From a virus, in the IMG/VR virus record IMGVR_UViG_3300045912_000261, positions 1 through 64,000 of that record: a stretch of DNA of 64,000 nucleotides. The stretch is one strand, 5' to 3'. The notes under the pieces were generated by a model that saw only the letters and a list, made by a program, of their open reading frames with translations, had not been told where the DNA came from and ran no database searches. A program made the translations under genes and the position numbers. Positions within the stretch are counted from its first letter, which is position 1. Every line of letters begins with the position of its first letter. Shown one piece after another: positions 1 through 64,000 of the stretch.

Positions 1-2
1 AA

Positions 3-236
3 TCTCACCGTAGGCGCAGGGAGGAGGCCAACCAGGCGAGGGAGGTTGCCCGGGGGCAAGCTGACGCCAACAGGCTCCTTGCAGAGTCCCTGACACCCGA
101 GCTGATCCGCATCCGCTTGGCGGAGATCACCGCGAACGCCCAGGTCAAGATGATCGAGGCGTTGTCGAAGTCGGGTAACGTCCACCTGGTGCCTAGCGGC
201 TCCATCGTCAACACGCAGGGACTCTTTACGCCGTAG
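3..236 (+). CDS. SPFH/band-7 (prohibitin-like) protein, C-terminal part only (runs off window start)
   Basis: Frame from 3 reads ...EANQAREVARGQADANRLLAESLTPELIRIR...*, typical SPFH C-terminal coiled-coil pattern; not in ORF track because it lacks a start. Confidence 0.55.
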   Translation, partial: SHRRRREEANQAREVARGQADANRLLAESLTPELIRIRLAEITANAQVKMIEALSKSGNVHLVPSGSIVNTQGLFTP

Positions 237-416
237 CAAGCACCCGACGGGAGATGCCTTCTCAAAGAAGGGACTCTGCCAGGAGGAGGCACCCTCCCCT
301 ACCCCCTACCCCAACCCCCTCCGCACAGCGGGGACGACAGCAAATGCACGTTTTTCTTCCCGCGGTTTCCGCCCCTGGCACACGTATAGTCTCAGTGCGG
401 CGTTGAGGGAGGTCTC

Positions 417-668
417 ATGAAAGCTGTTCTTGTTCTGATCCTAGTTCTGGTGGTTCTTGTCATCATCTTGTACTTCGTCTCCAAGGCCTTTGAGAAGCGT
501 CCCATCAAGCGGAATCCGGGGCTGTTGGAACGGGAGTCCACACTCTTGCTGGCCCTGCAAGAGGCTAAAGAGTTGCCTCCTACGGACCCTTCCCGGGACA
601 TCTTGATCTTGTCTCTGGAGGAACAACTGGAGGTCTTGCGTTCCAAGAGGGGCCGGGGTAAAAGTTGA
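417..668 (+). CDS. small membrane protein, hypothetical
   Basis: GGAGG RBS; N-terminal hydrophobic helix. Confidence 0.6.
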   Translation: MKAVLVLILVLVVLVIILYFVSKAFEKRPIKRNPGLLERESTLLLALQEAKELPPTDPSRDILILSLEEQLEVLRSKRGRGKS

Positions 669-685
669 AGTTTTGATGATGTCCC

Positions 686-718
686 TTGATTCCCCCTAGG
701 GCTTTACGCTAATATATT
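686..718 (+). promoter_or_regulatory. sigma70-type promoter, weaker copy of the phage consensus
   Basis: TTGATT at 686, AT-rich -10 region at 710-718, AT-rich UP-like tract upstream. Confidence 0.5.
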
Positions 719-1173
719 AGAAAGAGTGAAGAAGGAGGTGCAGCCTGCCCAGTAGTAACCGCGAGCTCTCCCAGGAGATTGGGTGGCCCGTTGCCACCGC
801 TCAGTGGGATCGGGAGCGAGAAATGTACTACGTGGAGATTGACGCCTATGGCGGACGAATCTACATCAACCCGAAGTGCATTGACAACATCGTCCAGCAC
901 GAGCTACGGCGTATTGCAAAGTAGCGGTGGCTCGGAGGAGCTTAGCTGGGACGAGGACACCTTGGTCTACGTCTATGCCATTACGGAGGAGGATGGGACA
1001 CCCCGGTGGATGGAGGCGTACGCAATAACCTTCGCCCCCGGTCGTGGTTGGTTCCTCCGTACGAAGAACGCCTTAGGAGAGTTCGAGGTCACTCCCGTAA
1101 GGGAGCCTCTGGACATCCGCCTCCGCAACGGCAAAGCGGCTAAGGTAACTGTAAGCGAGCTCAGGAGGACTCG

Positions 1174-1848
1174 TTGAGCGACTCCTTCCCCCACAAGGAA
1201 GACTACGAGGCGATGCTCCAGGATGTCTTGGCCGACATCAAGAAGCTGGAGACGGAGCTGGAGCGTCTCGAGGTCGTGCGCGACTGGCTGCAGGAGAGGA
1301 TCTTCTCCGCTGTCAGACAGCCTTTTACTGAAGAGGCCCTGAACAAGCCTCCGTACCTCCCCGGGGGACCGAAGCGGAGGAGGCTGCCCCTCGAAGCCTT
1401 GCGCTCCTACGTGATGGAGAAGAAGGAAGTTACGGCACCCCAGGTTGCTAGCCACTTCCATATTTCCTCTACGCAGGCAAGAGCAAAGCTGCGCGAGCTT
1501 GAGAAGATGGGAACGGTCGAGGCCGTGAAGCTCGACACCGGAGTCACCGAGTACCGTTTTGTCAAGCCGGACCCCAACAATGCCCCCCGCCCTCGGGAGA
1601 GCGGGAACGGCTCTCGGGCAGCCTCGGGGCCCGTCGCAGGCACTGGCCGCGGAACACGATTTTCTACCAACAAGGACTACCAGGCAGTGGTCAATGAAGC
1701 CCTTGCGTCTGGTTGGAGTCTGAAGGGCAACCGCCTCGTGAAGGAGGGGCACATGCCCGTCGTCGTCCATGCGACCCCCAGCGACGTTAGGGCGGCAGCT
1801 AACCTCCGAGCCTCTATCCGGCAGTCCGAAAGGGGAGCCAATGGCTGA
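1174..1848 (+). CDS. winged-helix DNA-binding protein fused to a C-terminal HicA-like domain
   Basis: VTAPQVASHFHISSTQARAKLRELEKMG (wHTH); GW...VVVHATPSDVRAAANLRASIR resembles actinophage HicA-like proteins. Confidence 0.55.
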   Translation: MSDSFPHKEDYEAMLQDVLADIKKLETELERLEVVRDWLQERIFSAVRQPFTEEALNKPPYLPGGPKRRRLPLEALRSYVMEKKEVTAPQVASHFHISSTQARAKLRELEKMGTVEAVKLDTGVTEYRFVKPDPNNAPRPRESGNGSRAASGPVAGTGRGTRFSTNKDYQAVVNEALASGWSLKGNRLVKEGHMPVVVHATPSDVRAAANLRASIRQSERGANG

Positions 1849-2080
1849 AGTCCGCGTCACCGTCTGGAAGCATGGGAGGGGCTACCCCGACATGGGGGCC
1901 GGCTACTCTCGGGAGATGGAAACCAGCGATCCTATCTACGAGGGCGAGGAGGCTTACTTCGACGACATCGCGGAAGTTTTCCCGTCCGACCTCGGCGACG
2001 GGGACATCCTGAAGGTGGAGATCCTCGAGTACGACGAGTACGACGAAGGCGACGAAGAGGAAGAGTATGCCCCAGCCTAG
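1841..2080 (+). CDS. acidic hypothetical protein
   Basis: ATG after GGGGAG RBS, overlaps previous gene. Confidence 0.55.
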   Translation: MAEVRVTVWKHGRGYPDMGAGYSREMETSDPIYEGEEAYFDDIAEVFPSDLGDGDILKVEILEYDEYDEGDEEEEYAPA

Positions 2081-2297
2081 CGTGGAGACCAAGAAGGGGC
2101 GTCTGCGCCTCACCGTGACCTTCGTGACGGAGTACGACATCGAAGTCCCCAGCGAGGTCTACGGCGAAGCTGAAACGCTCGAAGCGGCTGCCGAGGTCGA
2201 TGCTGAGGTAGCGCGCACCGATCCTCTTGCCCTCATCGACGGAGTTGACCCTGAGGTCAATGTTGAAATCATCCCCTCCCCTTCCACGCATGCCTAG
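2067..2297 (+). CDS. hypothetical protein
   Basis: ORF track; tiles the operon. Confidence 0.5.
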   Translation: MPQPSVETKKGRLRLTVTFVTEYDIEVPSEVYGEAETLEAAAEVDAEVARTDPLALIDGVDPEVNVEIIPSPSTHA

Positions 2298-2616
2298 AAG
2301 TGGTGACAACCGCGTCCACGAAGATGCGGCTATGTTCCTTCGCTCCTTGGCAGCTCAGGGTCGTAAGCGAGGATACACCAGGGTGAAGGCTTCCCCGCCT
2401 GAGGTGCAGGCTGTCTTGGTCGACCTCACAGGCGACATCAACTGGGACTCTCTGGAGGAGTTCATCGACGATCCTGGGTTCTACTCCCAGTACATCGGGA
2501 TGATCCTCTTCTACGACGCCTCCCTAGGGCTTCAGGGGTTCGGTGCCGAGTTCTACTCCACCATGGAGGAGCTCTGGTCTGACTGGGAGCATCTTCTTCA
2601 GTCAGGGGAGGGGTGA
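2290..2616 (+). CDS. hypothetical protein
   Basis: ATG 2290 overlapping previous stop; tiles the operon. Confidence 0.5.
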   Translation: MPRSGDNRVHEDAAMFLRSLAAQGRKRGYTRVKASPPEVQAVLVDLTGDINWDSLEEFIDDPGFYSQYIGMILFYDASLGLQGFGAEFYSTMEELWSDWEHLLQSGEG

Positions 2617-3131
2617 TGCACCGAGAGTTCATTCGCGAAGAGGAGCTAGACTCTGCCCTTCGTCGGGGGCTCGATGAAGCCTGCAAGACAGCAGCGAGGT
2701 CGCCCTTCAAACGGCATCGAACCGGAGCGGTACTAATGGACCGCAGCGGCAGAGTCATCTCACGAGGGTGGTCCCACACGCCGCAGACTCCTCTCCGGGA
2801 GCTCTGGTCCATGCACGCCGAGTTTCACGCAGCACTTCGAATGCCTCCGTGGCGCAAGTGGTGCGTATGTTTCATTGCAACTCTGACAGAGCACGACAAC
2901 ACTACGCTCGCCCGCCCATGCGTGCAGTGCGCCGTACAGCTCTCCCACGTGGGAGTAGAGTACTGCGTCTACACTCCCCAGTTCCCCTACAAGGGTGCTG
3001 AGGTGCTCTGGCTGGAGGAGCCTCCCGCTCTGGAGGAGTTGCTCAAAAAGTATCCTTCCAGGAGCGAGGTTCTGAAGCGTGGCGCTTCCACCAGTGATTC
3101 ACGTCGACATGTACGGAGTTCCGTGGCATAA
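2613..3131 (+). CDS. zinc-dependent cytidine/dCMP deaminase-family protein
   Basis: HAE and PCxxC motifs (MHAEF...ARPCVQC), N-terminal HRTGAVL. Confidence 0.75.
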   Translation: MMHREFIREEELDSALRRGLDEACKTAARSPFKRHRTGAVLMDRSGRVISRGWSHTPQTPLRELWSMHAEFHAALRMPPWRKWCVCFIATLTEHDNTTLARPCVQCAVQLSHVGVEYCVYTPQFPYKGAEVLWLEEPPALEELLKKYPSRSEVLKRGASTSDSRRHVRSSVA

Positions 3132-3425
3132 CCTACCGGCCTCAGAGCTCTGCCCCACATGCGGTCAGCCCGACAACTGTGGGGAATGCAACCACGAACC
3201 CCTCAAGTGGCCTGAGGTAATCAGACTACTCGGGGGAGTACCCATCGGCGCAGGTGACACGCTGCGTCCTCCCAGCGAGGTGGAAATGTACGAAGGCAGC
3301 AACGGCGGCACCTCCAAAGGGTACGACGGGCCTGCGGTGGATCCACACCCACCCCGAGAAGTAAAGGGTGTGCGAAGACGCCGTGTCCGCAGGCGTCTCT
3401 CGAGCGGCAGTAGCTGAATCACCGC

Positions 3426-3455
3426 TTGATTCCCGCCAGTGCCCTGATGTAAAAT
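3426..3455 (+). promoter_or_regulatory. sigma70-type promoter
   Basis: TTGATT-18 nt-TAAAAT. Confidence 0.7.
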
Positions 3456-3506
3456 AGTAGTACAAGCTCTCATCCGAGTAGTACAGCTAGTAAAGAGCCA
3501 AGAAAG

Positions 3507-3740
3507 GTGAGAATGCCATCAGAGACACTGAGCCGTGACGTGATCGTCGACTCCATCCGGGAAGAGCTTCAGGCCTTCCCAGGAGTAACTGTGTCGATGC
3601 TGCACTCCCGGCTGACGGTGAAGCGGAGCGGTTGGCGACGAGTGCTCGATGAGCTGATCGAGTCGGGGCAGGTTCGCGAGGAGTCAGACCTCGTGGGCGG
3701 TCGCGGCATCCGGCGGCTCTACTGGAACGACGCCGAGTAG
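3507..3740 (+). CDS. small winged-helix-like protein
   Basis: PGVTVSMLHSRL...VLDELIESGQV pattern; RBS AAAGG. Confidence 0.45.
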   Translation: MRMPSETLSRDVIVDSIREELQAFPGVTVSMLHSRLTVKRSGWRRVLDELIESGQVREESDLVGGRGIRRLYWNDAE

Positions 3741-3896
3741 CTCAAAGCTGTAGTCCCCAACACCGTTCATAACCACAACTAATAGCGCGTAGTGCATACT
3801 GAGCGTAAGCTCCAGCTCTAGCTCTAGGGATCTCTCTAGCACCTTTTCCCATGCCCGTGAATCTAGTTAGCCCTCAAGACCTACTGGGAAAGGTGG

Positions 3897-6239
3897 TTGA
3901 TGGGTTCGACTTTGTCCGAGGAAGCCATCAGGGATCTCAGGGGAAGCGGCCTCAGAGATGAGCACATTGAGGCTATGCGTTGCCGCCCTGCTACGGTACA
4001 AGATCTTCCGTTCGCAGCCACAGGCTACGTCATCCCCTACTTCATTCCCACTGAGGAAGGGGAGTATGTTCGCCTCGAGGTTTCAGGTACTCCCTTCTCT
4101 CGGATCAAGATCCTCTCGCACCAGTCATCCGGGAACGGAATCCCCAAGTATTACCAGAGGGCTGCCACAGGTTCTCACGTCTACTTCCCTCCCCTCGTAG
4201 AGGCTGCCCGTTGGTGGGACACCAACGAGCCGCTCATCATCACTGAAGGGGAGAAGAAGGCGGCCTGTGCTACCGCACAAGGGTTTCTAACGTGTGCTGT
4301 AGGCGGAATCGACTCGTGGCGGTCTAAGAAGCTTATGGTGCCACCGGAGGCTGTCGTCGCAGGCGGAACGAAAGCCGTCCTGGTGGAACTTGATGACGAG
4401 GCGGAGCAGAAGATCGAGCTCCGTGCAGCAGACGAACTGACCTGGCTTCCCTTGGAGGGACGCCGGGTTTACGTATGCTTTGATTCCGATGGGCTGCAGA
4501 GTAAACGTAACCGAGTAGCCCGAGCTGCCTTTGACTTTGCCATCTGGCTCGAGACCCAAGGGGCCGACCCTAGACAGGTGGTCCTTCCTGCCGAGCCTGG
4601 AGAGAAAGTTGGGCTGGATGACTTCCTAGTCTCGGGGGGCAAGCTTGAACCCCTACTCAGCTCTGCCCGCTTCCCCACCAGACCCGGGCTCAAGATGTGG
4701 GCGCGCAAGCAGCTTGCCAACCCTAGGCGCACCCGCAACACAATGACCTCAGTGGCCCGAGGGATCCTAGCTGCCCTCGATGAACGAGGGACGCGCTTCC
4801 GGGACCCCTATGGCATGTACTACTACTTCGATAAGGCAACGGATAAGCTCCACCTGATGCCCATCGAAACAGGCCAGTCACTGCAGGTTGCAGCCCCAAG
4901 TTTTCACCAGCTATTGGTGCGTGAATACGGAGTGTCATCCGCGGACCGGGAGCTGGTACAGCGCCTGGTTGACGACTTCGAATCCCTGGAGCCTGTGCAG
5001 CAAGTAACGCGGGTACATAGGCAGTCGTACGCGGCTCCTGATGCGCTGTATTACCAGCTGTCCGACTCCCGTATGGCGAAGGTTACAGCTTCGGGCATCG
5101 AGGTACTACGTAACGGGACCGACAGGGTCCTGTTCCAAGTCGGGGCCGAGGAAGTAGAGCTGTACAACAAACAGCTGCCCCCAGGGTTTGGTTGGCTGTC
5201 CATGTTGAAGACTACGTCCCTTGAGCCCATTGGCACTCTGACGCTGGATGAAACCCACCTCCTGGTCGCTTGCCTGTTCTACCTCTCGCCGTGGCTCCGT
5301 CGCTGGAGAGGGCTCATGCTGCCTGCTGAGCTGGCTGTGTCTGAAGCAGGCTCGGGTAAAAGCTCGTTGTACCAGCTGCGTTCGGGGATCTTTACTGGGT
5401 CGGCACGTCTGCAGCATCAGCCCGAGGACATGAGATCTTGGTACTCTTCGATCGCGGACGCCCGCGGTCTGTGGGTAGCAGACAACATGGGCTCGAAGAT
5501 CGACGTCAGGATCAGCAACGAGATTGCCCGCCTGATTACGGACCCCGACCCTGCATTCGAACTGCGTGAGCTCTACACCACCTCCAAAGTACACCGCATG
5601 CCCGTAGACTGTGTCTTCGCCTTCACAGCCATCTACAACCCCTTCCACAGGCCGGACATCCTCCAGCGGTCGCTGCAGCTCCGCTTCCATGCCATCACCA
5701 AGAGAGACGGTGGCTGGATGTACAGGCAGATCGCAGATCAGGGCAGATCGATGTGGGTGACTCATCACCTGCAAACAATCTCTCGTTTCCTGGACAACGC
5801 AAAGGACATGGAGTGGGGAGTCAGTTCGAAGCATCGTCTCGTAGGCTTTGAGCAATCCCTACGCTGCATGGGTATAACGCTCGGTCGCAGGGCCGATATC
5901 GAACGGGTGATCCAAAAGTTGCCCGAGGCTGTTCAGGAGAGTATCACTGCTGACGAGCCTGTGATTGCAGCCCTACGTGCATTCGTCAAGGTTAAGCAGG
6001 GGCAGCGTAACAGACGAACGAACAAGATCTCCCTGGACGAGATCGTTGAGTGGGCACAGTACGCCACAGGGGAGAGGTACCAAGACCTGCGGGTACTCCG
6101 CAATCCCAGGCTGCTGGAGAAGTACATTCAGGCTCACGCTCACGATGTGTACAACACTACAGGGATCAGGGCCACGCCTGAAGAGTTCCGTGGGTACAGA
6201 TTGTTCGAGATCGACTTCAGCAAGGTGGCGGCCGTATGA
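3897..6239 (+). CDS. DNA primase-helicase (DUF3854-type Toprim primase plus P-loop helicase domain)
   Basis: LIITEGEKKA, VYVCFDSD, KVGLDDFL Toprim motifs; EAGSGKSS Walker A; WVADN Walker B-like. Confidence 0.8.
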   Translation: MMGSTLSEEAIRDLRGSGLRDEHIEAMRCRPATVQDLPFAATGYVIPYFIPTEEGEYVRLEVSGTPFSRIKILSHQSSGNGIPKYYQRAATGSHVYFPPLVEAARWWDTNEPLIITEGEKKAACATAQGFLTCAVGGIDSWRSKKLMVPPEAVVAGGTKAVLVELDDEAEQKIELRAADELTWLPLEGRRVYVCFDSDGLQSKRNRVARAAFDFAIWLETQGADPRQVVLPAEPGEKVGLDDFLVSGGKLEPLLSSARFPTRPGLKMWARKQLANPRRTRNTMTSVARGILAALDERGTRFRDPYGMYYYFDKATDKLHLMPIETGQSLQVAAPSFHQLLVREYGVSSADRELVQRLVDDFESLEPVQQVTRVHRQSYAAPDALYYQLSDSRMAKVTASGIEVLRNGTDRVLFQVGAEEVELYNKQLPPGFGWLSMLKTTSLEPIGTLTLDETHLLVACLFYLSPWLRRWRGLMLPAELAVSEAGSGKSSLYQLRSGIFTGSARLQHQPEDMRSWYSSIADARGLWVADNMGSKIDVRISNEIARLITDPDPAFELRELYTTSKVHRMPVDCVFAFTAIYNPFHRPDILQRSLQLRFHAITKRDGGWMYRQIADQGRSMWVTHHLQTISRFLDNAKDMEWGVSSKHRLVGFEQSLRCMGITLGRRADIERVIQKLPEAVQESITADEPVIAALRAFVKVKQGQRNRRTNKISLDEIVEWAQYATGERYQDLRVLRNPRLLEKYIQAHAHDVYNTTGIRATPEEFRGYRLFEIDFSKVAAV

Positions 6240-6373
6240 AACCCAGTAGACCAGCAACCAACCTCCTAGTTCTGGCCGACCCCTCTCCCGACCCCGAGTG
6301 GACTGTTCTCACAGTAGCCGTATCCGCCTCGGTCCTGCAGGAACTCCTCCAAGACCTTTGGGACTGGTTCTAG
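6236..6373 (+). CDS. DWF-tailed microprotein (45 aa)
   Basis: ATGA overlap with primase stop; MKPSRP...QDLWDWF*. Confidence 0.6.
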   Translation: MKPSRPATNLLVLADPSPDPEWTVLTVAVSASVLQELLQDLWDWF

Positions 6374-6374
6374 C

Positions 6375-6590
6375 ATGAACAGTTCTACGGCTACTACGGA
6401 CTCCGGGTGGATCTTGACGTTTCCTGCCGTAACCCTCAAGGGGGGAGAGACCCTCCTCCTTCAGTATACGTATACCTGGACCTGCTCAGCTGCATACTAT
6501 ACCTGGACCTGCTCAGCTACGCATACTCGGAGTGCACGGAGGGTTTCCCTAAGTGTCCCAGAAGCTCTCCGCGAAGGTAACTGGTTCTAG
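6375..6590 (+). CDS. NWF-tailed microprotein (71 aa)
   Basis: ATG 1 nt after previous stop; ends REGNWF*. Confidence 0.55.
   Translation: MNSSTATTDSGWILTFPAVTLKGGETLLLQYTYTWTCSAAYYTWTCSATHTRSARRVSLSVPEALREGNWF
6471..6518 (+). repeat. 21-bp direct repeat, period 27 (YTWTCSA twice)
   Basis: TATACCTGGACCTGCTCAGCT at 6471 and 6498. Confidence 0.85.
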
Positions 6591-6591
6591 T

Positions 6592-6780
6592 ATGTACTTG
6601 CACAGCAGCAGCACGGCATACTACATTTGGACTAAGCAGGGCTACGAGAAACTGGGCAGCGACCTCAATTGGGGTGTGGTAGTAATCCCGCACATTGCGC
6701 CTAGGCCAGCACAAACATCACGACGCAGGATCTCTTCTAGGGTTTGGTGGGTCCTGAAGATGAGCAAAGACTGGTTCTAA
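6592..6780 (+). CDS. DWF-tailed microprotein (62 aa)
   Basis: ATG 1 nt after previous stop; ends MSKDWF*. Confidence 0.55.
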   Translation: MYLHSSSTAYYIWTKQGYEKLGSDLNWGVVVIPHIAPRPAQTSRRRISSRVWWVLKMSKDWF

Positions 6781-6917
6781 TGGCTTCTGACACCCCTCCT
6801 TCAGAGCTTCCCGATATCTTCACCATGCCCTTTGAGGACTTCCTCAGGCTCTTTAAGGCGCTGGGAAGCTATGTCTACTGCACGATCGTGTTCGAGCCCC
6901 GCGACGACTGGTTCTAG
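6780..6917 (+). CDS. DWF-tailed microprotein (45 aa)
   Basis: TAATG overlap; MASDTPP...EPRDDWF*. Confidence 0.6.
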   Translation: MASDTPPSELPDIFTMPFEDFLRLFKALGSYVYCTIVFEPRDDWF

Positions 6918-6925
6918 GAGGAAAC

Positions 6926-7618
6926 ATGGAACGAGGTCTTGGACGTAAGGAGCCGACTGACTGGCGCCACGTCGAGAAGTACCGCTTCACACGTACGACA
7001 ACTTCGGTAGAGCGAACGATCCCCCTAGTCTGGTCCGCCAGGACCTTCTACGATCAGGGAACTGAGGGAGCCTGCGTTGGGTTCTCCTGTTCTTGGATGA
7101 TGACTCTGCTCAACCGCCGACGGTATGATGCCTTCTGGCTCTACCGCGAAGCTCAGAAGGTTGACGAGTGGCCTGGTGAGGACTACAGCGGTACATCACT
7201 GCGTGCTGGCCTGGACATTCTGCGAGAGGTGGGTCACCGCAGAGTAGCCTGGAAACGGACCTATCCGGCAGCTTTGGGCGAAGGAATCCACGAGAACCGA
7301 TGGGCGACTAGTGTGGATGAGATCCGCGGGGCGATTGCTGAGGGTACGCCTGTGGTGCTCGGGATCAACTGGTACTCGAGCTTTGATGTTCCCGCACGTC
7401 GGTGGCCCAGATGGTTCATTGGAGACAGACCCGATTGGGGTTGGGTTAGGGGAGGCCATGCTATTTGTTGTCGGGGTGCCTCTGACGCACTCCAGTCAGT
7501 GTTGCTCACAAACTCCTGGGGACGAGATTACCCCGCAGGAGTATGGTTGCCTTATGAGGGACTGGCACGCCTACTACGGGAAAATGGAGAGGCTGGGCTT
7601 GTCACTGACCGCCCGTAG
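6926..7618 (+). CDS. papain-like (C1) cysteine peptidase
   Basis: DQGTEGACVGFS (Cys), GGHAI (His), NSWG (Asn); RBS AGGAGG. Confidence 0.85.
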   Translation: MERGLGRKEPTDWRHVEKYRFTRTTTSVERTIPLVWSARTFYDQGTEGACVGFSCSWMMTLLNRRRYDAFWLYREAQKVDEWPGEDYSGTSLRAGLDILREVGHRRVAWKRTYPAALGEGIHENRWATSVDEIRGAIAEGTPVVLGINWYSSFDVPARRWPRWFIGDRPDWGWVRGGHAICCRGASDALQSVLLTNSWGRDYPAGVWLPYEGLARLLRENGEAGLVTDRP

Positions 7619-7673
7619 GCTGGCTGCCTTCCTCAACATTGCCTCACCCGAGTATAGGGATGACTGGTTCTAA
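7599..7673 (+). CDS. DWF-tailed micropeptide (24 aa)
   Basis: TTG start after GGAGAGG; MSLTARR...YRDDWF*. Confidence 0.45.
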   Translation: MSLTARRLAAFLNIASPEYRDDWF

Positions 7674-7786
7674 TGGTCAACTGTAAATTGGACCTTTTCG
7701 AGGCCCTACTCAAGCAGCTCTCCCGAGCCTCCGCGAACCCACGCACGAGAGCCATCATTCTGGTCTGCGAGGAAGACTGGTTCTAG
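7673..7786 (+). CDS. DWF-tailed microprotein (37 aa)
   Basis: TAATG overlap; MVNCKL...CEEDWF*. Confidence 0.55.
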   Translation: MVNCKLDLFEALLKQLSRASANPRTRAIILVCEEDWF

Positions 7787-7825
7787 GGCCTCAGTTGTAC
7801 ACCTATGAAGATTTTTTGATGCCCA

Positions 7826-7855
7826 TTGATTTCCCAAGTGGCTTTCTGCTATAAT
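7826..7855 (+). promoter_or_regulatory. sigma70-type promoter with extended -10
   Basis: TTGATT-18 nt-TATAAT, TG before -10. Confidence 0.8.
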
Positions 7856-7894
7856 ATTGTTGAAAGCTTGCAATCTGCTCCGTGAGGGGACCTA

Positions 7895-8170
7895 ATGAAC
7901 GAGAGGGAAGTAGACGAGCGCGACCACATCGCCAAAAGGCTGTACGAGGTTCTCGAGGCTGCCAAGGCAGAAATGTCAGAGGATGCCGAGATGAACAGCG
8001 TCGTGCTGAAGGGCATGATCGTGCTCTCAGAGTGGGAGGACTTCGGCAACGGCACCGAATGGATGCACGTGGTCACGGCAAAAGGGTCTGACGGCAACGA
8101 CTCGATGACTCCGTGGCAGGCGAAGGGACTCCTGCAGGAGGCGATCGACAAGATCAACAAGAGCTCGTAG
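7895..8170 (+). CDS. hypothetical protein
   Basis: GAGGGGG RBS, first gene after promoter. Confidence 0.6.
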   Translation: MNEREVDERDHIAKRLYEVLEAAKAEMSEDAEMNSVVLKGMIVLSEWEDFGNGTEWMHVVTAKGSDGNDSMTPWQAKGLLQEAIDKINKSS

Positions 8171-8172
8171 CC

Positions 8173-8961
8173 TTGGGTGATGAGCCTCTGAAGAGATGTA
8201 GCCGTGGGGACCATTGGGTCCCTATTTCTGGTTTCAATGCCGACTCGAAGGCTAAGGATGGCCTGCAGGGTAGCTGCAGGGAATGCCAGAAGGCTTACCA
8301 GAAAGAGTACTACGTCAAGACGAAGGAGAAGCGTCGGAGGTACCATCAAACACGACGCCGAAAGCTCCGTCGCGCAGAGGTAATGGCTAAGTGGCGAGCT
8401 GAGCACCCAGAAGCTGCCCGTACGCACCGAGCCACGCAGAGAGCCAAAGAGCTGGGCATTGAGGGAAGCTACACAGAGGCTGAGTGGATCGAGCTACAGG
8501 AGTACTACAACTACCACTGTCTGAGCTGCCTCCAGCAGTTCCCAGGGGATCTAGAAGCCGATCACGTACGTCCTCTTCAACAGGGTGGAACGAACACTAT
8601 CGACAACATCCAGCCTCTGTGTACTCCCTGCAACCGGAAGAAGGGTACCCGGTACGTCGACTTCCGCCCCCGATGGGAAGCGAGCAAGCACGTGGAGCAC
8701 GGGAGCAAAACTGTTGTCATACTCGACTATAACAGGCAGGTTGAAGCCTCCCACAGGTGGATCTCCCCCGACTTCGGACGGAGCCTCTCCTTACGAATCC
8801 CTGCAGAGATACTCAAGGACCCCCATCCACGAATCCGTGTTACTATCGAGCCGGTGGACGATCCCGATGACTCGGGAGCAGAAGAGGGCCCTGGACTTGC
8901 TGGACCAGCCCCCTCCGGAGATGTCCCGGACGGAGCTGGAGAACCTGGACCTGCTACCTAG
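8173..8961 (+). CDS. HNH endonuclease
   Basis: N-terminal KRC...F..D...KDGLQGSCREC; CxxC...DHVRPL..GG.N.IDNIQPLCxxCNxxKG; TTG start assumed. Confidence 0.85.
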   Translation: MGDEPLKRCSRGDHWVPISGFNADSKAKDGLQGSCRECQKAYQKEYYVKTKEKRRRYHQTRRRKLRRAEVMAKWRAEHPEAARTHRATQRAKELGIEGSYTEAEWIELQEYYNYHCLSCLQQFPGDLEADHVRPLQQGGTNTIDNIQPLCTPCNRKKGTRYVDFRPRWEASKHVEHGSKTVVILDYNRQVEASHRWISPDFGRSLSLRIPAEILKDPHPRIRVTIEPVDDPDDSGAEEGPGLAGPAPSGDVPDGAGEPGPAT

Positions 8962-9343
8962 GCGTTTCTGGGCCTCTGACGGGTACAATAATGGCCTCTA
9001 CAACTTTTGGGAGCCTCTCTGTAAGCCTCCATACAAGTGGAGCCCGTACGCCTTCGCCCTCTGTGGGCAGCTCGCATACGAAACTTTCGCCACAAGAATT
9101 GGCTCAGGGCTCTACGCATTCACGGCGTACGAGCTGCTGGGCTGTATTAGGCAGGCAGCGAGCTGCGGCTTTGCTTGCTGCCGGGTGCCCCACCCGAACG
9201 ACACTCTAGCCTACCTCGTGGGTGTACACTACTTAGTGGAATGCAACTTGCTGACCGGAGTGACTCCAGCCTCCTGGAGGCGAGCGGACCACTCCCTAAG
9301 AGATGGCTGCCGGTATGTGTTCAGGATCGATGACTGGTTTTAA
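8867..9343 (+). CDS. DWF-tailed hypothetical protein (158 aa)
   Basis: MTREQKR...FRIDDWF*; start uncertain. Confidence 0.55.
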   Translation: MTREQKRALDLLDQPPPEMSRTELENLDLLPRRFWASDGYNNGLYNFWEPLCKPPYKWSPYAFALCGQLAYETFATRIGSGLYAFTAYELLGCIRQAASCGFACCRVPHPNDTLAYLVGVHYLVECNLLTGVTPASWRRADHSLRDGCRYVFRIDDWF

Positions 9344-9485
9344 GTACGCCCCTGAGTTCGTACTGGGTGGCTTCATGGGTATGCTTTGGTATACTTGCAA
9401 CCTTCCAGGCCTCCTCGTCCTAGGCGTCCTCCTGCTGCTCGTTGCGGTCCTCCTTATCTGTAGGGAGCTAGCTGGTGACCTCTAG
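9330..9485 (+). CDS. small membrane protein starting inside the DWF motif
   Basis: ATG ACT GGT TTT (MTGF) overlaps GAT GAC TGG TTT TAA; hydrophobic. Confidence 0.5.
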   Translation: MTGFKYAPEFVLGGFMGMLWYTCNLPGLLVLGVLLLLVAVLLICRELAGDL

Positions 9486-9714
9486 CACAGAACGCCTCGC
9501 CTCCATCATCCTCGCGGGTGGGGTGATCCTGCTTCTGGGACTTCTCCTGGAGTTCGTTCCAGACCCGTTCGTCCTCTACCCCCTGCTCGGAGCCTTTGCA
9601 GGCAGCCTCGCCTGGAGGGCAGTCGCCTCGGTGCACCGTGCAGGCCGTAAGGTAGGCTCCCTCAAGAAGATGCTCGTCTTCCAGCAGATCAGGGACTCCA
9701 ATGATTGGTTCTGA
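9475..9714 (+). CDS. DWF-tailed membrane protein (79 aa)
   Basis: two hydrophobic segments; ends DSNDWF*. Confidence 0.6.
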   Translation: MTSSTERLASIILAGGVILLLGLLLEFVPDPFVLYPLLGAFAGSLAWRAVASVHRAGRKVGSLKKMLVFQQIRDSNDWF

Positions 9715-9989
9715 TGGCTAGGTGTTGTCCCACGGGAGTGGGCTGCAACAACCCTTACGGACACCAGCCCTGCCTACTGGAGTGTGCGAAGGCCTGCCCC
9801 AATGAATCTCTTGCCATCCGCGTTCTCTATTGGTGGTGGCGGTGGAACACTCTGCCTTGGAGACGTCTAAGGGAGCGAGACAAGGCAAAGCTCATGTATC
9901 AGGACACCTTGGCAATGGCCCTACGCAGGCGGGACCTGATGTACTACGGCGTAGGACGCATCTACGAGGATGGCCGTGACTGGTTCTGA
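9714..9989 (+). CDS. DWF-tailed Cys-rich microprotein (91 aa)
   Basis: TGATG overlap; ends DGRDWF*. Confidence 0.55.
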   Translation: MARCCPTGVGCNNPYGHQPCLLECAKACPNESLAIRVLYWWWRWNTLPWRRLRERDKAKLMYQDTLAMALRRRDLMYYGVGRIYEDGRDWF

Positions 9990-10968
9990 GGAGCAGCTCC
10001 AGCTGATCGTCCCTCAAACGTGTAAGCCGGCGTATCGTCCAGAGGACTGCGTCGGACGCGGGCGCTCTTCCAAGGCCTTCCACATGGAGCCCAAGTACGA
10101 TGGGTTCAGGATGCTTGCCAACGTCGAGGAGCAGGTAACGATCTACTCGCGGACCCATAAGACGCAGGAGGGGAAGCTCCCTTGGATCGAGGAGGAGCTA
10201 CGGGACCTCCTTCCGCCGGGGACCGTAGTGGACGGCGAGATGGTCGCCTTCGCTCGGAACGAAGACGGGACAATCCGCAACAACTTTGACTTCGTCCAAG
10301 GGGTCCTCAACTCGTTGCCTGAGAGAGCGAGGAGTCTCCAGGAGGACCTCTACCCCTTGAAGTACTACATCTTCGACCTCTTATGGCAGGAGGGCTCGTC
10401 CGTTGTTTCCCTCCCTTTGGCGGAGCGTCGCAAGCGCCTCTACGCCTACTTCAAAGCTCGAGGTAAGAGTCCCGAGTCGCTCGTGCGCCTGGTGCCTGTG
10501 TTTGCGTGTACGCAAGAGGAGCACGATAGGCTGGTGGCTCTCGGCTATGAAGGGTCGGTGATCAAGGATCGGGCCAAACCCTACGTCCCGGGGAAGAGGG
10601 GACACGGCTGGTTCAAGATCAAGCGCCAGCCTACCATCGAGGCTATCATCACAGGCTTCGATCCTGGAGTAGGCAAGTTCAAGGACCTATTTGGAGCCGT
10701 CCGCTTCGGGCAGTATCAAACACTGCGCACAGGCCACAAGGACGGCAGGGTTACTGAAAAGACAACACTCGTGGAACGAGGCGCCTGTAGCGGGATGGAC
10801 GACGCCACGCGGGCCTGGATGCACGAGCATCAAGAAGCCCTTATCGGCAAGGTGATCGAGGTTTCCCACTTCGGTCTGATGCCTGGAGGCGTACGCTTTC
10901 GCCACCCGCAGTTCGTTCGCATGCGTGATGACAAACGACCGGAGGACGTAACTTGGCACGATGAGTAG
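9970..10968 (+). CDS. ATP-dependent DNA ligase
   Basis: EPKYDGFR (motif I), VDGE, YYIFDLL, EGSVIK, WFKIK, RFRHPQF. Confidence 0.92.
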   Translation: MAVTGSEEQLQLIVPQTCKPAYRPEDCVGRGRSSKAFHMEPKYDGFRMLANVEEQVTIYSRTHKTQEGKLPWIEEELRDLLPPGTVVDGEMVAFARNEDGTIRNNFDFVQGVLNSLPERARSLQEDLYPLKYYIFDLLWQEGSSVVSLPLAERRKRLYAYFKARGKSPESLVRLVPVFACTQEEHDRLVALGYEGSVIKDRAKPYVPGKRGHGWFKIKRQPTIEAIITGFDPGVGKFKDLFGAVRFGQYQTLRTGHKDGRVTEKTTLVERGACSGMDDATRAWMHEHQEALIGKVIEVSHFGLMPGGVRFRHPQFVRMRDDKRPEDVTWHDE

Positions 10969-11227
10969 CTTCGGGCGGGTCTTCGGTGAACATGGACAGT
11001 ACAAGTTCAGGCTGAGCCTGGAGGATCCGCCGAGGGCTGTTATCAAAGGTCCTCGCTTTTCTTTGGGCTTTTCCGAGACCGAGCTGAGGGAGGTGCAGCA
11101 GGAAGTATATCAGCTAAGCTCAGTTAGGGGCTACCGAATGCATGCCCGGGACTCTCGAGTCCTAGACATCCTGATCTCGGCTTCTCTGAACATGATTGCC
11201 GAACACCGACGCCATCCGGGTCGGTAG
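10961..11227 (+). CDS. hypothetical protein
   Basis: overlaps ligase stop. Confidence 0.5.
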   Translation: MSSFGRVFGEHGQYKFRLSLEDPPRAVIKGPRFSLGFSETELREVQQEVYQLSSVRGYRMHARDSRVLDILISASLNMIAEHRRHPGR

Positions 11228-11305
11228 GATCACATGCCGAGCCGACAGTTCGATAGGACAAGGTGCCCGAATTGACAGGCGGTAGAACTAGGTGCCCGAA
11301 TCGAC
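11223..11305 (+). repeat. GGTGCC(C)G dispersed repeat, 3 units (first degenerate)
   Basis: GATAGGACAAGGTGCCCGAATTGAC (11252), GGTAGAACTAGGTGCCCGAATCGAC (11281). Confidence 0.8.
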
Positions 11306-11372
11306 TGGTTGTCTTTACCGGACCGAGAGTTGAAAAGTTCTTGAGGCAACAAAGGAAGTTTGGTGCCCCCTC

Positions 11373-11402
11373 TTGATTTCACCGTGTGCACTGCTGTATA
11401 AT
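11373..11402 (+). promoter_or_regulatory. sigma70-type promoter
   Basis: TTGATT-18 nt-TATAAT. Confidence 0.75.
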
Positions 11403-11446
11403 TGCTTTACAAGCACACAAACTCAACCCATGGGGGAATGCTTGTC

Positions 11447-11929
11447 ATGAGTACCGACGAAGTCGCCACCGAGGCGCAGCCGCTTCCCGAGGGTGCCGAC
11501 CCGGAGCTCGCTGCCCTGAGAGGCAGGGAGCGTGGTGACAAGATCCGGGAGCTGTACGACAACGGCAACGGAATGAAGAGGGGCGACATCGCCAAGCTCT
11601 TCGGGGTTGCGTACCAGGTTGTCTACCAGTACACCAAGCCTCCCGAGGGCGAGCGTCAGTCGCGCGGCAAGGTCATTCTGCCGAACGGCCAGCCCCGTGC
11701 GGAGTACATCCGCGAGCAGGCTGAGGCCGGCCGGACGCGCGCTGAGATCGCCAAGGAGCTCGGCGTTCCGTACCAGATCGTGTACGCTGCGACGAAGGGG
11801 ATGGAAGTCACTCCCGGCCGTCCCGGCGGCGGTAACGCCACCTCCACAGAGCCGGCAGCTGCGGACGAGTCCGTCGAGCTGTCCGGCGACGAGGGCGGCG
11901 AGGAGCTCTTCGACGACAACGAGGAGTAA
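11447..11929 (+). CDS. tandem helix-turn-helix DNA-binding protein with acidic tail
   Basis: internal repeat RGDIAKLFGVAYQVVY / RAEIAKELGVPYQIVY. Confidence 0.75.
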   Translation: MSTDEVATEAQPLPEGADPELAALRGRERGDKIRELYDNGNGMKRGDIAKLFGVAYQVVYQYTKPPEGERQSRGKVILPNGQPRAEYIREQAEAGRTRAEIAKELGVPYQIVYAATKGMEVTPGRPGGGNATSTEPAAADESVELSGDEGGEELFDDNEE

Positions 11930-11989
11930 CCTCTAGGGGAGTGTGGGGAGCGGGTAGCTTCTCGCCCTCAAGAGGCTACCCGCGACCCC

Positions 11990-12562
11990 ATGAAGATTCC
12001 GGATCTCGACGCGCTCGTACGGGGCCGCACAAAGTTTAGGGAGTTCCCTCCGATACTTCTGGCACTAGACCCAGGGGACACTACCGGAGCAGCAATCTTC
12101 CGGGACGGGGTCTTTGATACCGCGGGACACATTGCCGGAGGGATCCCCAAGGTTCCTCGGTTCATCAGACGTCTGCAGCCCAGCTGGATCGTGTGCGAGG
12201 ACTTCCTCCTCTACGCACATAAAGCGCGCGACCAAGCCTGGAACGAGATGCGCACGCCCCGCATCATCGGAGCCATCGAGCTGGTCTGCTGGGATCTTCG
12301 GATTCCGCTCACCTTCCAAACTGCACAGGACGGAAAGAGCTTCCCAACCGATACCAAACTTCGGGCCTGGGGTCTTTACGATAAGGGGGGTCGCCACGCC
12401 CGAGACGCCATCCGCCACGGCATCACCTTCCTCCTCTTCGGGGATCCCACGAAAGCCCATATCAAGTTCCCGACAGGACAAGGTGCCCGAACCGAAGGCA
12501 TACAAGACTCGAGTGAGGATGGGACCGAAGCCGAAGCCGAAGCCCCCACTTCCGTTACCTAA
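11990..12562 (+). CDS. RuvC-like Holliday junction resolvase
   Basis: LLALDPGDTTG, IVCEDF, HARDA motifs. Confidence 0.75.
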   Translation: MKIPDLDALVRGRTKFREFPPILLALDPGDTTGAAIFRDGVFDTAGHIAGGIPKVPRFIRRLQPSWIVCEDFLLYAHKARDQAWNEMRTPRIIGAIELVCWDLRIPLTFQTAQDGKSFPTDTKLRAWGLYDKGGRHARDAIRHGITFLLFGDPTKAHIKFPTGQGARTEGIQDSSEDGTEAEAEAPTSVT

Positions 12563-12670
12563 GAGTGCCTTCCGTAGTGCTGCAGTTTTCCTTCTTAGGG
12601 AACTGGGAGTCTCTCAGGCCGAGGTGGAGCTGATTACTAGAGCCCTACCACAGAAGGCGCCTCGGGGCGG

Positions 12671-12883
12671 ATGACTGCGTCTGAGGGGACACAGGACTTC
12701 GAGTACGCCTGCTGCATCTGCTGGGAAGGCATACCACAAAGCAGCCCTGACGGCGTTGCCCTTACCTTGTTCGACTTGCACGGAGAGCCCATCCAGCAGT
12801 TCTGGGCCCACCGGAGGTGCATCGAAATCGCCTGGCACCCCGAGGTAGCAGAGGATCTCCGCTGGAGACACGAGGCCATTTAG
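12671..12883 (+). CDS. small zinc-binding hypothetical protein
   Basis: CxxC...HxxC; overlapping start. Confidence 0.45.
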   Translation: MTASEGTQDFEYACCICWEGIPQSSPDGVALTLFDLHGEPIQQFWAHRRCIEIAWHPEVAEDLRWRHEAI

Positions 12884-12914
12884 GCTCTGATCCTTGAAAA
12901 TTCGATGAAGACCC

Positions 12915-12944
12915 TTGCAAGGCACTTAAGGGATGCTGTAAAAT
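12915..12944 (+). promoter_or_regulatory. sigma70-type promoter
   Basis: TTGCAA-18 nt-TAAAAT. Confidence 0.7.
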
Positions 12945-12988
12945 AATAGAAAGAGTAGAAGAAGAGTGCCTCCCTGGGAGTACAGTGA

Positions 12989-13603
12989 ATGCCTGCTCCA
13001 TTGCAAGGACTGCGTGGCGTGTTCCTCCCTGTGGTTGACAACATCTGTACCAAGGAGACCGTAGCCTTCGCGAGAGTAGACGCCGGTGATGCTGAAGCTG
13101 CAGCACGACATCTTTGGATCTGGCAGGGTGAAGGAAGCTACCCAGCTCGCCCTGATGGAGCCAAACTTCCTCATTGCGTGCTGGGAGTTTCCCCTTCCAC
13201 CCCAGTTGAGCCGCGCAACCGAAACTTCCTGGACTGCCGTAGGTTCAATCTGCGAACCAAGCCAGCTCGCAACAAGGTCGCGGACCGCATCCGCAGCAGA
13301 TTTCGAGGAGTCCTCAGAGACCCCCATCCGCCCGACAGCCTTCGTCCCTGGCTGGCTTACGGAAGAACACCAGAAGGAGGCCTTGCACGCCTGGGCTACT
13401 TCCGAAGAGAGGAAGAGGCAGCCACCCGAGCTAGGGAGTGGGAAAGAGCTTATCAGTCAATACACCTGGAGGACGACTGGCAGGGCGGAGGTTTCGGAAG
13501 ACACTTGGGTTCTCCCAAGTCATCCTCCAGGCACGTTAACGCTGGCCCCGGAAAGTTCATCGACCGGGAGGGTCCTGAACTGGAAGCTTGGGACTGGTTC
13601 TAG
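12989..13603 (+). CDS. degenerate HNH-AP2 protein with DWF tail
   Basis: FARVD..D...W, VEPRNRNFLDCRRFNLR (HNH DH dyad replaced by EP), SRFRGV...W.AY...LGYF..EEEAA (AP2); ends EAWDWF*. Confidence 0.65.
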   Translation: MPAPLQGLRGVFLPVVDNICTKETVAFARVDAGDAEAAARHLWIWQGEGSYPARPDGAKLPHCVLGVSPSTPVEPRNRNFLDCRRFNLRTKPARNKVADRIRSRFRGVLRDPHPPDSLRPWLAYGRTPEGGLARLGYFRREEEAATRAREWERAYQSIHLEDDWQGGGFGRHLGSPKSSSRHVNAGPGKFIDREGPELEAWDWF

Positions 13604-13689
13604 GAGACTATGGCTTCCAAAGCCCCCACCAAAGTGGAGGGTGGCACTGATAGTGGCCCAGCCTCTTTGCGACCTCAGACTCCTAGGAG

Positions 13690-13908
13690 ATGACTGGTTC
13701 TAGATACACCCCCGAGAAGTACTGCGTAGACATCGACTCCAGAACCAACGGTCACGGCGTCACGTACTCCATCTGGATCTACCCCTACGACCCTGAAGAT
13801 GCCACACCTCTACCCCTTCGCCCTAGTAGGCAGATCTGCACAAGGCATTTCCTCGCTCTTCACGTGGTCGAGGCAGTCGTCAGGGGACACAGTGGAGACT
13901 GGTTCTGA
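13690..13908 (+). CDS. MTGS...DWF microprotein (72 aa)
   Basis: ATG inside upstream DWF motif; ends HSGDWF*. Confidence 0.6.
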   Translation: MTGSRYTPEKYCVDIDSRTNGHGVTYSIWIYPYDPEDATPLPLRPSRQICTRHFLALHVVEAVVRGHSGDWF

Positions 13909-14086
13909 GCTTCCAAAGTGTCACGTTGAGCTTCTCGAAGGCCCAGGACACGTTTACAAGATATGGGAGACGAGACAACTAGCTTCAGGCAGAACCCGCT
14001 GGACCGAGCTCGCCGTCTTGCGACCGCCCTTCTTCTTGGATCCCTACAGAGTTTTCGAGATGGCAAACTCCTATGACTGGTTCTAA
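13892..14086 (+). CDS. METGS...DWF microprotein (64 aa)
   Basis: GTG start reading through upstream motif; ends NSYDWF*. Confidence 0.55.
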   Translation: METGSELPKCHVELLEGPGHVYKIWETRQLASGRTRWTELAVLRPPFFLDPYRVFEMANSYDWF

Positions 14087-14237
14087 CATCGTGGGCGTGA
14101 GCTACTCGGGGAGGACACCTTGTGGCGGATTCTCATACACAGTGTTCCGAGAGACAGGCAAGCTTACTCTTACCCTCAGGCACCGACCGCAATCTCATGT
14201 CGTAGCAATCGCCCTTAGCTCTGATGACTGGTTCTGA
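14073..14237 (+). CDS. MTGS...DWF microprotein (54 aa)
   Basis: ATG inside upstream motif; ends SSDDWF*. Confidence 0.6.
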   Translation: MTGSNIVGVSYSGRTPCGGFSYTVFRETGKLTLTLRHRPQSHVVAIALSSDDWF

Positions 14238-14391
14238 GGGCTTTCTAGGGGTAGACTCCCTTTTACTCCAGGGGCCGAAGGGTTTCACGTACGTTGCCTA
14301 CTACGCGACCCACAGCACTAAGTACGTCATTAGCAGGCCCCTGAGCTCCTGGGTCCTGGATCACCTCCACCGCTCCGATGACTGGTTCTGA
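14224..14391 (+). CDS. MTGS...DWF microprotein (55 aa)
   Basis: ATG inside upstream motif; ends RSDDWF*. Confidence 0.6.
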   Translation: MTGSEGFLGVDSLLLQGPKGFTYVAYYATHSTKYVISRPLSSWVLDHLHRSDDWF

Positions 14392-14545
14392 CGCCTTCTG
14401 GCTCATCCTGTTCTTCTTCTGTCTTGGTGGGGTGCTTCTCCTCGCCATCTGGCTGGTCATGCAGTTCTGGTGGCTCATCCTGGGGTTCGTTGGGCTCGTG
14501 ATCCTCTGGGAAGCTATTGTCCTTAACGGAGAGGAGCCTTGGTAG
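14378..14545 (+). CDS. MTGS-starting membrane microprotein (55 aa)
   Basis: ATG inside DWF motif; very hydrophobic; ends EEPW*. Confidence 0.55.
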   Translation: MTGSDAFWLILFFFCLGGVLLLAIWLVMQFWWLILGFVGLVILWEAIVLNGEEPW

Positions 14546-14794
14546 GTGGGTCTTTTCTTCTACAGCCCTAGGGGCATTAGGGCAGCGGCTAGCAACGCAG
14601 CCGTGGAAATAGGCATCTACGGCGAGTACGGCTTGGGGGACCTGAACCTGATCATCCGCTACCAGAAGAACCTTAGGAGGGTTCGGGAGAGTCCAGAAGA
14701 TGTGGCTGCTAAGCTAACCGCCGACCAGCTTATTGCCAAGCATAGCGACCGCTGGGGCAACCGAGCCGTAGGGTCCATCCGCCCTAAGCTATAA
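14546..14794 (+). CDS. hypothetical protein
   Basis: abuts previous stop. Confidence 0.45.
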   Translation: MGLFFYSPRGIRAAASNAAVEIGIYGEYGLGDLNLIIRYQKNLRRVRESPEDVAAKLTADQLIAKHSDRWGNRAVGSIRPKL

Positions 14795-14795
14795 C

Positions 14796-14842
14796 GGCAG
14801 GACAGGGTGCCGAGTCGGCTAGGACTAGGCGCCCGAATCGAC
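14796..14842 (+). repeat. GGTGCC(C)G dispersed repeat, 2 units
   Basis: GGCAGGACAGGGTGCCGAGTCGGC, TAGGACTAGGCGCCCGAATCGAC. Confidence 0.7.
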
Positions 14843-14976
14843 TAAGTGTTCATTCGAGGAACGGAGCCACTATGAAGGTCAATCGTTCCGTCAAGAGCCG
14901 AATGTAAGGCTCCTGACGGGATAAGACACGCAGTACATCCCGTCCAGGAGCGAAATGCTTCTGACGGGAGGAGTAC

Positions 14977-15222
14977 TTGGCCAAGAACAAGGGCGGGGGT
15001 GGCTCCGTCCACAAGGCCAAGCCTACGTACCAGCACAACATTGCACGCTCGGTACGTAACAAGGCTAAAGGGAAGTACGTGAAGCAGCGCGCACGCACGG
15101 AAGCGAATAAGCTCCGTCGGGCATATCGCTTCATCGCCATGGTGCAGGATAGCCGCCGTCGAAAGGGCAAGCTACCTTTCGATCCCAGCGTCGTCCTGCA
15201 GAAGTGGCAGCAGGACGACTAG
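14977..15222 (+). CDS. small highly basic protein
   Basis: GGAGGAG RBS; K/R-rich. Confidence 0.6.
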   Translation: MAKNKGGGGSVHKAKPTYQHNIARSVRNKAKGKYVKQRARTEANKLRRAYRFIAMVQDSRRRKGKLPFDPSVVLQKWQQDD

Positions 15223-15424
15223 CAGTGGGGTGTCGCCACAGGTCTGCAGTAGTAGGTAGCTTCTACGAACTGGCCTCGTGTGTAAAAGACCCGGCTAAGC
15301 GGGCGCGGCACCCATACGACCGTAAGGTGTCTCCGGAAGCGGAGGCCAAACAGGATCCGACTCTCACACGGATCCGACATAGGCAGGTAGTCCAAAACGC
15401 GATACCGGGGGACTGCCTGCCCTC

Positions 15425-15498
15425 GGCAGTGTAGCCCAATTGGTAGAGGCGACGGATTCAAGATCCGGAGGTTGGAGGTTCGACTCCTCCCACTGCCA
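15425..15498 (+). tRNA. tRNA-Leu(CAA), short variable arm, no encoded CCA
   Basis: acceptor GGCAGTG/CACTGCC, D-arm GCC...TGGTAGAGGC, anticodon loop TTCAAGA, T-arm GGAGG-TTCGACT-CCTCC. Confidence 0.85.
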
Positions 15499-15690
15499 TG
15501 CAAGGCCTCCCTGGTTGGGATAGCTTTTTGGGTGTCATAGGCTGTCTGTCAATCCCCTCTGGACGCAGAAGGTGACACAGACTAAGCCCAAGAGGCTCGG
15601 GGTTCGATCCCCTGAGGGCCACTGCGGGGTGTCGGTCAAGACAGGGCACTCGCGATAGGCACCCCGCAACACTACGACGAAGGAGGACAG

Positions 15691-16221
15691 TTGCCGTGGC
15701 GAGCCACAACAACGGGGGAGCACACCGTAAGAACACGTCCCCTGGGCGCGCTATCCAAGGATTACTCGCGCTTGCCCTCCTCGCCGTGGCAGCTGCCATC
15801 CTCGCGTACGTGGGAGGAATTGTGGCAGCCTTCGCGGTCACGTTATTCGAAGCCGGCTGGTCGACTATCCGATAGTGACAGACGCTGGCTTCGCAGGACC
15901 CTTGTGGACCTAGTTACCCCACCTGAGCTGACCGGCATTGTCCATGTCCTCCAGGACCCTCTTGACTACGTTCTAACGAGTCTTCTCTTGGACGCATGTC
16001 AGGAGAGGGAGCTCAGATTCAAGCTCAAGTTTGCTACCAGCCCCGCAGGCTTCTACTATACGCCTCACCCTCGTGCAGTCATTACTCCCAGGGGGTGGCA
16101 CGATAGGGAACTACGGAAGCTGTTCCTGCTGATTCGGAGGGCCCAAACTCGTATACACACAAGGATCCTCCTGAAGGCCTTGTTCCCGCCGGTGACAGCC
16201 GGGAGGCATGACTGGTTTTAG
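15691..16221 (+). CDS. DWF-tailed hypothetical protein; true start probably downstream (a separate membrane ORF 15696-15875 overlaps the 5' part)
   Basis: ends AGRHDWF*. Confidence 0.5.
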   Translation: MPWRATTTGEHTVRTRPLGALSKDYSRLPSSPWQLPSSRTWEELWQPSRSRYSKPAGRLSDSDRRWLRRTLVDLVTPPELTGIVHVLQDPLDYVLTSLLLDACQERELRFKLKFATSPAGFYYTPHPRAVITPRGWHDRELRKLFLLIRRAQTRIHTRILLKALFPPVTAGRHDWF

Positions 16222-16359
16222 GTGGTGGAGTGCCGGAGAATGGGTTACTTCGGATCGACACCGAGAGGACCCGGGTTCGAATCCCGGCCGCTCCACTAGG
16301 GGCGGTAGCTCAGTGGTAGAGCGCTACGTACCCACTCGTTAACGCCTCCACCACCTAAA
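16217..16359 (+). ncRNA. YrlA-type Y RNA with circularly permuted tRNA-like domain
   Basis: 14-bp terminal stem TTTAGGTGGTGGAG/CTCCACCACCTAAA; GTGCCGG...GGGTTACTTC...GTTAACGC motif; T-arm CCGGG-TTCGAAT-CCCGG, then acceptor stem closed by a short loop, then D-arm GCTC-AGTGGTA-GAGC; near Ro60 gene. Confidence 0.8.
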
Positions 16360-16378
16360 CCCAGCCAATAGGAGTCCG

Positions 16379-16741
16379 ATGGATAAGGTTAGAGTCAAAA
16401 GGGACGAGCTGCTCACTACAATTCGTGTGAACAGGGACGCTCACCGAGGAGAGTTCCTGAAGGCCCTTGAAGGCTACAAGAAGGCTTGGGAGGAGGAGCT
16501 GGAGCGGAATCTCGCCGATCTTCGGGCAGGCCGTAAGTTCAAGAGGGCTCTCTCCTTAGCGGAGCCCGAAGACCACACAGCTGACTACGACGCCGTGATC
16601 AAGATGCTCGAGATGTCGGTGGACGACATCGTAGAGATGCCTCTTCACCAGTTCCAGATGTACGTGATGGACCAGTGGGAGTGGAAGCACCGCACCTCCC
16701 TCACGAACACCGTCTACGCAGCAATGGCGGAGCCAACTTGA
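16379..16741 (+). CDS. hypothetical protein
   Basis: AGGAG RBS; good coding pattern. Confidence 0.65.
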   Translation: MDKVRVKRDELLTTIRVNRDAHRGEFLKALEGYKKAWEEELERNLADLRAGRKFKRALSLAEPEDHTADYDAVIKMLEMSVDDIVEMPLHQFQMYVMDQWEWKHRTSLTNTVYAAMAEPT

Positions 16742-16978
16742 CCCGAGTACTCGACTGTTGCTGCTACTGCGTGAAGTGTGTAAGCAGGACCCAGGAAACG
16801 TATCGCCTGCGGGGGACGTGCCCGAACTGCGAGGAGGCCTTTACGGCAGTGATCCGTAAGGGGGATCGTAGGCCAACCATGGTAGACTGCCCCGCCTGCG
16901 GTGTCTATGCCGTACCTTGCTGGGGTGGCCTGGTAGAAGAGCCTGAGCGTTCCAGTTTTTGAAATTTTTCACCTCCGC

Positions 16979-17008
16979 TTGATTTACCATAGCGCCTTCT
17001 GCTATAAT
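16979..17008 (+). promoter_or_regulatory. sigma70-type promoter of the Y RNA-Ro60 unit
   Basis: TTGATT-18 nt-TATAAT with extended TG. Confidence 0.8.
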
Positions 17009-17027
17009 TGTAGAAGGATCCAAGTTT

Positions 17028-17126
17028 AGTGGGGTGCCGGAGAAAGGGTTACTTCCGCATACAGAGCAGGAGGGAGACCTGCACCAGCTGGGTAACCGGC
17101 TGGAACCCGTTCTGTAACGCCCCTGC
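17028..17126 (+). ncRNA. Y-RNA-like element 2
   Basis: GGGGTGCCGGAGAAAGGGTTACTTC...ACCCGTTCTGTAACGCCCC; two internal hairpins. Confidence 0.7.
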
Positions 17127-17135
17127 ATCTGCTGT

Positions 17136-17245
17136 GTGGAGTGCTGGGGGGTAGAGTTACTTCGGTAAACATGGTTCGACTCCATGGTCGCTGCAAAGGT
17201 CTTCAAGCCGGCGTAGCGACTGGACTCTCCCGATGATGCCTCCAC
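17136..17245 (+). ncRNA. Y-RNA-like element 3 with T-arm
   Basis: GTGGAGTGCTGG...GAGTTACTTC; CATGG-TTCGACT-CCATG; GTCGCTGC/GTAGCGAC stem; ...GATGCCTCCAC. Confidence 0.7.
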
Positions 17246-17253
17246 GACAATGC

Positions 17254-17318
17254 GGGCGGTGCCGGATGTTGGGTTACTTCTCATTGGCCGAAAAGACCCC
17301 AGCGACTAATGCCCGCTC
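17254..17318 (+). ncRNA. Y-RNA-like element 4 (minimal)
   Basis: GGGCGGTGCCGGATGTTGGGTTACTTC...CCCAGCGACTAATGCCCGCTC. Confidence 0.65.
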
Positions 17319-17324
17319 AGTCTT

Positions 17325-17396
17325 TGGACAGTGCTGGAGGCAGGGTTACTTCAGTTAAGCAACTGACCAACGTACTCTGTCGTTAATGCCTGTCCA
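17325..17396 (+). ncRNA. Y-RNA-like element 5 (minimal)
   Basis: TGGACAGTGCTGGAGGCAGGGTTACTTC...CTCTGTCGTTAATGCCTGTCCA. Confidence 0.65.
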
Positions 17397-17419
17397 CCTT
17401 AACAAGGAGCCCTCACTCC

Positions 17420-18982
17420 ATGGGAAAGTTTAGCCGCACTGTAGGAGGAGCTACCCGGGAAACTATCCCTGAGGGGATGGCTGCCAACCGCGAAGGGGCA
17501 GCTGCCTACGAGCACGTCCCGGAGTACCGCCTGCTCTCGCTGATGTTGACCTCTTTCGTGGAGGACCAGTTCTACCGTAGTGCCCAGGATACTCTCCTCG
17601 ACCTTAAGGGCCTCATCCGGGAGGTAGGTCCTCTCTTCGCGGCGAAGGCAACCTCCTACGTCCGCAACGAGCACGGGATGCGATCCATTACGCACGCTGC
17701 CACTTGCGAGATCGTCAGGCTCGTCTCCGAAGAGACCCATCAGAAGCCTGGTGAGGGCCGAGGGCCTGAGTGGACGAAGGCATTTGTGGCAGATACCATC
17801 CGGCGCGTCGATGACGCTCAGGAGATGGTAGCCTACTGGCTCCACACCTACGGCAAGCCTCTACCGCACGCTCTCCTGAAGGGGATCCGACTCTCGCTGC
17901 AGGATCGCGGGCGCTATCAGCTGGCGAAGTACCGCGGCGAGGGCAAGGAGGTCAACCTCACCGACCTCATGAGGCTGACGCACCCCTCCCCCACCAACGG
18001 GGAGTCGCGCCAGGCGTGGGAGGACCTCACCTACGGACGCCTCTCGGCTGCTGGGGAAACCTGGGAGGCCATGCTTACGCAGGCTGGCCAGGATGCCGAT
18101 GGCGAGGAGGACAAGGCTGCCCGCAAGGCGGAGGTGTGGCGGACCCTCATCGTGGACGAGAGGCTGCCCTACTTCGCGCTACTTCGGAACCTCCGGAACA
18201 TTGCGCAGCAGGCCAGGGATGCGCTACCCATGGCGCTGGAGCAGCTACGCAACCCCGACTCCATCCGCAAGTCGCTGGTGCTGCCCTTCCGCTTCATCAC
18301 GGCGGCGGACACTCTAGCCGGAGCCGACCTTGACGCCTCGGCCTTGCGGGAAATCAGGCTAGCCCTGGACGCCGCCATCGAGGTCTCTCTGGAGAACGTA
18401 CCTTACCTCTCCGGGAGGACCTGTGTCGCGCTGGACGACTCCGGCTCCATGGTCTCGCGACTCCGGAAGGGTGCGGCGACTCCCGCTGAGATCGGTGCCG
18501 GCTTCGCTGCCGTTCTCGTGAAGGTGAACAACGCCGACCTGATGCTGTTCTCCGACACCGCGCGTTACGTTACGGTCAACAACCAGGACAGCACGCTATC
18601 GATCATCGAGCAGATCAGGCATAGGTACCGAGGGGCGGGGACGAACCATCACGCGCCGTTCGAGCTTGCGGAGAAGCAGAGGACGGCCTACGACCGCTTC
18701 GTAGTGCTCTCCGATGAGCAGGGTTGGATGCCTCACGGGTACCTGCGCTACTACGGTATGGGTAACCCGAAGGAGGTCCTGGAAGCTTACAAGCGGAGCG
18801 CGGGGGTAGACCCGTTCGTGTACTCCTTCGACCTGCAGGGGTACGGAACCACCATGTTCCAGGGGGAAAAGATCTTCCTCCTTTCGGGTTGGAGCTCCGA
18901 GACGCTGAAGATCATGTCCACCCTAGAGGGCGACAGGAACGCGCTCATCAAGCAGGTTGACGAATATCGTAGCTGGCGGTAG
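17420..18982 (+). CDS. Ro60/TROVE-domain RNA-binding protein (Rsr-like)
   Basis: NREGAAAY, EDQFY, YQLAKY, TWE, LPYFALLRNLRNI, VLPFRF; vWA MIDAS DDSGSM, GAGTN, VLSDEQ. Confidence 0.92.
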   Translation: MGKFSRTVGGATRETIPEGMAANREGAAAYEHVPEYRLLSLMLTSFVEDQFYRSAQDTLLDLKGLIREVGPLFAAKATSYVRNEHGMRSITHAATCEIVRLVSEETHQKPGEGRGPEWTKAFVADTIRRVDDAQEMVAYWLHTYGKPLPHALLKGIRLSLQDRGRYQLAKYRGEGKEVNLTDLMRLTHPSPTNGESRQAWEDLTYGRLSAAGETWEAMLTQAGQDADGEEDKAARKAEVWRTLIVDERLPYFALLRNLRNIAQQARDALPMALEQLRNPDSIRKSLVLPFRFITAADTLAGADLDASALREIRLALDAAIEVSLENVPYLSGRTCVALDDSGSMVSRLRKGAATPAEIGAGFAAVLVKVNNADLMLFSDTARYVTVNNQDSTLSIIEQIRHRYRGAGTNHHAPFELAEKQRTAYDRFVVLSDEQGWMPHGYLRYYGMGNPKEVLEAYKRSAGVDPFVYSFDLQGYGTTMFQGEKIFLLSGWSSETLKIMSTLEGDRNALIKQVDEYRSWR

Positions 18983-18990
18983 TAGGAAAT

Positions 18991-19020
18991 AACACCCGGG
19001 GAACGGACTCCTCGGGTGTT
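18991..19020 (+). terminator. hairpin after Ro60 gene, possible terminator
   Basis: AACACCCGGGGA/TCCTCGGGTGTT stem, short T-rich tail. Confidence 0.55.
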
Positions 19021-19023
19021 TCC

Positions 19024-21411
19024 TTGTGGGGTGGGGTGCCCGAGCAAGTACAAAAACTCAGGCCGTACCAGGAAGAGGGTGTCCAGTTCCTGCTGGACCA
19101 CCCCCGCAGCCTTCTGTGTGATGAGATGGGTACTGGAAAGTCCCCCACGGCCGCAACAGCCTTAGCACGCTCTGGCGCCCAAGAGGCGCTAATTGTATGC
19201 CCTAAGGTGGTCCTAGAGAAGTGGGTTCGAGAGATCTATACGTGGGCACCTGCCTTCTTGCCCGTCGTCTTCTCAGGGACGCCTACTGAACGCGCTCGAG
19301 CGTGGGAAGCCTACAAGGACGCACCTCGTCCTAAGGTACTCATCACGAACTATGCCCAACTAGCAAACGTTCACAAACTGCAGTACTACTGGCCTACGAT
19401 GATCTTAGACGAGTGTGTCCCTCTCGATACTGAGATCCTGACTGCTGGGGGCTGGAAAACGTACGACCAGCTTACGGTGGGTGAAAGGGTAGTAGGATAC
19501 GAGGGCGGCAGACTTATCTGGACCGAGCTGCTGGGGATCAATCTCCCTGGGAAGAGACCAGTTGGAACACTCCGCGCCAGAGGCTTCCAAGCGGTTACGA
19601 CGGCCAACCATGAGTGGGTGGTGCGAGACAAGTACACAGGGAAAGAAAGAAAGATAGGGAGTGCCGAACACAAGCCCAGAGGAGACCATATAGGAATTGT
19701 CCTCGCCGCCCCCTTTACTGGTGGGGGGCTCGACATCACCCCCAGCGAGGCTGCCCTCATCGGGTGGATCTTGAGCGAAGGGGGCATTTACCCGATGAAG
19801 AGCTATAAAGGCAGACCAACAAGCTACTCCGCGTTTATTTACCAGACGAAGCCTGACACTCTCTTGGTTCTGGATAGGGTGCTCCAGACAGTAGAGCACA
19901 CCAAGAAGTGCCTTAACCCAGAGGGCCAGCCAGGAGGATTCGGCTCGAAGAATTTAAGGTACCGCTACAGAGTATCCATTGCCCACGTCCGGGACGTCTT
20001 CGGGCGGGCGGGCCTTTCCGTCGAGAGACCCAAAGCAAACTTGGTTCCCTTTGTCCTTGGGTTATCCCCAGAAGCGCGTAGAGCATTCTGCGAAGCGGTC
20101 GAGCTGGCCGAAGGTAATAATGCAGGGGAGAAGTGGCTCTACACAAAGAAGGACGGAACCAGCAAGAAGCAGCGGGATATTTGCCAGAAACCCGGACCTG
20201 TGCAAGATGCCTTTAGGCTAGCCTTTTTCCTTGAAGGGTACTATACCTCAATGAGGTCTAGGGAGACGACATTCGGCCTGACTCGTGCGACGAAGCAAGT
20301 GGACAGTCTGGTGTGGTCTCCTCAGGAGGAGCCTCAGGAAGTTTGGTGCCCCACCACTGGGACGGGTAACTGGGTGATGCGGCAGGGCGATCTAATCTGC
20401 ATAACAGGTAACTGCCAGGCTGTCAAGAATAGGAAGACCAAGACCTGGAGGACTGCTTCACAGTTCAAGCAGGGCTTTCTGTGGCTCCTGTCTGGCACGC
20501 CGATGTCTAAGGGACCGCAGGATCTCTGGGCCTACCTGAATCTTATCGATAGGCAAGGGTTCTACTCCTTCTGGAAGTACTGCTACAAGTACCTAGTGGT
20601 AACGGAAGGGTACTTCGGTAAGATAGTAGGCGGGCCCAAGAACCCGGAGCAGCTTAGGTCGGCCCTGAAGCCTTACTTGATTCGCCGGACCAAGAAGCAG
20701 GTGATGCAGTGGCTGCCAACAAAGGTGAGGGACGTCCTAGACGTAGAGCTGCTTCCCACGCAGAAGAGGTTGTACAAGGAACTCGCTGCTGAAGCCATAG
20801 CCGAGCTCGAGGAGGGGGAGGGCGAGTACCTGATCACCAAAGGGGCCTTGGGAAAGATTACTCGACTACGTCAACTCTGCATCTCGCCCACGTTGCTGGA
20901 TGAGAGACTACCTGGAGATAGCTCATCCTTTGCGGCTGCCCGGGAGTTCCTTAACAGCCTAGGACGTCCTTGCATAGTGTTCACCCCTTGGACATCTGTC
21001 TTCCCCCTGTTCATTGAACACGTTGCTAGGAAGACCGAGGGGGAAACTAGCCTGTACTATATCCAGGGAGGGATGTCCTCGGTAAAGTTGTACGACAGTA
21101 TCCAGGCTTTCGAGCAGGACCCTAATGACAATAAGGTCCTGCTCTGCACCATCTCCTTGGGGGCAGGCTTCGACGTCTTCTCGGCCACACATGCTCTTTT
21201 CATCGGCGCAGATTGGTCCCCAGTGAACAACCTGCAAGCTGAGGACCGCCTTCGTGGGGCCGCCAACGTATACTACATCAGACACAAAGGCACCATTGAA
21301 GAGCACGTCTATGACGTGGTTGCTGAGAAGAAACAGTGGTCTGATGTAGTCATCAACCCCCACGAGCTACTATACGGCAAGCGGCCCGAGCCAGCAGGAG
21401 CGAGGGTATGA
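19024..21411 (+). CDS. SNF2-family helicase containing an intein
   Basis: LRPYQ, DEMGTGKS, ITNY, ILDE|CQ after splicing, LLSGTP, LIRRTK, QAEDR. Confidence 0.9.
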   Translation: MWGGVPEQVQKLRPYQEEGVQFLLDHPRSLLCDEMGTGKSPTAATALARSGAQEALIVCPKVVLEKWVREIYTWAPAFLPVVFSGTPTERARAWEAYKDAPRPKVLITNYAQLANVHKLQYYWPTMILDECVPLDTEILTAGGWKTYDQLTVGERVVGYEGGRLIWTELLGINLPGKRPVGTLRARGFQAVTTANHEWVVRDKYTGKERKIGSAEHKPRGDHIGIVLAAPFTGGGLDITPSEAALIGWILSEGGIYPMKSYKGRPTSYSAFIYQTKPDTLLVLDRVLQTVEHTKKCLNPEGQPGGFGSKNLRYRYRVSIAHVRDVFGRAGLSVERPKANLVPFVLGLSPEARRAFCEAVELAEGNNAGEKWLYTKKDGTSKKQRDICQKPGPVQDAFRLAFFLEGYYTSMRSRETTFGLTRATKQVDSLVWSPQEEPQEVWCPTTGTGNWVMRQGDLICITGNCQAVKNRKTKTWRTASQFKQGFLWLLSGTPMSKGPQDLWAYLNLIDRQGFYSFWKYCYKYLVVTEGYFGKIVGGPKNPEQLRSALKPYLIRRTKKQVMQWLPTKVRDVLDVELLPTQKRLYKELAAEAIAELEEGEGEYLITKGALGKITRLRQLCISPTLLDERLPGDSSSFAAAREFLNSLGRPCIVFTPWTSVFPLFIEHVARKTEGETSLYYIQGGMSSVKLYDSIQAFEQDPNDNKVLLCTISLGAGFDVFSATHALFIGADWSPVNNLQAEDRLRGAANVYYIRHKGTIEEHVYDVVAEKKQWSDVVINPHELLYGKRPEPAGARV
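19414..20412 (+). mobile_element. intein (333 aa) with LAGLIDADG-like endonuclease region, inserted in Walker B
   Basis: starts CVPLDTEILT, block B TANHEW, ALIGWILSEG, ends VWCPTTGTGNWVMRQ...ITGN followed by Cys+1. Confidence 0.9.
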
Positions 21412-21896
21412 ACAAGCAGAAACTGACCCTGTACGACTGGGATTGGCAAAACCTCAGGGTGTCCCTACTAAAGTCTTCCCCGGGAGAGGGTGGCTTCACT
21501 GGTCTTGAGGGGACACGGGCCAACCTTGCTGCCCTCAAGAACTATCTCGGAACCAAGCCTAGTAAGGACAAGCTTTGGAGGGTACTGAACCTCCTCAACG
21601 CAGTTCGGATGGGGAACAGCGGGCAGGGCAAGAGGGGTTCAGAGCACGACAAGCTGGTGGCCGAGTTCCGCGATCGGGTATCAGAGCAGTACAAAACCGC
21701 GCAGGGAGACTTCCAACCGCCATCAGAGGAAAGCCTACGTGTAGCCCTGGCAGGCGCGTCTACTGAAGACCTTCAGAGAGTAGCCGCCAACCTAGGAATC
21801 CGCAAGAAGCTCCACAGCGCCTCGAAGCACAGGGAGGAGCTCGGGTACTTCCTAGGACTGCTGCAAGAGGAGTTGGACAAACGCCAGGGGCCATGA
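21408..21896 (+). CDS. hypothetical protein
   Basis: ATGA overlap. Confidence 0.6.
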   Translation: MNKQKLTLYDWDWQNLRVSLLKSSPGEGGFTGLEGTRANLAALKNYLGTKPSKDKLWRVLNLLNAVRMGNSGQGKRGSEHDKLVAEFRDRVSEQYKTAQGDFQPPSEESLRVALAGASTEDLQRVAANLGIRKKLHSASKHREELGYFLGLLQEELDKRQGP

Positions 21897-22165
21897 TCCT
21901 CGCCGGCGTTCAGCTAGGCTACCCCGAGCCAGCAAAGATAGGGCAGGTAGAGAAGGCAGCACGCTACCTTTCTGCGCATCCTAGAGTAGCCGACATTTCA
22001 GTCGTAGCTCTTGAGGACGGAGTCGTCTTGCAGGTTAGGGCGGCCATCGTCCCCAGTGGAGAAGGCGTGCAGAAGGATGCAATGTTCGGACTCGTAGCCA
22101 TAATGGCCTGCTTCCAGCGCTACGCTAGCCCTTTGTACAATCCCGCTGAGCAAAACCCCAACTAG
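21893..22165 (+). CDS. hypothetical protein
   Basis: ATGA overlap. Confidence 0.5.
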   Translation: MILAGVQLGYPEPAKIGQVEKAARYLSAHPRVADISVVALEDGVVLQVRAAIVPSGEGVQKDAMFGLVAIMACFQRYASPLYNPAEQNPN

Positions 22166-22190
22166 TCCAAAAATTCCTTTTGTGCACCTC

Positions 22191-22220
22191 TTGATTCCTC
22201 CGTGTTCTCTGTGATATAAT
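22191..22220 (+). promoter_or_regulatory. sigma70-type promoter
   Basis: TTGATT-18 nt-TATAAT with extended TG. Confidence 0.8.
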
Positions 22221-22361
22221 GTGGTTAGATTTGGTACAGACTGTGAAAGAGCCCTCACTACACGTTGCTAAGGTGATCGTCGACGGTTTGCCCTTTCTTG
22301 GTCTAATCTTTCTAATGCTCGTCCTTTCCATCCTCGTCACTATCTGGGCGGCGCGCGCGTA

Positions 22362-23537
22362 ATGCCTAGCGGTCAAGGTGTAGACGTTCCTCCGGGAGCA
22401 CAGCTGGATCCCAACTCACTGGGGATCCACACCTCCGACCGCATCCTTTTCAAGCGCTGCCGCCGTAAGTGGCACTGGGCTAGCCCTCTTCGGATGGGGC
22501 TGGTCCCTAAGGGCGATCAGCCAACCCCCCTCTGGTTCGGTTCCGGCTTCCACTTTGCGCTGGAAGACTTCCACGGATACCGAACCTTTGCGGACCCCAA
22601 AGAGGCCCTAGCAGCATACGCTAAAGCCCACAGGTCCTCAGAGCTCCCTCAGGACTCAGAGGAGACCTTGGAGCTCGGGTATGCAATGCTGGACCATTAC
22701 ATCAACTGGCTTAAGACCAGAGATACCTTCAGGACGCTCTGGCTGCCCGTTGAGGACCCTGAAACGGGCGAAACTAGAAGGGTGCCTCAGGTTGAGGTAA
22801 ACTTCGCCATCCCCCTAGGCGAGATTGGCGGACAGCACTACCACTACGGAGGTACCTTCGACAGGATTGTGGTAGACGAGGACGGACGCTACTGGATCCT
22901 CGACTACAAGACCGCTGCTCGGTTCGATACCTCCAAACTGGAGATGGACCCTCAGGTCAGCGCGTACTGTTGGGCAGCTGAGCGACTATATCCAGGACTT
23001 CATTTCGAGGGCATGGTTTACCAGCAGCACCTCAAAGCTGCCCCAGCACCCCCAAGGAAGCTGGTCAACGGCGACTTCTCCGTCGACAAGCGCCAGAATA
23101 CGACGTACCGGCTCTTCCGGAAGGCCCTAATCGAGGCAGGCTTCAAAAGGGCCACTGGAAAGTACCTAGAGTACCTGAACTTTCTCGCCACGCAGGAATC
23201 CGTCGACGGAGACAAGTTCATCCGGCGCGATCTGGTTCGGCGTAACGATGCCCAAAAGAGAGCTGCCCACGAGCAGATCGTAGCCGAGCTACGGGAGATG
23301 GCCCTCAGGGATCTTCCGTTGTACCCCAATCCCACAAAGGACTGTGTCTGGGATTGTCAATTTAGGGCTCCCTGCATCGCTCTCGACGATGGCTCTGACT
23401 GGGAGTACCTCATCGAGGAGAACTACGAAACCCGCGTCGAGCGAGGCAGCTGGCGTCAGAGGATGCAGGACCAGCAAGACTACCAGGTTGCCGTCGAGAG
23501 TGACGACGAGCACCTAATAGCCCCCTACAGACAGTAA
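22362..23537 (+). CDS. PD-(D/E)XK exonuclease (Cas4/RecB-like)
   Basis: FKRCRRKW, GSGFH, GTFDRI...ILDYKT, Q..AY, C-terminal C..C...C. Confidence 0.8.
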   Translation: MPSGQGVDVPPGAQLDPNSLGIHTSDRILFKRCRRKWHWASPLRMGLVPKGDQPTPLWFGSGFHFALEDFHGYRTFADPKEALAAYAKAHRSSELPQDSEETLELGYAMLDHYINWLKTRDTFRTLWLPVEDPETGETRRVPQVEVNFAIPLGEIGGQHYHYGGTFDRIVVDEDGRYWILDYKTAARFDTSKLEMDPQVSAYCWAAERLYPGLHFEGMVYQQHLKAAPAPPRKLVNGDFSVDKRQNTTYRLFRKALIEAGFKRATGKYLEYLNFLATQESVDGDKFIRRDLVRRNDAQKRAAHEQIVAELREMALRDLPLYPNPTKDCVWDCQFRAPCIALDDGSDWEYLIEENYETRVERGSWRQRMQDQQDYQVAVESDDEHLIAPYRQ

Positions 23538-23565
23538 CTTACCACATCTATCTCTGAGGAGAAGA

Positions 23566-24522
23566 GTGACTACTCAGCAGCGTCCACAAGCGCCCAGGCA
23601 ACCTACGCAGGCGCAGACAGTGCAGGCAGCTACTCCTACGGTAGGCTCCGGTGCCGCGACGACAGGTCAGCAGAGTGCCGCGACGGCAGGAGCACAGAAG
23701 CAGCCGGCTCCCCCTCCGTTCATGATCACACCAGTGAGCCGAACGGAACGGTGGCTCAACGTCCTAGTGTACGGGGAGTACGGAGTTGGAAAGACAAGGT
23801 TGGCTGGCTCCTCGGCCCTAGTGCCCGAGATGAACGATGTTCTGTTCCTCAACGTCGAGGCCGGTGACCTCTCGCTGGCTGAGTTCCCGAACATCCTGAA
23901 GGTGGATGTCAACAGGTACTCCACGCTGGCCCGAGCTTACGAGTTTCTCCGGATGCACTGCCAGCTACGTGACAGTAACGCTCCACCAGAGAAGCTGCTC
24001 GAGCACCAGTCGCGCTACTTTCCGCCAGAGGTCCTGCAGGGAAAGCCAAAGGTCTTCCGCACGGTAATCCTCGACACCCTCACTGAGGTGGCAAAGTACG
24101 TCATGTACCAGCTACTATCAGTGGACGTAGGTGCCAAGAGGCTGGACGTCGAGCCTGAGTCGCCTGAGTTCAAGGAGTGGAACCAGAGTACCGAGATGGT
24201 ACGCCTCCTGATTCGGAGCCTTCGTGACCTGCCAATGCATGTCATTCTGGTGTGCTCCCAGAAGGAGGAGGAAGTCCGTCCAGGGCTCATGAAGGCAGGA
24301 CTCAACCTCTCCAAGGCTCTCGCTAAGGAGATCCCAGGCTTCCTCGACGTCGTAGGGTACATGACCTCTGGGATCACGGAGCAGCAAACCATCGAGAGGC
24401 GTCTCTTCCTGGAAAGCGGTAGGAACTGGATGGCAAAGCACCGCTTTGGACAGCTGCAGCAGAGCTTCCTCATCAATCCCGAGATGAAGGACCTTCTGGC
24501 ACTACTCAAGAGGCATAGCTAA
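23566..24522 (+). CDS. AAA-family ATPase (Sak4-like recombination protein)
   Basis: VYGEYGVGKT Walker A, TVILDTLT, DVVGY, AKHR. Confidence 0.8.
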   Translation: MTTQQRPQAPRQPTQAQTVQAATPTVGSGAATTGQQSAATAGAQKQPAPPPFMITPVSRTERWLNVLVYGEYGVGKTRLAGSSALVPEMNDVLFLNVEAGDLSLAEFPNILKVDVNRYSTLARAYEFLRMHCQLRDSNAPPEKLLEHQSRYFPPEVLQGKPKVFRTVILDTLTEVAKYVMYQLLSVDVGAKRLDVEPESPEFKEWNQSTEMVRLLIRSLRDLPMHVILVCSQKEEEVRPGLMKAGLNLSKALAKEIPGFLDVVGYMTSGITEQQTIERRLFLESGRNWMAKHRFGQLQQSFLINPEMKDLLALLKRHS

Positions 24523-24839
24523 CGGTCATGAGCATTGAACGTGTTCTGGTAATCGCGATCCTGATCGTAGGGCTGCTGCTTCTTCTGGAGGTAGCAGGAG
24601 CCATCGACATCTTCGACGGGGTCTAACTTCCTTCCCCCCCCCCCCACCCATGCTACACCGACCAAGGATCGTAGATGCTTCCAATTTGGTGGCGGCGCAC
24701 TCGCGCCTCCGTCGCCTCGGTCTTCGAAAGAGTGAGGCTGAGGCTCGAAAGACTTCTGCGCTAACCAAGCGCCAGGAGAACGAACCACAAACCCCCAATC
24801 CCCCATACCCTAGAGACGCAACACAGGAGTAACGGAAAA

Positions 24840-25307
24840 GTGAGTACTGACGACATCGGCAGCGTTACCGAGTTCGACGAGGACACCATGGTCATTGACC
24901 TGGCTGCGGTCCCCGACCGCGCCGGGCCGGCCCTCCTCCCCGCAGGCACCTACAACGCCTCGGTTGAGAACGTGGAGTACAAGCGCTCGCAGCGGAGCAA
25001 CAACCCGATGCTTGAGTGGCGCTTCCGCGTCGAGCCGCAGGAGGGGCAGGAGCGCGGTAACGTGCTGTTCTGGCACACCGTCCTGAACCACCCCAACGGT
25101 CTGAGCAACCTCAAGCAGGCCGTGTCTTCCATCGCACCTGACATCGACCTCAGTGCGTTCCACCCGATCGACCACGCTTCGCAGCTGCTCGGTCGGGAGT
25201 GCCGCGTGCGCGTCCGGGTCCGTAAGACGGATGACGGGACCGAGCGCAACGAGGTTGTGAGCGTCTCGGCTCCGGCCGTGGGCGACGACGGTTTCCTGCC
25301 CCAGTAG
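24840..25307 (+). CDS. DUF669-like single-stranded DNA-binding protein
   Basis: LLPAGTYNASV, S...NPML, acidic tail DDGFLPQ; follows nuclease and AAA ATPase. Confidence 0.7.
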   Translation: MSTDDIGSVTEFDEDTMVIDLAAVPDRAGPALLPAGTYNASVENVEYKRSQRSNNPMLEWRFRVEPQEGQERGNVLFWHTVLNHPNGLSNLKQAVSSIAPDIDLSAFHPIDHASQLLGRECRVRVRVRKTDDGTERNEVVSVSAPAVGDDGFLPQ

Positions 25308-25394
25308 GGTGGGAACGGGAGTGGGGATGCCGAAACATAGGGGCGAACGATGCAGGGCCGGCATCCCCACCCCGGCAACTTCGGTGGAAAGGGG

Positions 25395-25637
25395 GTGAGC
25401 CTACCTGTGTTTGACCACAACTACGGCTTTCATCCTCAGCCGAACCAGCGCACGGTAGGAACTAAAGCACTCGCACGTAGGTTAGGGATTCATTACCTGA
25501 CCGTGATGAAGCACATCAAGAACGGCAACATCCGCTCCGTTCGATACGGCAAGCTCTACCGCATCCCTCTGGAAGAGGTAGAGCGTATCGAACGTGAAGG
25601 CTTTGTGCCAAAGGAGCCCTCAGATGTCGACGCCTGA
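25395..25637 (+). CDS. excisionase-like HTH DNA-binding protein
   Basis: LARRLGIHYLTVMKHIKNGNI...YRIP..EVER. Confidence 0.75.
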   Translation: MSLPVFDHNYGFHPQPNQRTVGTKALARRLGIHYLTVMKHIKNGNIRSVRYGKLYRIPLEEVERIEREGFVPKEPSDVDA

Positions 25638-26352
25638 AAAGGCAGTTGTTCTCTCCTCAGGTGGGCTAGACTCCACCACAGTACTGGCAATGGTCGTCAA
25701 CGACTTCGGTGCCGAGAACGTCCAGACAGTCAGCTTCGACTACGGACAGTCCCACAAGGTCGAGCTTAGGGCAGCCCAGGCGGTTGCGGACTTCTACCAG
25801 GTTAGTCAGAACGAGATCGTTATGCCCCGTATCTTCTCCGGGACAGGCGCCTCCAGCCTAATGGGTGAAATCGAACACCCCGATCTAACCTACAAGGAGA
25901 TTGCTGAAGGTGAAGGCGTCTCCCCTACGTACGTCCCGTTCCGTAATGCCAACTTGATCTCCGCCGCCACAGCCTTTGCAATGACCCAGAATGCCTCGTG
26001 GGTCTTTACGGGTGTGCACGCAGAGGATGCCCGTAACTGGGCTTATCCCGATTGCTCCATGGAATTTATTGGGGCGATGGCCAACGCCATCTACGTAGGG
26101 ACGTACCACAAGGTCCGCCTCGTTGCTCCTCTCCAGTACATGATGAAGTGGGAGATCGTCACTCGGGGAACCGCGCTGGGAGCCCCGTTCCACCTGACGC
26201 ACTCGTGCTACAAGGGGGCTCAGCCGGCCTGCGGCACGTGCCCCACCTGCGTTGAGCGTCTGGGCGCCTTTAGGTTGGCTGGCGAGCACGACCCAATCGA
26301 GTATGCCCCCGGGATCGACCGCGAGTCCGACCGCTACGAACTGAGTCGATAG
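25624..26352 (+). CDS. queC: 7-cyano-7-deazaguanine synthase
   Basis: SGGLDS, FDYGQ.H..E, TYVPFRN, YPDC, SCY...CGTCPTC. Confidence 0.95.
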   Translation: MSTPEKAVVLSSGGLDSTTVLAMVVNDFGAENVQTVSFDYGQSHKVELRAAQAVADFYQVSQNEIVMPRIFSGTGASSLMGEIEHPDLTYKEIAEGEGVSPTYVPFRNANLISAATAFAMTQNASWVFTGVHAEDARNWAYPDCSMEFIGAMANAIYVGTYHKVRLVAPLQYMMKWEIVTRGTALGAPFHLTHSCYKGAQPACGTCPTCVERLGAFRLAGEHDPIEYAPGIDRESDRYELSR

Positions 26353-26402
26353 AACTAGGTGCCCGAGTCGACAGTTCTATGAAGCTGGGTGCCCGAGTTG
26401 AC
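26348..26402 (+). repeat. GGTGCC(C)G dispersed repeat, 2 units
   Basis: GATAGAACTAGGTGCCCGAGTCGAC, AAGCTGGGTGCCCGAGTTGAC. Confidence 0.8.
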
Positions 26403-26433
26403 AGACCGTTTCTTGAAGAAAGTATGACGCCCC

Positions 26434-26463
26434 TTGATTTCCCATTGTGTCATGCTATAAAAT
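26434..26463 (+). promoter_or_regulatory. sigma70-type promoter
   Basis: TTGATT-18 nt-TAAAAT. Confidence 0.75.
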
Positions 26464-26505
26464 TGTAACATCAATTGAAAACTGTGTCCAGAAAGGACCA
26501 GCCTA

Positions 26506-27150
26506 GTGCGAACCAAAGCAGTGGTAGGGGCGGCGTCAGTAGCAGCTGCAGCCGTCCTTCTCACACCAGCAGTGGCCAGTGCGAACGTGACCGCCGACTG
26601 CGAGGCTGTCACGCTCTCCAACTTCCGGGCCGCCCCGATCACCCTCGACGACTTCACCGTCAAGCTCGACAACAGGGTGCTACGCACGGGACCCTTTACC
26701 TTCCAGGGACCGACGGCAACCTACCCGCTTCCCCAGTTCACGCAGGGGACCGTGGAAGCTTCCACCCGTTCAGGAAAGGACAGCTGGCACTTCCCGGCAA
26801 CGGGGCTGACGTGCGCGATCCAGCCACCTCCCCCACAGCCACCACCGCCGCCACCGCCAGACACCCCTCCGCCTCCCGTCGTGCAGGAGCCCCCTGCAGT
26901 ACAGGAGCCGCCGGCGAAGCCCAAGAAGCCCAAGAAGCCCGTCGTCAAGAGGCCCTCGAAGCCGAAGTACTCTCAGGTCTGCCTCGGACCCTGGCGCTCC
27001 AAGCCGAACGTGAGCGTCCGCGTCAAGTTGGGGGCAGACGGCAAGTGGTACGGCTTCCGCGACCGCTACCTGATCCGGGGAGGCAAGCGGACGCTCCTGG
27101 TGGCCTACGGCACCTTCTGCGGACCGACGGAGCCAGCAGTAACCGGGTAA
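26506..27150 (+). CDS. secreted proline-rich protein
   Basis: Sec signal peptide ending ASA; poly-Pro linker. Confidence 0.65.
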   Translation: MRTKAVVGAASVAAAAVLLTPAVASANVTADCEAVTLSNFRAAPITLDDFTVKLDNRVLRTGPFTFQGPTATYPLPQFTQGTVEASTRSGKDSWHFPATGLTCAIQPPPPQPPPPPPPDTPPPPVVQEPPAVQEPPAKPKKPKKPVVKRPSKPKYSQVCLGPWRSKPNVSVRVKLGADGKWYGFRDRYLIRGGKRTLLVAYGTFCGPTEPAVTG

Positions 27151-27151
27151 C

Positions 27152-36931: not shown

Positions 36932-37691
36932 GGGCCAGTTTGCCCCTGTAGGGAGCCTTACGCACTACAGGTTCCTTGAGGAACAAGGTGTCTTAGGGGA
37001 CTACCACCTCCTGCTAGCCCACAAGGTGCTGGAGGACCCTGATGGCTGGATCGATCTCTACAGACGCATCAGGGAACAGGGAAGAGAGCCCTTCGTGATC
37101 ATGGACAACTCCTTGATCGAGCTGGGCCGTCCCCTTCAGGCACCCGCACTGGCTGAAGCCTCCCGGATCGTAGATGCCTCGTGCCTCGTGCTTGCTGACG
37201 TGCTTTCTAACCGCCGAGCTACCGTCGAGCTCTCGGTGGCCATGCACTACGAGCTGCGGAAGATGAAGGAGGTCCCTCCCTTCCTTGCGGTGGTCCAGGG
37301 AGCCTCGTACGAGGATGCGCTACTTTGCGCAGAGGAACTAGCCTCCTTGGAAGGTGTGCGCTACCTCTCGATACCCAGAGTCGTAGCGGACACCATGGGG
37401 ACTCGGAAGCACCTGGTCAAAGAGGTCTACCGTAGGCATCAGCTCCCGATTCACCTCCTAGGCTTCTCTGAAGACATGGCAGATGACATCATGTGCACTA
37501 GTCTACCGGGGGTCATGGGGATCGACTCAGCTGTCCCCCTCCGGATGGGGCTCGCTGGAGTAGCCTGGGGCCCCCATCGGAAGACACCACCCCGACCGAA
37601 GAACTTCCTCGACAGCAAGGATGTTAATGTCCTCATGGTCGAAAACACAGTGGAAGTACGTAAGGCCATCGGACCCCAGGAAGCTACCTAA
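36921..37691 (+). CDS. TGT-fold protein, candidate DpdA-like DNA 7-deazaguanine transglycosylase
   Basis: VIMDNS, LAVVQG, PIHLLG, GIDS motifs match the TGT barrel layout; next to que/folE genes. Confidence 0.65.
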   Translation: MCPRGQFAPVGSLTHYRFLEEQGVLGDYHLLLAHKVLEDPDGWIDLYRRIREQGREPFVIMDNSLIELGRPLQAPALAEASRIVDASCLVLADVLSNRRATVELSVAMHYELRKMKEVPPFLAVVQGASYEDALLCAEELASLEGVRYLSIPRVVADTMGTRKHLVKEVYRRHQLPIHLLGFSEDMADDIMCTSLPGVMGIDSAVPLRMGLAGVAWGPHRKTPPRPKNFLDSKDVNVLMVENTVEVRKAIGPQEAT

Positions 37692-37833
37692 GCACGACCC
37701 CGAGAAAGCTGTCAATCGACAAGCTGCCATATTTCTGGCGTCGTCAGTCCCAGCAAAACGGAGGTTGAGGGTCCATATCTACACCAAAGGGGCGCACCCC
37801 AGACTCCGGAGCGTTCTCGAGGACTGGTTCTAG
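37621..37833 (+). CDS. DWF-tailed microprotein, start uncertain
   Basis: ends SVLEDWF*. Confidence 0.5.
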   Translation: MLMSSWSKTQWKYVRPSDPRKLPKHDPEKAVNRQAAIFLASSVPAKRRLRVHIYTKGAHPRLRSVLEDWF

Positions 37834-38000
37834 TGCGCTGCGAACTAGAAAGAGCGGCGGCGGAGCATGTTCGCTTCCTTCTAGGGATGAGCTCTGCTGA
37901 CAGGCGGGAAGCCTTCGGACGCCTCCAACACCTAGAGTACGCAGCGCGGCTCCGCTCTGAGTACGCCCTTCTCTGGTTCGAGCTTACGGACTGGTTCTAG
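37833..38000 (+). CDS. DWF-tailed microprotein (55 aa)
   Basis: TAGTG overlap; ends ELTDWF*. Confidence 0.6.
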   Translation: MRCELERAAAEHVRFLLGMSSADRREAFGRLQHLEYAARLRSEYALLWFELTDWF

Positions 38001-38131
38001 TGGTAGGCGAGCCTTTGCAGTGGCTTATGAAGTATGTCCTGACCAGAGAGGTCTCGCTGCCTTCGGCCTCGTGGCTTCTTAGCCCCCGTAAGAAGCGCCA
38101 GCTGCTCGGGTACCTCAATGACTGGTTCTAG
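38000..38131 (+). CDS. DWF-tailed microprotein (43 aa)
   Basis: TAGTG overlap; ends YLNDWF*. Confidence 0.65.
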   Translation: MVGEPLQWLMKYVLTREVSLPSASWLLSPRKKRQLLGYLNDWF

Positions 38132-38262
38132 TGTATCTGAACTTGGTACAGTGGCTGCTGCAGAGAGTTCTCGGGAGGGAGATTAGCTTGCACTCAGCCT
38201 TCTACCTCCTTAGCGCTGTCGAGTCAGCTGACCTTCGATCCAGTCTCGAGGACTGGTTTTGA
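38131..38262 (+). CDS. DWF-tailed microprotein (43 aa), paralogue of previous
   Basis: TAGTG overlap; shared QWL...VL.RE.SL.SA..LLS; ends SLEDWF*. Confidence 0.65.
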   Translation: MYLNLVQWLLQRVLGREISLHSAFYLLSAVESADLRSSLEDWF

Positions 38263-38417
38263 TACAGGTAGAAAGTCCAGCCCAGAGCTGGATGAGAGTG
38301 CTTTTAAGTCCTGAGTACTACTCTCTGTGGTGGAGGATGCACAAGTACGAAGCCTTCAAGAGGGGCTGCGAACCTTACGGATGGGCAGTCGTCTGCGAGA
38401 TGCATGACTGGTTCTAG
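38259..38417 (+). CDS. DWF-tailed microprotein (52 aa)
   Basis: TTGA overlap; ends EMHDWF*. Confidence 0.6.
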   Translation: MIQVESPAQSWMRVLLSPEYYSLWWRMHKYEAFKRGCEPYGWAVVCEMHDWF

Positions 38418-38595
38418 CTTGTTGGCCCTAACAGAGCCTGAATCAACTCAGGAGTGGGTATTCCTACTCTTGGGTACGCAGTACCCCTCGTGGTGGCGCG
38501 TGAATCGCTTCTACAGTTTCGCTGGCCTCGCAGTACTAGGGTCCCCCGACGGGCTGGCGGCCACGGTCGTGAGGGAGATCCAGGACTGGTTCTGA
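38404..38595 (+). CDS. MTGS...DWF microprotein (63 aa)
   Basis: ATG inside motif (or TTG 38419); ends EIQDWF*. Confidence 0.6.
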   Translation: MTGSSLLALTEPESTQEWVFLLLGTQYPSWWRVNRFYSFAGLAVLGSPDGLAATVVREIQDWF

Positions 38596-38756
38596 TGCCG
38601 GATCCCGATCCAGTACAGTGTTGGGTGCGCCTTCTCCTGATGACCGATATCCACGCCGATTGGCGAAAGGCTCAACACCACAACTTCAAAGCTCGCGCGG
38701 AGCTAGGAGGGTGGCACGAGATCGCCATCGTGGTAGCTCTCGCGGACTGGTTCTAG
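38595..38756 (+). CDS. DWF-tailed microprotein (53 aa)
   Basis: TGATG overlap; ends ALADWF*. Confidence 0.6.
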   Translation: MPDPDPVQCWVRLLLMTDIHADWRKAQHHNFKARAELGGWHEIAIVVALADWF

Positions 38757-38932
38757 TGCCTATAGGCTCTCGAGCAGGCTATCGCCGCAGTCTGGAGTGG
38801 CACACCTCGTATCGAGCCAGCAGGATTCTCCGAGAAAAATCCGTCCGAAAGCATGAACTCGAGCTGGTGGAGAAGGTTGCGAACCCGGACTACCGCAGGG
38901 CGGTAAGAGAACATCTGGCTGACTGGTTTTAG
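38756..38932 (+). CDS. DWF-tailed microprotein (58 aa)
   Basis: TAGTG overlap; ends HLADWF*; stop overlaps polymerase start. Confidence 0.6.
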   Translation: MPIGSRAGYRRSLEWHTSYRASRILREKSVRKHELELVEKVANPDYRRAVREHLADWF

Positions 38933-41475
38933 TGGCTACTCAAAGTCCTTCCGTGGCAGGGGGCCAATGCGCCAACTGCCCTTTCACGAGCCAGGCCGTA
39001 GTACGGCCCGATCTTCGTCGTGCTCCTCTGCTGATAGTCGGAGAGGCTCCTGGCGCGCAAGAGGTGCGCACGGGAGTTCCCTTTGTAGGTCCCTCAGGCC
39101 AGCTGCTCTGGCAGACGTTCAAGCGTCTTGGCATCGAGCGCGGCCAGGTCGCTGTAACGAATGCACTTCTTTGCTCGGTTCCTCCCTCCATGAGCAAGTC
39201 GGGAGGAGCCCTCCGTCAAGCTTGCCTAGCTTGCCGTAGCCGCCTCCTGGCAGACGTCGAGCTCGTGGACCCCAAGGTTATTCTTGCCTTGGGCAATACG
39301 GCTATGCAGTCCCTGCTGGCCAAGTTCTCGCTCAAGATCACGCAAGAGCGGGGCAAGGCAATTGAGTTCGACGGACGATGGATCATCCCCGCACTACATC
39401 CTGCCGCTGTACTTCGCAACCCTGGTGACTTCAAGCGACTTGCTGCCGACCTTTCCTACGCGGTCAGCCTTTCCAACGGAGGCCGCCCCAAGGATCCGGG
39501 TGAGACACGTTACCAAGTTGTTCGGACGGAAGAGGATCTGATCAAGGCCTGCAGGGTCCTCAAGAAGCACCGCACTCTAGCAGCAGACATCGAGACCTCG
39601 GACGTCAACCCCCGCAAGCACTGGATTCAGTACTTGGGCATCTGCTGGGAGAAGAACAAGGTAGCCATCTTCCCTCCCCGAGTACGGGTAGGACATGGTG
39701 CCCGTAATGACAGGTCGGTAAGCTCCGGTGCCGAGTCGACGGTAAGCTCCGGTGCAGGCGACGACGGGGTGCCTGTGGCCGAGTTGTACAGGAGTACTTG
39801 GACCCATCCAGACTTCAAGGCTCTCTTCGAGGACCCAGCGATCACTTGGGTGTGGCATAACGGCAAGTTCGACACCAGCTTCCTGCAGCAGGTAGGCCTG
39901 CCCGCCCGCACGGATGAGGACACGATGCTGCTCCATTACCTTTTGGACGAGGTGCGGGGGACGCACGACCTCAAGCAGCTGGCATCGGATCTCCTGGGGG
40001 CAGAAGACTACGACGCCATCGTCAAGAAGTATGCGGGCAAGGGCGAGAACGGTTGGGCAAAGATTCCGCCGCACATCCTTGTCCCCTACCTCGCTAGGGA
40101 CGCTGACTACACCTTCCAGATCTTCCCCATCCTTCGGGAGAGGGTCCGGAAGATCCCTGATCTGGAAGAGCTGTACACGACCCTGATCATTCCTGCCAGC
40201 CATTTTCTGCAGAGGGTCGAGAGGGCCGGGATGTGGGTCTCCTTCGAGCATCTGGAGAAGGTGGCTGCGGCTCTGGCCCAGGAGAAGGATGAAGTCGAGA
40301 CCCGAATCCAGGAGATTGCGGAGCAGTACTGGGACCCCGATGAGTACGCCAAGGCCACGGACTCCAAGTCCATTCCGCTAGAGTTCAACCCCGCATCGCC
40401 CCGGCAGGTAAGCTGGCTCATCTACAGCCGCCTCCGACTCCGCGTCCCCGGGAGGGCTGGGATCAGAGACACCAGAGAGGAAACCCTCCGGGAGCTTCCG
40501 CCGCACCCCCTGGTGACGAACCTGCTCAAGCTGCGGAAGATCAACAAGCAGCTTCAGACGTACGTTGAGGGCATCCTACGAGAGGTGGAGGCGGATGGGA
40601 GAGTTCACTCTACCTATCTCATTCACGGAACGTCTACCGGACGGCTCAGTTCTCGTAACCCTAACGCTCAAAATATCCCACGGGACCCACTTATCCGGGA
40701 TATCTTTCAAGCTCCTCCCGGCAAAATCCTGGTTGAGGCCGATTTTGATCAGGCAGAGCTTCGAATGCTCGCCCACCTATCGCGCGATGAAGAGCTGCTC
40801 CGCATCTACCGCGAAGGCCGCAAGCTCCATGATGAGGTTGCTGCAGACCTCTACGGCCCCAACTACACCGAAGAGCAACGGATGCGAGCCAAGGCAGTGA
40901 ACTTCGGGATCGTCTACGGACGGACGGAGTTCTCTCTGATGCACGAGTTCAAGATTGGCTTGCCGGAAGCCCAGCGGATGGTGCACGACTGGTTTGCAAG
41001 GTTCCCCCAAGCCAAGAGGTACATTGATGCCTGCCGGAACGCTCCGTTGCAGGGTAAACAGCTTGTGAGCCCCTTTGGTCGTCGTAGACGCTTTCCATTC
41101 GTGCCCGAAGCGTCCCGCAAAGAGATCCAGAACGAAAGCGCCAACTTTGCCATCCAGTCAGGAGCCAGCGATCTCACGCTGCTGACAGCCATGACGGCTG
41201 AACCCGAGCTGGACAGGATTGACGCCAAGATTGTGAACCTCGTTCACGACTCCATCCTCGTTGAGTGTCCTGAGAACCAGGCGATCACCGAGAAGGTGCT
41301 CCAGGTCTTGCAGGAGGCATCTGCGCGGGTGGTCAAGCATCGCCTCAAGGGGATTCTCGAGTTCCCAATGGACGCGAAGGTTGGTCGGGGGTGGGGGACC
41401 GCCATGAAAGGAGATGGTTGGTGGGAGTACAAGGCCAAAATGGGGGATCTCGAGCGCGCTCTCGGCCCCCAGTAG
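38932..41475 (+). CDS. polA: family A DNA polymerase with N-terminal uracil-DNA-glycosylase-like domain and 3'-5' exonuclease
   Basis: IVGEAPG..E..G.PFVG.SG and HPAAVLR (family-4 UDG); DIET, HNGKFD, Y...D (exo); TGRLSS, ADFDQAELR, AKAVNFGIVYG, VHDS. Confidence 0.93.
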   Translation: MATQSPSVAGGQCANCPFTSQAVVRPDLRRAPLLIVGEAPGAQEVRTGVPFVGPSGQLLWQTFKRLGIERGQVAVTNALLCSVPPSMSKSGGALRQACLACRSRLLADVELVDPKVILALGNTAMQSLLAKFSLKITQERGKAIEFDGRWIIPALHPAAVLRNPGDFKRLAADLSYAVSLSNGGRPKDPGETRYQVVRTEEDLIKACRVLKKHRTLAADIETSDVNPRKHWIQYLGICWEKNKVAIFPPRVRVGHGARNDRSVSSGAESTVSSGAGDDGVPVAELYRSTWTHPDFKALFEDPAITWVWHNGKFDTSFLQQVGLPARTDEDTMLLHYLLDEVRGTHDLKQLASDLLGAEDYDAIVKKYAGKGENGWAKIPPHILVPYLARDADYTFQIFPILRERVRKIPDLEELYTTLIIPASHFLQRVERAGMWVSFEHLEKVAAALAQEKDEVETRIQEIAEQYWDPDEYAKATDSKSIPLEFNPASPRQVSWLIYSRLRLRVPGRAGIRDTREETLRELPPHPLVTNLLKLRKINKQLQTYVEGILREVEADGRVHSTYLIHGTSTGRLSSRNPNAQNIPRDPLIRDIFQAPPGKILVEADFDQAELRMLAHLSRDEELLRIYREGRKLHDEVAADLYGPNYTEEQRMRAKAVNFGIVYGRTEFSLMHEFKIGLPEAQRMVHDWFARFPQAKRYIDACRNAPLQGKQLVSPFGRRRRFPFVPEASRKEIQNESANFAIQSGASDLTLLTAMTAEPELDRIDAKIVNLVHDSILVECPENQAITEKVLQVLQEASARVVKHRLKGILEFPMDAKVGRGWGTAMKGDGWWEYKAKMGDLERALGPQ
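39687..39758 (+). repeat. GGTGCC(C)G dispersed repeat, 3 units in frame within the polymerase
   Basis: GGTAGGACATGGTGCCCGTAATGAC, GGTAAGCTCCGGTGCCGAGTCGAC, GGTAAGCTCCGGTGCAGG. Confidence 0.75.
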
Positions 41476-41986
41476 CCTTCTGCGTCAGAGAAGCTCTCAC
41501 CGCCCTGGAGGCGGGCTGGAGGCCTGCACGAGGCTCGCACATCACACCCTCAGTCCTCCGCAGACTTGCACAGGAGGCAGAACTTGCAGCGGCCGACTTA
41601 GTTGAGCGCTCCCGGCGCCACCAGAAGGCTCACTCGGGAGTCGTAACGACCTTCCCTGTGCAGTTAACCCTTAGCGACCTGGAGACCATCCTTGACAAGA
41701 GCGAGGACTTAGGCGAAGGGCTGGAGGGGAAGCTTGTTACAGCCCGAAACACTCTGGCGGGAGCGTACGATCGGATGAAGGAGCAGCAGCTCAGGGAGGG
41801 AGTCGAGGACCTCCAGGAGATCCTCCCCGAAGACGAGTGGATCTCGTGGAACGACCTCCAGAAGGAAGCTGCCGAGCAGGCAAGCATGACCAGGGCTTTG
41901 GTGGGTAGGGTAGTCTCCCACCTAATCGACAAAGGCGTAGTGCTTCGCAAGGTCGAAGGGGGCACTACCTACATCAAGGCGGCTAC

Positions 41987-42460
41987 ATGATCGATGTCAC
42001 AGGAGACCTTTGGACCTATGGCCAAGCTCCTGCCTACAACCTAGCTATCACCGTTACCACGAACTGGACGGTCACGGCTCAGGGCAAAAACGTGATGGGA
42101 GGCGGGTGCGCAGCAGAAGCAGCCTACCGCTTTCCTAGCCTTCCCCTGAAGTACGGAGAGCGCCTCGAGCGTCTGGGCCGGCACACTCATGCCTTTGCCC
42201 CAGGAGCGGTGGGCAACGTTCCTTGGCTGGTGATGATGGGCGTCAAGAGCGAGGTGTGGCACGATGCCTCAGTCAACCTGATCCAACTGGCTGCCAACGA
42301 GATGCTACTACTCGCCAACCGGCTGGACTGGCAGGAGGTCATCGTTCCCAGACCAGGCTGCGGGCTTGGAGGACTGGACTACGACGAGCATGTCAGACCC
42401 ATCCTCGTGGAGGAGTGGGGCGACGACGACCGCTTCAAGGTGATCACATTCCAGGCGTAG
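41987..42460 (+). CDS. macro-domain (ADP-ribose-binding/hydrolase) protein
   Basis: GDLW, VTTN, VMGGGCA, PRPGCGLGGL. Confidence 0.8.
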   Translation: MIDVTGDLWTYGQAPAYNLAITVTTNWTVTAQGKNVMGGGCAAEAAYRFPSLPLKYGERLERLGRHTHAFAPGAVGNVPWLVMMGVKSEVWHDASVNLIQLAANEMLLLANRLDWQEVIVPRPGCGLGGLDYDEHVRPILVEEWGDDDRFKVITFQA

Positions 42461-42552
42461 CTCACCGCTTCAGAGTACATCCTACCAGGAGGGTGCTCAT
42501 TCTCTGTGGGCATGGGTATAGAAGCCCCATTGTCGTGGAGCGTGAAAGCAGG

Positions 42553-42903
42553 ATGATCGAAGCCCTCTCCCTCGAGCCCGCTAAGAACTGTCTCAGTGGC
42601 ATCTTCCCCCTCGACTACGAGGATGACATTGCCCTCATGAGGGCAGTGCGAGACCTCCTTTTCAGCGAGCAGTACGAGGCAGGAAACCCCGAATACATCA
42701 AGCCCAGGGGGGAGGGAGTAGTAGAGAGGATCAACTTCCTCTTCCGGGGCTTTGACGGGGACACTCTGCGGGCGTTCAACTTCACTCTCAGCCACAGAAG
42801 ACCTCATGTCGGCAGCTACGACTCTGGAACGCACAACCTCGCTGCCCGCTCGATGGGCTTCACGGTCCATCACTACCTAACCGAGTGGCTCGACTGGTTC
42901 TAA
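42553..42903 (+). CDS. DWF-tailed hypothetical protein (116 aa)
   Basis: ends EWLDWF*. Confidence 0.55.
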   Translation: MIEALSLEPAKNCLSGIFPLDYEDDIALMRAVRDLLFSEQYEAGNPEYIKPRGEGVVERINFLFRGFDGDTLRAFNFTLSHRRPHVGSYDSGTHNLAARSMGFTVHHYLTEWLDWF

Positions 42904-43020
42904 CACCAAGTTTGCGCACGATAGGAAGGAGGTGAACTACTGGCCAACACCTGAGTCGCTACCGAACCCTCAGCGGTAGGGCTCCGTGCTGGACAAGGTA
43001 AACGAACAAGGAGACATGTC

Positions 43021-43680
43021 TTGCGACGTCTCAAGCTGGCTATTGCTGCGTGCCTCGTAGCAGTAGCTACGACGGCGGTAGCCATGCCGATGACGGCAAC
43101 AGGACACCATGTTAAGAAGTCCGTCCCCAAGACGACGGTGTCCTTGTACCAAGGCTACAGCATTCTGCACGCTAAGGCTAAGGTACTAAAGGGAGTCTCT
43201 GCTGGCCGTAACGTAGCAGTACACGGCCACGCCAAGGATGGCAAGAAGAGTCACGAGCTGGTGCGTAGGGAGTTCATCCGCCTTTGGCGGGAGCTCCATC
43301 CGGCAGCTGAGAGGTCCCACAGGCGGCGGCAGGAAAAAGCCGAGATCAACCGCCTGCTGAGGAACCCGACGCCGACCAACAATAGGTCGCTCGCCCGGTA
43401 CCTGATGCTGAAGTGGGGCTTCTCGGAAGCCGACTTCGCCTGTGTTGACAGGGTGGTAATGGGTGAGTCGTCTTGGGTTCACACTGTGTGGAACCGGCAG
43501 GGTTCAGGAGCCTACGGGATCCCGCAAGCTCTTCCCGGCTACAAGATGGCTTCGGCCGGAAGCGACTGGGCCACCAACCCCGCGACGCAGATCAGGTGGA
43601 TGGTTCTTCACTACATGGTGCCTCGTTACGGGTCGCCATGCGGTGCTTGGGCGTTTAAGTCCTCCAACGGATGGTACTAG
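43021..43680 (+). CDS. secreted lytic transglycosylase (actinobacterial Rpf/SLT-like)
   Basis: signal peptide; ESSW...N..SGAYGIPQALP..KM...G.DW.TNP.TQI.W...Y...RYGSPC.AW...WY. Confidence 0.85.
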   Translation: MRRLKLAIAACLVAVATTAVAMPMTATGHHVKKSVPKTTVSLYQGYSILHAKAKVLKGVSAGRNVAVHGHAKDGKKSHELVRREFIRLWRELHPAAERSHRRRQEKAEINRLLRNPTPTNNRSLARYLMLKWGFSEADFACVDRVVMGESSWVHTVWNRQGSGAYGIPQALPGYKMASAGSDWATNPATQIRWMVLHYMVPRYGSPCGAWAFKSSNGWY

Positions 43681-44012
43681 CAATGAGGATCGTCGCGCTA
43701 GTGCTGTTGACAGCCTCTCTGGTGGCTGCCACCGTTGCCCTAACACTGCTGATGAGCCAACCAGGAGTCTCGAAGACGCAGATCGAAGCTGTCCGTTTGG
43801 CGGACGACAGCGTCACTGAGCTCCAGGCCTGTGTTAGGACTGCCAGGGAGGCAACTGACACTGCAGAGACCGCCGTTAAGGTGGCGGAAAGATGGGAGGT
43901 GAGGGCGCGCAGGGCTGAGGCAGCTGCCGGAGGCTTTGTCGTCGTCCCGAACAACTAGAAGAGCACAGGCCTCCTCTGGAGGGAGGCCCCTTTCACAGGG
44001 GAGTCGAAACCG

Positions 44013-44429
44013 GTGGGAAAGAGGGTAACTGGGATCTGCCACAACTGTGGCGACCTCGCAAGTGGGCCGCGATCGTTCTACTGCGACGAATGCAGGCCGA
44101 TAGTCCGCAGGGCCCAGAGGATGGGCCAACCCAGTGCAAGGAGGCGTAGGAAGCGGCCGGACCATGTCTGCGTCTCCTGCCGCGAGAGACTTGCCAGGTC
44201 CAGTAGGGCTCTTTACTGTGAGCCTTGCTACATCAAGGTCAAACTCGAGTCCAAGAAGGCTTTTTACCTTGAGAGGCAGAAGCGCACCCGTGAGAACGCC
44301 CATACGGTCCTCAACTACGTTATCAACGAACTTATCCGCCTTCGAGAAGAGGGTGACTATGGTTCACCGCAGCTCACGCGCTTGGCCAAGATCCTTGAGC
44401 AGATCCGCATCCGCCCAGAAGGTGCCTGA
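44013..44429 (+). CDS. zinc-finger hypothetical protein
   Basis: four CxxC pairs. Confidence 0.5.
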   Translation: MGKRVTGICHNCGDLASGPRSFYCDECRPIVRRAQRMGQPSARRRRKRPDHVCVSCRERLARSSRALYCEPCYIKVKLESKKAFYLERQKRTRENAHTVLNYVINELIRLREEGDYGSPQLTRLAKILEQIRIRPEGA

Positions 44430-44517
44430 CCCGACTGCCGTTCTAGCTGCCTTCGCAGCCACTATGAAGAAGCTGAACGTACAAGTTCACATCATCACCA
44501 GTAGGGACTGGTTCTGA
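44422..44517 (+). CDS. DWF-tailed micropeptide (31 aa)
   Basis: GTG 44422; ends TSRDWF*; TGATG overlap with dNMP kinase. Confidence 0.5.
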   Translation: MPDPTAVLAAFAATMKKLNVQVHIITSRDWF

Positions 44518-45182
44518 TGTTGCTGGGGCTCACCGGAGACGCCTACGCAGGCAAGGATACAGCGTACAGGATCATCAAGGAGACCTACCCACAAGCTGTC
44601 AACTTGAAGCTTGCTGGTCCTCTCAAACAAGCTGTCGCCGCCCTACTGGGCACGACGGTTGGGCGGATCGAAGAACTGAAGACGCACGAGCACCTTTGGC
44701 TCGAGTTCGGTGGCACGAATCCACCACTGGATATCAAGCCCCTTACTATTCGAACCCTGTTGCAAAGAATGGGTTCCGAAGTAGGTAGGGATCTGTTCGG
44801 AGAGGACTTCTGGGTCGATCAGCTTCTTCCACATCCTGAGCCAGGCACGCTTGCTAAGCCGAAAGGGGTTCCCCAAACTGGGGAGGGCCCCTTCGTAATC
44901 ACTGACGTCCGGTTCACGAACGAGGCGCAGCGGATCAGAGACCTCGGAGGGTACGTCTTCAAGATCGTGCGTACGGGAGAACCGGTAGAACTAGGTGCCG
45001 AGTTGAAGGGACACCGGTCTGAGGAGGGAGTTCCTCCGTCTCTCATTGATGCCACGATTCCCAATCCAACCGGCCGTCTGGAAGAGTTTAAGGATAATCT
45101 CCTGTTCTGGGTAGAAAGGACGATGCGATGGCAAAAGAGGACGGAGTCACGTACAGAGCGTATGACTCCGCCGGCAAAATGA
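44517..45182 (+). CDS. deoxynucleoside monophosphate kinase
   Basis: GLTG.A.AGKDT, A.PLK, RTLLQ.MGSE.GR, VITDVRF.NE, H.SE. Confidence 0.88.
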   Translation: MLLGLTGDAYAGKDTAYRIIKETYPQAVNLKLAGPLKQAVAALLGTTVGRIEELKTHEHLWLEFGGTNPPLDIKPLTIRTLLQRMGSEVGRDLFGEDFWVDQLLPHPEPGTLAKPKGVPQTGEGPFVITDVRFTNEAQRIRDLGGYVFKIVRTGEPVELGAELKGHRSEEGVPPSLIDATIPNPTGRLEEFKDNLLFWVERTMRWQKRTESRTERMTPPAK

Positions 45183-45556
45183 TCTGGGAGCGTATCATCC
45201 TCCCGGGCCTACCCGTAGAACCCCCAAGCGATGTACTGAAGATTGCCTCGAGGTACACCGCTCAGGGTCCCCACGGCAGCCCTATGGAGATGGAGCTTTA
45301 CGAACCGAAGCCCCGCCTAAGGCGCAAGACGGGTAAGAGCCTAGAACAGTGAGGCCCTACTTTATCAGACGCAGAAGTCGCTGGCGGTACCTACGGTGGG
45401 AGGTACGACGGGAATGTGTCTCAGCAACGACTGAAGGCCCACGCAGCATCCTGATCGCCCGATGTCGCTACAGACGCGATGCTGAGACAATCAGGAACGA
45501 CTGGAACACGAAGCACCTCCTAGAAGTGCGGAGAGCCGCGCACCTGAGTTGCTAGC

Positions 45557-45603
45557 GGTAAGCTCCGGTGCCCGTAATGATGGGACTAGGTGCCCGAGTA
45601 GTC
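45557..45603 (+). repeat. GGTGCC(C)G dispersed repeat, 2 units at the convergence of the two gene blocks
   Basis: GGTAAGCTCCGGTGCCCGTAATGA, GGACTAGGTGCCCGAGTAG. Confidence 0.75.
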
Positions 45604-45737
45604 TGGGTACCGTAACGGCTGGTAGGTTAGGAGAAGGGAGAGGCGGCGCAGGTACCTCTCCCTCCTCGTTGCTCCAACCCGGCCCGAGCGGATCGGAGCC
45701 TCCCCAGGGCTAGCGGGGGAAGGGCCGCCCCAGGAAG

Positions 45738-46130
45738 CTAGGGAACCGTGAGCGAGATGTCCCCCCTAACGACGATCTTCCCCCTGGCAAGGGTGTAAAC
45801 ATTGCCAGAGGAGTCGGTCATCTGGAGATCCCACGATAGAGGGGTGGTGTAGTACTCTCCTCTGGAGGTCGGGTTGCCGATCGGCATCGAGGCAGTGTCG
45901 GCCGGCAACAGCGTCAACCTAGCCTTCCCCTGGACAGCATCAGTCACGGTGATCCCCGAACCGATCGTCTTGCGGATCTCGGCGTCCGCGTCGGGGTCGA
46001 GCGGGTCAGTTTTGGCTGTGAACCGGAGCGACATACCTGTCAGATTCTGCGCCACCGTGCCTTTCTTGACCTCGATGTCGTACTCGTTGGTGTCGCCCCT
46101 AACCAGGGCTAGTGTAGTGCCCGTGCTCAT
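45738..46130 (-). CDS. BppU-like Ig-fold virion protein
   Basis: RGDT...NLTG....F..K...G.....L.P.DT...WDLQ......TL..G pattern. Confidence 0.55.
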   Translation of the reverse strand: MSTGTTLALVRGDTNEYDIEVKKGTVAQNLTGMSLRFTAKTDPLDPDADAEIRKTIGSGITVTDAVQGKARLTLLPADTASMPIGNPTSRGEYYTTPLSWDLQMTDSSGNVYTLARGKIVVRGDISLTVP

Positions 46131-46132
46131 GT

Positions 46133-48346
46133 TTACTCCTCCGCAGGGGTGACAGTTGCCTTAGGTCGCACCCTGGTAAGCGTGGCCTCCGGTCGAGCTA
46201 GGGGAACGATGGAGGCGCGGTACAGAACCGGTGTAATGGTGGCCGCTGGGGTGGCAGCAGCTAGGAGGACGGCGCGGGGGGCTGCAACCAACGTAAGGAT
46301 GGCCGATAGGCCGAAGAGGAGAGTGCCCCCGACCGAGCCATCTTCCAGCAGTGCAGCCAGGTCGCCGTCCTGGAGGGAAGCATTAACCAGGGCCTGGTAT
46401 GAGGCTGCGATGGTCTCCGCGGCTTGCCGAAACTCGTGGATTGCGAGGGAGGACCCTTCAGCGGCGGCAAAGAAGTCCTCGGCGAAGAAGGGAGCCGTGA
46501 CGACACCGGCATCGACGCCCAAGGAGGCGTCTGCCGCAGCCAGCACGGCTGTAGAGGAAGCCGCGTCGTCCTCATCAAAGCTGTCCTGCCCGCCCAAAGT
46601 GACAGCAACGGAAACGTTCTCCCCCAAGGAGCCTGTCTCCGCCCCGGCAACATCCTGAACAATGGAGAGGGTGCTCTGGTCGCTACTTGAAGCCGTCTCC
46701 GCTTCCGCCAGAGCAATGGAGGGGGTACCTTCGGTTGCGGTCCCTTGCTCTTGGATGGTAAAGGACGCCTCTATCGAGGCAGTCTCCGACAAGGTTGCTG
46801 AGTCGCTACCGCTCGGCGTCCCCGTATCCCCTAAGCTGCCCTCGTCGGCGCCGCTTAAGGTGTCCGACCCAGTTAGGGTACCTGAGATGCTCGGTGCCTC
46901 CGTCGCGGTGCTGACTTCGGCAGCTGAGGTACCCGTGTCGACGGACGTGTCCTGTCCGGTTGGGGTGTCCGCGGCATCCAATACTGCAACGGAGGTTGCC
47001 GTTTCGGTTCCTGAGGAAGTATCTCCGACACCTGCTAGAGCAATAGCCGGGGCCGGGGCCTCTGACGCAAGCAAGGTCTCGGCAGGAGGATCGACCACCA
47101 CGCCCATAGCGGAGGTGCCTTCGGCTCCCGAGATCGCCTCGGAACCTTGCATGAGGAAGGGGTCCACAGCCTCGCTGCCCGAGCCCGTCTCGCCACCGCT
47201 CAGGGTAACCGATACAGAGGCTGTCTCCGTAACCGTAGCCGACTCGCTTGCGTTCTTCGTAACCTGGTCTTCAAGGGAGCCGTTGTCGGTTGCTGCCCCG
47301 GAGTCACTGCTGGACGCAGTCACGGACAAGGTAACGGTTCCCTCAGCAGCAGTACCTGTGTCCCCAGCGGTTTGAGCCAACCCCGCGTTCAGGTCCTCTG
47401 CTGCCGAAGCCTCCGTAGAGGAGAGGCTGGCGGCTATGCTCGGGGCCTCCGTTGAGCTTCCGCTCTCGCCGTCCCCCAGCTCGATCCCTGCTACAGCTTC
47501 ACTGCCGGTTGCCGTGTCTCCGTTGGAGGCGGTGGCTGCTAGGGACGCCTGCTCTGTAGCTGAGCCTGAGTCGGAGCCGCTGACTGCGACCTGCTCGGTG
47601 ACTGATCCCTGATCGGCACCTGCAGCCGTGTCCGAAGCTCCTAGAGCAATGTCGGCAGCTGTATCGGTTAGGGAAGCTGCCTCAGAAGCGGCCGCAGCAG
47701 CAGTTAGTGCAGACGCCGCATCCGCCGCGGTAGCGGTATCCGTCCCAGAGAGGCCTGTAGCTGAGGTCTCGCTTCCGGTTGCTGTTTCTGTCCCGTCTAG
47801 GGCAGCAGCGAGAGCCGCGGTCTCTGAGCCTGCAGCCCCTTCAGTTGCCGAAGTGGCAATTCCCGCGTTGGCATCCGTTCCTGTTCCAGACTCGGTGGCT
47901 GAGGTGCTGGCACTTAGCGTTTGCAGAGCGTCGGAGGCAGTAGCCGAGTCCGCATTGCTTAGGGCTATTGCAGTGGCCTCAGCTACGGTAGCCGAGTCCG
48001 AGGCCGTACTGGTAGCCTCGGAGGATGCTGTTTCAGCAGCAGCTGCGGTCTCTGAGCCGGACGTAGTCGCCGCGATGGAGGTAGTAACGTCAGCACCAGT
48101 AGCGGTGTCGGCGTTACCGAGGGACACAGCAGTTGTCCCCTCGGCTTCTGTACCGACGTCAGTCCCCGTCAGGCTAGCTGTCAGGGTGCTTAGTGCATCA
48201 GCGCCCGAGGCAGTTTCAGCCCCCGAGATAGTAGCGCTTAGGGTACTGGTGGCGTCTGCTGCCGACGCACTGTCAGAGGCCTCTACATTCTGAGACCCTG
48301 CGGCACTAGGTAGCCGGAGGAGTAGCGTCCGGCGAGAGCGGGCCAT
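46133..48346 (-). CDS. repetitive Ala/Ser/Thr/acidic tail-fibre-like virion protein
   Basis: many imperfect S(D/E)TA...(D/E) repeats; in tail module. Confidence 0.55.
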   Translation of the reverse strand: MARSRRTLLLRLPSAAGSQNVEASDSASAADATSTLSATISGAETASGADALSTLTASLTGTDVGTEAEGTTAVSLGNADTATGADVTTSIAATTSGSETAAAAETASSEATSTASDSATVAEATAIALSNADSATASDALQTLSASTSATESGTGTDANAGIATSATEGAAGSETAALAAALDGTETATGSETSATGLSGTDTATAADAASALTAAAAASEAASLTDTAADIALGASDTAAGADQGSVTEQVAVSGSDSGSATEQASLAATASNGDTATGSEAVAGIELGDGESGSSTEAPSIAASLSSTEASAAEDLNAGLAQTAGDTGTAAEGTVTLSVTASSSDSGAATDNGSLEDQVTKNASESATVTETASVSVTLSGGETGSGSEAVDPFLMQGSEAISGAEGTSAMGVVVDPPAETLLASEAPAPAIALAGVGDTSSGTETATSVAVLDAADTPTGQDTSVDTGTSAAEVSTATEAPSISGTLTGSDTLSGADEGSLGDTGTPSGSDSATLSETASIEASFTIQEQGTATEGTPSIALAEAETASSSDQSTLSIVQDVAGAETGSLGENVSVAVTLGGQDSFDEDDAASSTAVLAAADASLGVDAGVVTAPFFAEDFFAAAEGSSLAIHEFRQAAETIAASYQALVNASLQDGDLAALLEDGSVGGTLLFGLSAILTLVAAPRAVLLAAATPAATITPVLYRASIVPLARPEATLTRVRPKATVTPAEE

Positions 48347-48886
48347 CTACAGGCTCGAGTCCAGAGTGAAGCCTGCTAGAGGAACAGCAGTGCCTGTGAA
48401 GGCAGCTGGGGTCATTGCATTCGGCAGAACCGTCGAACCCAGAGCTTCCTGTAGCAGCCCGCAGGCTCGAGCAGCCGCGGCCGTCCAGGTGCCTCCAATT
48501 GACTGCATCATTCCTGTTGTGCCAGAACAGACCTGGCCCAGATAGTACCCACCGGGAGGGAGCAAGTAGTCCACAGAGACATACTGCAGGTTAGTCGTAC
48601 CCACCCGTGCAGTTGTGCCCGTTGAGATAATCAGCGTCCCCCTTCGGGAGTAGATCCCGATGTCCATGTTGCTGCCCGAAGTACCCCCGTTCCCCCAAAA
48701 GAGGCGCCTGATCGGGTACCACCAAGAGTTGAAGAAGGGGTGGTAGATTGCCAGGTTCGCTGAAGGCCACGCAGCAGCTGCCGCCCCCGATGGGCTTACA
48801 CCAACTGCACGGGCACCAGCTGCCCCGAAGAAGTCCATACATGAGGACACTTGGATCGGTGGCACATGGTAAGTTGCCCGAGCCAC
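48347..48886 (-). CDS. virion structural protein, paralogue of next gene
   Basis: AWPSAN...NG.T...N.DIG.Y...STG shared with 48886-49428. Confidence 0.55.
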   Translation of the reverse strand: MARATYHVPPIQVSSCMDFFGAAGARAVGVSPSGAAAAAWPSANLAIYHPFFNSWWYPIRRLFWGNGGTSGSNMDIGIYSRRGTLIISTGTTARVGTTNLQYVSVDYLLPPGGYYLGQVCSGTTGMMQSIGGTWTAAAARACGLLQEALGSTVLPNAMTPAAFTGTAVPLAGFTLDSSL

Positions 48887-49428
48887 TATACGACTCCGAT
48901 CATCGTGAAGCCGAACACGGGCCAGTATGAGGACGTTATAGCACTGGGTGTAAAGCTAGAAGGCAGGGGGAGCGCTGAAGCCTGTGCACGGACGCCAGCA
49001 GAATCCATACCAATAGAAGAGGTGGTCAGCCGGAAGTAAGTGCCCGTCGTGTCAGAGTGTGCGAGGGCAATGAAGTAGAGCCCCGCCGGGTATTCTGTGT
49101 CGGTGACGTTATGGGTCTGAATGGTCGATGTGCCCGACTGGGCAACGCTCCCCGTGGACAGAAGCAGGTTGCGCTGCTTGTCATAGAGCCCGATGTCCCG
49201 GTTCCCTGACGCCGTTCCCCCGTTGTAGGACCAGAAGTCCGTGACCACGAAGTCCGTCTCCAGCACCACGGGGAAGAACCGAGCCTGGTTCGCAGACGGC
49301 CACGCGCCTGAGGCACCAGACTGGCCACAGACGCGTGACATATTCCCGACCATAGAGTGCTCAGAGAGCGTCGAGACTGCGCCCGAGGCAGGAAGGGAAA
49401 CCTCCTTAACAGGCCAGATCGGGCTCAT
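48886..49428 (-). CDS. virion structural protein
   Basis: paralogue of 48347-48886. Confidence 0.55.
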   Translation of the reverse strand: MSPIWPVKEVSLPASGAVSTLSEHSMVGNMSRVCGQSGASGAWPSANQARFFPVVLETDFVVTDFWSYNGGTASGNRDIGLYDKQRNLLLSTGSVAQSGTSTIQTHNVTDTEYPAGLYFIALAHSDTTGTYFRLTTSSIGMDSAGVRAQASALPLPSSFTPSAITSSYWPVFGFTMIGVV

Positions 49429-49772
49429 GCGTGCTTCAGTACCTTCCAGGGAATCGAGCGGCCAGTGCCCCTAACCTGCTTGATCGAGAAGCGCAGGGAA
49501 TTGGTATCCGTGAGCTCGTTAGAGAGAGGCTCGGACGGCCACGTCTTTGTGTCAGCCGGCTGCGCATCTGCAACTATCTGGAACAGGGCTACCCTCTCGG
49601 TGCCTCCCGTGAGGGTCATCTGGTAGCCTCTGATCTCCAGGAGGTCGCCGTTCGCCAGGGCGTTGAGGTCGAGGACCAGTTCGAATACTCCGGCGACGTT
49701 CGGCGAGGACAGGAAGTGCTCCGTACCGATCGTACAGGACTGGGTGCCCGAAGCGTATGCGGTAACAGCCAT
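49425..49772 (-). CDS. virion structural protein, hypothetical
   Basis: tiles tail operon. Confidence 0.5.
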   Translation of the reverse strand: MAVTAYASGTQSCTIGTEHFLSSPNVAGVFELVLDLNALANGDLLEIRGYQMTLTGGTERVALFQIVADAQPADTKTWPSEPLSNELTDTNSLRFSIKQVRGTGRSIPWKVLKHA

Positions 49773-51496
49773 TACGGACTCACATTCCTTACGACCCTTG
49801 CCCTAAGGGTTCCTGAACCCAGATCCACTGTGCCCCCGGTCCGGTTCATGATCGTAACCCTGACCGTGTCTGCGGCGGAGACGAATCCGTGTAGAATCCA
49901 GGAGCCACCGTTAGTTTCCACCGACGAGTGGTTTACTTCCACGAAGTCCCCCACAGCGGCTCCCGTTGCCGTCAGAGTTGTTGAGGCCGACGCCCCATCA
50001 GCCAGCGATGGGGGGTCGTACGTAGCCGTGGCGACGATCACGTCGGGGGTAAACAGCGTGGTGTCGACTGTTGTCGAACCCAGGAGGTTGCGGTAAGCCC
50101 TGTTGGAGGATGCTGTCGTAGTATGCCCTGCTGCCTTGTTGGCAAACGTCGTAACAGTGCCCACGAAGCGGTTGTCTGCGAACAGAATGCCCGAGCTTGA
50201 GCCCGTTGCTCCAGAGCCCTCGGCAAAGCGTAGGACGACGTTTGCAGTGTCGAAGGTATTCCGACGGAACCAGATACGGTGGCCCTTCTCCAGCTTGATC
50301 ACACGGGTGTCACCGTGGCCAACATCGGTGAATACGTTGTCGTCGATCTCCACGTCCCGGGCGGACTGGCTTGCTGCGAAGCCGATAGAGACGCCATTCC
50401 ACCAGTAGTCGAAGACGTTGCCTACGATCTTGACGCCCCGTACGCCCTGGATCTGGAAGGGGTTATTGCCCAAGTAGCTCGCGTCGTCACGGCCTCCGTT
50501 GCAGTAGTTGTTGGCGAAGATGATGTCGTTGTGGACGGTAGAGTCAGTCGGGTCTTGTACGTGAGAGAAGAAGGCCGCACACCTTACGCTGTTGAAGACG
50601 TTGTGGGCAACTACGACCCCTTGGGTCTTAGTTGTTAGGTCCGCCTGCGTGGGGATAATGTGGTACGCAACAGCTCCAGCGGTGCCGCGGCACTTCTCGA
50701 AGTAGTTACCCACGATGCGGATGTTGCGAATGACGGCGAAGGTTGAACCTGAGTTGGGCTCGATGTCGATTGTCCCAGGCATGTCCGTGCGCGTGCTGTT
50801 GAGGAAGGTGCATCCCTGGATTAGAACGTCCCGACCATCAATGATTGTGATGGCGTTCCTGTTGTCTTGGTTGATCCCGTCGAAGCGGCAGCCGACGATC
50901 TTGATGTACCTGTTGTGTCTCTCCACTCCGGCAGAGTGCGAAGAGGCAAGGTACAAACCGTCAGCACGGTACCCTCGGAAGTAGACATTCTGGATCAGTA
51001 CGTCGTCCACTGCTGAGAGCGACATTAGGTGGACGTTTTGTCCCGTGGCAAACCCATCAACGTCTACGGTCCCACGGAGCTGGAGATCCCTGAAGACCAG
51101 GTTTCGCCGGTTGGTTGCAGGGTCAGCAGTTCCTCCGGTGCCTGGGTTGACCTTAATCAGGTACAGAGGGGCTGTGCCCGTACGCTGCTTGATGATGGAG
51201 CCCCAGCCCTCTCCCCGGAGAGTGACGCTGTCAGCAGCTACCTCAAGGTCTGAACAGGAGTAAGTACCGCGGGGGAAGAACACGGTACCACCGGCAACTT
51301 CGGCTGCGTCAATGGCTGCCTGCACCGCAGTGGTGTCGTTCGTTGTTCCGTCCCCCGTGGCACCGTAATCCTTCACATTGAAGACCTGGGCTACGGCTAG
51401 TGAATAGACGTGCTCTCCAAAGTCCTCCAGGTTTACGGCCGAGAGGGGTGTTGCTGTTGAGGGGCTATTCTGCCACCCATAGTTGGTCCAAGGCAC
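49772..51496 (-). CDS. tailspike/depolymerase, pectate-lyase-3-type beta-helix
   Basis: FNVKDYGATGDGTTNDTTAVQAAIDAA..AGGTVFFPRGTY; parallel beta-helix repeats. Confidence 0.8.
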   Translation of the reverse strand: MPWTNYGWQNSPSTATPLSAVNLEDFGEHVYSLAVAQVFNVKDYGATGDGTTNDTTAVQAAIDAAEVAGGTVFFPRGTYSCSDLEVAADSVTLRGEGWGSIIKQRTGTAPLYLIKVNPGTGGTADPATNRRNLVFRDLQLRGTVDVDGFATGQNVHLMSLSAVDDVLIQNVYFRGYRADGLYLASSHSAGVERHNRYIKIVGCRFDGINQDNRNAITIIDGRDVLIQGCTFLNSTRTDMPGTIDIEPNSGSTFAVIRNIRIVGNYFEKCRGTAGAVAYHIIPTQADLTTKTQGVVVAHNVFNSVRCAAFFSHVQDPTDSTVHNDIIFANNYCNGGRDDASYLGNNPFQIQGVRGVKIVGNVFDYWWNGVSIGFAASQSARDVEIDDNVFTDVGHGDTRVIKLEKGHRIWFRRNTFDTANVVLRFAEGSGATGSSSGILFADNRFVGTVTTFANKAAGHTTTASSNRAYRNLLGSTTVDTTLFTPDVIVATATYDPPSLADGASASTTLTATGAAVGDFVEVNHSSVETNGGSWILHGFVSAADTVRVTIMNRTGGTVDLGSGTLRARVVRNVSP

Positions 51497-53031
51497 TAGA
51501 CCTCCTCAGCACCTTCCAGCAGAGCGCCAACCTCTGCGATCAGGATGTCCGCGTTTGTGGAGATGTCGCCAACCGCGTCACGAAGGTTCGCAGCCCTCTC
51601 CGGGGCGCCCTGCCCCTCGATCCAGCCGGCGTACTCCGGGCCCTGAACCGTGCCCACACGGCCTCGCCACTGCGTTGCACGATGCATCACTCGGGACATG
51701 ATGGCTTCCTTCAGCTCCCGGGAGATCACGGGCTTCGGAGGCGGCGGAGGAGCGTTCTCGATCATGAAGGACGCCGTCTTCGTGGTCGAGTTACCCTTGG
51801 TGTCCGTTGCCGTTACCTCTAGCGTGTATCTTCCGTTGGGGATTTGCGTGGAGTCGAAGGTTCCCTCGTACGGGCTGGCCGTGTCGTCGAAGGTAAGGTC
51901 GGCCCCATCGCCAAAGAGACGGAAGCTTACCTTGGCAACCCCTGAAGGGTCAGCTGCCGTTGCAGCGTACCTAACCTCCCCGGAGAGCGGGCTCTCGGTA
52001 GGTGCCGTGATCATCAGGTCCGGGCCCGTAGTGTCGGGCGGCGGAGGGGGCGGAGGTGGCGTGATGCCCGGACGCAGCTGCGTGGGACCGAGATCCTTAC
52101 ACGGAGAGGTATCCTTGAGGCGATAGTCCCCGTTTGAGGGGTCCATGTACTGCGGATCGACGTTACGGATGCCTTCCGTGGAGTAGCCGGTGCCCTTCAG
52201 GCGGCCTCCTACCATTCCGGAAGCGTTCCAGACGTTAGTGTTGATGACCTTGTTACCGGTACCTGGGGTGCATCCCCACCACGACTCGACCAGGGCGCGA
52301 GAGCTCTTCCTGGAGTTAGTGAAGATTGAATCCACCACAACCGAGTCAGAGCTGTTCTGGCAGCCCGAGAACCCTGTGGTAGAGTCAGTTGCTCCTGAGA
52401 AGGTGATCCCTCCGTTGACTCTGTCAATGGTGTTGCGGCGCATAATGATGCCGTCGCCGTCAGGGTAAAGGTGGAAGGCCCAACCGTCGGTCAGGTCGTA
52501 GAACAGGCAGTCCTCGACGATACCTGACGCAGTCGACTTCAGGTAGAGTGGGTGATCGTGGTCAGCCCGGGCAGGGTCCCCAATCTTGGTGAACCGGCAC
52601 CGTGAGAAACGGAAGTTCCGGCACTTGATCGAGGCCTGACCCAGTGTTGTGTGGATCCGGCCGGGGAACCCGTTCGTGCGGTTGGTGAGGAGGCAGTCCT
52701 CCATCGTGAAGTCGTGGCACATCACTAGCATCGTGCCCGATGCCTGCGTGCTCACTCCCCCGTCGAGCCAGAAGCCTCGCATTACGATACCCGCGGCTCC
52801 GGATCCTACCGAGAAACGTCCCAGCACCTTGACTGGAAGCCCCATATGGGCCTCTTTCCTGAGTGCCATTCCCTCAGTCCAGCCTTCAGCTTGGATGACG
52901 ACCCTCTTGTTCAGGCTGAAGAAGCCTGATCCGAGGGAGTGGGTCCCAGCCTTCAACAGAAGAGTGTCTCCTGCGGAGGCTGCAGAGTACTTCGATGAAA
53001 ATTGTCCCGGCGCTACTTCTAGTGTGGCCAT
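51496..53031 (-). CDS. beta-helix plus Ig-like (Big) domain receptor-binding/depolymerase protein
   Basis: ATG 53031 after GGAGGAG; GDTLLL..G.H, DP.Y......DYRL...SP, poly-Pro linker, DTT.P...YTLEVTATD..GN. Confidence 0.7.
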   Translation of the reverse strand: MATLEVAPGQFSSKYSAASAGDTLLLKAGTHSLGSGFFSLNKRVVIQAEGWTEGMALRKEAHMGLPVKVLGRFSVGSGAAGIVMRGFWLDGGVSTQASGTMLVMCHDFTMEDCLLTNRTNGFPGRIHTTLGQASIKCRNFRFSRCRFTKIGDPARADHDHPLYLKSTASGIVEDCLFYDLTDGWAFHLYPDGDGIIMRRNTIDRVNGGITFSGATDSTTGFSGCQNSSDSVVVDSIFTNSRKSSRALVESWWGCTPGTGNKVINTNVWNASGMVGGRLKGTGYSTEGIRNVDPQYMDPSNGDYRLKDTSPCKDLGPTQLRPGITPPPPPPPPDTTGPDLMITAPTESPLSGEVRYAATAADPSGVAKVSFRLFGDGADLTFDDTASPYEGTFDSTQIPNGRYTLEVTATDTKGNSTTKTASFMIENAPPPPPKPVISRELKEAIMSRVMHRATQWRGRVGTVQGPEYAGWIEGQGAPERAANLRDAVGDISTNADILIAEVGALLEGAEEV

Positions 53032-53070
53032 CTCTCCTCCAGTGGGGTAGGCCTTATCGCTAGGATAGGT

Positions 53071-53095
53071 AGTAGAACTAGGTGCCCGAGTTGAC
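53071..53095 (+). repeat. GGTGCC(C)G dispersed repeat, 1 unit, + orientation inside the minus-strand module
   Basis: AGTAGAACTAGGTGCCCGAGTTGAC. Confidence 0.8.
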
Positions 53096-53118
53096 GCGAC
53101 GAGCACCTAGCCCACCCC

Positions 53119-53688
53119 TTACGACAGCGTGATCGTGACCGTGAAGGTCCAGGTCGCAGCTGAAGTTTTCGTCCCCAGGGACTCAACCTTGCGGTTCAGC
53201 ATCCGCCCGCCAGTTGAGGCATTGAACACGCCCCACTCCTGCCAAGCGAAGTTGGCGTCACCTGTGCCGAAGACACTCCGGAAGGTAATCGTCGCCGACC
53301 CGGAGGTGGTCCCATCCGTGTGCGTGGGGTACGTCGCCTCCATCGCCTTACGGACCTTGTTGGACGCTGCCTGCAGGTCCGTCTGGGTGGCTGCCGCCGC
53401 GGTCGTGGAGTCACCAACCCCGATGTGCGCGTTGGCGTTGTTGAAGTACGTCAGAGTCTGGCCACCGGTGGTGGTACCGTTCCCGATGAGGCTCTGCCAA
53501 ATGTTGGAAGAGCCCCCGTAGACGAGGAGGTTCCCCTCGCGCTCGAGAACTTCGTACGGCTGTACCTCTCCTCGACGGATCTCCTCTTCGGTGACCTCGC
53601 CGTGGAACTTCTCCACCTTCCAGTGACACTGCCAGAGACCCCTCTCCTGGACAGGAGCGATCTCCATGTCATGCCTCCTTTTCATCAA
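53119..53688 (-). CDS. virion/tail structural protein
   Basis: IGVGD.TTAA.ATQTDL, ANFAW.E.G.FNA..GG.MLNR pattern seen in tail-associated proteins. Confidence 0.6.
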   Translation of the reverse strand: MMKRRHDMEIAPVQERGLWQCHWKVEKFHGEVTEEEIRRGEVQPYEVLEREGNLLVYGGSSNIWQSLIGNGTTTGGQTLTYFNNANAHIGVGDSTTAAAATQTDLQAASNKVRKAMEATYPTHTDGTTSGSATITFRSVFGTGDANFAWQEWGVFNASTGGRMLNRKVESLGTKTSAATWTFTVTITLS

Positions 53689-53896
53689 TTACCCCGCCCG
53701 AGTCACCGGAGGTGATGTGGACGTGCTCGAAATCCTGCAGAGCCCCTGCCTTCTTGAGCGCCCGAAGGTCGCTCTGAGAGAAGTCCTCTGCAGTAACTGG
53801 GGTTCCAGTCTCGAAGCGCCTCCCATCGGAGGTCTCGATAGTGGCCACGACGAGCAGGTTCTTGGGTGCTTTAGCTGCTTTATCCTTTTGTGCCAT
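53669..53896 (-). CDS. hypothetical protein
   Basis: tiles operon. Confidence 0.5.
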   Translation of the reverse strand: MAQKDKAAKAPKNLLVVATIETSDGRRFETGTPVTAEDFSQSDLRALKKAGALQDFEHVHITSGDSGGVIDEKEA

Positions 53897-54690
53897 TACG
53901 ACTCCGGCAGGTAGGACTTAGTACCGCGGAAGTCGCTACGGTACCTAAGGGGTAGAACTCTCACCGGGTTGGAGCCGAAGCTCACCACGTGCGTTCCGGA
54001 GACTGTGTACCCAAGGAGAGCACTAGCCTTCTGCGCCGAGATCACAACGGCCATATGCGAAGGCCCCCCACGGTTGATGGAACGCGAGTCGTACCCGTAG
54101 AAAGCCAGGTCTCCCGGCTGCGGGTTGTCAGTTGTGAACTTACCCCGAGGCCAAATGGTACCGGTGAACCCGTACCCGTTGTACCCGAACCCGTTAGGAT
54201 CGGGTGCCCCGGCCTCATGATAGATCACGGTTGAAGATGATGAACAGTCGTAGTACCCCCTCGGGCGGGAGAAGGGCCGCAGCAGGTACGGCCGCAACCA
54301 AGAGTACTGGAAGCGCCAGCGCTCGAGGTAGAACCGACCTGCTGCGTCCTCGATCTTCCGCCCCAGGGACGACTCCTCTGCCTTCTTGCGCGCGATGGCC
54401 TTCGCCCGCTGCCGCGCGTACATTCGAGCAAGGAGGATCCTGTCGTAGCGACCTAGGAATGGCTCGAGCTTTGCCCAAGCCTCCTGCCCAAACGTCAGCC
54501 CGATAACGGGGCGAATCCCGTAGGCGTGCTTGAAGCGGTTGACGTCCTCGATGGTCTTTACACCGTACCCACCCTGCCTGTTGTTCTTGTGGGGAAGCCC
54601 CTTGGCGTGGAGCGCACGGTGGAGACCATTCTGCATCGCCCTAACCGCGAGGTTGCGGGCACCTGCTCTTAGATTGGGGCGGTATGCCAT
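53896..54690 (-). CDS. endolysin: peptidoglycan-binding domain plus NlpC/P60 peptidase
   Basis: YDCSS, PGDLAFYG, H motif; N-terminal PG-binding-like helices; next to holin-like gene. Confidence 0.75.
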   Translation of the reverse strand: MAYRPNLRAGARNLAVRAMQNGLHRALHAKGLPHKNNRQGGYGVKTIEDVNRFKHAYGIRPVIGLTFGQEAWAKLEPFLGRYDRILLARMYARQRAKAIARKKAEESSLGRKIEDAAGRFYLERWRFQYSWLRPYLLRPFSRPRGYYDCSSSSTVIYHEAGAPDPNGFGYNGYGFTGTIWPRGKFTTDNPQPGDLAFYGYDSRSINRGGPSHMAVVISAQKASALLGYTVSGTHVVSFGSNPVRVLPLRYRSDFRGTKSYLPES

Positions 54691-54708
54691 CGGTGCTCCG
54701 TTTCCCTA

Positions 54709-55023
54709 TCAGTCAGACGGGAGGATGGGCTGATCGCCCTGATCCCCATGGTCCCCTGGGTCCGAAGGGGGAACCGGGTTAGGCTGTCCCGTGCCACCGT
54801 CACGCCACGCGGCGTAGATGCCGAGAGCGGCCTGGAGCATCCGACCGAAGACGGTCAGCGCACCGATGACCAGAGTAACGGTAACCCAGGTTGATGACGG
54901 AACCCCAAGGGGCTCAGTTGCTCCTGCCAGCTCGCCAATCCAGACGGGGGCGGCTGCCAGGAAGGTCAAGGCTAGGCCGACGTAAGTCGCCAGACCCTTG
55001 CTTGGACTATCCGGAGTAGTCAT
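54709..55023 (-). CDS. holin-like membrane protein
   Basis: two transmembrane segments directly upstream of endolysin. Confidence 0.6.
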   Translation of the reverse strand: MTTPDSPSKGLATYVGLALTFLAAAPVWIGELAGATEPLGVPSSTWVTVTLVIGALTVFGRMLQAALGIYAAWRDGGTGQPNPVPPSDPGDHGDQGDQPILPSD

Positions 55024-55044
55024 TCCTCCTCCTCCTCTCAGTGG

Positions 55045-56220
55045 CTACTTGATGCGGTAGTAAGCTGCCCGAAACGTTGTGTTATTGAGGTTGGCGTCGT
55101 TTACTTTGCCCACGAAGAACTGGATTTTCTGGCCGCTCGAAAGGTTCACGAAGGCCGAACAAGATACGTCGGTGTTGACTCCCGTCTGGCCATAGTTGGG
55201 AGCCCCAGCAGCGGCAACGATAGTTCCTGCAGGTGCTTGAATCCAGATGTACCCCCAATATGTCCCTGTGGCTGTGAGGGAGAACTGGTGGTTGCCCCAC
55301 AGTGAGCACATATAGTAACCCGGAGTAGTTGGCGTAACATCCCACACGAGGTAGGAGTTAGAACCTCCTGTCAGGATGGTACTCGAGAAGGTTGCAAACT
55401 CCGGAGGCTGCAGCTTGGCATACTGGATAGTGTCGTTAGCGATCTTGGCATTGGTAATAGTGCTGTCCTGGATCTTAGCAGCGGTTACGGCACTACTTCC
55501 CAGCTTTGCGTTGGTGACGGCCAAGTCTGCGATCTTAGCAGTAGCAACTGCCCCATCCTGGATCTTAGCCGTTGTGACAGTGGCGTCGGGTAGCTTAGAT
55601 GTGGAAACCGCCCCGTCCAGGATCTTGGCTCCTGTTACAGCGTTCGCCTGGATCATCCCCGAGCTGACACTGTCTGCGGGGAGAGGATCGTTTCCTGCGG
55701 ACATATGCGTGTGAGCGTGCTTCTCGTGCCCCGCGGTGGGCTGCACGTACACAATCTGTGAGGTGGAAGCGTTCCACGAAACGGTTCCAATGTTGCGGAA
55801 GAAGGCTGCAGAAGGGTTCCCCGCCGACGTAAGACGTGCCTCTAGCGAGAACGACCGATCGTTGTCGTTCGAGGAGGTAGTAGCAAAGATGTTGTAGATC
55901 CCTGTGGTGGGGAAGGTGCTGGGAGAGAACGTAATGCTCAGAGGACTTTCCACCAAACGCATCTTGCCGCCAATGTTAAGACAGGCCGCTGCGTTCCCAG
56001 TCCCGGCGGGGACGGTAACCGTAGTGGATCCCGGGCTCCACTGTAGAGCACAGTTCCAAGCGAGCCCTGCGTGGACCTCCTGGATCCTGTCTAGGAAGTC
56101 AGCAGAGACAATGGTCCCGGTCTCGAAGTCAATTTGTACAATCGGCACTGTTTCGCTCCTGCTGCTAGACGGGATCGCCTGCTGCGCTGATGTCAGCCAG
56201 GAAGGCCCCCTCAGCGGCAA
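55045..56220 (-). CDS. tail fibre protein
   Basis: repeated AVT.AKI.D units. Confidence 0.7.
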   Translation of the reverse strand: MPLRGPSWLTSAQQAIPSSSRSETVPIVQIDFETGTIVSADFLDRIQEVHAGLAWNCALQWSPGSTTVTVPAGTGNAAACLNIGGKMRLVESPLSITFSPSTFPTTGIYNIFATTSSNDNDRSFSLEARLTSAGNPSAAFFRNIGTVSWNASTSQIVYVQPTAGHEKHAHTHMSAGNDPLPADSVSSGMIQANAVTGAKILDGAVSTSKLPDATVTTAKIQDGAVATAKIADLAVTNAKLGSSAVTAAKIQDSTITNAKIANDTIQYAKLQPPEFATFSSTILTGGSNSYLVWDVTPTTPGYYMCSLWGNHQFSLTATGTYWGYIWIQAPAGTIVAAAGAPNYGQTGVNTDVSCSAFVNLSSGQKIQFFVGKVNDANLNNTTFRAAYYRIK

Positions 56221-57898
56221 GGACTACATTGATACCTGCTGGCTTAAGCTCTTGTACGAGCTCGGTCATAGCCCTATAGAGGGCATCACCTGGCTCGGCG
56301 GGCAGCCTGATAGTAACTGTGTACGTCGGGTAGGTGTCCACAATTCCAATATCCTGACCCGCGGGGGCGCCTACGGACTTGACGAATTCGGTCCTGGCCT
56401 CGTCGCTGAGTACGAACCTGCGCGCGACCACCAGGGCTCGACGGTCTGCCAACCTTAGCTCCGAGTACGATGGGAGGCCAAGTTGTCTCTCCCAGTCAGC
56501 AATAGCCCAGGTGACCTTACTGGGAATTGACTGGAAGACGCAATCTTCAAGCATCACGTAGATGTCCGCCAGAGCCTTGGCGTGGACGGTATATAGTCCA
56601 TTCCCGAGGGAGCTCTCCCTGAGGAAGTCGGGCATGTACAAACTGCGAAAACGTCCCACAACGTCGTGGACTGTCCAGATCCACACAAAGGATTCCTGGA
56701 AGATAATTGTGGGCCCCGTCGACGGAGCCGAGACTCTCAGGCGTAACGTGTACTGGACTCCCTGCTGGAAAGGGGGTTCGACCCAAAATCCGAACTTGCC
56801 AACTTTGTCCAGGTCGACTGTAGTTGTCATCCAAGAGCCGTGCACTCCGGAGATGATGAGCTGCCACTCGATCGTGCCATCTGTAATTGGTGCCAGAACC
56901 TCTCCAGAGACGCGGTAGCGTCCATTACCGACGGCTCCAGGCCGCCAGAAGGGATCGAGGACGACGTTGGAGACTTCGACGGACTCGTGGGTAACGTTTC
57001 CTAGTACCCACTCACCTCGGCCCTGCTGGTCGTATTGAAGCTGAACACCGTCTGGGAAACTAACCGCCGCCGAAAGTTCACCCCTACCCTCAATGAGAAT
57101 GTCGGCGGTTCCGACTTCGGCGGACAGCTCACCCCTGCCAGAAACGTTGGCCTCGAGCTCCGTCGGAGGGGTAATAACTGTGAACGGAGTAAGACCCCTA
57201 CGGTTGAGAAGGGACGGCGTTCTAGTGGGAGGCCCTCCTAAGGCGTCTGTAGGCGTTCCGTTAAGGGCCCCAACGTCACCGCTGCCTGACAGGTCGTAGA
57301 TCAGGGAGGTGTTCCACAGAGGCCGTGCATCCAAGACGCTTCTTAGGACGTAGCCCCTCCACATTACTGTCCTGAGCTCGCCCTCCGTGAGGGCTACGTC
57401 GTACCAAGAAACGTAGGCCAGATCCCCGCCAAGAGCGAAGCCGAAGCTGGGGTCGTTTCCGTAGTGCGGGCGAACACTTCCGGGCGTGAGGCCAGCTGCC
57501 GTAGGTGCAATACTGGTGGTTACAGTACGGCTCGTTGGCCAGGAGTCAACTGCTGGGTCAGAATGGTACACTGTGGGGGTGTTCGTCCCCACTTGAGTAA
57601 TGGCGAGGAATAGCCACTTTACGCCATTGCCCACATGGACCATGTTGGCCGCCGTTACCCACCAGCGGGCAGTCTCGTTACCCGTCTCTCTGTCAATGAT
57701 GATCCGGCCAGCCTCAGCTGAGCCAAAGTAGATGTCGATCGGGAGAGTGGACCCCTCCCCGAAGGACGTTACGTTTCGGTTCGCCGCGGCCGCATTCCAC
57801 CTGTACCAACAGCAGAAGGTCCAGTCGGAGGGCGCAGTCAGGTCCGCCGCAGCTCTGCGGACGGCCTGGGTAGAGGCTGCAGCGAAGTTTACTGGCAC
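56165..57898 (-). CDS. LamG-like domain fused to DUF2313-like baseplate domain
   Basis: N-terminal ConA/LamG-like; C-terminal TWAIADWERQLGL...RR, ELKPAGI. Confidence 0.6.
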   Translation of the reverse strand: MPVNFAAASTQAVRRAAADLTAPSDWTFCCWYRWNAAAANRNVTSFGEGSTLPIDIYFGSAEAGRIIIDRETGNETARWWVTAANMVHVGNGVKWLFLAITQVGTNTPTVYHSDPAVDSWPTSRTVTTSIAPTAAGLTPGSVRPHYGNDPSFGFALGGDLAYVSWYDVALTEGELRTVMWRGYVLRSVLDARPLWNTSLIYDLSGSGDVGALNGTPTDALGGPPTRTPSLLNRRGLTPFTVITPPTELEANVSGRGELSAEVGTADILIEGRGELSAAVSFPDGVQLQYDQQGRGEWVLGNVTHESVEVSNVVLDPFWRPGAVGNGRYRVSGEVLAPITDGTIEWQLIISGVHGSWMTTTVDLDKVGKFGFWVEPPFQQGVQYTLRLRVSAPSTGPTIIFQESFVWIWTVHDVVGRFRSLYMPDFLRESSLGNGLYTVHAKALADIYVMLEDCVFQSIPSKVTWAIADWERQLGLPSYSELRLADRRALVVARRFVLSDEARTEFVKSVGAPAGQDIGIVDTYPTYTVTIRLPAEPGDALYRAMTELVQELKPAGINVVLAAEGAFLADISAAGDPV

Positions 57899-57901
57899 GA
57901 G

Positions 57902-58360
57902 TTAGACTGCGTAGAGGAAGACTGCATCGGCGAGGATTGTGTCCACTGCCAGCGTGTCGTTGGCGTGAGCCCCCTCGTGGTGGATCTCTACGAGGAGGAT
58001 GTCATCCGGCGCTGCCCCTGTAACGGAGAAGCTCACGTCCTTTCTCCTGAGGGCTGTGGTGGGTACCGTAACATCCTGTGCTGCCACACCTGTAAGGGTG
58101 GGATCAAGATCCTCTCCGTCAGCCACGAAAGCATACCCGATGCTGAGTCTCGTAACTCCGCTCGCGGCGTTAGCCATGATGGACAGCCTAACGGTCCCTC
58201 CTGTAGCGTAGTCGTCAGGGATCTGGCACTTTCCCCTCCACTTACCCGAGACGTCCTTCCTAAAGTGGGGCAAGAGCTGCAAGAAGTCAGCTCCCGCCGG
58301 ACCGACGTAAGCGTTGCCGTCGGTCGACGGCGTCGATACGTCGATTGGGACTAGAGGCAT
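57902..58360 (-). CDS. virion structural protein, hypothetical
   Basis: tiles tail operon; RBS AAGGAG. Confidence 0.5.
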   Translation of the reverse strand: MPLVPIDVSTPSTDGNAYVGPAGADFLQLLPHFRKDVSGKWRGKCQIPDDYATGGTVRLSIMANAASGVTRLSIGYAFVADGEDLDPTLTGVAAQDVTVPTTALRRKDVSFSVTGAAPDDILLVEIHHEGAHANDTLAVDTILADAVFLYAV

Positions 58361-58434
58361 TTCTCCTTCCTCTGGGTAGAGGTTAGTACTAGGATAGAGA
58401 GAGTAGTACTCGGAGTAGGCATCCTACCTAGAGA

Positions 58435-58860
58435 TTATGGGTTGACGATGAGGCGGAAGACTAGCTTGCCGGCACCGAATACCACAGGGACGTCTTGGGT
58501 GGTCGCCACCGGGGCGTTCGTTAGGTCGGCGAATCCGAAGAAGTTACCGCCAGACGAGGCGTCCCAGAGCGCTGCACCATTGAGGTTGCCCCAGTTGCCA
58601 CCTGTAGGTGTACCGTGAGTAATCGAGTTCGTGTTGGACACCGTCGCCCCAGACTGGGTCCAGGAGGTTGCCCCGTTGATTGTTAGCGCCTTACGAGCGT
58701 AGGCGTTACCCGAGACCTCAGTACCACCAGTACCCGCATCGCTAGTCGGCGTCACGGTGTACAGAGCAAGATACAGCGTACCGGGAGGTGCCCAATCCTC
58801 AAAGTTGAAGAGGTGGCGTACAAGCTTCTCCTTCAGGTACGCACCTAGCTGCGTTGCCAT
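58435..58860 (-). CDS. tail-associated structural protein
   Basis: LYLALYT..P......G.EVSG..YAR...W......LWDA.SGGN pattern. Confidence 0.65.
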   Translation of the reverse strand: MATQLGAYLKEKLVRHLFNFEDWAPPGTLYLALYTVTPTSDAGTGGTEVSGNAYARKALTINGATSWTQSGATVSNTNSITHGTPTGGNWGNLNGAALWDASSGGNFFGFADLTNAPVATTQDVPVVFGAGKLVFRLIVNP

Positions 58861-58876
58861 CTACTTCCCTTTCTGC

Positions 58877-60931
58877 TTATGGTCCTGACACCCATCCGGT
58901 GCCGACAACCCACCTGACACGCCCTTCCTTCTGACCATCTACGATTAGGTAAGGACGCGACACATCCCGCACGCCCAAACCGTCGCAGCAGGTGCATCCT
59001 TCCACCTCGGGGAAGTAAGCCACCCTAAGGGCCGGAGGCACCGTCCCGCCGAGCTCAGCGTCGACTTGCCAGTCACCCCTACCAGAGAACGAGACGTCAA
59101 GCTCGGTCCCACCAGGCTGCGAGGGAACATTCTGCACGACCCCGAAGACAGACCCCACAAAGTTGTCTGTAGTACCGCTTCCAAAGGGGTCTGAGGGGCC
59201 ATCTGAATAGACGTCACTGTTGACGAGCAGTCCCCCCGCCACGGAGTCGAAGGAGTACTGTACCTCACCGGTAGGCGTACCCGATCGGAGACCTGAATGG
59301 AATCCTAGCAGGATGTCTCCCCCCGAAGGGGGACCCTTGATGGGTGAGGCGACAGTAAACTCAACCCACTGCTCGGCCATGTTCTCTGCCAGCACCCGCT
59401 CGTTCGAAACTCCCAACCGGGCGGCCGTGTTGGCGTTGTACACAACCACCTTGATAGGTTGCGTCGACGAACCTGTTCCAGAACCCCTCATACGGGCCCA
59501 GAAGGTAGTAAACTGCTTGCCTGCAGGCATCGTAAACCGGAAGGCGCGCTTGGCGTCCGGGGACATGCCCTTGAAGCCTGTCGTCCCGGCCGGGAACTTA
59601 CCAACCTTCTCCGTTCCCGGAGCAGGATCGTCACCAGGTTGCGGAGGCGGTGGGGAGGCTGCTTGAGGCTGTGCCGAGATCTGAGCTGGACTGGAGTAGG
59701 TACCTCCGGCACGAGTGTATACCGAGTAGTAGTACGTTGTACCGTTCGTCAAGCCCGTGTCCGTGTGACTAGTTCCCGTGCTGTCGTAGATCGTGGTTCC
59801 GTCAGCTGGGGAAGTCGAGTAGGATCCCGTCTTCCGGACGATGACGATAGAATCCCATGTTCCACCAGGATTCGTCCACGACAGCGCAACTTGTGTATCC
59901 CCTGGAGTAGCTGCTAGGTTAGTTACGGGCGAAGGCGGAGACGGCGTCGATCCCCCAGGCTGCAGCTGCTGCGGGCCGTACCCGATGGATGGCGAGTTAG
60001 AGGATAGTCTGTAGTCCCCTACGGAGGGGTTGACGAACAGTGGGTCGGTGTTCTGTAGGTTGCTGGTTGTAAACCCTCCGCTGGAGGAGTTGATTCGCCC
60101 ACCGGAGCCCGAACCTTGGTAGACGTTGGAATCCCGAACAACGTTACCCACCCCTGCGGGTGAGCATCCCCAGTAGGACTCAACCAAGTACCTGCCTGAC
60201 CTAGTGCAGTTCATCAGGATGGACTTCTCGACGATGTTGCGGTCGGATGAGTAGCACCCTGTGAGGCCCGTGGAGGAGTCGTTAGCCCCCGAGAAAGTAA
60301 TCCCGGCGTTAACGTTGGCTGCGGTGATCCTCTGGACCGTGGTATCATCCCCGTTGTTGTAGAAGTGGAAGCACCAGCCGTCAGTGATTTCGTAGAAGAG
60401 GCAGTCCTCCACCCTGGTGAACTGGCAGTTCTTGATGTACAAGGGGTGGTCGTGGTTGTTTCGGGAGGGGTCTCCGATAAGGCGGAAGCGGATTCGCCTG
60501 AAGATCACATTGGAGGTGAACCGAGGGGAGCCGATGGTAAAGAAGATCCTCCCCGGGAAGCCATCAATGCGGTTCATGCACACCAAGTCTTCGAAGATGC
60601 AGCCGTCTCCGTTGACGAGGCAGGTCCCCGAGGCTTCCGTAGACACTGCACCGCTCCAGCCGAAACCTCTGAAGACCGAACCTCCACCTCCTGAGTTGAT
60701 GGAGAATCTGCCCTTAAGGCGGACGGAGACCGAACTCATAGTGTGTCCGTGGGTACCGCTTACGAACATCCCAGGGGACCAACCATCCCCTTCGATGATG
60801 ACTCTCTTGCCGATACTGAAGAAGCCTGACCCCAAGTTGTGCTCTCCTGGCAGCAGTAGGAGAGTGTCCCCGGAGGCCGCCGCTGAGTACTGGGATGAGA
60901 ACGTCCCCGGAGAGACGGTAAGAACTGCCAT
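58877..60931 (-). CDS. beta-helix plus fibronectin-III receptor-binding protein, paralogue of 51496-53031
   Basis: closely similar N-terminal domain; FN3 V.L.W...TDTGLTNGTTYYYSV. Confidence 0.7.
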   Translation of the reverse strand: MAVLTVSPGTFSSQYSAAASGDTLLLLPGEHNLGSGFFSIGKRVIIEGDGWSPGMFVSGTHGHTMSSVSVRLKGRFSINSGGGGSVFRGFGWSGAVSTEASGTCLVNGDGCIFEDLVCMNRIDGFPGRIFFTIGSPRFTSNVIFRRIRFRLIGDPSRNNHDHPLYIKNCQFTRVEDCLFYEITDGWCFHFYNNGDDTTVQRITAANVNAGITFSGANDSSTGLTGCYSSDRNIVEKSILMNCTRSGRYLVESYWGCSPAGVGNVVRDSNVYQGSGSGGRINSSSGGFTTSNLQNTDPLFVNPSVGDYRLSSNSPSIGYGPQQLQPGGSTPSPPSPVTNLAATPGDTQVALSWTNPGGTWDSIVIVRKTGSYSTSPADGTTIYDSTGTSHTDTGLTNGTTYYYSVYTRAGGTYSSPAQISAQPQAASPPPPQPGDDPAPGTEKVGKFPAGTTGFKGMSPDAKRAFRFTMPAGKQFTTFWARMRGSGTGSSTQPIKVVVYNANTAARLGVSNERVLAENMAEQWVEFTVASPIKGPPSGGDILLGFHSGLRSGTPTGEVQYSFDSVAGGLLVNSDVYSDGPSDPFGSGTTDNFVGSVFGVVQNVPSQPGGTELDVSFSGRGDWQVDAELGGTVPPALRVAYFPEVEGCTCCDGLGVRDVSRPYLIVDGQKEGRVRWVVGTGWVSGP

Positions 60932-60934
60932 TAC

Positions 60935-62566
60935 CTAGCTCCCTGCCGTGAGGGTGATCGTGCCCGCCAGAGGCCTCTCGCCTTCAGCCAGCGTGAGATT
61001 AGCTGCCGTAAGCGCCTGGCCCGTCCTGGCAAGCTTCACGTTAGCGTAGTCCACAACCCCAGGGAAGTCGTGAATCACGTTGGCAATGTAGGAGAGCCTG
61101 ATGACGCCCTCCCCAATCGGTAGGTTCCTGATTGCGTCCGCGATTGCCTTCTTGAGGTCGTCCTGAATGTCCGACAGCATGAGGCCCGCGTCCACGTAGA
61201 TGCTGGCCTCAGCATCGACCTTCGTCGCCTTCGCAGAAATAACGGTAACCTGAATACCGATCGGGGCTTGTCCCTCACCATGGCCTCCTGCCGTGCTGTA
61301 GATACGCAGTCCGTCAAGGGTGATCGAGGCGGCTCCGGAAGCTGTTGAGGTGAGGGAGATACGGATGGAGCCGATGCTGGACCAACTGAATGTTCCGGTG
61401 GTCGTGAAGCTACTCCGTGCGATCTCCAACCGGCCCTGTCCCGTACCGCCCCCGAGTCCATCAATTGTAGCGCCCGTGATGGTTGCCTCCGTCAGGCCTA
61501 CACCTGTCCCGCCAGGGTCGATGAAGGCAACCTTCAAGTTGGACACTCGGCCGGTTTGGGCAACCTTCACGGATAGGTGGATCTCGTCAGCTGCATCGTC
61601 CCAAAAGCCTAGGTTAAGAGTCTTGGTAAGCGTCGTAGTAACAGTCTGGCTCGCTCCCGCGGTGGCCAGAATACGAGACTCCTCACCCTCTAGCGGGTTG
61701 TTTACCTCCGTCGTGACGGACGCTCCCGACCAAGCCTCCGCAGCTTCAAAGTGAGCTAGGGTCAGCACGCTGGGGTCGAAGTCAGCTTGGATCTCGTCAA
61801 CCACGGAGGGGGCCACGTGGATCGTATCCCGCCCGCTGAGGACGACCCTAGCCGTCCCGTTTCCTAGCCACAAGTCCTCTACGCGTACCCCTCCCACGGC
61901 AATGTTGTTGAGACCCAGAGCAACATACGTGGCTTTGTTTCCAGAGGCGGGCAGCTGCCCCGCTCGGGTGAGTGCCCTGAACCGCAGCTCCTCGTCGTCC
62001 TCAACGTCAGTGCCACCCTCAGCCGCGTCGGGGTTGTTGACATCTGTAATGCCTGGGAGAGGGTCTACGATTAGCACGATCGTGTCGGGGTCTACGTTGG
62101 TGTGTGCCCCGGGATCAACGGAGCGAGCCTCGACAAGTACTGTGGTCTGGCTCGGTGCAATGGTGTAGGGACCGTTAATCACCTCGAACTCCACACCCGA
62201 GCTGCCGACGGCAAAGTCACCCTGCGTCGAGAACCGCGAACCGTTATTGATAACCGCACCCTCGTCCCCAGTCACCAACAGTGTAGCCGTGGACTGGGTT
62301 GCGGGCCTTCTCGTAAGACCAAACTCGGCGGCCTTGTCATCGAGTGCGTTGCCGATCGCGTATAGAAGGAAGCCCATAGTAAGGGCGTCCTCTGAATAAG
62401 AGTGGAGACGCTGGATCTCTACTGCGATCGGCATAAGCACGGCATGGATAAGGGAGCCAGCACGGGTGTTCCAGGAGCCTCCTCCGGCGGGCGGAGGAAG
62501 GTCCTCCAGGAGCCGGAGGTAAATGTCCTCCGTAGTCTCTCCTGGGAAGATGGGGGAAATGGCCAC
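60935..62566 (-). CDS. baseplate J-like protein with internal insertion domain
   Basis: A.G.ALD..A...GLTR..AT, GGTDVEDDEELR.R, SGN...Y, PGVVD. Confidence 0.85.
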   Translation of the reverse strand: MAISPIFPGETTEDIYLRLLEDLPPPAGGGSWNTRAGSLIHAVLMPIAVEIQRLHSYSEDALTMGFLLYAIGNALDDKAAEFGLTRRPATQSTATLLVTGDEGAVINNGSRFSTQGDFAVGSSGVEFEVINGPYTIAPSQTTVLVEARSVDPGAHTNVDPDTIVLIVDPLPGITDVNNPDAAEGGTDVEDDEELRFRALTRAGQLPASGNKATYVALGLNNIAVGGVRVEDLWLGNGTARVVLSGRDTIHVAPSVVDEIQADFDPSVLTLAHFEAAEAWSGASVTTEVNNPLEGEESRILATAGASQTVTTTLTKTLNLGFWDDAADEIHLSVKVAQTGRVSNLKVAFIDPGGTGVGLTEATITGATIDGLGGGTGQGRLEIARSSFTTTGTFSWSSIGSIRISLTSTASGAASITLDGLRIYSTAGGHGEGQAPIGIQVTVISAKATKVDAEASIYVDAGLMLSDIQDDLKKAIADAIRNLPIGEGVIRLSYIANVIHDFPGVVDYANVKLARTGQALTAANLTLAEGERPLAGTITLTAGS

Positions 62567-62575
62567 GAGCAGCTC

Positions 62576-63067
62576 CTAGATCCCAATGGGCAAAGAGGCC
62601 TGGAAGGCCAGCGTGGCGTCATCATCCAAAATGACGTCAAAGTTGATAGTTAGCAATCCGTCCTGGGACAACTCAAACTCTACGTTGCGGATAGAGTCAA
62701 TCCTGTCATGCACCAGCAAGGCATCCTCGATCATTGCTGGAATCTCGGACGCGATCTCCTGCGGCCTCTGAGAGCCTCCCAGGAGCTCGTGGAGATCGGA
62801 CCCAAACTCCCCAGGGTAGATTACGGTGGAGCCCCTACGGGTGATCAGAGCCACGGTGATCCACTGTACAAGAGCCTGTGCTTCATCGGCTTGCTGGAGC
62901 CAGTTGCTAGGGCTAACAGCGAAGGCCCCTCGGATGAAGTCGAACTGCAGGTCCTTCCCGAGGTCCTGAGGCTCCTCAACCTCAAAGTCCTCGAATGCGC
63001 TCTCAGCATCGGTAGGCTCCGGTGCCAGGCCGAAAACTTCATCGTCCGGTACAAAGTTGGTGCTCAT
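62576..63067 (-). CDS. baseplate wedge protein (DUF2634/XkdS, gp25-like)
   Basis: FDF..G.F, QWI..AL.T.RG...IY...FGS, IEDALL.H.RI. Confidence 0.75.
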   Translation of the reverse strand: MSTNFVPDDEVFGLAPEPTDAESAFEDFEVEEPQDLGKDLQFDFIRGAFAVSPSNWLQQADEAQALVQWITVALITRRGSTVIYPGEFGSDLHELLGGSQRPQEIASEIPAMIEDALLVHDRIDSIRNVEFELSQDGLLTINFDVILDDDATLAFQASLPIGI

Positions 63068-63999
63068 GAACCCGCAACCCTAACGGGTGTAGCTGAAATC
63101 GAACGCTCCGTCCACCAGGCTCCGTCACCGGAGTCCTGAATCTTGTACTTACAAGTAAGCGTAACAGCGCTGAGGCCCGTCTTCCTCTTCTCCCTGTACG
63201 AATGAAAGGAGGTGTGGGAGAACGTGCCCGAAGGGCCCGAATGAGTATCCAAAGCATCGGTGTCTGAGGCCGCAGTCGCTCCAATCTGGTAACTCATCCA
63301 GTTTTCCTTGTTAGCCGTGCTGGAGTGAATGCGCGCCCCGATTTTGACGTCGTAGTCGCCTGGAAGGGGTAGAGTGATGGAAGGCCCGACAGTGGCAAGA
63401 TCACCGTACCCCGTCGCGGTGCGCTGCTCGCTCGCTGCCACAAGGGCAGATAGGGGAGGACCCCCAACAAAGGCCCAGGGGTAAGTAGCGTTAGGGTCGT
63501 AGCAAACCAGGTGCCAGACAATTCCGCTACCTACATTGTAGAAAACCGTTCGCCCTAGGGTAGGTGTAGGGAGACTGGTAACCAGGCTAGGGTGCTGCGC
63601 CCACTCGACATCGTGATCCGTACCACTAACCTTTCGGAGCACTGCTCCGGTGGACCCTCCCGTGGGAAGACCTACGGGAGGGGTAGTCCAGCCAACATCG
63701 AAGTTGGTGGCACTAGACTTGGTGAGCATCTGTCCCGTAGACCCCCCGGCAGGGAGCCCCGCAGGCGAGGCCGTCCAGGCAATATCGTAGTCGGCAGCAC
63801 TGGCTTTCGTAAGGACGTGGCCGTTAGCTCCCCCTGCAGGGAGTGGCGTCAGGATTCTTGAGGCCTCCTCGTCGGTTAGCTTGCCCACGACGGCCCACAT
63901 CTTAGCTGTCAGCTGCAGTAGCAGTACCCGGTCGCCTCTCTTAGGGTTGTACCCGTCAGCCACCCAGATCTCATCGCGGCCGATCAGGTTAGTATCCCC
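63064..63999 (-). CDS. baseplate/tail-fibre protein, 5' end outside window
   Basis: GDRVLL motif; three LP.GG..G..L.K.S..D.D..W repeats; frame stays open to the window edge. Confidence 0.6.
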   Translation of the reverse strand, partial: GDTNLIGRDEIWVADGYNPKRGDRVLLLQLTAKMWAVVGKLTDEEASRILTPLPAGGANGHVLTKASAADYDIAWTASPAGLPAGGSTGQMLTKSSATNFDVGWTTPPVGLPTGGSTGAVLRKVSGTDHDVEWAQHPSLVTSLPTPTLGRTVFYNVGSGIVWHLVCYDPNATYPWAFVGGPPLSALVAASEQRTATGYGDLATVGPSITLPLPGDYDVKIGARIHSSTANKENWMSYQIGATAASDTDALDTHSGPSGTFSHTSFHSYREKRKTGLSAVTLTCKYKIQDSGDGAWWTERSISATPVRVAGS

Positions 64000-64000
64000 C

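Follow-up and report, generated by a model that had tools for sequence, protein, structure and literature searches.

The ssrA tag and other C-terminal degrons are recognized by ClpXP and similar AAA+ proteases. The capsid-targeting sequence of the T4 internal proteins is N-terminal and cleaved, the cargo-loading peptides of encapsulins are longer and Gly/Leu-rich, and the C-terminal pentapeptide NWETF of chemoreceptors tethers CheR and CheB. The C-terminal tails of T4 gp43, gp33 and gp55 bind the sliding clamp, and T7 gp4 has an acidic C-terminal tail ending in Phe that binds T7 DNA polymerase. The C-terminal tail of T7 gp2.5 is likewise acidic, ends in Phe, and binds basic patches on T7 DNA polymerase, a family A enzyme (PMC12339929 and references therein). 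Sliding-clamp-binding motifs include the bacterial QL[SD]LF and the PIP box QxxΦxxFF (PMC9690074, PMC12867686), and the bacterial SSB C-terminal tip D-D-D-I-P-F-COOH docks onto many genome-maintenance proteins (PMC10164576). We describe here a hot-spring phage in which about one-seventh of the genes carry a D-W-F tail, the carriers being mostly tiny and otherwise unrelated. No paper describing such a tag was found.

The phage genome is 112,533 bp (112.5 kb) in full length, and the window is the stretch of 64,000 nt at positions 1 to 64,000 of IMG/VR record IMGVR_UViG_3300045912_000261. Both strands of the window and of the whole genome were searched for RAYTGGTTY followed directly by a stop codon. 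The + strand of the window contains 26 copies (25 GAY-TGG-TTY and one AAC-TGG-TTC, each with its stop codon directly after), compared with 0.17 on average and at most 2 in 100 dinucleotide-preserving shuffles, and the - strand of the window contains none. Two more copies, both NWF-stop, lie beyond the window at 106648 and 111910, giving 28 in the genome. GACTGGTTY was never found without a stop directly after it, an open frame of 40-262 codons is closed by the word in 28/28 copies, and [DN]WF is internal only 3 times in 32.9k residues versus 28 times C-terminal. Judged from the sequence, at least 26 real, mostly tiny accessory genes (28 genome-wide), in early/middle + strand operons, end in the tag. 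An earlier note on this DNA had placed the word at 6362, 6579 (NWF), 6769, 6906, 7662, 7775, 9332, 9703, 9978, 13592, 13692, 13897, 14075, 14226, 14380, 16210, 37822, 37989, 38120, 38251, 38406, 38584, 38745, 38921, 42892 and 44506; on re-count every one is exact, as are its tallies (GAC 24, GAT 1; TTC 22, TTT 4; TAG 13, TGA 8, TAA 5), its + strand assignment and its observation that the structural module has no copy. Its description of the tag as genome-wide was overstated, as the copies are confined to a few + strand regions: 6.2-16.2 kb, 37.6-38.9 kb, 42.9 kb and 44.5 kb, plus the early region at 106-112 kb with its two NWF copies. The tail is absent from the structural (- strand) half and from the core replication enzymes.

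The tagged ORFs of the window, the peptidase gene and polA are all on the + strand. The first is a 45-aa ORF (6236-6373, ending LWDWF) whose own ATG overlaps the stop of a DUF3854 primase-like gene. It is followed by ORFs of 71 aa (6375-6590, the NWF end), 62 aa (6592-6780, SKDWF) and 45 aa (6780-6917, RDDWF, with a TAATG start), then by a Shine-Dalgarno site and the gene for an untagged papain-like (C1) cysteine peptidase in this tag cluster (6926-7618), with invariant Q44, C50, N196 and W198; this peptidase is a candidate reader of the tag. Tagged ORFs of 29-39 aa (7554-7673, start uncertain, RDDWF) and 37 aa (7673-7786, EEDWF) come next, the latter being the last in the operon, with a promoter-like site after it at 7826. 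A 140-aa ORF (8921-9343, or 158 aa from ATG 8867, IDDWF), for which no homologue was found, precedes a 79-aa membrane protein (9475-9714, SNDWF) in which two hydrophobic segments lead into a basic stretch and then the tail. According to the positive-inside rule this tail would be cytoplasmic, and in both membrane-protein carriers the tail comes after a basic stretch. An 83-91-aa ORF follows (9714-9989, GRDWF), the ligase ATG (9970) lying 8 nt before its word. Beyond a 204-aa AP2/HNH-like protein (12989-13603, AWDWF), the word at 13692 has the weakest gene model (13641-13703), with 20 aa from GTG 13641, a frame open upstream for 207 codons and no convincing start. There follow ORFs of 72 aa (13690-13908, SGDWF), with an MTGS start inside the preceding word, 64 aa (13892-14086, SYDWF), 54 aa (14073-14237) and 55 aa (14224-14391), the last two beginning MTGS and ending SDDWF, and the 55-aa protein having a low-confidence beta-beta-beta-alpha model. 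The stop of an ORF of about 105 aa (15904-16221, start uncertain, RHDWF) abuts tRNA-Ser(CGA) at 16222-16296.

Eight tagged ORFs upstream of polA tile exactly via TAGTG, TGATG and TTGA overlaps. They encode 68 aa (37627-37833, LEDWF), 55 aa (37833-38000, LTDWF, TAGTG junction), two paralogues of 43 aa (38000-38131, LNDWF; 38131-38262, LEDWF), 52 aa (38259-38417, MHDWF), with a TTG start supplied by the TTT-TGA of the preceding tail, 63 aa (38404-38595, MTGS...IQDWF), modeled by AF2 as a three-helix bundle with mean pLDDT 87 and the tail after helix 3, 53 aa (38595-38756, LADWF, TGATG junction), and 58 aa (38756-38932, LADWF), with a stop that overlaps the polA start codon, GTG. The untagged UDG-exo-PolA DNA polymerase (38932-41475) tiled onto this array is a candidate hub for the tagged proteins. 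Further downstream are a 116-aa ORF (42553-42903, WLDWF), for which no homologue was found and which is followed by a gap of >100 nt, and an ORF of at least 31 aa (44422-44517, start uncertain, SRDWF) with a TGATG junction to a dNMP kinase gene. One NWF protein beyond the window consists of a Pfam cREC_REC domain and an 11-residue tail (genome 106324-106659).

The tail logo of the 28 copies is simple. Terminal Phe and Asp/Asn at -2 are found in 28/28, -1 is always W and never P, and there is no long acidic run. Position -3 is variable: the preceding residue, described in the earlier note as often acidic, is so in 9/28 copies and not in the remainder. At -4 the residues are L7, S7, R3, I3, E2, G2, M2, A1 and W1, with no Q; aliphatic residues occupy this position in 12/28 copies overall and in 8/8 of the polA-proximal array, where the tail is [LIM]-x-D-W-F. 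Gln is not enriched at -7. [DN]-W-F-COOH usually comes after a short helix whose -8 and -4 positions are hydrophobic.

Like the SSB tip, the phage tail has acidic residue(s) before a C-terminal Phe whose free carboxylate would matter, one tail for one type of pocket, and a cytoplasmic, DNA-metabolism setting. However, SSB is one carrier with many readers, whereas the phage tag has many carriers, and it has W for the conserved Pro and neither a long acidic run nor a disordered linker. Its carriers are not OB-fold SSBs and lack an SSB domain, and the DUF669 SSB-like gene of the phage is untagged; with P never at -1 and -3 acidic in 9/28 copies, the tail is not an SSB-Ct type tip. The T7 tails may be comparable: they too belong to phage proteins and place an aromatic residue at the C terminus behind acidic ones, and in both phages the replication module includes a family A polymerase. 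They are nevertheless long and acidic, on two carriers with defined replisome roles, unlike these 26 or more mostly orphan microproteins that include membrane proteins. The clamp motifs are alike in that [SD]-Φ-F-COOH resembles D-W-F-COOH and one pocket serves many clients, and the polA-array tail recalls the latter half of a PIP box. The bacterial beta-clamp motif does not fit, as the tail has no Gln at -4, a variable -3, and similarity in only the last three positions; the PIP box fits in its two terminal aromatics and fails overall, given the incomplete aliphatic -4 and the lack of Gln enrichment at -7. The set of annotated phage proteins includes no recognizable clamp.

With ssrA and other degrons the tail shares a few residues at the exact C terminus and placement on any fold, and it would share dependence on the free carboxylate. 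A degron-type tag would fit because the carriers are heterogeneous and the tail is absent from core and late proteins; DWF is, however, unlike LAA or RRKKAI, and each gene encodes its own copy, whereas the ssrA tag is added by tmRNA. The T4 and encapsulin signals are comparable as short common peptides that, in phage or HK97-fold systems, direct a variety of small proteins to a single destination, but they differ in position, cleavage, length or composition from a C-terminal tripeptide, and a packaging role is disfavored because there are membrane proteins among the carriers. NWETF is a free C-terminal aromatic motif with Trp and a terminal Phe, and acts only as a tether; it has W at -3, is carried by one family (MCPs), and belongs to unrelated biology.

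It is improbable that the tail is a family signature or a structural cap, that is, a relic of diverged paralogues or a helix-plus-aromatic staple stabilizing small thermophilic folds with no shared receptor. Two clear paralogue groups do account for part of the copy count (one with five members in the polA-proximal array, the other with four members at 13.7-14.4 kb), and a terminal helix could present the hydrophobics at -8 and -4 together with the W and F after them on one face. AF2 places the tail of the three-helix family with a confidence of about 90, so that the tail may pack against the bundle of its own protein, in which case a structural role in that family would be favored. This placement speaks against a tag, as does the shortness of three residues for a specific docking motif. 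Against the cap, the bodies under the tail comprise three-helix microproteins, a beta/alpha family, two membrane proteins, the AP2/HNH-like protein and the cREC_REC domain protein, and do not form a single paralogous family. An all-against-all BLAST of the carriers links only 38000/38131 and 38259/38404/38595, family HMMs recover their own members and no further tagged ORF, and predicted secondary structures differ (all-alpha, pLDDT 87, versus beta-beta-beta-alpha, pLDDT 58). None of the 88 homologues of the AP2/HNH-like carrier ends in DWF (0/88), and homologues of the cREC_REC carrier also lack the tail, which supports the tag reading. An invariant tripeptide at the exact C terminus across folds is atypical of core-packing conservation, and the tail is almost entirely missing from small genes in the early region at 95-112 kb. 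No relative carrying such a tag was found in the collections searched, a point that weighs against the tag reading.

Selection acts on the peptide, not on the DNA word. The frame relative to the upstream ORF is the same in 28/28 copies, though the word is free of stops in both alternative frames. GC at codon positions 1/2/3 is 0.58/0.47/0.70 over up to 32 codons before the tail and 0.62/0.47/0.71 in reference genes, so only the DWF frame fits as the coding frame. Paralogue pairs encode about half of their identical residues by different codons, the synonymous sites being saturated, and yet DWF is invariant. Because GAC accounts for 87% before T genome-wide, 24 GAC of 25 is unremarkable and implies no nucleotide constraint; the 24:1 ratio, raised in the earlier note, is explained by context and favors protein-level constraint. 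The choice between TTC and TTT and the choice of stop codon likewise agree with usage across the genome. The information content is limited to the 12-nt word, with only second-codon-position T at residues -8 and -4 upstream. The central proposal of that note, a peptide-level, free-carboxyl tag on many unrelated accessory proteins, is borne out by the codon usage, the tail-less homologues and the counts (one frame, + strand only, 26 versus 0.17 expected).

A nucleotide-level constraint coexists with that on the peptide. An ATG, overlooked in the earlier note, is embedded 2 nt before the word in 10/28 copies, in about 6 of which it is the start of the next gene (ATGACTGGTTCT = MTGS), and a NAT codon precedes D in 10/28 copies (p = 3e-9). 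The DNA word doubles as a gene junction, the next gene opening at the upstream ATG or at a start overlapping the stop. An RNA signal for termination-reinitiation, in which GACUGGUUC right before the stop holds or repositions the terminating ribosome for restart at the nearby next start and the DWF peptide is a mere by-product, would draw on this layer, and a fixed relation to the stop codon would fix the frame too. In 23/26 window copies a start lies within -14 to +20 nt of the word, including the TAATG, TGATG and TAGTG overlaps and the TTG start from TTT-TGA. We regard this explanation as very unlikely, since no ORF directly follows three of the tagged genes (7775, promoter-like site; 16210, tRNA; 42892, gap), start positions span 34 nt relative to the word, and the sites that vary coincide exactly with the synonymous positions and follow genome usage in frequency. 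Upstream conservation tracks amino acid properties, many overlapping junctions elsewhere in the genome lack the word, and the word is not Shine-Dalgarno-like, real sites coming after the stop where a spacer is present. The termination/re-initiation role put forward in the earlier note is weakened accordingly. Equally doubtful is a 12-14-nt junction word acting in recombination or cassette exchange, spreading along with accessory cassettes and encoding a functionless peptide, for although the word sits at boundaries of accessory rather than core genes, sometimes serves as both gene end and next start, and has HNH endonuclease genes nearby, its frame is fixed, its first and second codon positions are invariant while third positions and the stop drift to genome usage (with no frame-independent conservation at a fixed distance from the start), its flanks show neither conservation nor an inverted repeat, and the - strand and intergenic DNA have no copies.

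We therefore favor, with moderate confidence, [DN]-W-F-COOH as a portable protein-level C-terminal recognition tag for turnover or recruitment. Two forms of this tag are possible, both tentative and about equal in likelihood: turnover through a C-degron-like signal, with a host AAA+ protease or the phage papain-like peptidase as its reader, or recruitment to a replication hub, such as PolA under the eight-gene array or host clamp/SSB-partner pockets. The free carboxylate and the Trp-Phe pair would insert into the same pocket of one common receptor, and through that receptor many unrelated phage proteins would be handled alike, recognition serving their common handling in the cytoplasm.

The word RAY-TGG-TTY followed by TRR, which encodes a C-terminal [DN]-W-F tripeptide (DWF, with NWF as the D>N variant), is present in 26 copies in the window, all on the + strand, compared with a mean of 0.17 copies and a maximum of 2 in 100 dinucleotide-preserving shuffles. 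This recount matched exactly the 26 coordinates and the single strand reported in the earlier note, whose codon tallies (GAC 24/GAT 1, TTC 22/TTT 4, TAG 13/TGA 8/TAA 5) were also correct. The virus record, whose first 64 kb make up the window, is 112,533 bp long with 59% GC and contains 28 copies, the additional two being NWF-stop at 106648 and 111910; a pattern count over the complete 112,533-bp record found no copy of the word on the - strand. Record-wide, GACTGGTTY is directly 5' of a stop without exception, and TGGTTY precedes a stop in 28 of 60 cases on the + strand versus 1 of 33 on the - strand. Each copy closes an open frame of 40-262 codons. A crude gene finder called roughly 190 ORFs, about 15% of which end in the tail. 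The pattern is real and far beyond chance.

Evidence that the tagged ORFs are genes comes first from codon-position GC, measured over up to 32 codons 5' of the tail. At codon positions 1, 2, and 3 it is 0.58, 0.47, and 0.70 in the DWF frame, compared with 0.62, 0.47, and 0.71 in 79 confident reference genes, which the two alternative frames do not match. Eight tagged ORFs of 43-68 aa are tiled without gaps at 37627-38932, joined by TAGTG, by TGATG, by a TTG built from TTT-TGA, or by a 14-nt overlap, and the final stop of this polA-proximal array overlaps the GTG start of the UDG-exo-PolA polymerase gene. The array contains two paralog groups (38000/38131 and 38259/38404/38595), whose members share 18-22 of about 50 aligned residues, about half of these with different codons; conservation is at the protein level and synonymous sites are saturated. 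Public protein collections list three tagged proteins among their called genes, and the 116-aa tagged protein (42553..42903) is also encoded on a second contig. Contigs identical to the window were found in four hot-spring/microbial-mat DNA runs filed under two samples, with no RNA run listed as containing it; because one of the two samples may be the source of the DNA, independent confirmation of the window sequence comes from one sample at most.

The word might be conserved as nucleic acid rather than as peptide, either as an RNA element for termination-reinitiation or as a DNA junction word, and each of these would explain some of its features. Codon usage within the tail follows that of the genome: the 22:4 ratio of TTC to TTT fits the 81% TTC of the reference genes, and TAG:TGA:TAA at 13:8:5 fits the reference 35:21:23. 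The GAC:GAT ratio of 24:1, which the earlier note had singled out for comparison with Asp usage across the genome, departs from the 72% GAC found overall (p = 0.003); GAC rises to 87% where the next base is T and to 24 of 30 before TGG, and the skew therefore disappears once the next base is considered. Information content is restricted to the 12-nt word; 5' of it, the sole signal is second-position T in the codons of residues -8 and -4, where it means a hydrophobic residue and the first and third positions are free. Among 32,926 predicted residues [DN]WF is internal three times versus 28 times C-terminal, and 28 of 28 words stand in one frame relative to the 5' ORF, the word's other two frames being stop-free. 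Because codon and stop usage, information content, C-terminal bias, and the single frame combine, it is well supported that the main constraint acts on the peptide Φ-x-x-x-[Φ/S]-x-[DN]-W-F-COOH.

The word is also used at the junction with the next gene. NAT codons, which are 2.8% of all codons, directly precede Asp in 10 of the 28 copies (p = 3e-9); of the 12 D/N/H/Y codons found there, 10 have the rare T ending (p = 7e-6). NAT before Asp yields ATG-AYT-GGT-TCT, and the ATG at 9330, 13690, 14073, 14224, 14378, and 38404 is the start of the next real ORF (MTGS or MTGF). At 7660 and 9701, 2 nt 5' of the word, the ATG opens frames of just 8 and 6 codons; these short frames (7660-7686 and 9701-9721) end just past the true TAATG/TGATG start of the next gene and may be mini-ORFs with a role in coupling, or else remnants of the 14-nt junction. 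The remaining next starts overlap the stop, lie 1 nt later, or follow a Shine-Dalgarno site, such sites being normal and beginning within the stop codon (TAGGAGG, for example). In three tagged genes no ORF adjoins on the 3' side, their words being followed by a promoter-like site (7775), a tRNA-Ser (16210), and a gap (42892), and so coupling cannot be the word's only purpose, even though it serves as a junction. This tRNA-Ser(CGA), which ends at 16296, begins immediately after the stop codon of tagged ORF 15904-16221; a tRNA-Leu(CAA) is located at 15425-15498. The word has no good complementarity to a typical 16S rRNA 3' end, which may not be that of the host; UUC-stop is non-slippery, the four UUU-stop copies excepted, which disfavors frameshift or bypass; and TAG, TGA, and TAA are all in normal use rather than reassigned.

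A third rival, that the tail is a structural cap or family signature, bears on the bodies of the carriers. All-against-all BLAST linked just the two paralog groups of the polA-proximal array, with a faint third group at 13690-14391, and HMMs of the groups, run against all 2,632 open frames, recovered no further tagged ORF. For the polA-proximal family AF2 gives a three-helix bundle at mean pLDDT 87, with DWF beyond helix 3, for which a fold search gave no significant match; the 13.7-14.4 kb family is modeled as beta-beta-beta-alpha at low confidence (pLDDT 58), too weak for fold search. The 204-aa carrier at 12989-13603 has 88 homologs, with AP2-type C-terminal regions, and is grouped with HNH_3/AP2 endonucleases in a protein atlas; none of the 88 has the DWF ending, which is limited to the query's own cluster. 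The same DNA is open for more than 200 codons in two frames at 12989-13703, each ending in DWF. The 12989 frame is backed by AP2/HNH-like homology, the codon score partly favors the other at 13070-13400, and the pair may be due to chance, to a frameshifted relic, or to a further gene that overlaps the first. The NWF protein at genome positions 106324-106659 is a cREC_REC domain (PF20274, E = 1e-25) with an 11-residue tail, and in two membrane-protein carriers the tail is preceded by a basic stretch, which by the positive-inside rule would presumably place it in the cytoplasm. No tagged ORF of the window had a hit in Pfam or PHROGs, the protein atlas gave nothing for the 116-aa carrier, and a search of 5.8 billion proteins gave no homolog of the 116-aa and 140/158-aa carriers. 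A cap or signature explains some features, as do the RNA element and the DNA junction word; none of the three can jointly cover frame fixation, synonymous drift, and spread over unrelated bodies. The tail is a portable, peptide-level C-terminal tripeptide on many unrelated accessory proteins.

The phage collection gave no DNA match, whether searched in near mode or in distant mode, and the relatives of PolA (IMG/VR and metagenomes) and of the peptidase (IMG/VR) are at most 46% and 49% identical, respectively. The scan of C-terminal tripeptides in related genomes that the earlier note had proposed was run on 88 loci holding PolA or peptidase relatives, using a script that recovers DWF 25 times in the window, and no tripeptide was enriched at any of them. 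Scans for pairs and triplets of the word in IMG/VR and GTDB genomes gave only CRISPR arrays, tandem repeats, and chance matches, and a literature search found no relevant publication on DWF or on a C-terminal tag shared by phage small proteins. Short C-terminal recognition tags are a known kind; we could find no published counterpart to the scale seen here.

Genes lacking the tag include those for the DUF3854 primase-like protein, ligase, Ro60, SNF2 helicase, PD-(D/E)XK nuclease, AAA_24, DUF669, sigma factor, 7-deazaguanine proteins, PolA, and dNMP kinase, and every - strand structural gene is untagged, as initially noticed for the structural module. Six near-identical + strand promoter-like sites, TTGATT-N18-TAtAAT (extended TTGATTyCC), are sigma-70-like candidates in the 3-27 kb region (3426-3455, 7826-7855, 11373-11402, 16979-17008, 22191-22220, and 26434-26463). 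Tag clusters A-D are located in the first three units marked by these sites, and the candidates probably define early/middle operons holding these clusters. Within cluster A sits a papain-like C1 peptidase (6926-7618) from a family of more than 1,300 members, with invariant Q44, C50, N196, and W198 and a match to 3OIS. A Ro60/TROVE + vWA gene (17420-18982) lies in a phage replication module, and an Rfam search of the complete window gave no Y-RNA-like family at or above the gathering threshold. At 25624-37691 there is a full 7-deazaguanine set, comprising QueC, PTPS/QueD, GTP cyclohydrolase I, a phosphoribosyltransferase, and unannotated ORFs ahead of polA, and an HNH gene adjoins short ORFs at 29933-30728. 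Outside the window, small + strand genes at genome positions 94800-112500 have a much higher GC3 (0.82) than other parts of the genome (0.71) and are nearly all untagged, which suggests a different temporal class or origin. Two small early proteins there end in acidic residues and Phe (95066-95323, ...GGDDQEF; 100032-100196, ...GTDDAF), tails that are SSB-tip-like and differ from DWF.

We propose that one common reader would recognize the free carboxylate together with the Trp-Phe pair, the tail being about equally likely to signal turnover or recruitment to a replication hub. Turnover suits the tail because the carriers are heterogeneous, core and late proteins are untagged, and a peptidase lies in cluster A; its three-residue length, as in ssrA, also counts for this reading. 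Recruitment suits it because the tag occurs in replication modules, the array is tiled onto polA, and precedents exist in T7 gp2.5 (PMC12339929), SSB-Ct (PMC10164576), and clamp-binding tails (PMC9690074, PMC12867686). Tentatively, and with rather more doubt than confidence, we envisage a phage address-label system in which a free-carboxyl tripeptide routes at least 26 unrelated accessory proteins to one receptor pocket for timed removal or concentration. Candidates for this receptor are the papain-like peptidase encoded by the phage itself, an AAA+ protease of the host, and a replisome component; complex prediction with the peptidase (66-row alignment) and the 45-aa carrier 6780-6917 scored 0.00 and 0.04 and counts neither way. 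Periplasmic PDZ proteases are readers of Y-x-F tails. They were rejected as candidates: the carriers lack signal peptides, and the tail of the membrane carriers is on the basic, presumably cytoplasmic side.

Small early phage proteins are mostly orphans that offer no handle for study. The common tag provides a single experimental handle on 26 of them, and the reader should be recoverable with a synthetic DWF-COOH peptide as bait. The search for over-represented C-terminal peptides is a productive route to organization in viral dark matter. If the tail is a degron or recruitment signal, the virus would time or localize its accessory set through a three-residue suffix, which would constitute a minimal portable tag for thermophilic hosts.

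Follow-up and report, generated by a model that had tools for sequence, protein, structure and literature searches.

A coding word for a C-terminal Asp-Trp-Phe tail with an embedded candidate start codon in a chain of small phage genes

The stretch of DNA analysed here (the window) comprises positions 1 to 64,000 of the IMG/VR record IMGVR_UViG_3300045912_000261, which represents an uncultured phage of 112 kb. Between 12.9 and 14.8 kb its + strand carries a chain of small genes, preceded by a sigma-70-like promoter candidate at 12915–12944 (TTGCAA, an 18-nt spacer and TAAAAT; a consensus match only). The head of the chain is a 204-aa ORFan (12989–13603) that is called as a gene in a public assembly and ends in W-D-W-F followed by TAG; Pfam, PHROG and homologue searches with it were all empty, and an AP2/HNH-like label was not confirmed. 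The next unit, B (13602–13703), is a doubtful candidate, namely a frame-0 stretch ending in L-G-D-D-W-F-TAG. As a preliminary description of this DNA had pointed out, this unit (there 13593–13703) has no canonical start at its upstream junction, where GGG at 13590 stands in place of ATG. A GGAGG at 13636–13640 precedes in-frame GTG codons at 13641 and 13653, from which peptides of 20 or 16 residues ending in DDWF could be made, and the highest score over the final 20 codons of the unit belongs to the DWF frame. A rival to unit B is a 27-aa ORF in another frame (13610–13693), for which an AGGAG site is present and which overlaps unit C through an ATGA.

Unit C (72 aa, 13690–13908) has its own frame as the best-scoring one and ends in S-G-D-W-F-TGA; its assigned start, also used by the public gene call, overlaps the preceding ORF by 14 nt. 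Unit D (64 aa, ending at 14086 in S-Y-D-W-F-TAA) most likely starts with the GTG at 13892, four nucleotides downstream of AGGGGA and in a 17-nt overlap, the alternative being an ATG at 13799. Unit E (54 aa, 14073–14237) ends in S-D-D-W-F-TGA and may start at 14073 or at one of the GTG codons at 14091 and 14097; the exact ATG-start product is absent from the public collection. Unit F (55 aa, 14224–14391) also ends in S-D-D-W-F-TGA and has a single possible start. The last member, unit G (55 aa, 14378–14545), is hydrophobic and membrane-like, has the highest codon score of the chain and terminates in E-E-P-W rather than DWF. It is followed by an 82-aa gene (14546–14794), whose GTG comes directly after TAG and which has a GAGGAG Shine–Dalgarno site.

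The units are joined by a short word, GACTGGTTCT, which occurs six times between 13592 and 14391 (at 13592, 13692, 13897, 14075, 14226 and 14380), each copy directly followed by TAG, TAA or TGA. In four of the six, AT in front of the word creates an ATG two nucleotides upstream of it (13690, 14073, 14224 and 14378; these are the assigned starts of units C, E, F and G, in words 2, 4, 5 and 6), while GTGGA in front of the third copy provides a GTG at 13892, five nucleotides ahead of it. The next ORF thus begins within the last codons of the preceding gene, with an overlap of 14 or 17 nt, and each ORF of the chain lies in the +1 frame relative to its predecessor. The first copy, GACTGGTTCTAG (13592–13603), is preceded by GG and consequently has no embedded ATG. 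Allowing at most one mismatch, RTGACTGGTTCT matches 21 times, on the + strand only, whereas 0.63 matches are expected. The preliminary description had read the word as a DWF stop and an MTGS start at once; coordinates and frames bear this out wherever AT precedes the word, and the additional sites that it named at 9330, 38404 and 9976 are all present. Dual use is therefore real, but the feature common to the sites is DWF with its stop, found 28 times in the genome, and not the ATG, since AT stands in front of only ten words. Moreover, the ATG codons at 7660, 9701, 16208 and 38118 are not the start of the downstream gene, and two more in-frame ATGs lie further upstream of the one at 9330.

A faint pattern shared by the units had also been proposed. 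Alignment does reveal columns in which G, Y, R or S never changes, but pairwise likeness does not exceed z = 2, and leave-one-out profiles outscore shuffled sequences in two of the four units. AlphaFold2 models of unit C (pLDDT 71) and unit F (pLDDT 67) consist of three strands and one helix, after which the DWF tail is drawn as a low-confidence coil. The four chain units (C to F) are only faintly alike in sequence, yet in the models they appear to share a strand-strand-strand-helix order and a floppy tail. A Foldseek search with the unit C model against PDB and BFVD gave no significant match (a chromodomain-like order reached an E of 0.6), and a homologue search with unit C in the atlas found none. 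Similarly, whole-library HMMER returned no homologue of a 116-aa tailed protein, and the sole match of Pfam and PHROGs over the tailed proteins was a cREC_REC protein.

The chain is a local instance of a genome-wide feature. C-termini of the type D/N-W-F are found on 28 + strand ORFs (DWF on 25, NWF on three) and on none of the − strand; the runner-up tripeptide tail occurs six times among 1126 ORFs. Variants of the 9-nt word are limited to GAT (one), TTT (four) and AAC (three), all of which are synonymous or change D to N. The 28 tails are followed by TAG (14), TAA (6) or TGA (8), a mixture matching that of the other + strand genes (Fisher p=0.68), and the word is never followed by TGG. Across the last 20 codons, the codon score is highest in the DWF frame in 28/28 cases. 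Residues outside the word are kept by differing codons: the Ser at −5 in units C to F is encoded by AGT, TCC, TCT and TCC, and an aliphatic residue at the same position in 8/8 tails of the cluster at 38 kb by five different codons. Three tails have no coupled downstream protein-coding gene, the word at 16210 being followed by a structured RNA, that at 42892 by an intergenic spacer containing a separate Shine–Dalgarno site and that at 7775 by the end of the operon. In the cREC_REC protein the tail sits beyond the end of the Pfam domain, and 0/119 cREC_REC homologues end in WF. The spread of the tails over the genome, the restriction to synonymous or D-to-N variants, the acceptance of any stop, the uncoupled tails and the untailed homologues lead us to read DWF as a C-terminal peptide tag specific to this lineage.

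The embedded ATG is itself under selection. Where the codon before GAC is of the type NAY, it ends in T in 10/12 cases, compared with 20% genome-wide (p=4e-6); this holds for 6/6 words whose ATG is the start and for 4/6 whose ATG is not (p=0.017). Units C and F have no alternative ATG, GTG or TTG start at all, unit G has none near the junction, and gene callers of the public collection adopt the embedded ATG for all three. Of the genes starting in or just past the word, 4/18 have a Shine–Dalgarno core of 4 nt or more in front of them, versus 69/122 of the other + strand genes. Judging from these sequence features, the embedded ATG most likely acts as a start codon lacking a Shine–Dalgarno site and used through translational coupling. 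The next start is found at variable distances from the word (−5, −2, +11, +13, +20, +22 and +23), and in 25/28 tails a start lies within −5 to +23 nt; at ten other DWF junctions, stop and start belong to the −1 class (TAATG, TAGTG or TGATG). The Asp codon is GAC in 24/25 cases as against an expected 74% (p=0.005). Together with the T-ending codon before unused ATGs, this excess suggests an extra constraint at the nucleotide level, or copying, beside selection on the peptide.

Taken as a whole, the locus is probably an operon of tiny, lineage-specific early genes whose products carry a C-terminal tag and whose embedded starts are read by coupled translation; we regard this as reasonably probable. 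The chain would then consist of the 204-aa head gene, the doubtful unit B, four units of 54–72 aa predicted to fold as three strands plus a helix, and a putative small membrane protein. All chain proteins but the last would carry the tag (S/G)-x-Asp-Trp-Phe-COOH, common to 28 proteins of the phage, which most likely serves as a short exposed label for docking or addressing, read by a single shared partner. With the tag coded as GAC TGG TTC plus a stop, an xAT codon in front of it yields ATG-ACT-GGT-TCT in the +1 frame, and the chain appears to have recruited this ATG (once a GTG) to begin the next gene, 14 (or 17) nt ahead of the previous stop. Ribosomes finishing the upstream gene would most likely re-initiate a few bases back by termination–reinitiation. 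Coupling of overlapping co-directional genes in this manner has been described by Huber et al. (PMC6728339, PMC10666635) and reviewed (PMC12548453). The chain resembles such pairs in that the genes are co-directional, stop and start overlap, the downstream genes mostly lack a Shine–Dalgarno site and several such junctions follow one another in a single operon. It departs from them in the length of the overlap, which is usually 4, 1 or 8 nt, longer ones being selected against, whereas here 14 nt recurs four to six times and 17 nt occurs once. The recurrence of 14 nt follows from the start being embedded in a fixed peptide-coding word.

Alternatively, the word may primarily be a signal in the nucleic acid, such as an RNA element that holds or repositions terminating ribosomes, a site of processing or a regulator's binding site on the DNA, with DWF as a by-product. 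The strictly single orientation of the word within one transcription module, the GAC excess, the preference for T in front of it even where the ATG is unused and the poverty of the downstream genes in Shine–Dalgarno sites would all agree with this, and for ten genes starting at +11, including that of the DNA polymerase, the word even occupies the Shine–Dalgarno position. Precedents exist in other phage loci, where junction words made of a Shine–Dalgarno site and an overlapping start impose EQQ tails (GGAGCAGCAGTGA, locus L110) or LRWS tails (TTGAGGTGGTCATGA, locus L148). Start-associated sequences and stoperators of mycobacteriophages are likewise conserved junction words, acting as Shine–Dalgarno site or operator and fixed at the nucleotide level. 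Like all of these, the DWF word is short and asymmetric, lies in one orientation at many junctions and dictates the end of the upstream protein. Unlike the start-associated sequences and stoperators, it never occurs out of frame with a stop, its variation is synonymous, its distance from the next start is variable, and it is present without a downstream gene, as the three words lacking a coupled ORF illustrate. Nor is it complementary to the anti-Shine–Dalgarno sequence, canonical sites being used by other genes of the phage, and we found neither conserved RNA structure around the word nor an Rfam family. A nucleic-acid signal would also leave unexplained why the word tolerates only synonymous and D-to-N changes, accepts any stop at genomic frequencies and is flanked by residues conserved through differing codons, so that we hold this alternative to be unlikely. 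Selection on the peptide could be reconciled with the 25/28 tails near a start and with the Shine–Dalgarno-poor downstream genes if the nascent DWF peptide slowed release or recycling within the ribosome and thereby promoted re-initiation nearby, the peptide then being selected for its function at the junction. To our knowledge, there is no bacterial precedent for this mechanism. One case of peptide-dependent termination–reinitiation is known from a human mRNA (PMC3923131) and counts in its favour. However, three tails have no downstream ORF, and larger proteins, for example cREC_REC, are also tailed although their next gene is more than 20 nt away, which makes a role of the nascent peptide distinctly improbable.

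Two further alternatives had been put forward in the preliminary description. According to the first, the chain is an accordion of cassettes, in which recombination at the word duplicates, deletes or shuffles units. As an active recombination boundary, the word would also allow units to be inserted and would spread the tail and the start signal to new ORFs. Such traffic could account for unrelated proteins having an identical tail in identical codons, GAC excess included, for the tandem paralogues of the 38-kb cluster (z 9–11), for the modelled topology and the S-x-DWF flavour of tail common to the chain units and for each cluster having a tail flavour of its own. The junctions themselves argue otherwise: their identity ends at 13 nt (with 23/26 nt in one pair), they contain neither an inverted repeat nor a conserved structure, and no recombinase lies at them, the sole neighbouring match being an HTH protein without a recombinase catalytic domain. 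The phage is represented by 3–4 contigs in the source metagenomes, and public copies of the chain proteins are all identical singletons. Pattern scans of viral, metagenome and genome contigs for two words 150–180 nt apart found no relative with another number of units; the matches with stops were dismissed as tandem DNA repeats or repeat proteins in another frame. An 11-kb query found no match among cultured phages by megablast, DWF tails were lacking in 80 ligase-based and 21 PolA-based relative loci (the latter at most 45% identical), the nearest relatives had no copy of the word, and no homologue of any DWF protein was present in 1.5 Mb. The divergence of the chain units past pairwise detection indicates that there has been no recent exchange, while the tandem duplication in the sister cluster (38.0–38.8 kb) makes a slow birth by duplication plausible. 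The dual-use feature is real and unusual, but its working as a recombination accordion is without direct support, and we give this explanation a slim chance. The second alternative, programmed +1 frameshifting at TTC-stop to fuse successive units into polyproteins, draws on the +1 frame of all next units, on the missing junction start of unit B and on the known stimulation of +1 shifts by stop codons in the A site. This amounts to a fit with the frame geometry only, and the +1 relation is automatic once an ATG lies two nucleotides before GAC. Re-pairing of tRNA-Phe from UUC to UCU is impossible, no Shine–Dalgarno-like stimulator lies at a fixed distance, no element upstream is conserved, and a frameshift site has no need of a selected ATG, which argues for initiation instead; slippage is therefore very unlikely.

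If coupled translation of tagged genes is the correct explanation, a peptide tag can dictate the architecture of an operon, three residues forcing a 14-nt overlap and supplying the next start. The chain would then also be a compact test bed for Shine–Dalgarno-free initiation and backward re-initiation in bacteria, and it would inform how ORFan microproteins arise and are wired into the programme of a phage. It is tempting to speculate that the 13–14-nt word works as a self-contained 'plug-in' boundary, giving the gene on its left a docking tag and a stop and the gene on its right a Shine–Dalgarno-free start for re-initiation. Duplication or microhomology-mediated exchange could bring any ORF into place between two words, where expression and tagging would come of themselves, and such clusters could serve as a nursery for new small phage proteins. 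We consider this extension quite unlikely to be right as it stands.

As for the tag, the operon would add a clear case of shared C-terminal end-tags on unrelated small phage proteins; our literature search found nothing relevant on a DWF tail or on shared tails of phage early proteins, and hence no published account. A eukaryotic counterpart is [LIM]-[DES]-[WF]-COO−, the C-terminal address label by which client proteins of cytosolic Fe–S assembly (CIA) are recognized by one hub reader (PMC10245660). Both are very short, acidic–aromatic extreme C-termini on otherwise unrelated proteins; D/N-W-F, however, is shifted by one position and has an extra aromatic residue, and the clients here are phage ORFans. 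Acidic tails ending in Phe are also borne by SSB and by T7 gp2.5 and gp4. The bacterial sliding clamp, in turn, binds the motif Q-phi-x-[L/M]-[F/L] (consensus QLDLF; reviewed in PMC11139829). With this motif and the SSB tails the DWF tail shares last residues reminiscent of D-L-F, a free and flexible C-terminus and a neighbourhood of replication genes, although this is a resemblance only: a conserved Gln at −5 is lacking in the 28 tails, the aliphatic −5 residue is confined to the 38-kb cluster, and while the tails do end in Phe, Trp invariably occupies position 4 in place of Leu or Met. Neither a clamp nor an OB-fold SSB that could read the tail was found to be encoded by the phage. Along the genome, the tailed genes cluster near those for the primase–helicase, ligase, polymerase and dNMP kinase.

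In the chain of small overlapping ORFs on the + strand, the word GACTGGTTCT, which encodes Asp-Trp-Phe (DWF), lies at 13592, 13692, 13897, 14075, 14226 and 14380, and a stop codon directly follows every copy. Four of the six copies are preceded by AT, so that the +1 frame reads ATG-ACT-GGT-TCT (MTGS) and the next ORF overlaps by 14 nt; a GTG at 13892, 5 nt ahead of the word, gives an overlap of 17 nt. Both the six-word chain with its dual use of stop and start and the GTG variant, as claimed in the preliminary description, are thus borne out. With at most one mismatch, RTGACTGGTTCT occurs 21 times, on the + strand only, as compared with 0.63 expected. The embedded ATG is the sole ATG, GTG or TTG in the open frames of units C (13690–13908) and F (14224–14391), and unit G (14378–14545) has only one alternative start, a GTG 52 nt into a hydrophobic segment. 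Public gene calls also use the embedded ATG for these three units, and the codon score of each unit is highest in its own frame. The feature is genuine and has solid statistical backing.

Unit B, the frame-0 stretch 13602–13703, ends in a perfect GATGACTGGTTCTAG and carries GGG in place of the ATG of the other units, in agreement with the initial observation that 13593–13703 is open without a start at the motif. It is possibly a decayed unit, possibly a recoding product, or possibly a 16- or 20-residue peptide initiated at GTG 13653 or 13641, both of which are preceded by GGAGG (13636–13640). In another frame, a 27-aa ORF (13610–13693) served by an AGGAG site and joined to unit C through an ATGA overlap would preserve an unbroken chain of coupling.

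Over the whole genome, the tail is found on 28 + strand ORFs, as DWF in 25 and as NWF in 3, and on no − strand ORF; the runner-up tail occurs six times among 1126 ORFs. The tails cluster at 6.4–7.8, 9.3–10.0, 13.6–14.4 and 37.8–38.9 kb, with isolated cases at 16.2, 42.9, 44.5, 106.6 and 111.9 kb, and tailed ORFs often adjoin replication genes. Since AT precedes only 10 words and the distance to the next start varies, being +11 (TAATG, TAGTG or TGATG) in ten junctions, including those of PolA and dNMP kinase, and +13, +20, +22 or +23 in others, the constant element is the tail plus stop and not the MTGS start. The dual use originally proposed for an MTGS/DWF word stands, but a constant MTGS start does not.

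Several features are evidence for a peptide signal. The word varies only by GAT (one case), TTT (four cases) and AAC (three cases), all of them either synonymous or Asp-to-Asn changes. The stops that follow (14 TAG, 6 TAA, 8 TGA) show the same mix as in other + strand genes (p=0.68), and over the last 20 codons the DWF frame scores highest in 28 of 28 cases. Conservation extends to flanking residues whose codons differ: position −5 is Ser in units C–F (AGT, TCC, TCT, TCC), and in the 38-kb cluster it is aliphatic in every one of the eight tails (five codons). Three tails have no coupled downstream ORF: the word at 16210 leads into a tRNA-like/Y-RNA-like element, that at 42892 is followed by a spacer that has a Shine–Dalgarno site of its own, and that at 7775 is an operon end. 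In the sole tailed protein of a recognisable family, a cREC_REC (cyclic-phosphate processing receiver) protein (genome 106366–106659; 6366–6659 of L221, a later stretch of the same genome), the tail lies beyond the domain end, in an 11-residue extension ending W-N-W-F; neither the WF end nor the extension was found in any of 119 homologues. The tail would work like known C-terminal address tripeptides, yet it matches none of them. The three C-terminal residues of the clamp-binding consensus QLDLF are similar, but the tail does not conform at the Gln and Leu/Met positions that define that motif.

Some nucleotide-level component of the word may nevertheless exist. GAC is used in 24 of 25 cases as compared with 74% expected (p=0.005), and T-ending preceding codons are in excess also at words whose ATG is not used (4/6, p=0.017). 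Moreover, junction words that impose a tail are real in two other IMG/VR phage loci. In L110 (IMGVR_UViG_2773857716_000001, − strand), five ORFs ending E/Q-E-Q-Q are joined by GGAGCAGCAGTGA, a Shine–Dalgarno site, spacer and GTGA overlap that dictates the EQQ tail. In L148 (IMGVR_UViG_3300032325_000636, + strand, 4675–7908), about ten small paralogues lie in tandem, with L-R-W-S or L-R-W-L as their C-termini, encoded by TTGAGGTGGTCATGA; since this is a Shine–Dalgarno site with an ATGA overlap, a nucleotide-level word fixes the end of the upstream protein. The DWF word, in contrast, is unlike a Shine–Dalgarno site, and other genes of the same phage have canonical ones. Neither a conserved RNA structure around the word nor an Rfam family was found, which again favours the peptide.

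On codon statistics, the embedded start itself is selected. In 10 of 12 cases the third base of the NAY codon ahead of GAC is T, as compared with 20% genome-wide (p=4e-6), and this holds in 6/6 of those in which the ATG probably serves as start. Of 18 genes starting in or just after the word, 4 have a Shine–Dalgarno core of ≥4 nt upstream, versus 69 of 122 other + strand genes, a contrast somewhat inflated by a gene finder that favours such sites. Both patterns are compatible with re-initiation by terminating ribosomes. Termination–reinitiation coupling is well described at 4-, 1- and 8-nt overlaps and would work alike here, but the recurrent 14-nt overlap is unusual; this spacing recurs because the tag word is fixed. 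The word is best interpreted as a tag-encoding sequence doubling as a coupled start. The alternative of +1 slippage at the word is weakened because the +1 relation is a consequence of geometry and because a tRNA on UUC could not re-pair after a +1 shift.

The units are, with moderate confidence, old and strongly diverged paralogues. The faint pattern noticed among them is partly upheld by alignment columns in which G, Y, R and S do not vary and by leave-one-out profiles, in which only 2 and 5 of 500 shuffles outscored units E (14073–14237) and F; it is weaker for C and D (13892–14086), with 63 and 47 of 500, and with termini removed the pairwise z of units C–F (≤2.0) is not significant, as compared with 9–11 for the 38-kb paralogues. 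AF2 models of unit C (strands 11–20, 23–32, 47–51; helix 57–66; pLDDT 71) and unit F (strands 7–17, 20–27, 31–36; helix 42–50; pLDDT 67) share the order of elements, with the tail a low-confidence coil, but both were built on the same four-row alignment and are not independent, and none of the fold matches to the unit C model in the PDB and BFVD reached significance. The idea that recombination between identical junctions duplicates, deletes or shuffles units is unsupported rather than refuted. Junctions share 13 nt (23 of 26 nt in one pair), and part of the 38-kb cluster was clearly built by tandem duplication. Searches of viral, metagenome and genome collections found no word-carrying relative; the closest relatives on ligase (≤41% identity, best aligned segment) and on PolA (45%) have neither DWF tails nor homologues of the tailed proteins, and public copies of these proteins are all identical singletons.

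The 38-kb cluster comprises eight microproteins of about 43–70 aa (37833–38932, +), all ending aliphatic-x-D-W-F, between a 256-aa ORF without Pfam match (36921–37691) and PolA, whose GTG start overlaps the last stop of the cluster and has no Shine–Dalgarno site. Significant paralogue sets are 38000–38131 with 38131–38262, and 38259–38417 with 38404–38595 and 38595–38756. Small hydrophobic, membrane-like proteins lie in or at the ends of DWF clusters (9303–9485, 9475–9714, 14378–14545); only 9475–9714 bears the tail, and 14378–14545 ends E-E-P-W.

The phage record (112,533 bp, about 90% complete, 58% G+C; the window is its first 64 kb) has no close cultured phage, the top PolA identity among these being 34%. 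Its + strand encodes a DUF3854 primase–helicase-like protein, ATP-dependent ligase, SNF2 helicase, PD-(D/E)XK nuclease, UDG–PolA fusion, dUTPase and dNMP kinase, together with a sigma-70 family (ECF-like) factor (32712–33248, +) sharing the module of the tailed genes. The phage DNA is probably modified, given the + strand 7-deazaguanine pathway genes for QueC, a PTPS/QueD-like protein and GTP cyclohydrolase I (25624–26352, 28993–29936, 34029–34862); an HNH_3 endonuclease gene (29391–29936) directly follows QueD. ARAGORN calls a 75-nt tRNA-Ser(CGA) at 16222–16296 (+), which Rfam does not confirm as a tRNA at gathering score, and a YrlA (Y-RNA-like) match at 16264–16325 reaches 37 bits, under the gathering score of 69. 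The + strand Ro60/TROVE gene (17420–18982) adjoins this element, and 16222–16325 probably encodes a Y-RNA-like transcript of the phage that includes a tRNA-like module, beside the phage Ro60 orthologue.

Follow-up and report, generated by a model that had tools for sequence, protein, structure and literature searches.

Upstream of the DNA polymerase gene of an uncultured phage with a 112-kb genome, eight small genes are chained by stop/start overlaps and all end in Asp-Trp-Phe, and the same ending recurs on proteins encoded elsewhere in the genome. The window analysed comprises 64,000 nucleotides (positions 1 to 64,000 of IMG/VR record IMGVR_UViG_3300045912_000261). On balance, these genes probably represent coupled accessory microgenes that were inserted and amplified at the junction between a DpdA-like gene and the PolA gene and that carry a phage-wide C-terminal peptide tag, [DN]-W-F-COOH. 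According to this explanation, the microgenes would have entered an otherwise conserved DpdA–PolA junction, where some would then have been multiplied by tandem duplication. The tag would mark about 26–28 mostly unrelated early proteins, usually as the final turn of a helix that is amphipathic and acidic.

Organization of the array at the DpdA–PolA junction

Eight ORFs had been predicted on the + strand at 37621–38932, and all of them were recovered, each closing with GACTGGTTY and a stop codon, i.e., with DWF-COOH (GACTGGTTC/T plus stop at 37822, 37989, 38120, 38251, 38406, 38584, 38745, and 38921). The overlaps that were said to chain them were found as well. TAGTG junctions occur at 37833, 38000, 38131, 38756, and 38932, the last of these joining the final stop of the array to the GTG of the UDG-PolA gene; the junction at 38259 is a TTG within TTTTGA, that at 38404 reads ATGACTGGTTCT (MTGS), and that at 38595 is TGATG. 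No Shine–Dalgarno sequence of at least 5 nt precedes the starts in junctions of the types TAGTG, TGATG, TTTTGA, and ATGACTGG. Judged from sequence, the array is a run of tandem paralogue microgenes joined by stop/start overlaps, for which translational coupling is predicted.

The array follows a DpdA-like gene of the 7-deazaguanine module (36921–37691, + strand), which had tblastn matches in 29 related loci and whose homology extends to residue 247–251 of 256. Microgene 1 (37621–37833; singleton, ending in VLEDWF) would encode 70 aa with ATG 37621 as its start. This start is uncertain because ATG 37621/37627 would place 65–71 nt of the microgene within the conserved end of the DpdA-like gene; the sole alternative candidate is TTG 37765. 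A second singleton follows (37833–38000, 55 aa, ending in ELTDWF), its GTG overlapping the preceding TAG. Microgenes 3 (38000–38131, ending in YLNDWF) and 4 (38131–38262, ending in SLEDWF, with TTT as Phe codon and TGA as stop), both of 43 aa, form paralogue family A, and a protein identical to microgene 3 is present in a public collection. Family B consists of microgenes 5 (38259–38417, 52 aa), 6 (38404–38595, 63 aa), and 7 (38595–38756, 53 aa). Microgene 5 starts at the TTG within the preceding GGTTTTGA, a start that is required since initiation at the next ATG (38292) would leave out the Q.W conserved in the family, while the MTGS start of microgene 6 is read in the +1 frame of the preceding DWF motif. 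Microgene 8 (38756–38932, 58 aa) is a singleton ending in HLADWF, and its TAG overlaps the start of the UDG-like/PolA DNA polymerase gene (38932–41475, + strand). This GTG lacks a Shine–Dalgarno sequence. It is the correct start because homology to relatives begins at residue 10–12.

About 25 related phages have the DpdA-like gene immediately next to PolA, with a gap of ~0–200 nt, and tblastn found no match to the DWF genes at these loci. The PolA-side array is therefore a lineage-specific insertion. Homologues of the tagged proteins were not found by Pfam, PHROGs, word-index, or profile searches (1.84 billion representatives), nor in the ESM Atlas. PolA relatives in IMG/VR and JGI metagenomes share at most 46% identity and show no enriched C-terminal tripeptide; none were found in GTDB genomes. 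Paired-motif scans of IMG/VR (at three spacings) and of GTDB genomes returned only repeat proteins in other frames (T-G-S-type, with TGG rather than a stop), and these were rejected as relatives of the system.

A C-terminal tripeptide recurring across the genome

Across the whole record, 25 ORFs end in DWF and three in NWF, all on the + strand, against about two expected by chance. Allowing at most one mismatch, the motif has 26 matches genome-wide, again all on the + strand, compared with 1.9 ± 1.3 in shuffles. Among ORFs of at least 40 codons, DWF ends were seen in 25 of 460 on the + strand and in 0 of 494 on the − strand, and the only internal DWF lies in PolA. All 28 [DN]WF ORFs score best in the tagged frame, which supports the microgenes as real coding sequences.

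Besides the eight array ORFs, about 18 mostly unrelated early proteins carry the tag, which is found on roughly 80% of the small early ORFs called. Array 1 (6236–9989, + strand) has nine [DN]WF ends and lies between a DUF3854 primase-like gene and an ATP-dependent ligase gene. Array 2 (12989–16221, + strand) has seven DWF ends and four MTGS-type junctions; its last stop abuts a tRNA-like gene (16222). Tagged genes outside the arrays were located at 42892, 44506, 106648, and 111910, the first being an isolated ORFan of 116–136 aa (42493–42903, + strand) and the second an ORF (44305–44517, + strand) whose TGA overlaps the ATG of a dNMP kinase gene (44517–45182). Ligase and dNMP kinase had both been proposed to be coupled to DWF stops. 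This is borne out for the kinase (TGATG at 44517); the ligase start (GTG 9976 or ATG 9970) does overlap the upstream motif, but not as a TGATG-type junction.

The carriers range from a 37-aa peptide to a predicted membrane protein (9475–9714), an AP2-like protein of 204 aa in array 2, and a protein with a cREC_REC domain. Most proteins of recognizable families lack the tag, the exceptions being the AP2-like protein, with its DWF tail, and the cREC_REC protein. The latter is encoded far from the arrays and ends in RHIWNWF, while 0 of its 119 homologues have a WF ending. When the tails were removed, 4 of 351 pairs of tagged proteins were clearly related and 347 unrelated (z at most 4.4). The description of a constant tail on a variable body given in the original prediction fits the data.

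A putative reader of the tag

Most likely, one common partner would recognize the free aromatic C-terminus, either for docking onto a hub or for delivery to a protease. Such a partner would make no distinction between tagged proteins, whose variable bodies would each act differently. We infer that a reader exists, be it the phage's own peptidase, a host hub, or a host protease, and that the proteins may serve in anti-defence; the arms-race role and the hub for tagged proteins, as originally proposed, are purely conjectural.

A candidate reader is encoded within array 1 (6926–7618, + strand). The ORF matched phrog_16701 (E = 2e-23) and PDB entry 3ois (E = 3e-8) and contains the catalytic Cys, His, and Asn motifs (QG..GaC, GGHA, NSWG), while Pfam Peptidase_C1 was not reached at E ≤ 0.01. 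By these sequence criteria it is a papain-like (C1-type) cysteine peptidase, with homologues in Streptomyces, Mycobacterium, and Gordonia phages. A link between peptidase and tag by way of Streptomyces phage BillNye was rejected, since that phage has the peptidase family and no end-tag (70 CDSs, 40-kb stretch).

Among the phage proteins scanned, Pfam and PHROGs recognized no PDZ, TPR, clamp, SSB, or AAA+ unfoldase. PDZ class III ligands follow the pattern [DE]-x-hydrophobic-COOH, which D-W-F matches by inspection. Clamp-binding proteins have the consensus QL[SD]LF or a (S/T)LDFL-type tail. A β-clamp/gp45-binding motif was dismissed, as the tails read [LIM]-x-D-W-F without the expected Gln and no clamp gene of the phage was recognized; a clamp of the host may nonetheless be involved.

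In addition to the peptide tag, a second layer at the DNA level is likely. Genes are closed and their successors opened by a 12–14 nt junction word, RTGACTGGTTYTRR, which, being a direct repeat at every cassette boundary, would favour in-register duplication and loss. A bolder reading, to which we assign a small probability, would combine both layers into an address-label system of the phage's own. DWF-COOH would plug about 26 interchangeable microproteins into one reader (perhaps the papain-like peptidase of array 1, or a host protease or replisome hub), and the tag-encoding boundary word would at the same time be the joint at which cassettes are multiplied in register. As adaptors, the variable bodies would bring host targets, e.g., defence proteins, to the reader; alternatively, all early tagged proteins would be destroyed together at a given signal.

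Apparent constraint on the peptide and on the nucleotide sequence

Judged from codon usage and flanking residues, constraint on the motif looks to be at the peptide level in this one genome. In the [DN]WF set, hydrophobic residues occupy position −8 in 21 of 28 cases and −7 in 18 of 28, and also −4, while acidic residues occur at −5 and −3, a pattern that points to an amphipathic acidic helix ahead of the tail. Position −4 is array-specific: [LIM] was present in 8 of 8 tails of the PolA-side array versus 4 of 20 elsewhere (p = 1.6e-4), and Ser marks array 2 (p = 1.7e-3).

We also considered that the conserved unit might be an RNA junction signal, GACUGGUUCU plus stop, of which DWF would merely be the upstream-frame translation. 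Such a signal could act as a termination-reinitiation or coupling element, or serve as operator for a translational repressor of the RegA type or for a processing nuclease. Several observations favour it. Twenty of 26 motifs lie within ~13 nt of the next start, and most of the nearby starts, including that of PolA, lack a Shine–Dalgarno sequence. At position −2, 11 of 25 motifs are overlapped by an RTG, versus 12% expected (p = 7e-5), which creates the MTGS starts, and six or seven of these RTGs open real ORFs, that of the ligase included. This enrichment shows that some constraint acts on the nucleic acid besides the peptide. Furthermore, the motif copy at 13692 closes an ORF of 16–20 codons at best, yet it provides the ATG of the next gene, and GAC is slightly over-used. 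The GAC:GAT ratio in the motif is 24:1, compared with 83% GAC before T-starting codons (p = 0.06) and 23:8 before TGG (p = 0.03), an excess marginally above the codon-context expectation.

Nevertheless, the spacing of the supposed signal is loose: the next start lies at +11, +13, −2, −5, +8, or +18/+20 and thus varies from −5 to +20. The motifs at 9332 and 42892 have no adjacent start, and what comes after the stop at 16221 is the tRNA-like gene. All three stop codons are used (TAG 13, TAA 5, TGA 8). Substitutions of G to A (which yields the NWF variants), C to T (GAT), and C to T (TTT) are tolerated at approximately the rates set by codon context; the TTC:TTT ratio of 22:4 does not differ significantly from the 90% TTC found genome-wide before T-starting codons. 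Codon context thus explains most of the near-invariance of GAC and TTC, and a pure DNA motif was rejected on this basis. Beyond the 9 nt there is no conservation of flanking sequence or structure, the upstream residues show a periodicity of amino acids rather than nucleotides, and an NWF tail has been added to the cREC_REC protein far from any array. We consider the RNA signal improbable.

Paralogue families and divergence

The original prediction of two paralogue families was well supported. With the DWF tail removed, the proteins starting at 38000 and 38131 aligned without gaps at 47% identity (z = 12.1), and the trio starting at 38259, 38404, and 38595 at 38–39% identity (z = 9.8–12.1). None of 100 shuffles matched the paralogue scores, so that the alignments are better than shuffled controls, and the two families speak for the proposed tandem duplication. 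The subsequent divergence had been described as fast, which cannot be demonstrated: synonymous sites of the 38000/38131 pair are saturated (pS 0.79; pN 0.43), and dN/dS is therefore not estimable. The two genes are old duplicates under protein-level constraint. The notion that DWF alone is invariant holds across families, where it is the only common element, but not within them, where many further residues are conserved. When the families were compared by hhalign (A1 vs A2), the six tail columns alone aligned, which rules out one superfamily joining both.

These data bear on another explanation, namely that the tail is a historical cassette boundary. One ancestral 3′ end would have been inherited, or genes captured beside it, with a 9–14 nt microhomology joint serving in-register duplication and shuffling, like the boundary sequences of hyperplastic phage regions, and the encoded peptide would have no reader. 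The clustering of genes in arrays with array-specific extended tails ([LIM] or Ser at −4), the tandem paralogues, and a junction word that closes one gene and opens the next are all in agreement with such an origin. However, the paralogues retain an intact motif even though their synonymous sites are saturated and their nucleotide identity has dropped to 50%; an unselected 9-nt word would have decayed. Moreover, the word is absent from the − strand, from other frames, and from intergenic DNA, and four tagged genes lie outside the arrays. A purely historical boundary appears improbable as well.

Structural context of the tail

AlphaFold2 (AF2) modelled microgene 6 as a three-helix bundle (pLDDT 86) in which DWF closes the last helix; a second model (pLDDT 43) was unusable. 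In this model, the only confident one, the tail forms part of a helix instead of being free and disordered, which counts against its reading as a tag. Searches of the three-helix model against PDB and BFVD gave no informative fold match (E above 1). Alternatively, the tail could serve the structure or the self-association of the proteins themselves, either by capping the C-terminal helix or as a Trp/Phe knob through which the microproteins oligomerize. This would agree with the high-confidence model and with the amphipathic pattern ahead of the tail, but we hold it to be very improbable, given that the same three residues occur on proteins of very different size and type and that 119 homologues have a complete cREC_REC fold while lacking the tail.

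Relation to known C-terminal signals and phage gene arrays

Labelling of proteins by a few C-terminal residues is an established principle, as exemplified by PTS1, degrons, clamp tails, and the CIA tripeptide. No paper describing a tag of the present kind was found in the literature searched, nor any account of a virus in which one invariant tripeptide marks around a quarter of the early proteome, the marked proteins being almost exclusively ORFans. If a single reader exists, it would provide a functional handle on 26 functionally unassigned proteins together, and the tag could serve as a portable targeting signal.

In phage T4, gp43, gp33, and gp55 carry C-terminal sliding-clamp-binding tails that dock onto the hub gp45 (PMC2988020). 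The present tails likewise are short, acidic/hydrophobic, interchangeable motifs at the extreme C-terminus of otherwise unrelated phage proteins. In contrast to the three T4 clients of known function and their hub gp45, there are about 26 ORFan carriers here, the sequence is DWF, no clamp gene was recognized in this phage, and its polymerase is of the PolA type. The targeting complex of the CIA system recognizes the tripeptide [LIM]-[DES]-[WF]-COO−, which is necessary and sufficient to mark diverse clients (PMC10245660). Both signals consist of an acidic and an aromatic residue within a tripeptide with free carboxylate, whereas the CIA system is eukaryotic and delivers Fe–S clusters, and the carriers here are phage microproteins. 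We rejected D/N-W-F as a CIA signal: it falls outside the pattern because acid and aromatic residue are shifted by one position, so that the first residue is not L, I, or M.

C-degrons of AAA+ proteases, such as LAA of the ssrA type or AAL, ETV, and VTL for ClpX of Streptococcus mutans (PMC10782952, PMC8138137), also use the last three residues as a transferable signal for one machine, which would explain the tagging of transient early proteins. Known C-degrons, in contrast, are mostly aliphatic and none is DWF; the phage has no recognized unfoldase but does encode the papain-like peptidase. Bacterial SSB proteins have an OB fold from which a long disordered linker extends, with D-x-P-F at its tip. 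Tails of SSB and T7 gp2.5 are acidic with a C-terminal Phe, whose side chain and carboxylate enter pockets of the partner. The tag resembles them in its acidic residues followed by a C-terminal Phe and in its replication-module setting; it departs from SSB in having Trp where SSB has Pro, in its helical tail, and in being carried by proteins other than SSBs.

In hyperplastic regions of phages, small early genes that change rapidly stand in arrays and are translationally coupled through ATGA/TGATG overlaps. The arrays described here are similar in that lineage-specific ORFan microgenes between core replication genes were tandem-amplified and chained by stops and starts. Hyperplastic arrays are not known to have an invariant C-terminal tripeptide in common, or a fixed junction word that codes for both the end of one protein and an MTGS start of the next. 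The PolA-side array illustrates how a conserved, stop/start-linked junction such as DpdA–PolA can take up accessory genes with the chain left unbroken.

Distribution of the DWF ending

The whole analysis is based on one genome, a 112,533-bp IMG/VR virus record (estimated completeness ~90%), of which the window represents the first 64 kb. Its replication and nucleotide-metabolism module, located on the plus strand from 2 to 45 kb, encodes a DUF3854 primase-like protein, HNH endonucleases, an ATP-dependent ligase, a Ro60/TROVE-vWA protein, an SNF2 helicase, a PD-(D/E)XK nuclease, an AAA_24 protein, a 7-deazaguanine-type set (QueC, QueD, a QueE-like gene, FolE and a DpdA-like gene), a sigma factor, dUTPase, dNMP kinase and a UDG-PolA fusion. 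The QueE-like gene is common to relatives and has no Pfam match in this phage. Myovirus-type structural genes, baseplate J and Mu gp48 among them, occupy the minus strand from 46 kb on. PolA is at most 34% identical to that of the nearest isolated phages and at most 46% to that of the nearest metagenomic contigs.

The nine-base motif encoding the C-terminal ending Asp-Trp-Phe (DWF; NWF for its Asn variant) occurs 26 times in the window (1.9 in shuffles), always on the plus strand and as the final three codons of an ORF. DWF terminated 25 of 460 stop-to-stop ORFs on the plus strand versus 0 of 494 on the minus strand; one internal DWF was found. Across the entire record, 28 [DN]WF ends were detected, either clustered at 6.2–10.0 kb (array 1, nine), 13.0–16.2 kb (array 2, seven) and 37.6–38.9 kb (eight) or solitary (42.9, 44.5, 106.6 and 111.9 kb). 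In a codon model built from 23 long genes, the DWF-terminated frame scored best for 28/28 ORFs, and their GC3 was typical for the genome.

In array 1, a possible unannotated 51-codon ORF (9330–9485, plus strand; start MTGF within the motif at 9332) would close the apparent gap before the tagged gene at 9475. Array 2 contains two overlapping plus-strand ORFs of ~205 codons each (12989–13603 and 13086–13703) in different frames, both DWF-ended; the frame-2 product resembles an AP2-type DNA-binding protein, and codon scores gave no clear frame separation. Two DWF junctions are spanned by a 27-codon ORF (13610–13693, plus strand) that carries its own Shine-Dalgarno sequence and closes in an ATGA overlap with an MTGS protein start at 13690. 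Plus-strand tRNA-Leu(CAA) (15425–15498) was called by ARAGORN and Rfam, and a tRNA-Ser(CGA)-like gene (16222–16296), starting one base past a DWF stop, by ARAGORN only. The Ro60/TROVE-vWA gene (17420–18982, plus strand) lies downstream of both, and Y-RNA-like partners may lie nearby.

The microgene array upstream of PolA

The original prediction of eight stop/start-linked DWF microgenes leading into the polymerase gene was confirmed, including the described junctions and the last stop overlapping the PolA GTG. Between the DpdA-like gene (36921–37691) and PolA (38932–41475), eight successive plus-strand ORFs (37621–38932) each close in GACTGGTTC/T followed by a stop. Junctions consist of TAGTG (five), TGATG (one), a TTG start within GGTTTTGA (one) and an ATG two bases ahead of the motif (one), the last giving a protein that starts MTGS. 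The final TAG overlaps the PolA GTG, which is the true start, since similarity to relatives begins at residue 10–12. The start is uncertain for the first ORF alone, whose ATG (37621 or 37627) overlaps the DpdA-like gene's 3′ end by 65–71 nt; homology of the DpdA-like protein to relatives extends to residue 247–251 of 256. At 35–45.5 kb, no promoter- or terminator-like signal exceeded shuffled expectation, which places the array within an operon.

Paralogy was assessed on proteins stripped of the start residue and DWF tail. The products of microgenes 38000 and 38131 (named by start) aligned without gaps at z = 12.1 and 47% identity, and the trio 38259/38404/38595 gave z = 9.8–12.1 (38–39% identity), while the remaining 347 tagged-protein pairs reached z ≤ 4.4; the two proposed internal families were thus supported. 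Profile comparison of both families aligned six tail residues and nothing else. As 38000 and 38131 share only 50% DNA identity, with saturated synonymous sites (pS 0.79) and pN 0.43, the duplications must be old and the proteins constrained; tandem duplication is supported, but the fast divergence predicted to follow it is not.

Address tag or nucleic acid word

We lean towards the view that DWF is a C-terminal address tag private to this phage, carried by genuine accessory microproteins whose genes are translationally coupled and were locally amplified by tandem duplication. Its putative reader could be a hub, a protease or another kind of partner, and the counter-defence role proposed at first is a conjecture. 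At the peptide level, the address-tag view is suggested by the use of all three stops after the motif (TAG 13, TAA 5, TGA 8). Asp is replaced by Asn in three cases, the next start ranges from −5 to +20 relative to the motif, no start follows at 9332 or 42892, and the stop at 16221 is followed by the tRNA-like gene. No sequence conservation was found beyond the nine bases, and the residues ahead of the tag follow an amphipathic-helix pattern (−8, −7 and −4 hydrophobic; −5 and −3 acidic). Motif codons (TTC:TTT 22:4; GAC:GAT 24:1) lie near the prediction from codon context, the genome-wide values being 90% TTC and 83% GAC before T-starting codons and GAC:GAT 23:8 before TGG; the respective p-values for GAC usage are 0.06 and 0.03. 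Far from the arrays, a cREC_REC (cyclic-phosphate processing receiver) protein (record positions 106324–106659, plus strand) ends in ..ERYAP plus RHIWNWF, an extra tail given that 0/119 homologues end in WF.

That the motif is instead an RNA coupling or regulatory word seems unlikely to us, even with evidence in the nucleic acid layer: an ATG or GTG overlaps it at −2 in 11/25 cases (12% expected, p = 7e-5). Six or seven of these starts open real ORFs with (M/V)TGS beginnings, ligase included, and the motif at 13692 closes an ORF of 16–20 codons at most, yet supplies the next gene's start. As part of the address-tag reading, such a junction word would close one gene and open the next, and would probably aid in-register duplication.

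It is similarly improbable that the tail is an inherited cassette boundary without function. In its favour, [LIM] occupies −4 in 8/8 members of the 37621–38932 array versus 4/20 elsewhere, and Ser at −4 is the hallmark of array 2; such array-specific extended tails fit local duplication. An intrinsic structural or self-association element is less probable still, although in the AlphaFold2 model of the three-member trio alignment, a three-helix bundle (pLDDT 86, pTM 0.70), DWF closes the last helix. Foldseek of this model against PDB and BFVD gave no match with E < 1; a single-sequence model of the 116-aa tagged protein, with pLDDT 43, was too poor to use.

Known end-tags and a candidate reader

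T4 gp43/gp33/gp55 clamp-binding tails (PMC2988020), the CIA tripeptide (PMC10245660) and C-terminal degrons (PMC10782952) follow a similar logic, but the DWF sequence does not fit them; membership in the clamp-binding motif and in the CIA pattern was rejected. Full-text literature searches turned up neither a DWF tag nor proteome-wide end-tags in phages. When the phage proteins were scanned with Pfam and PHROG for a putative partner recognising the tag, no PDZ, TPR, clamp, SSB or AAA+ unfoldase came to light. Array 1 harbours a papain-like (C1-type) cysteine peptidase (6926–7618, plus strand, 230 aa; phrog_16701, E = 2e-23; PDB 3ois, E = 3e-8) with Cys, His and Asn motifs, directly preceded by a DWF stop and a strong Shine-Dalgarno sequence. 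Its homologues occur in Streptomyces, Mycobacterium and Gordonia phages, a distribution that weakly supports an actinobacterial host. Since a 40-kb stretch of Streptomyces phage BillNye carries the peptidase gene without any end-tag, the link between peptidase and tag is positional only. The annotated BillNye SSB (5130–5870 of the stretch analysed) has an acidic tail, ..DDNDEW, whose last residue is aromatic.

Origin of the array

Searches for homologues of the tagged genes and proteins, from which near-identical records were excluded, gave no match by tblastn against 44 related loci, no Pfam or PHROG family and no hit among 5.8 billion clustered proteins; a trio profile recovered only the three trio proteins from 1.84 billion representatives. 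No C-terminal tripeptide was enriched in the 44 loci. About 25 related contigs keep the order SNF2, nuclease, AAA_24, QueC, QueE, FolE, DpdA-like, PolA, the last two adjoining with a gap of ~0–200 nt; in this phage, the same interval holds 1.24 kb of DWF microgenes. The module including QueD (19024–41475, plus strand) spans ~20 kb versus ~10 kb in some 25 relatives, a lengthening due to lineage-specific inserts such as the HNH_3 endonuclease (29319–29936) by the queE region.
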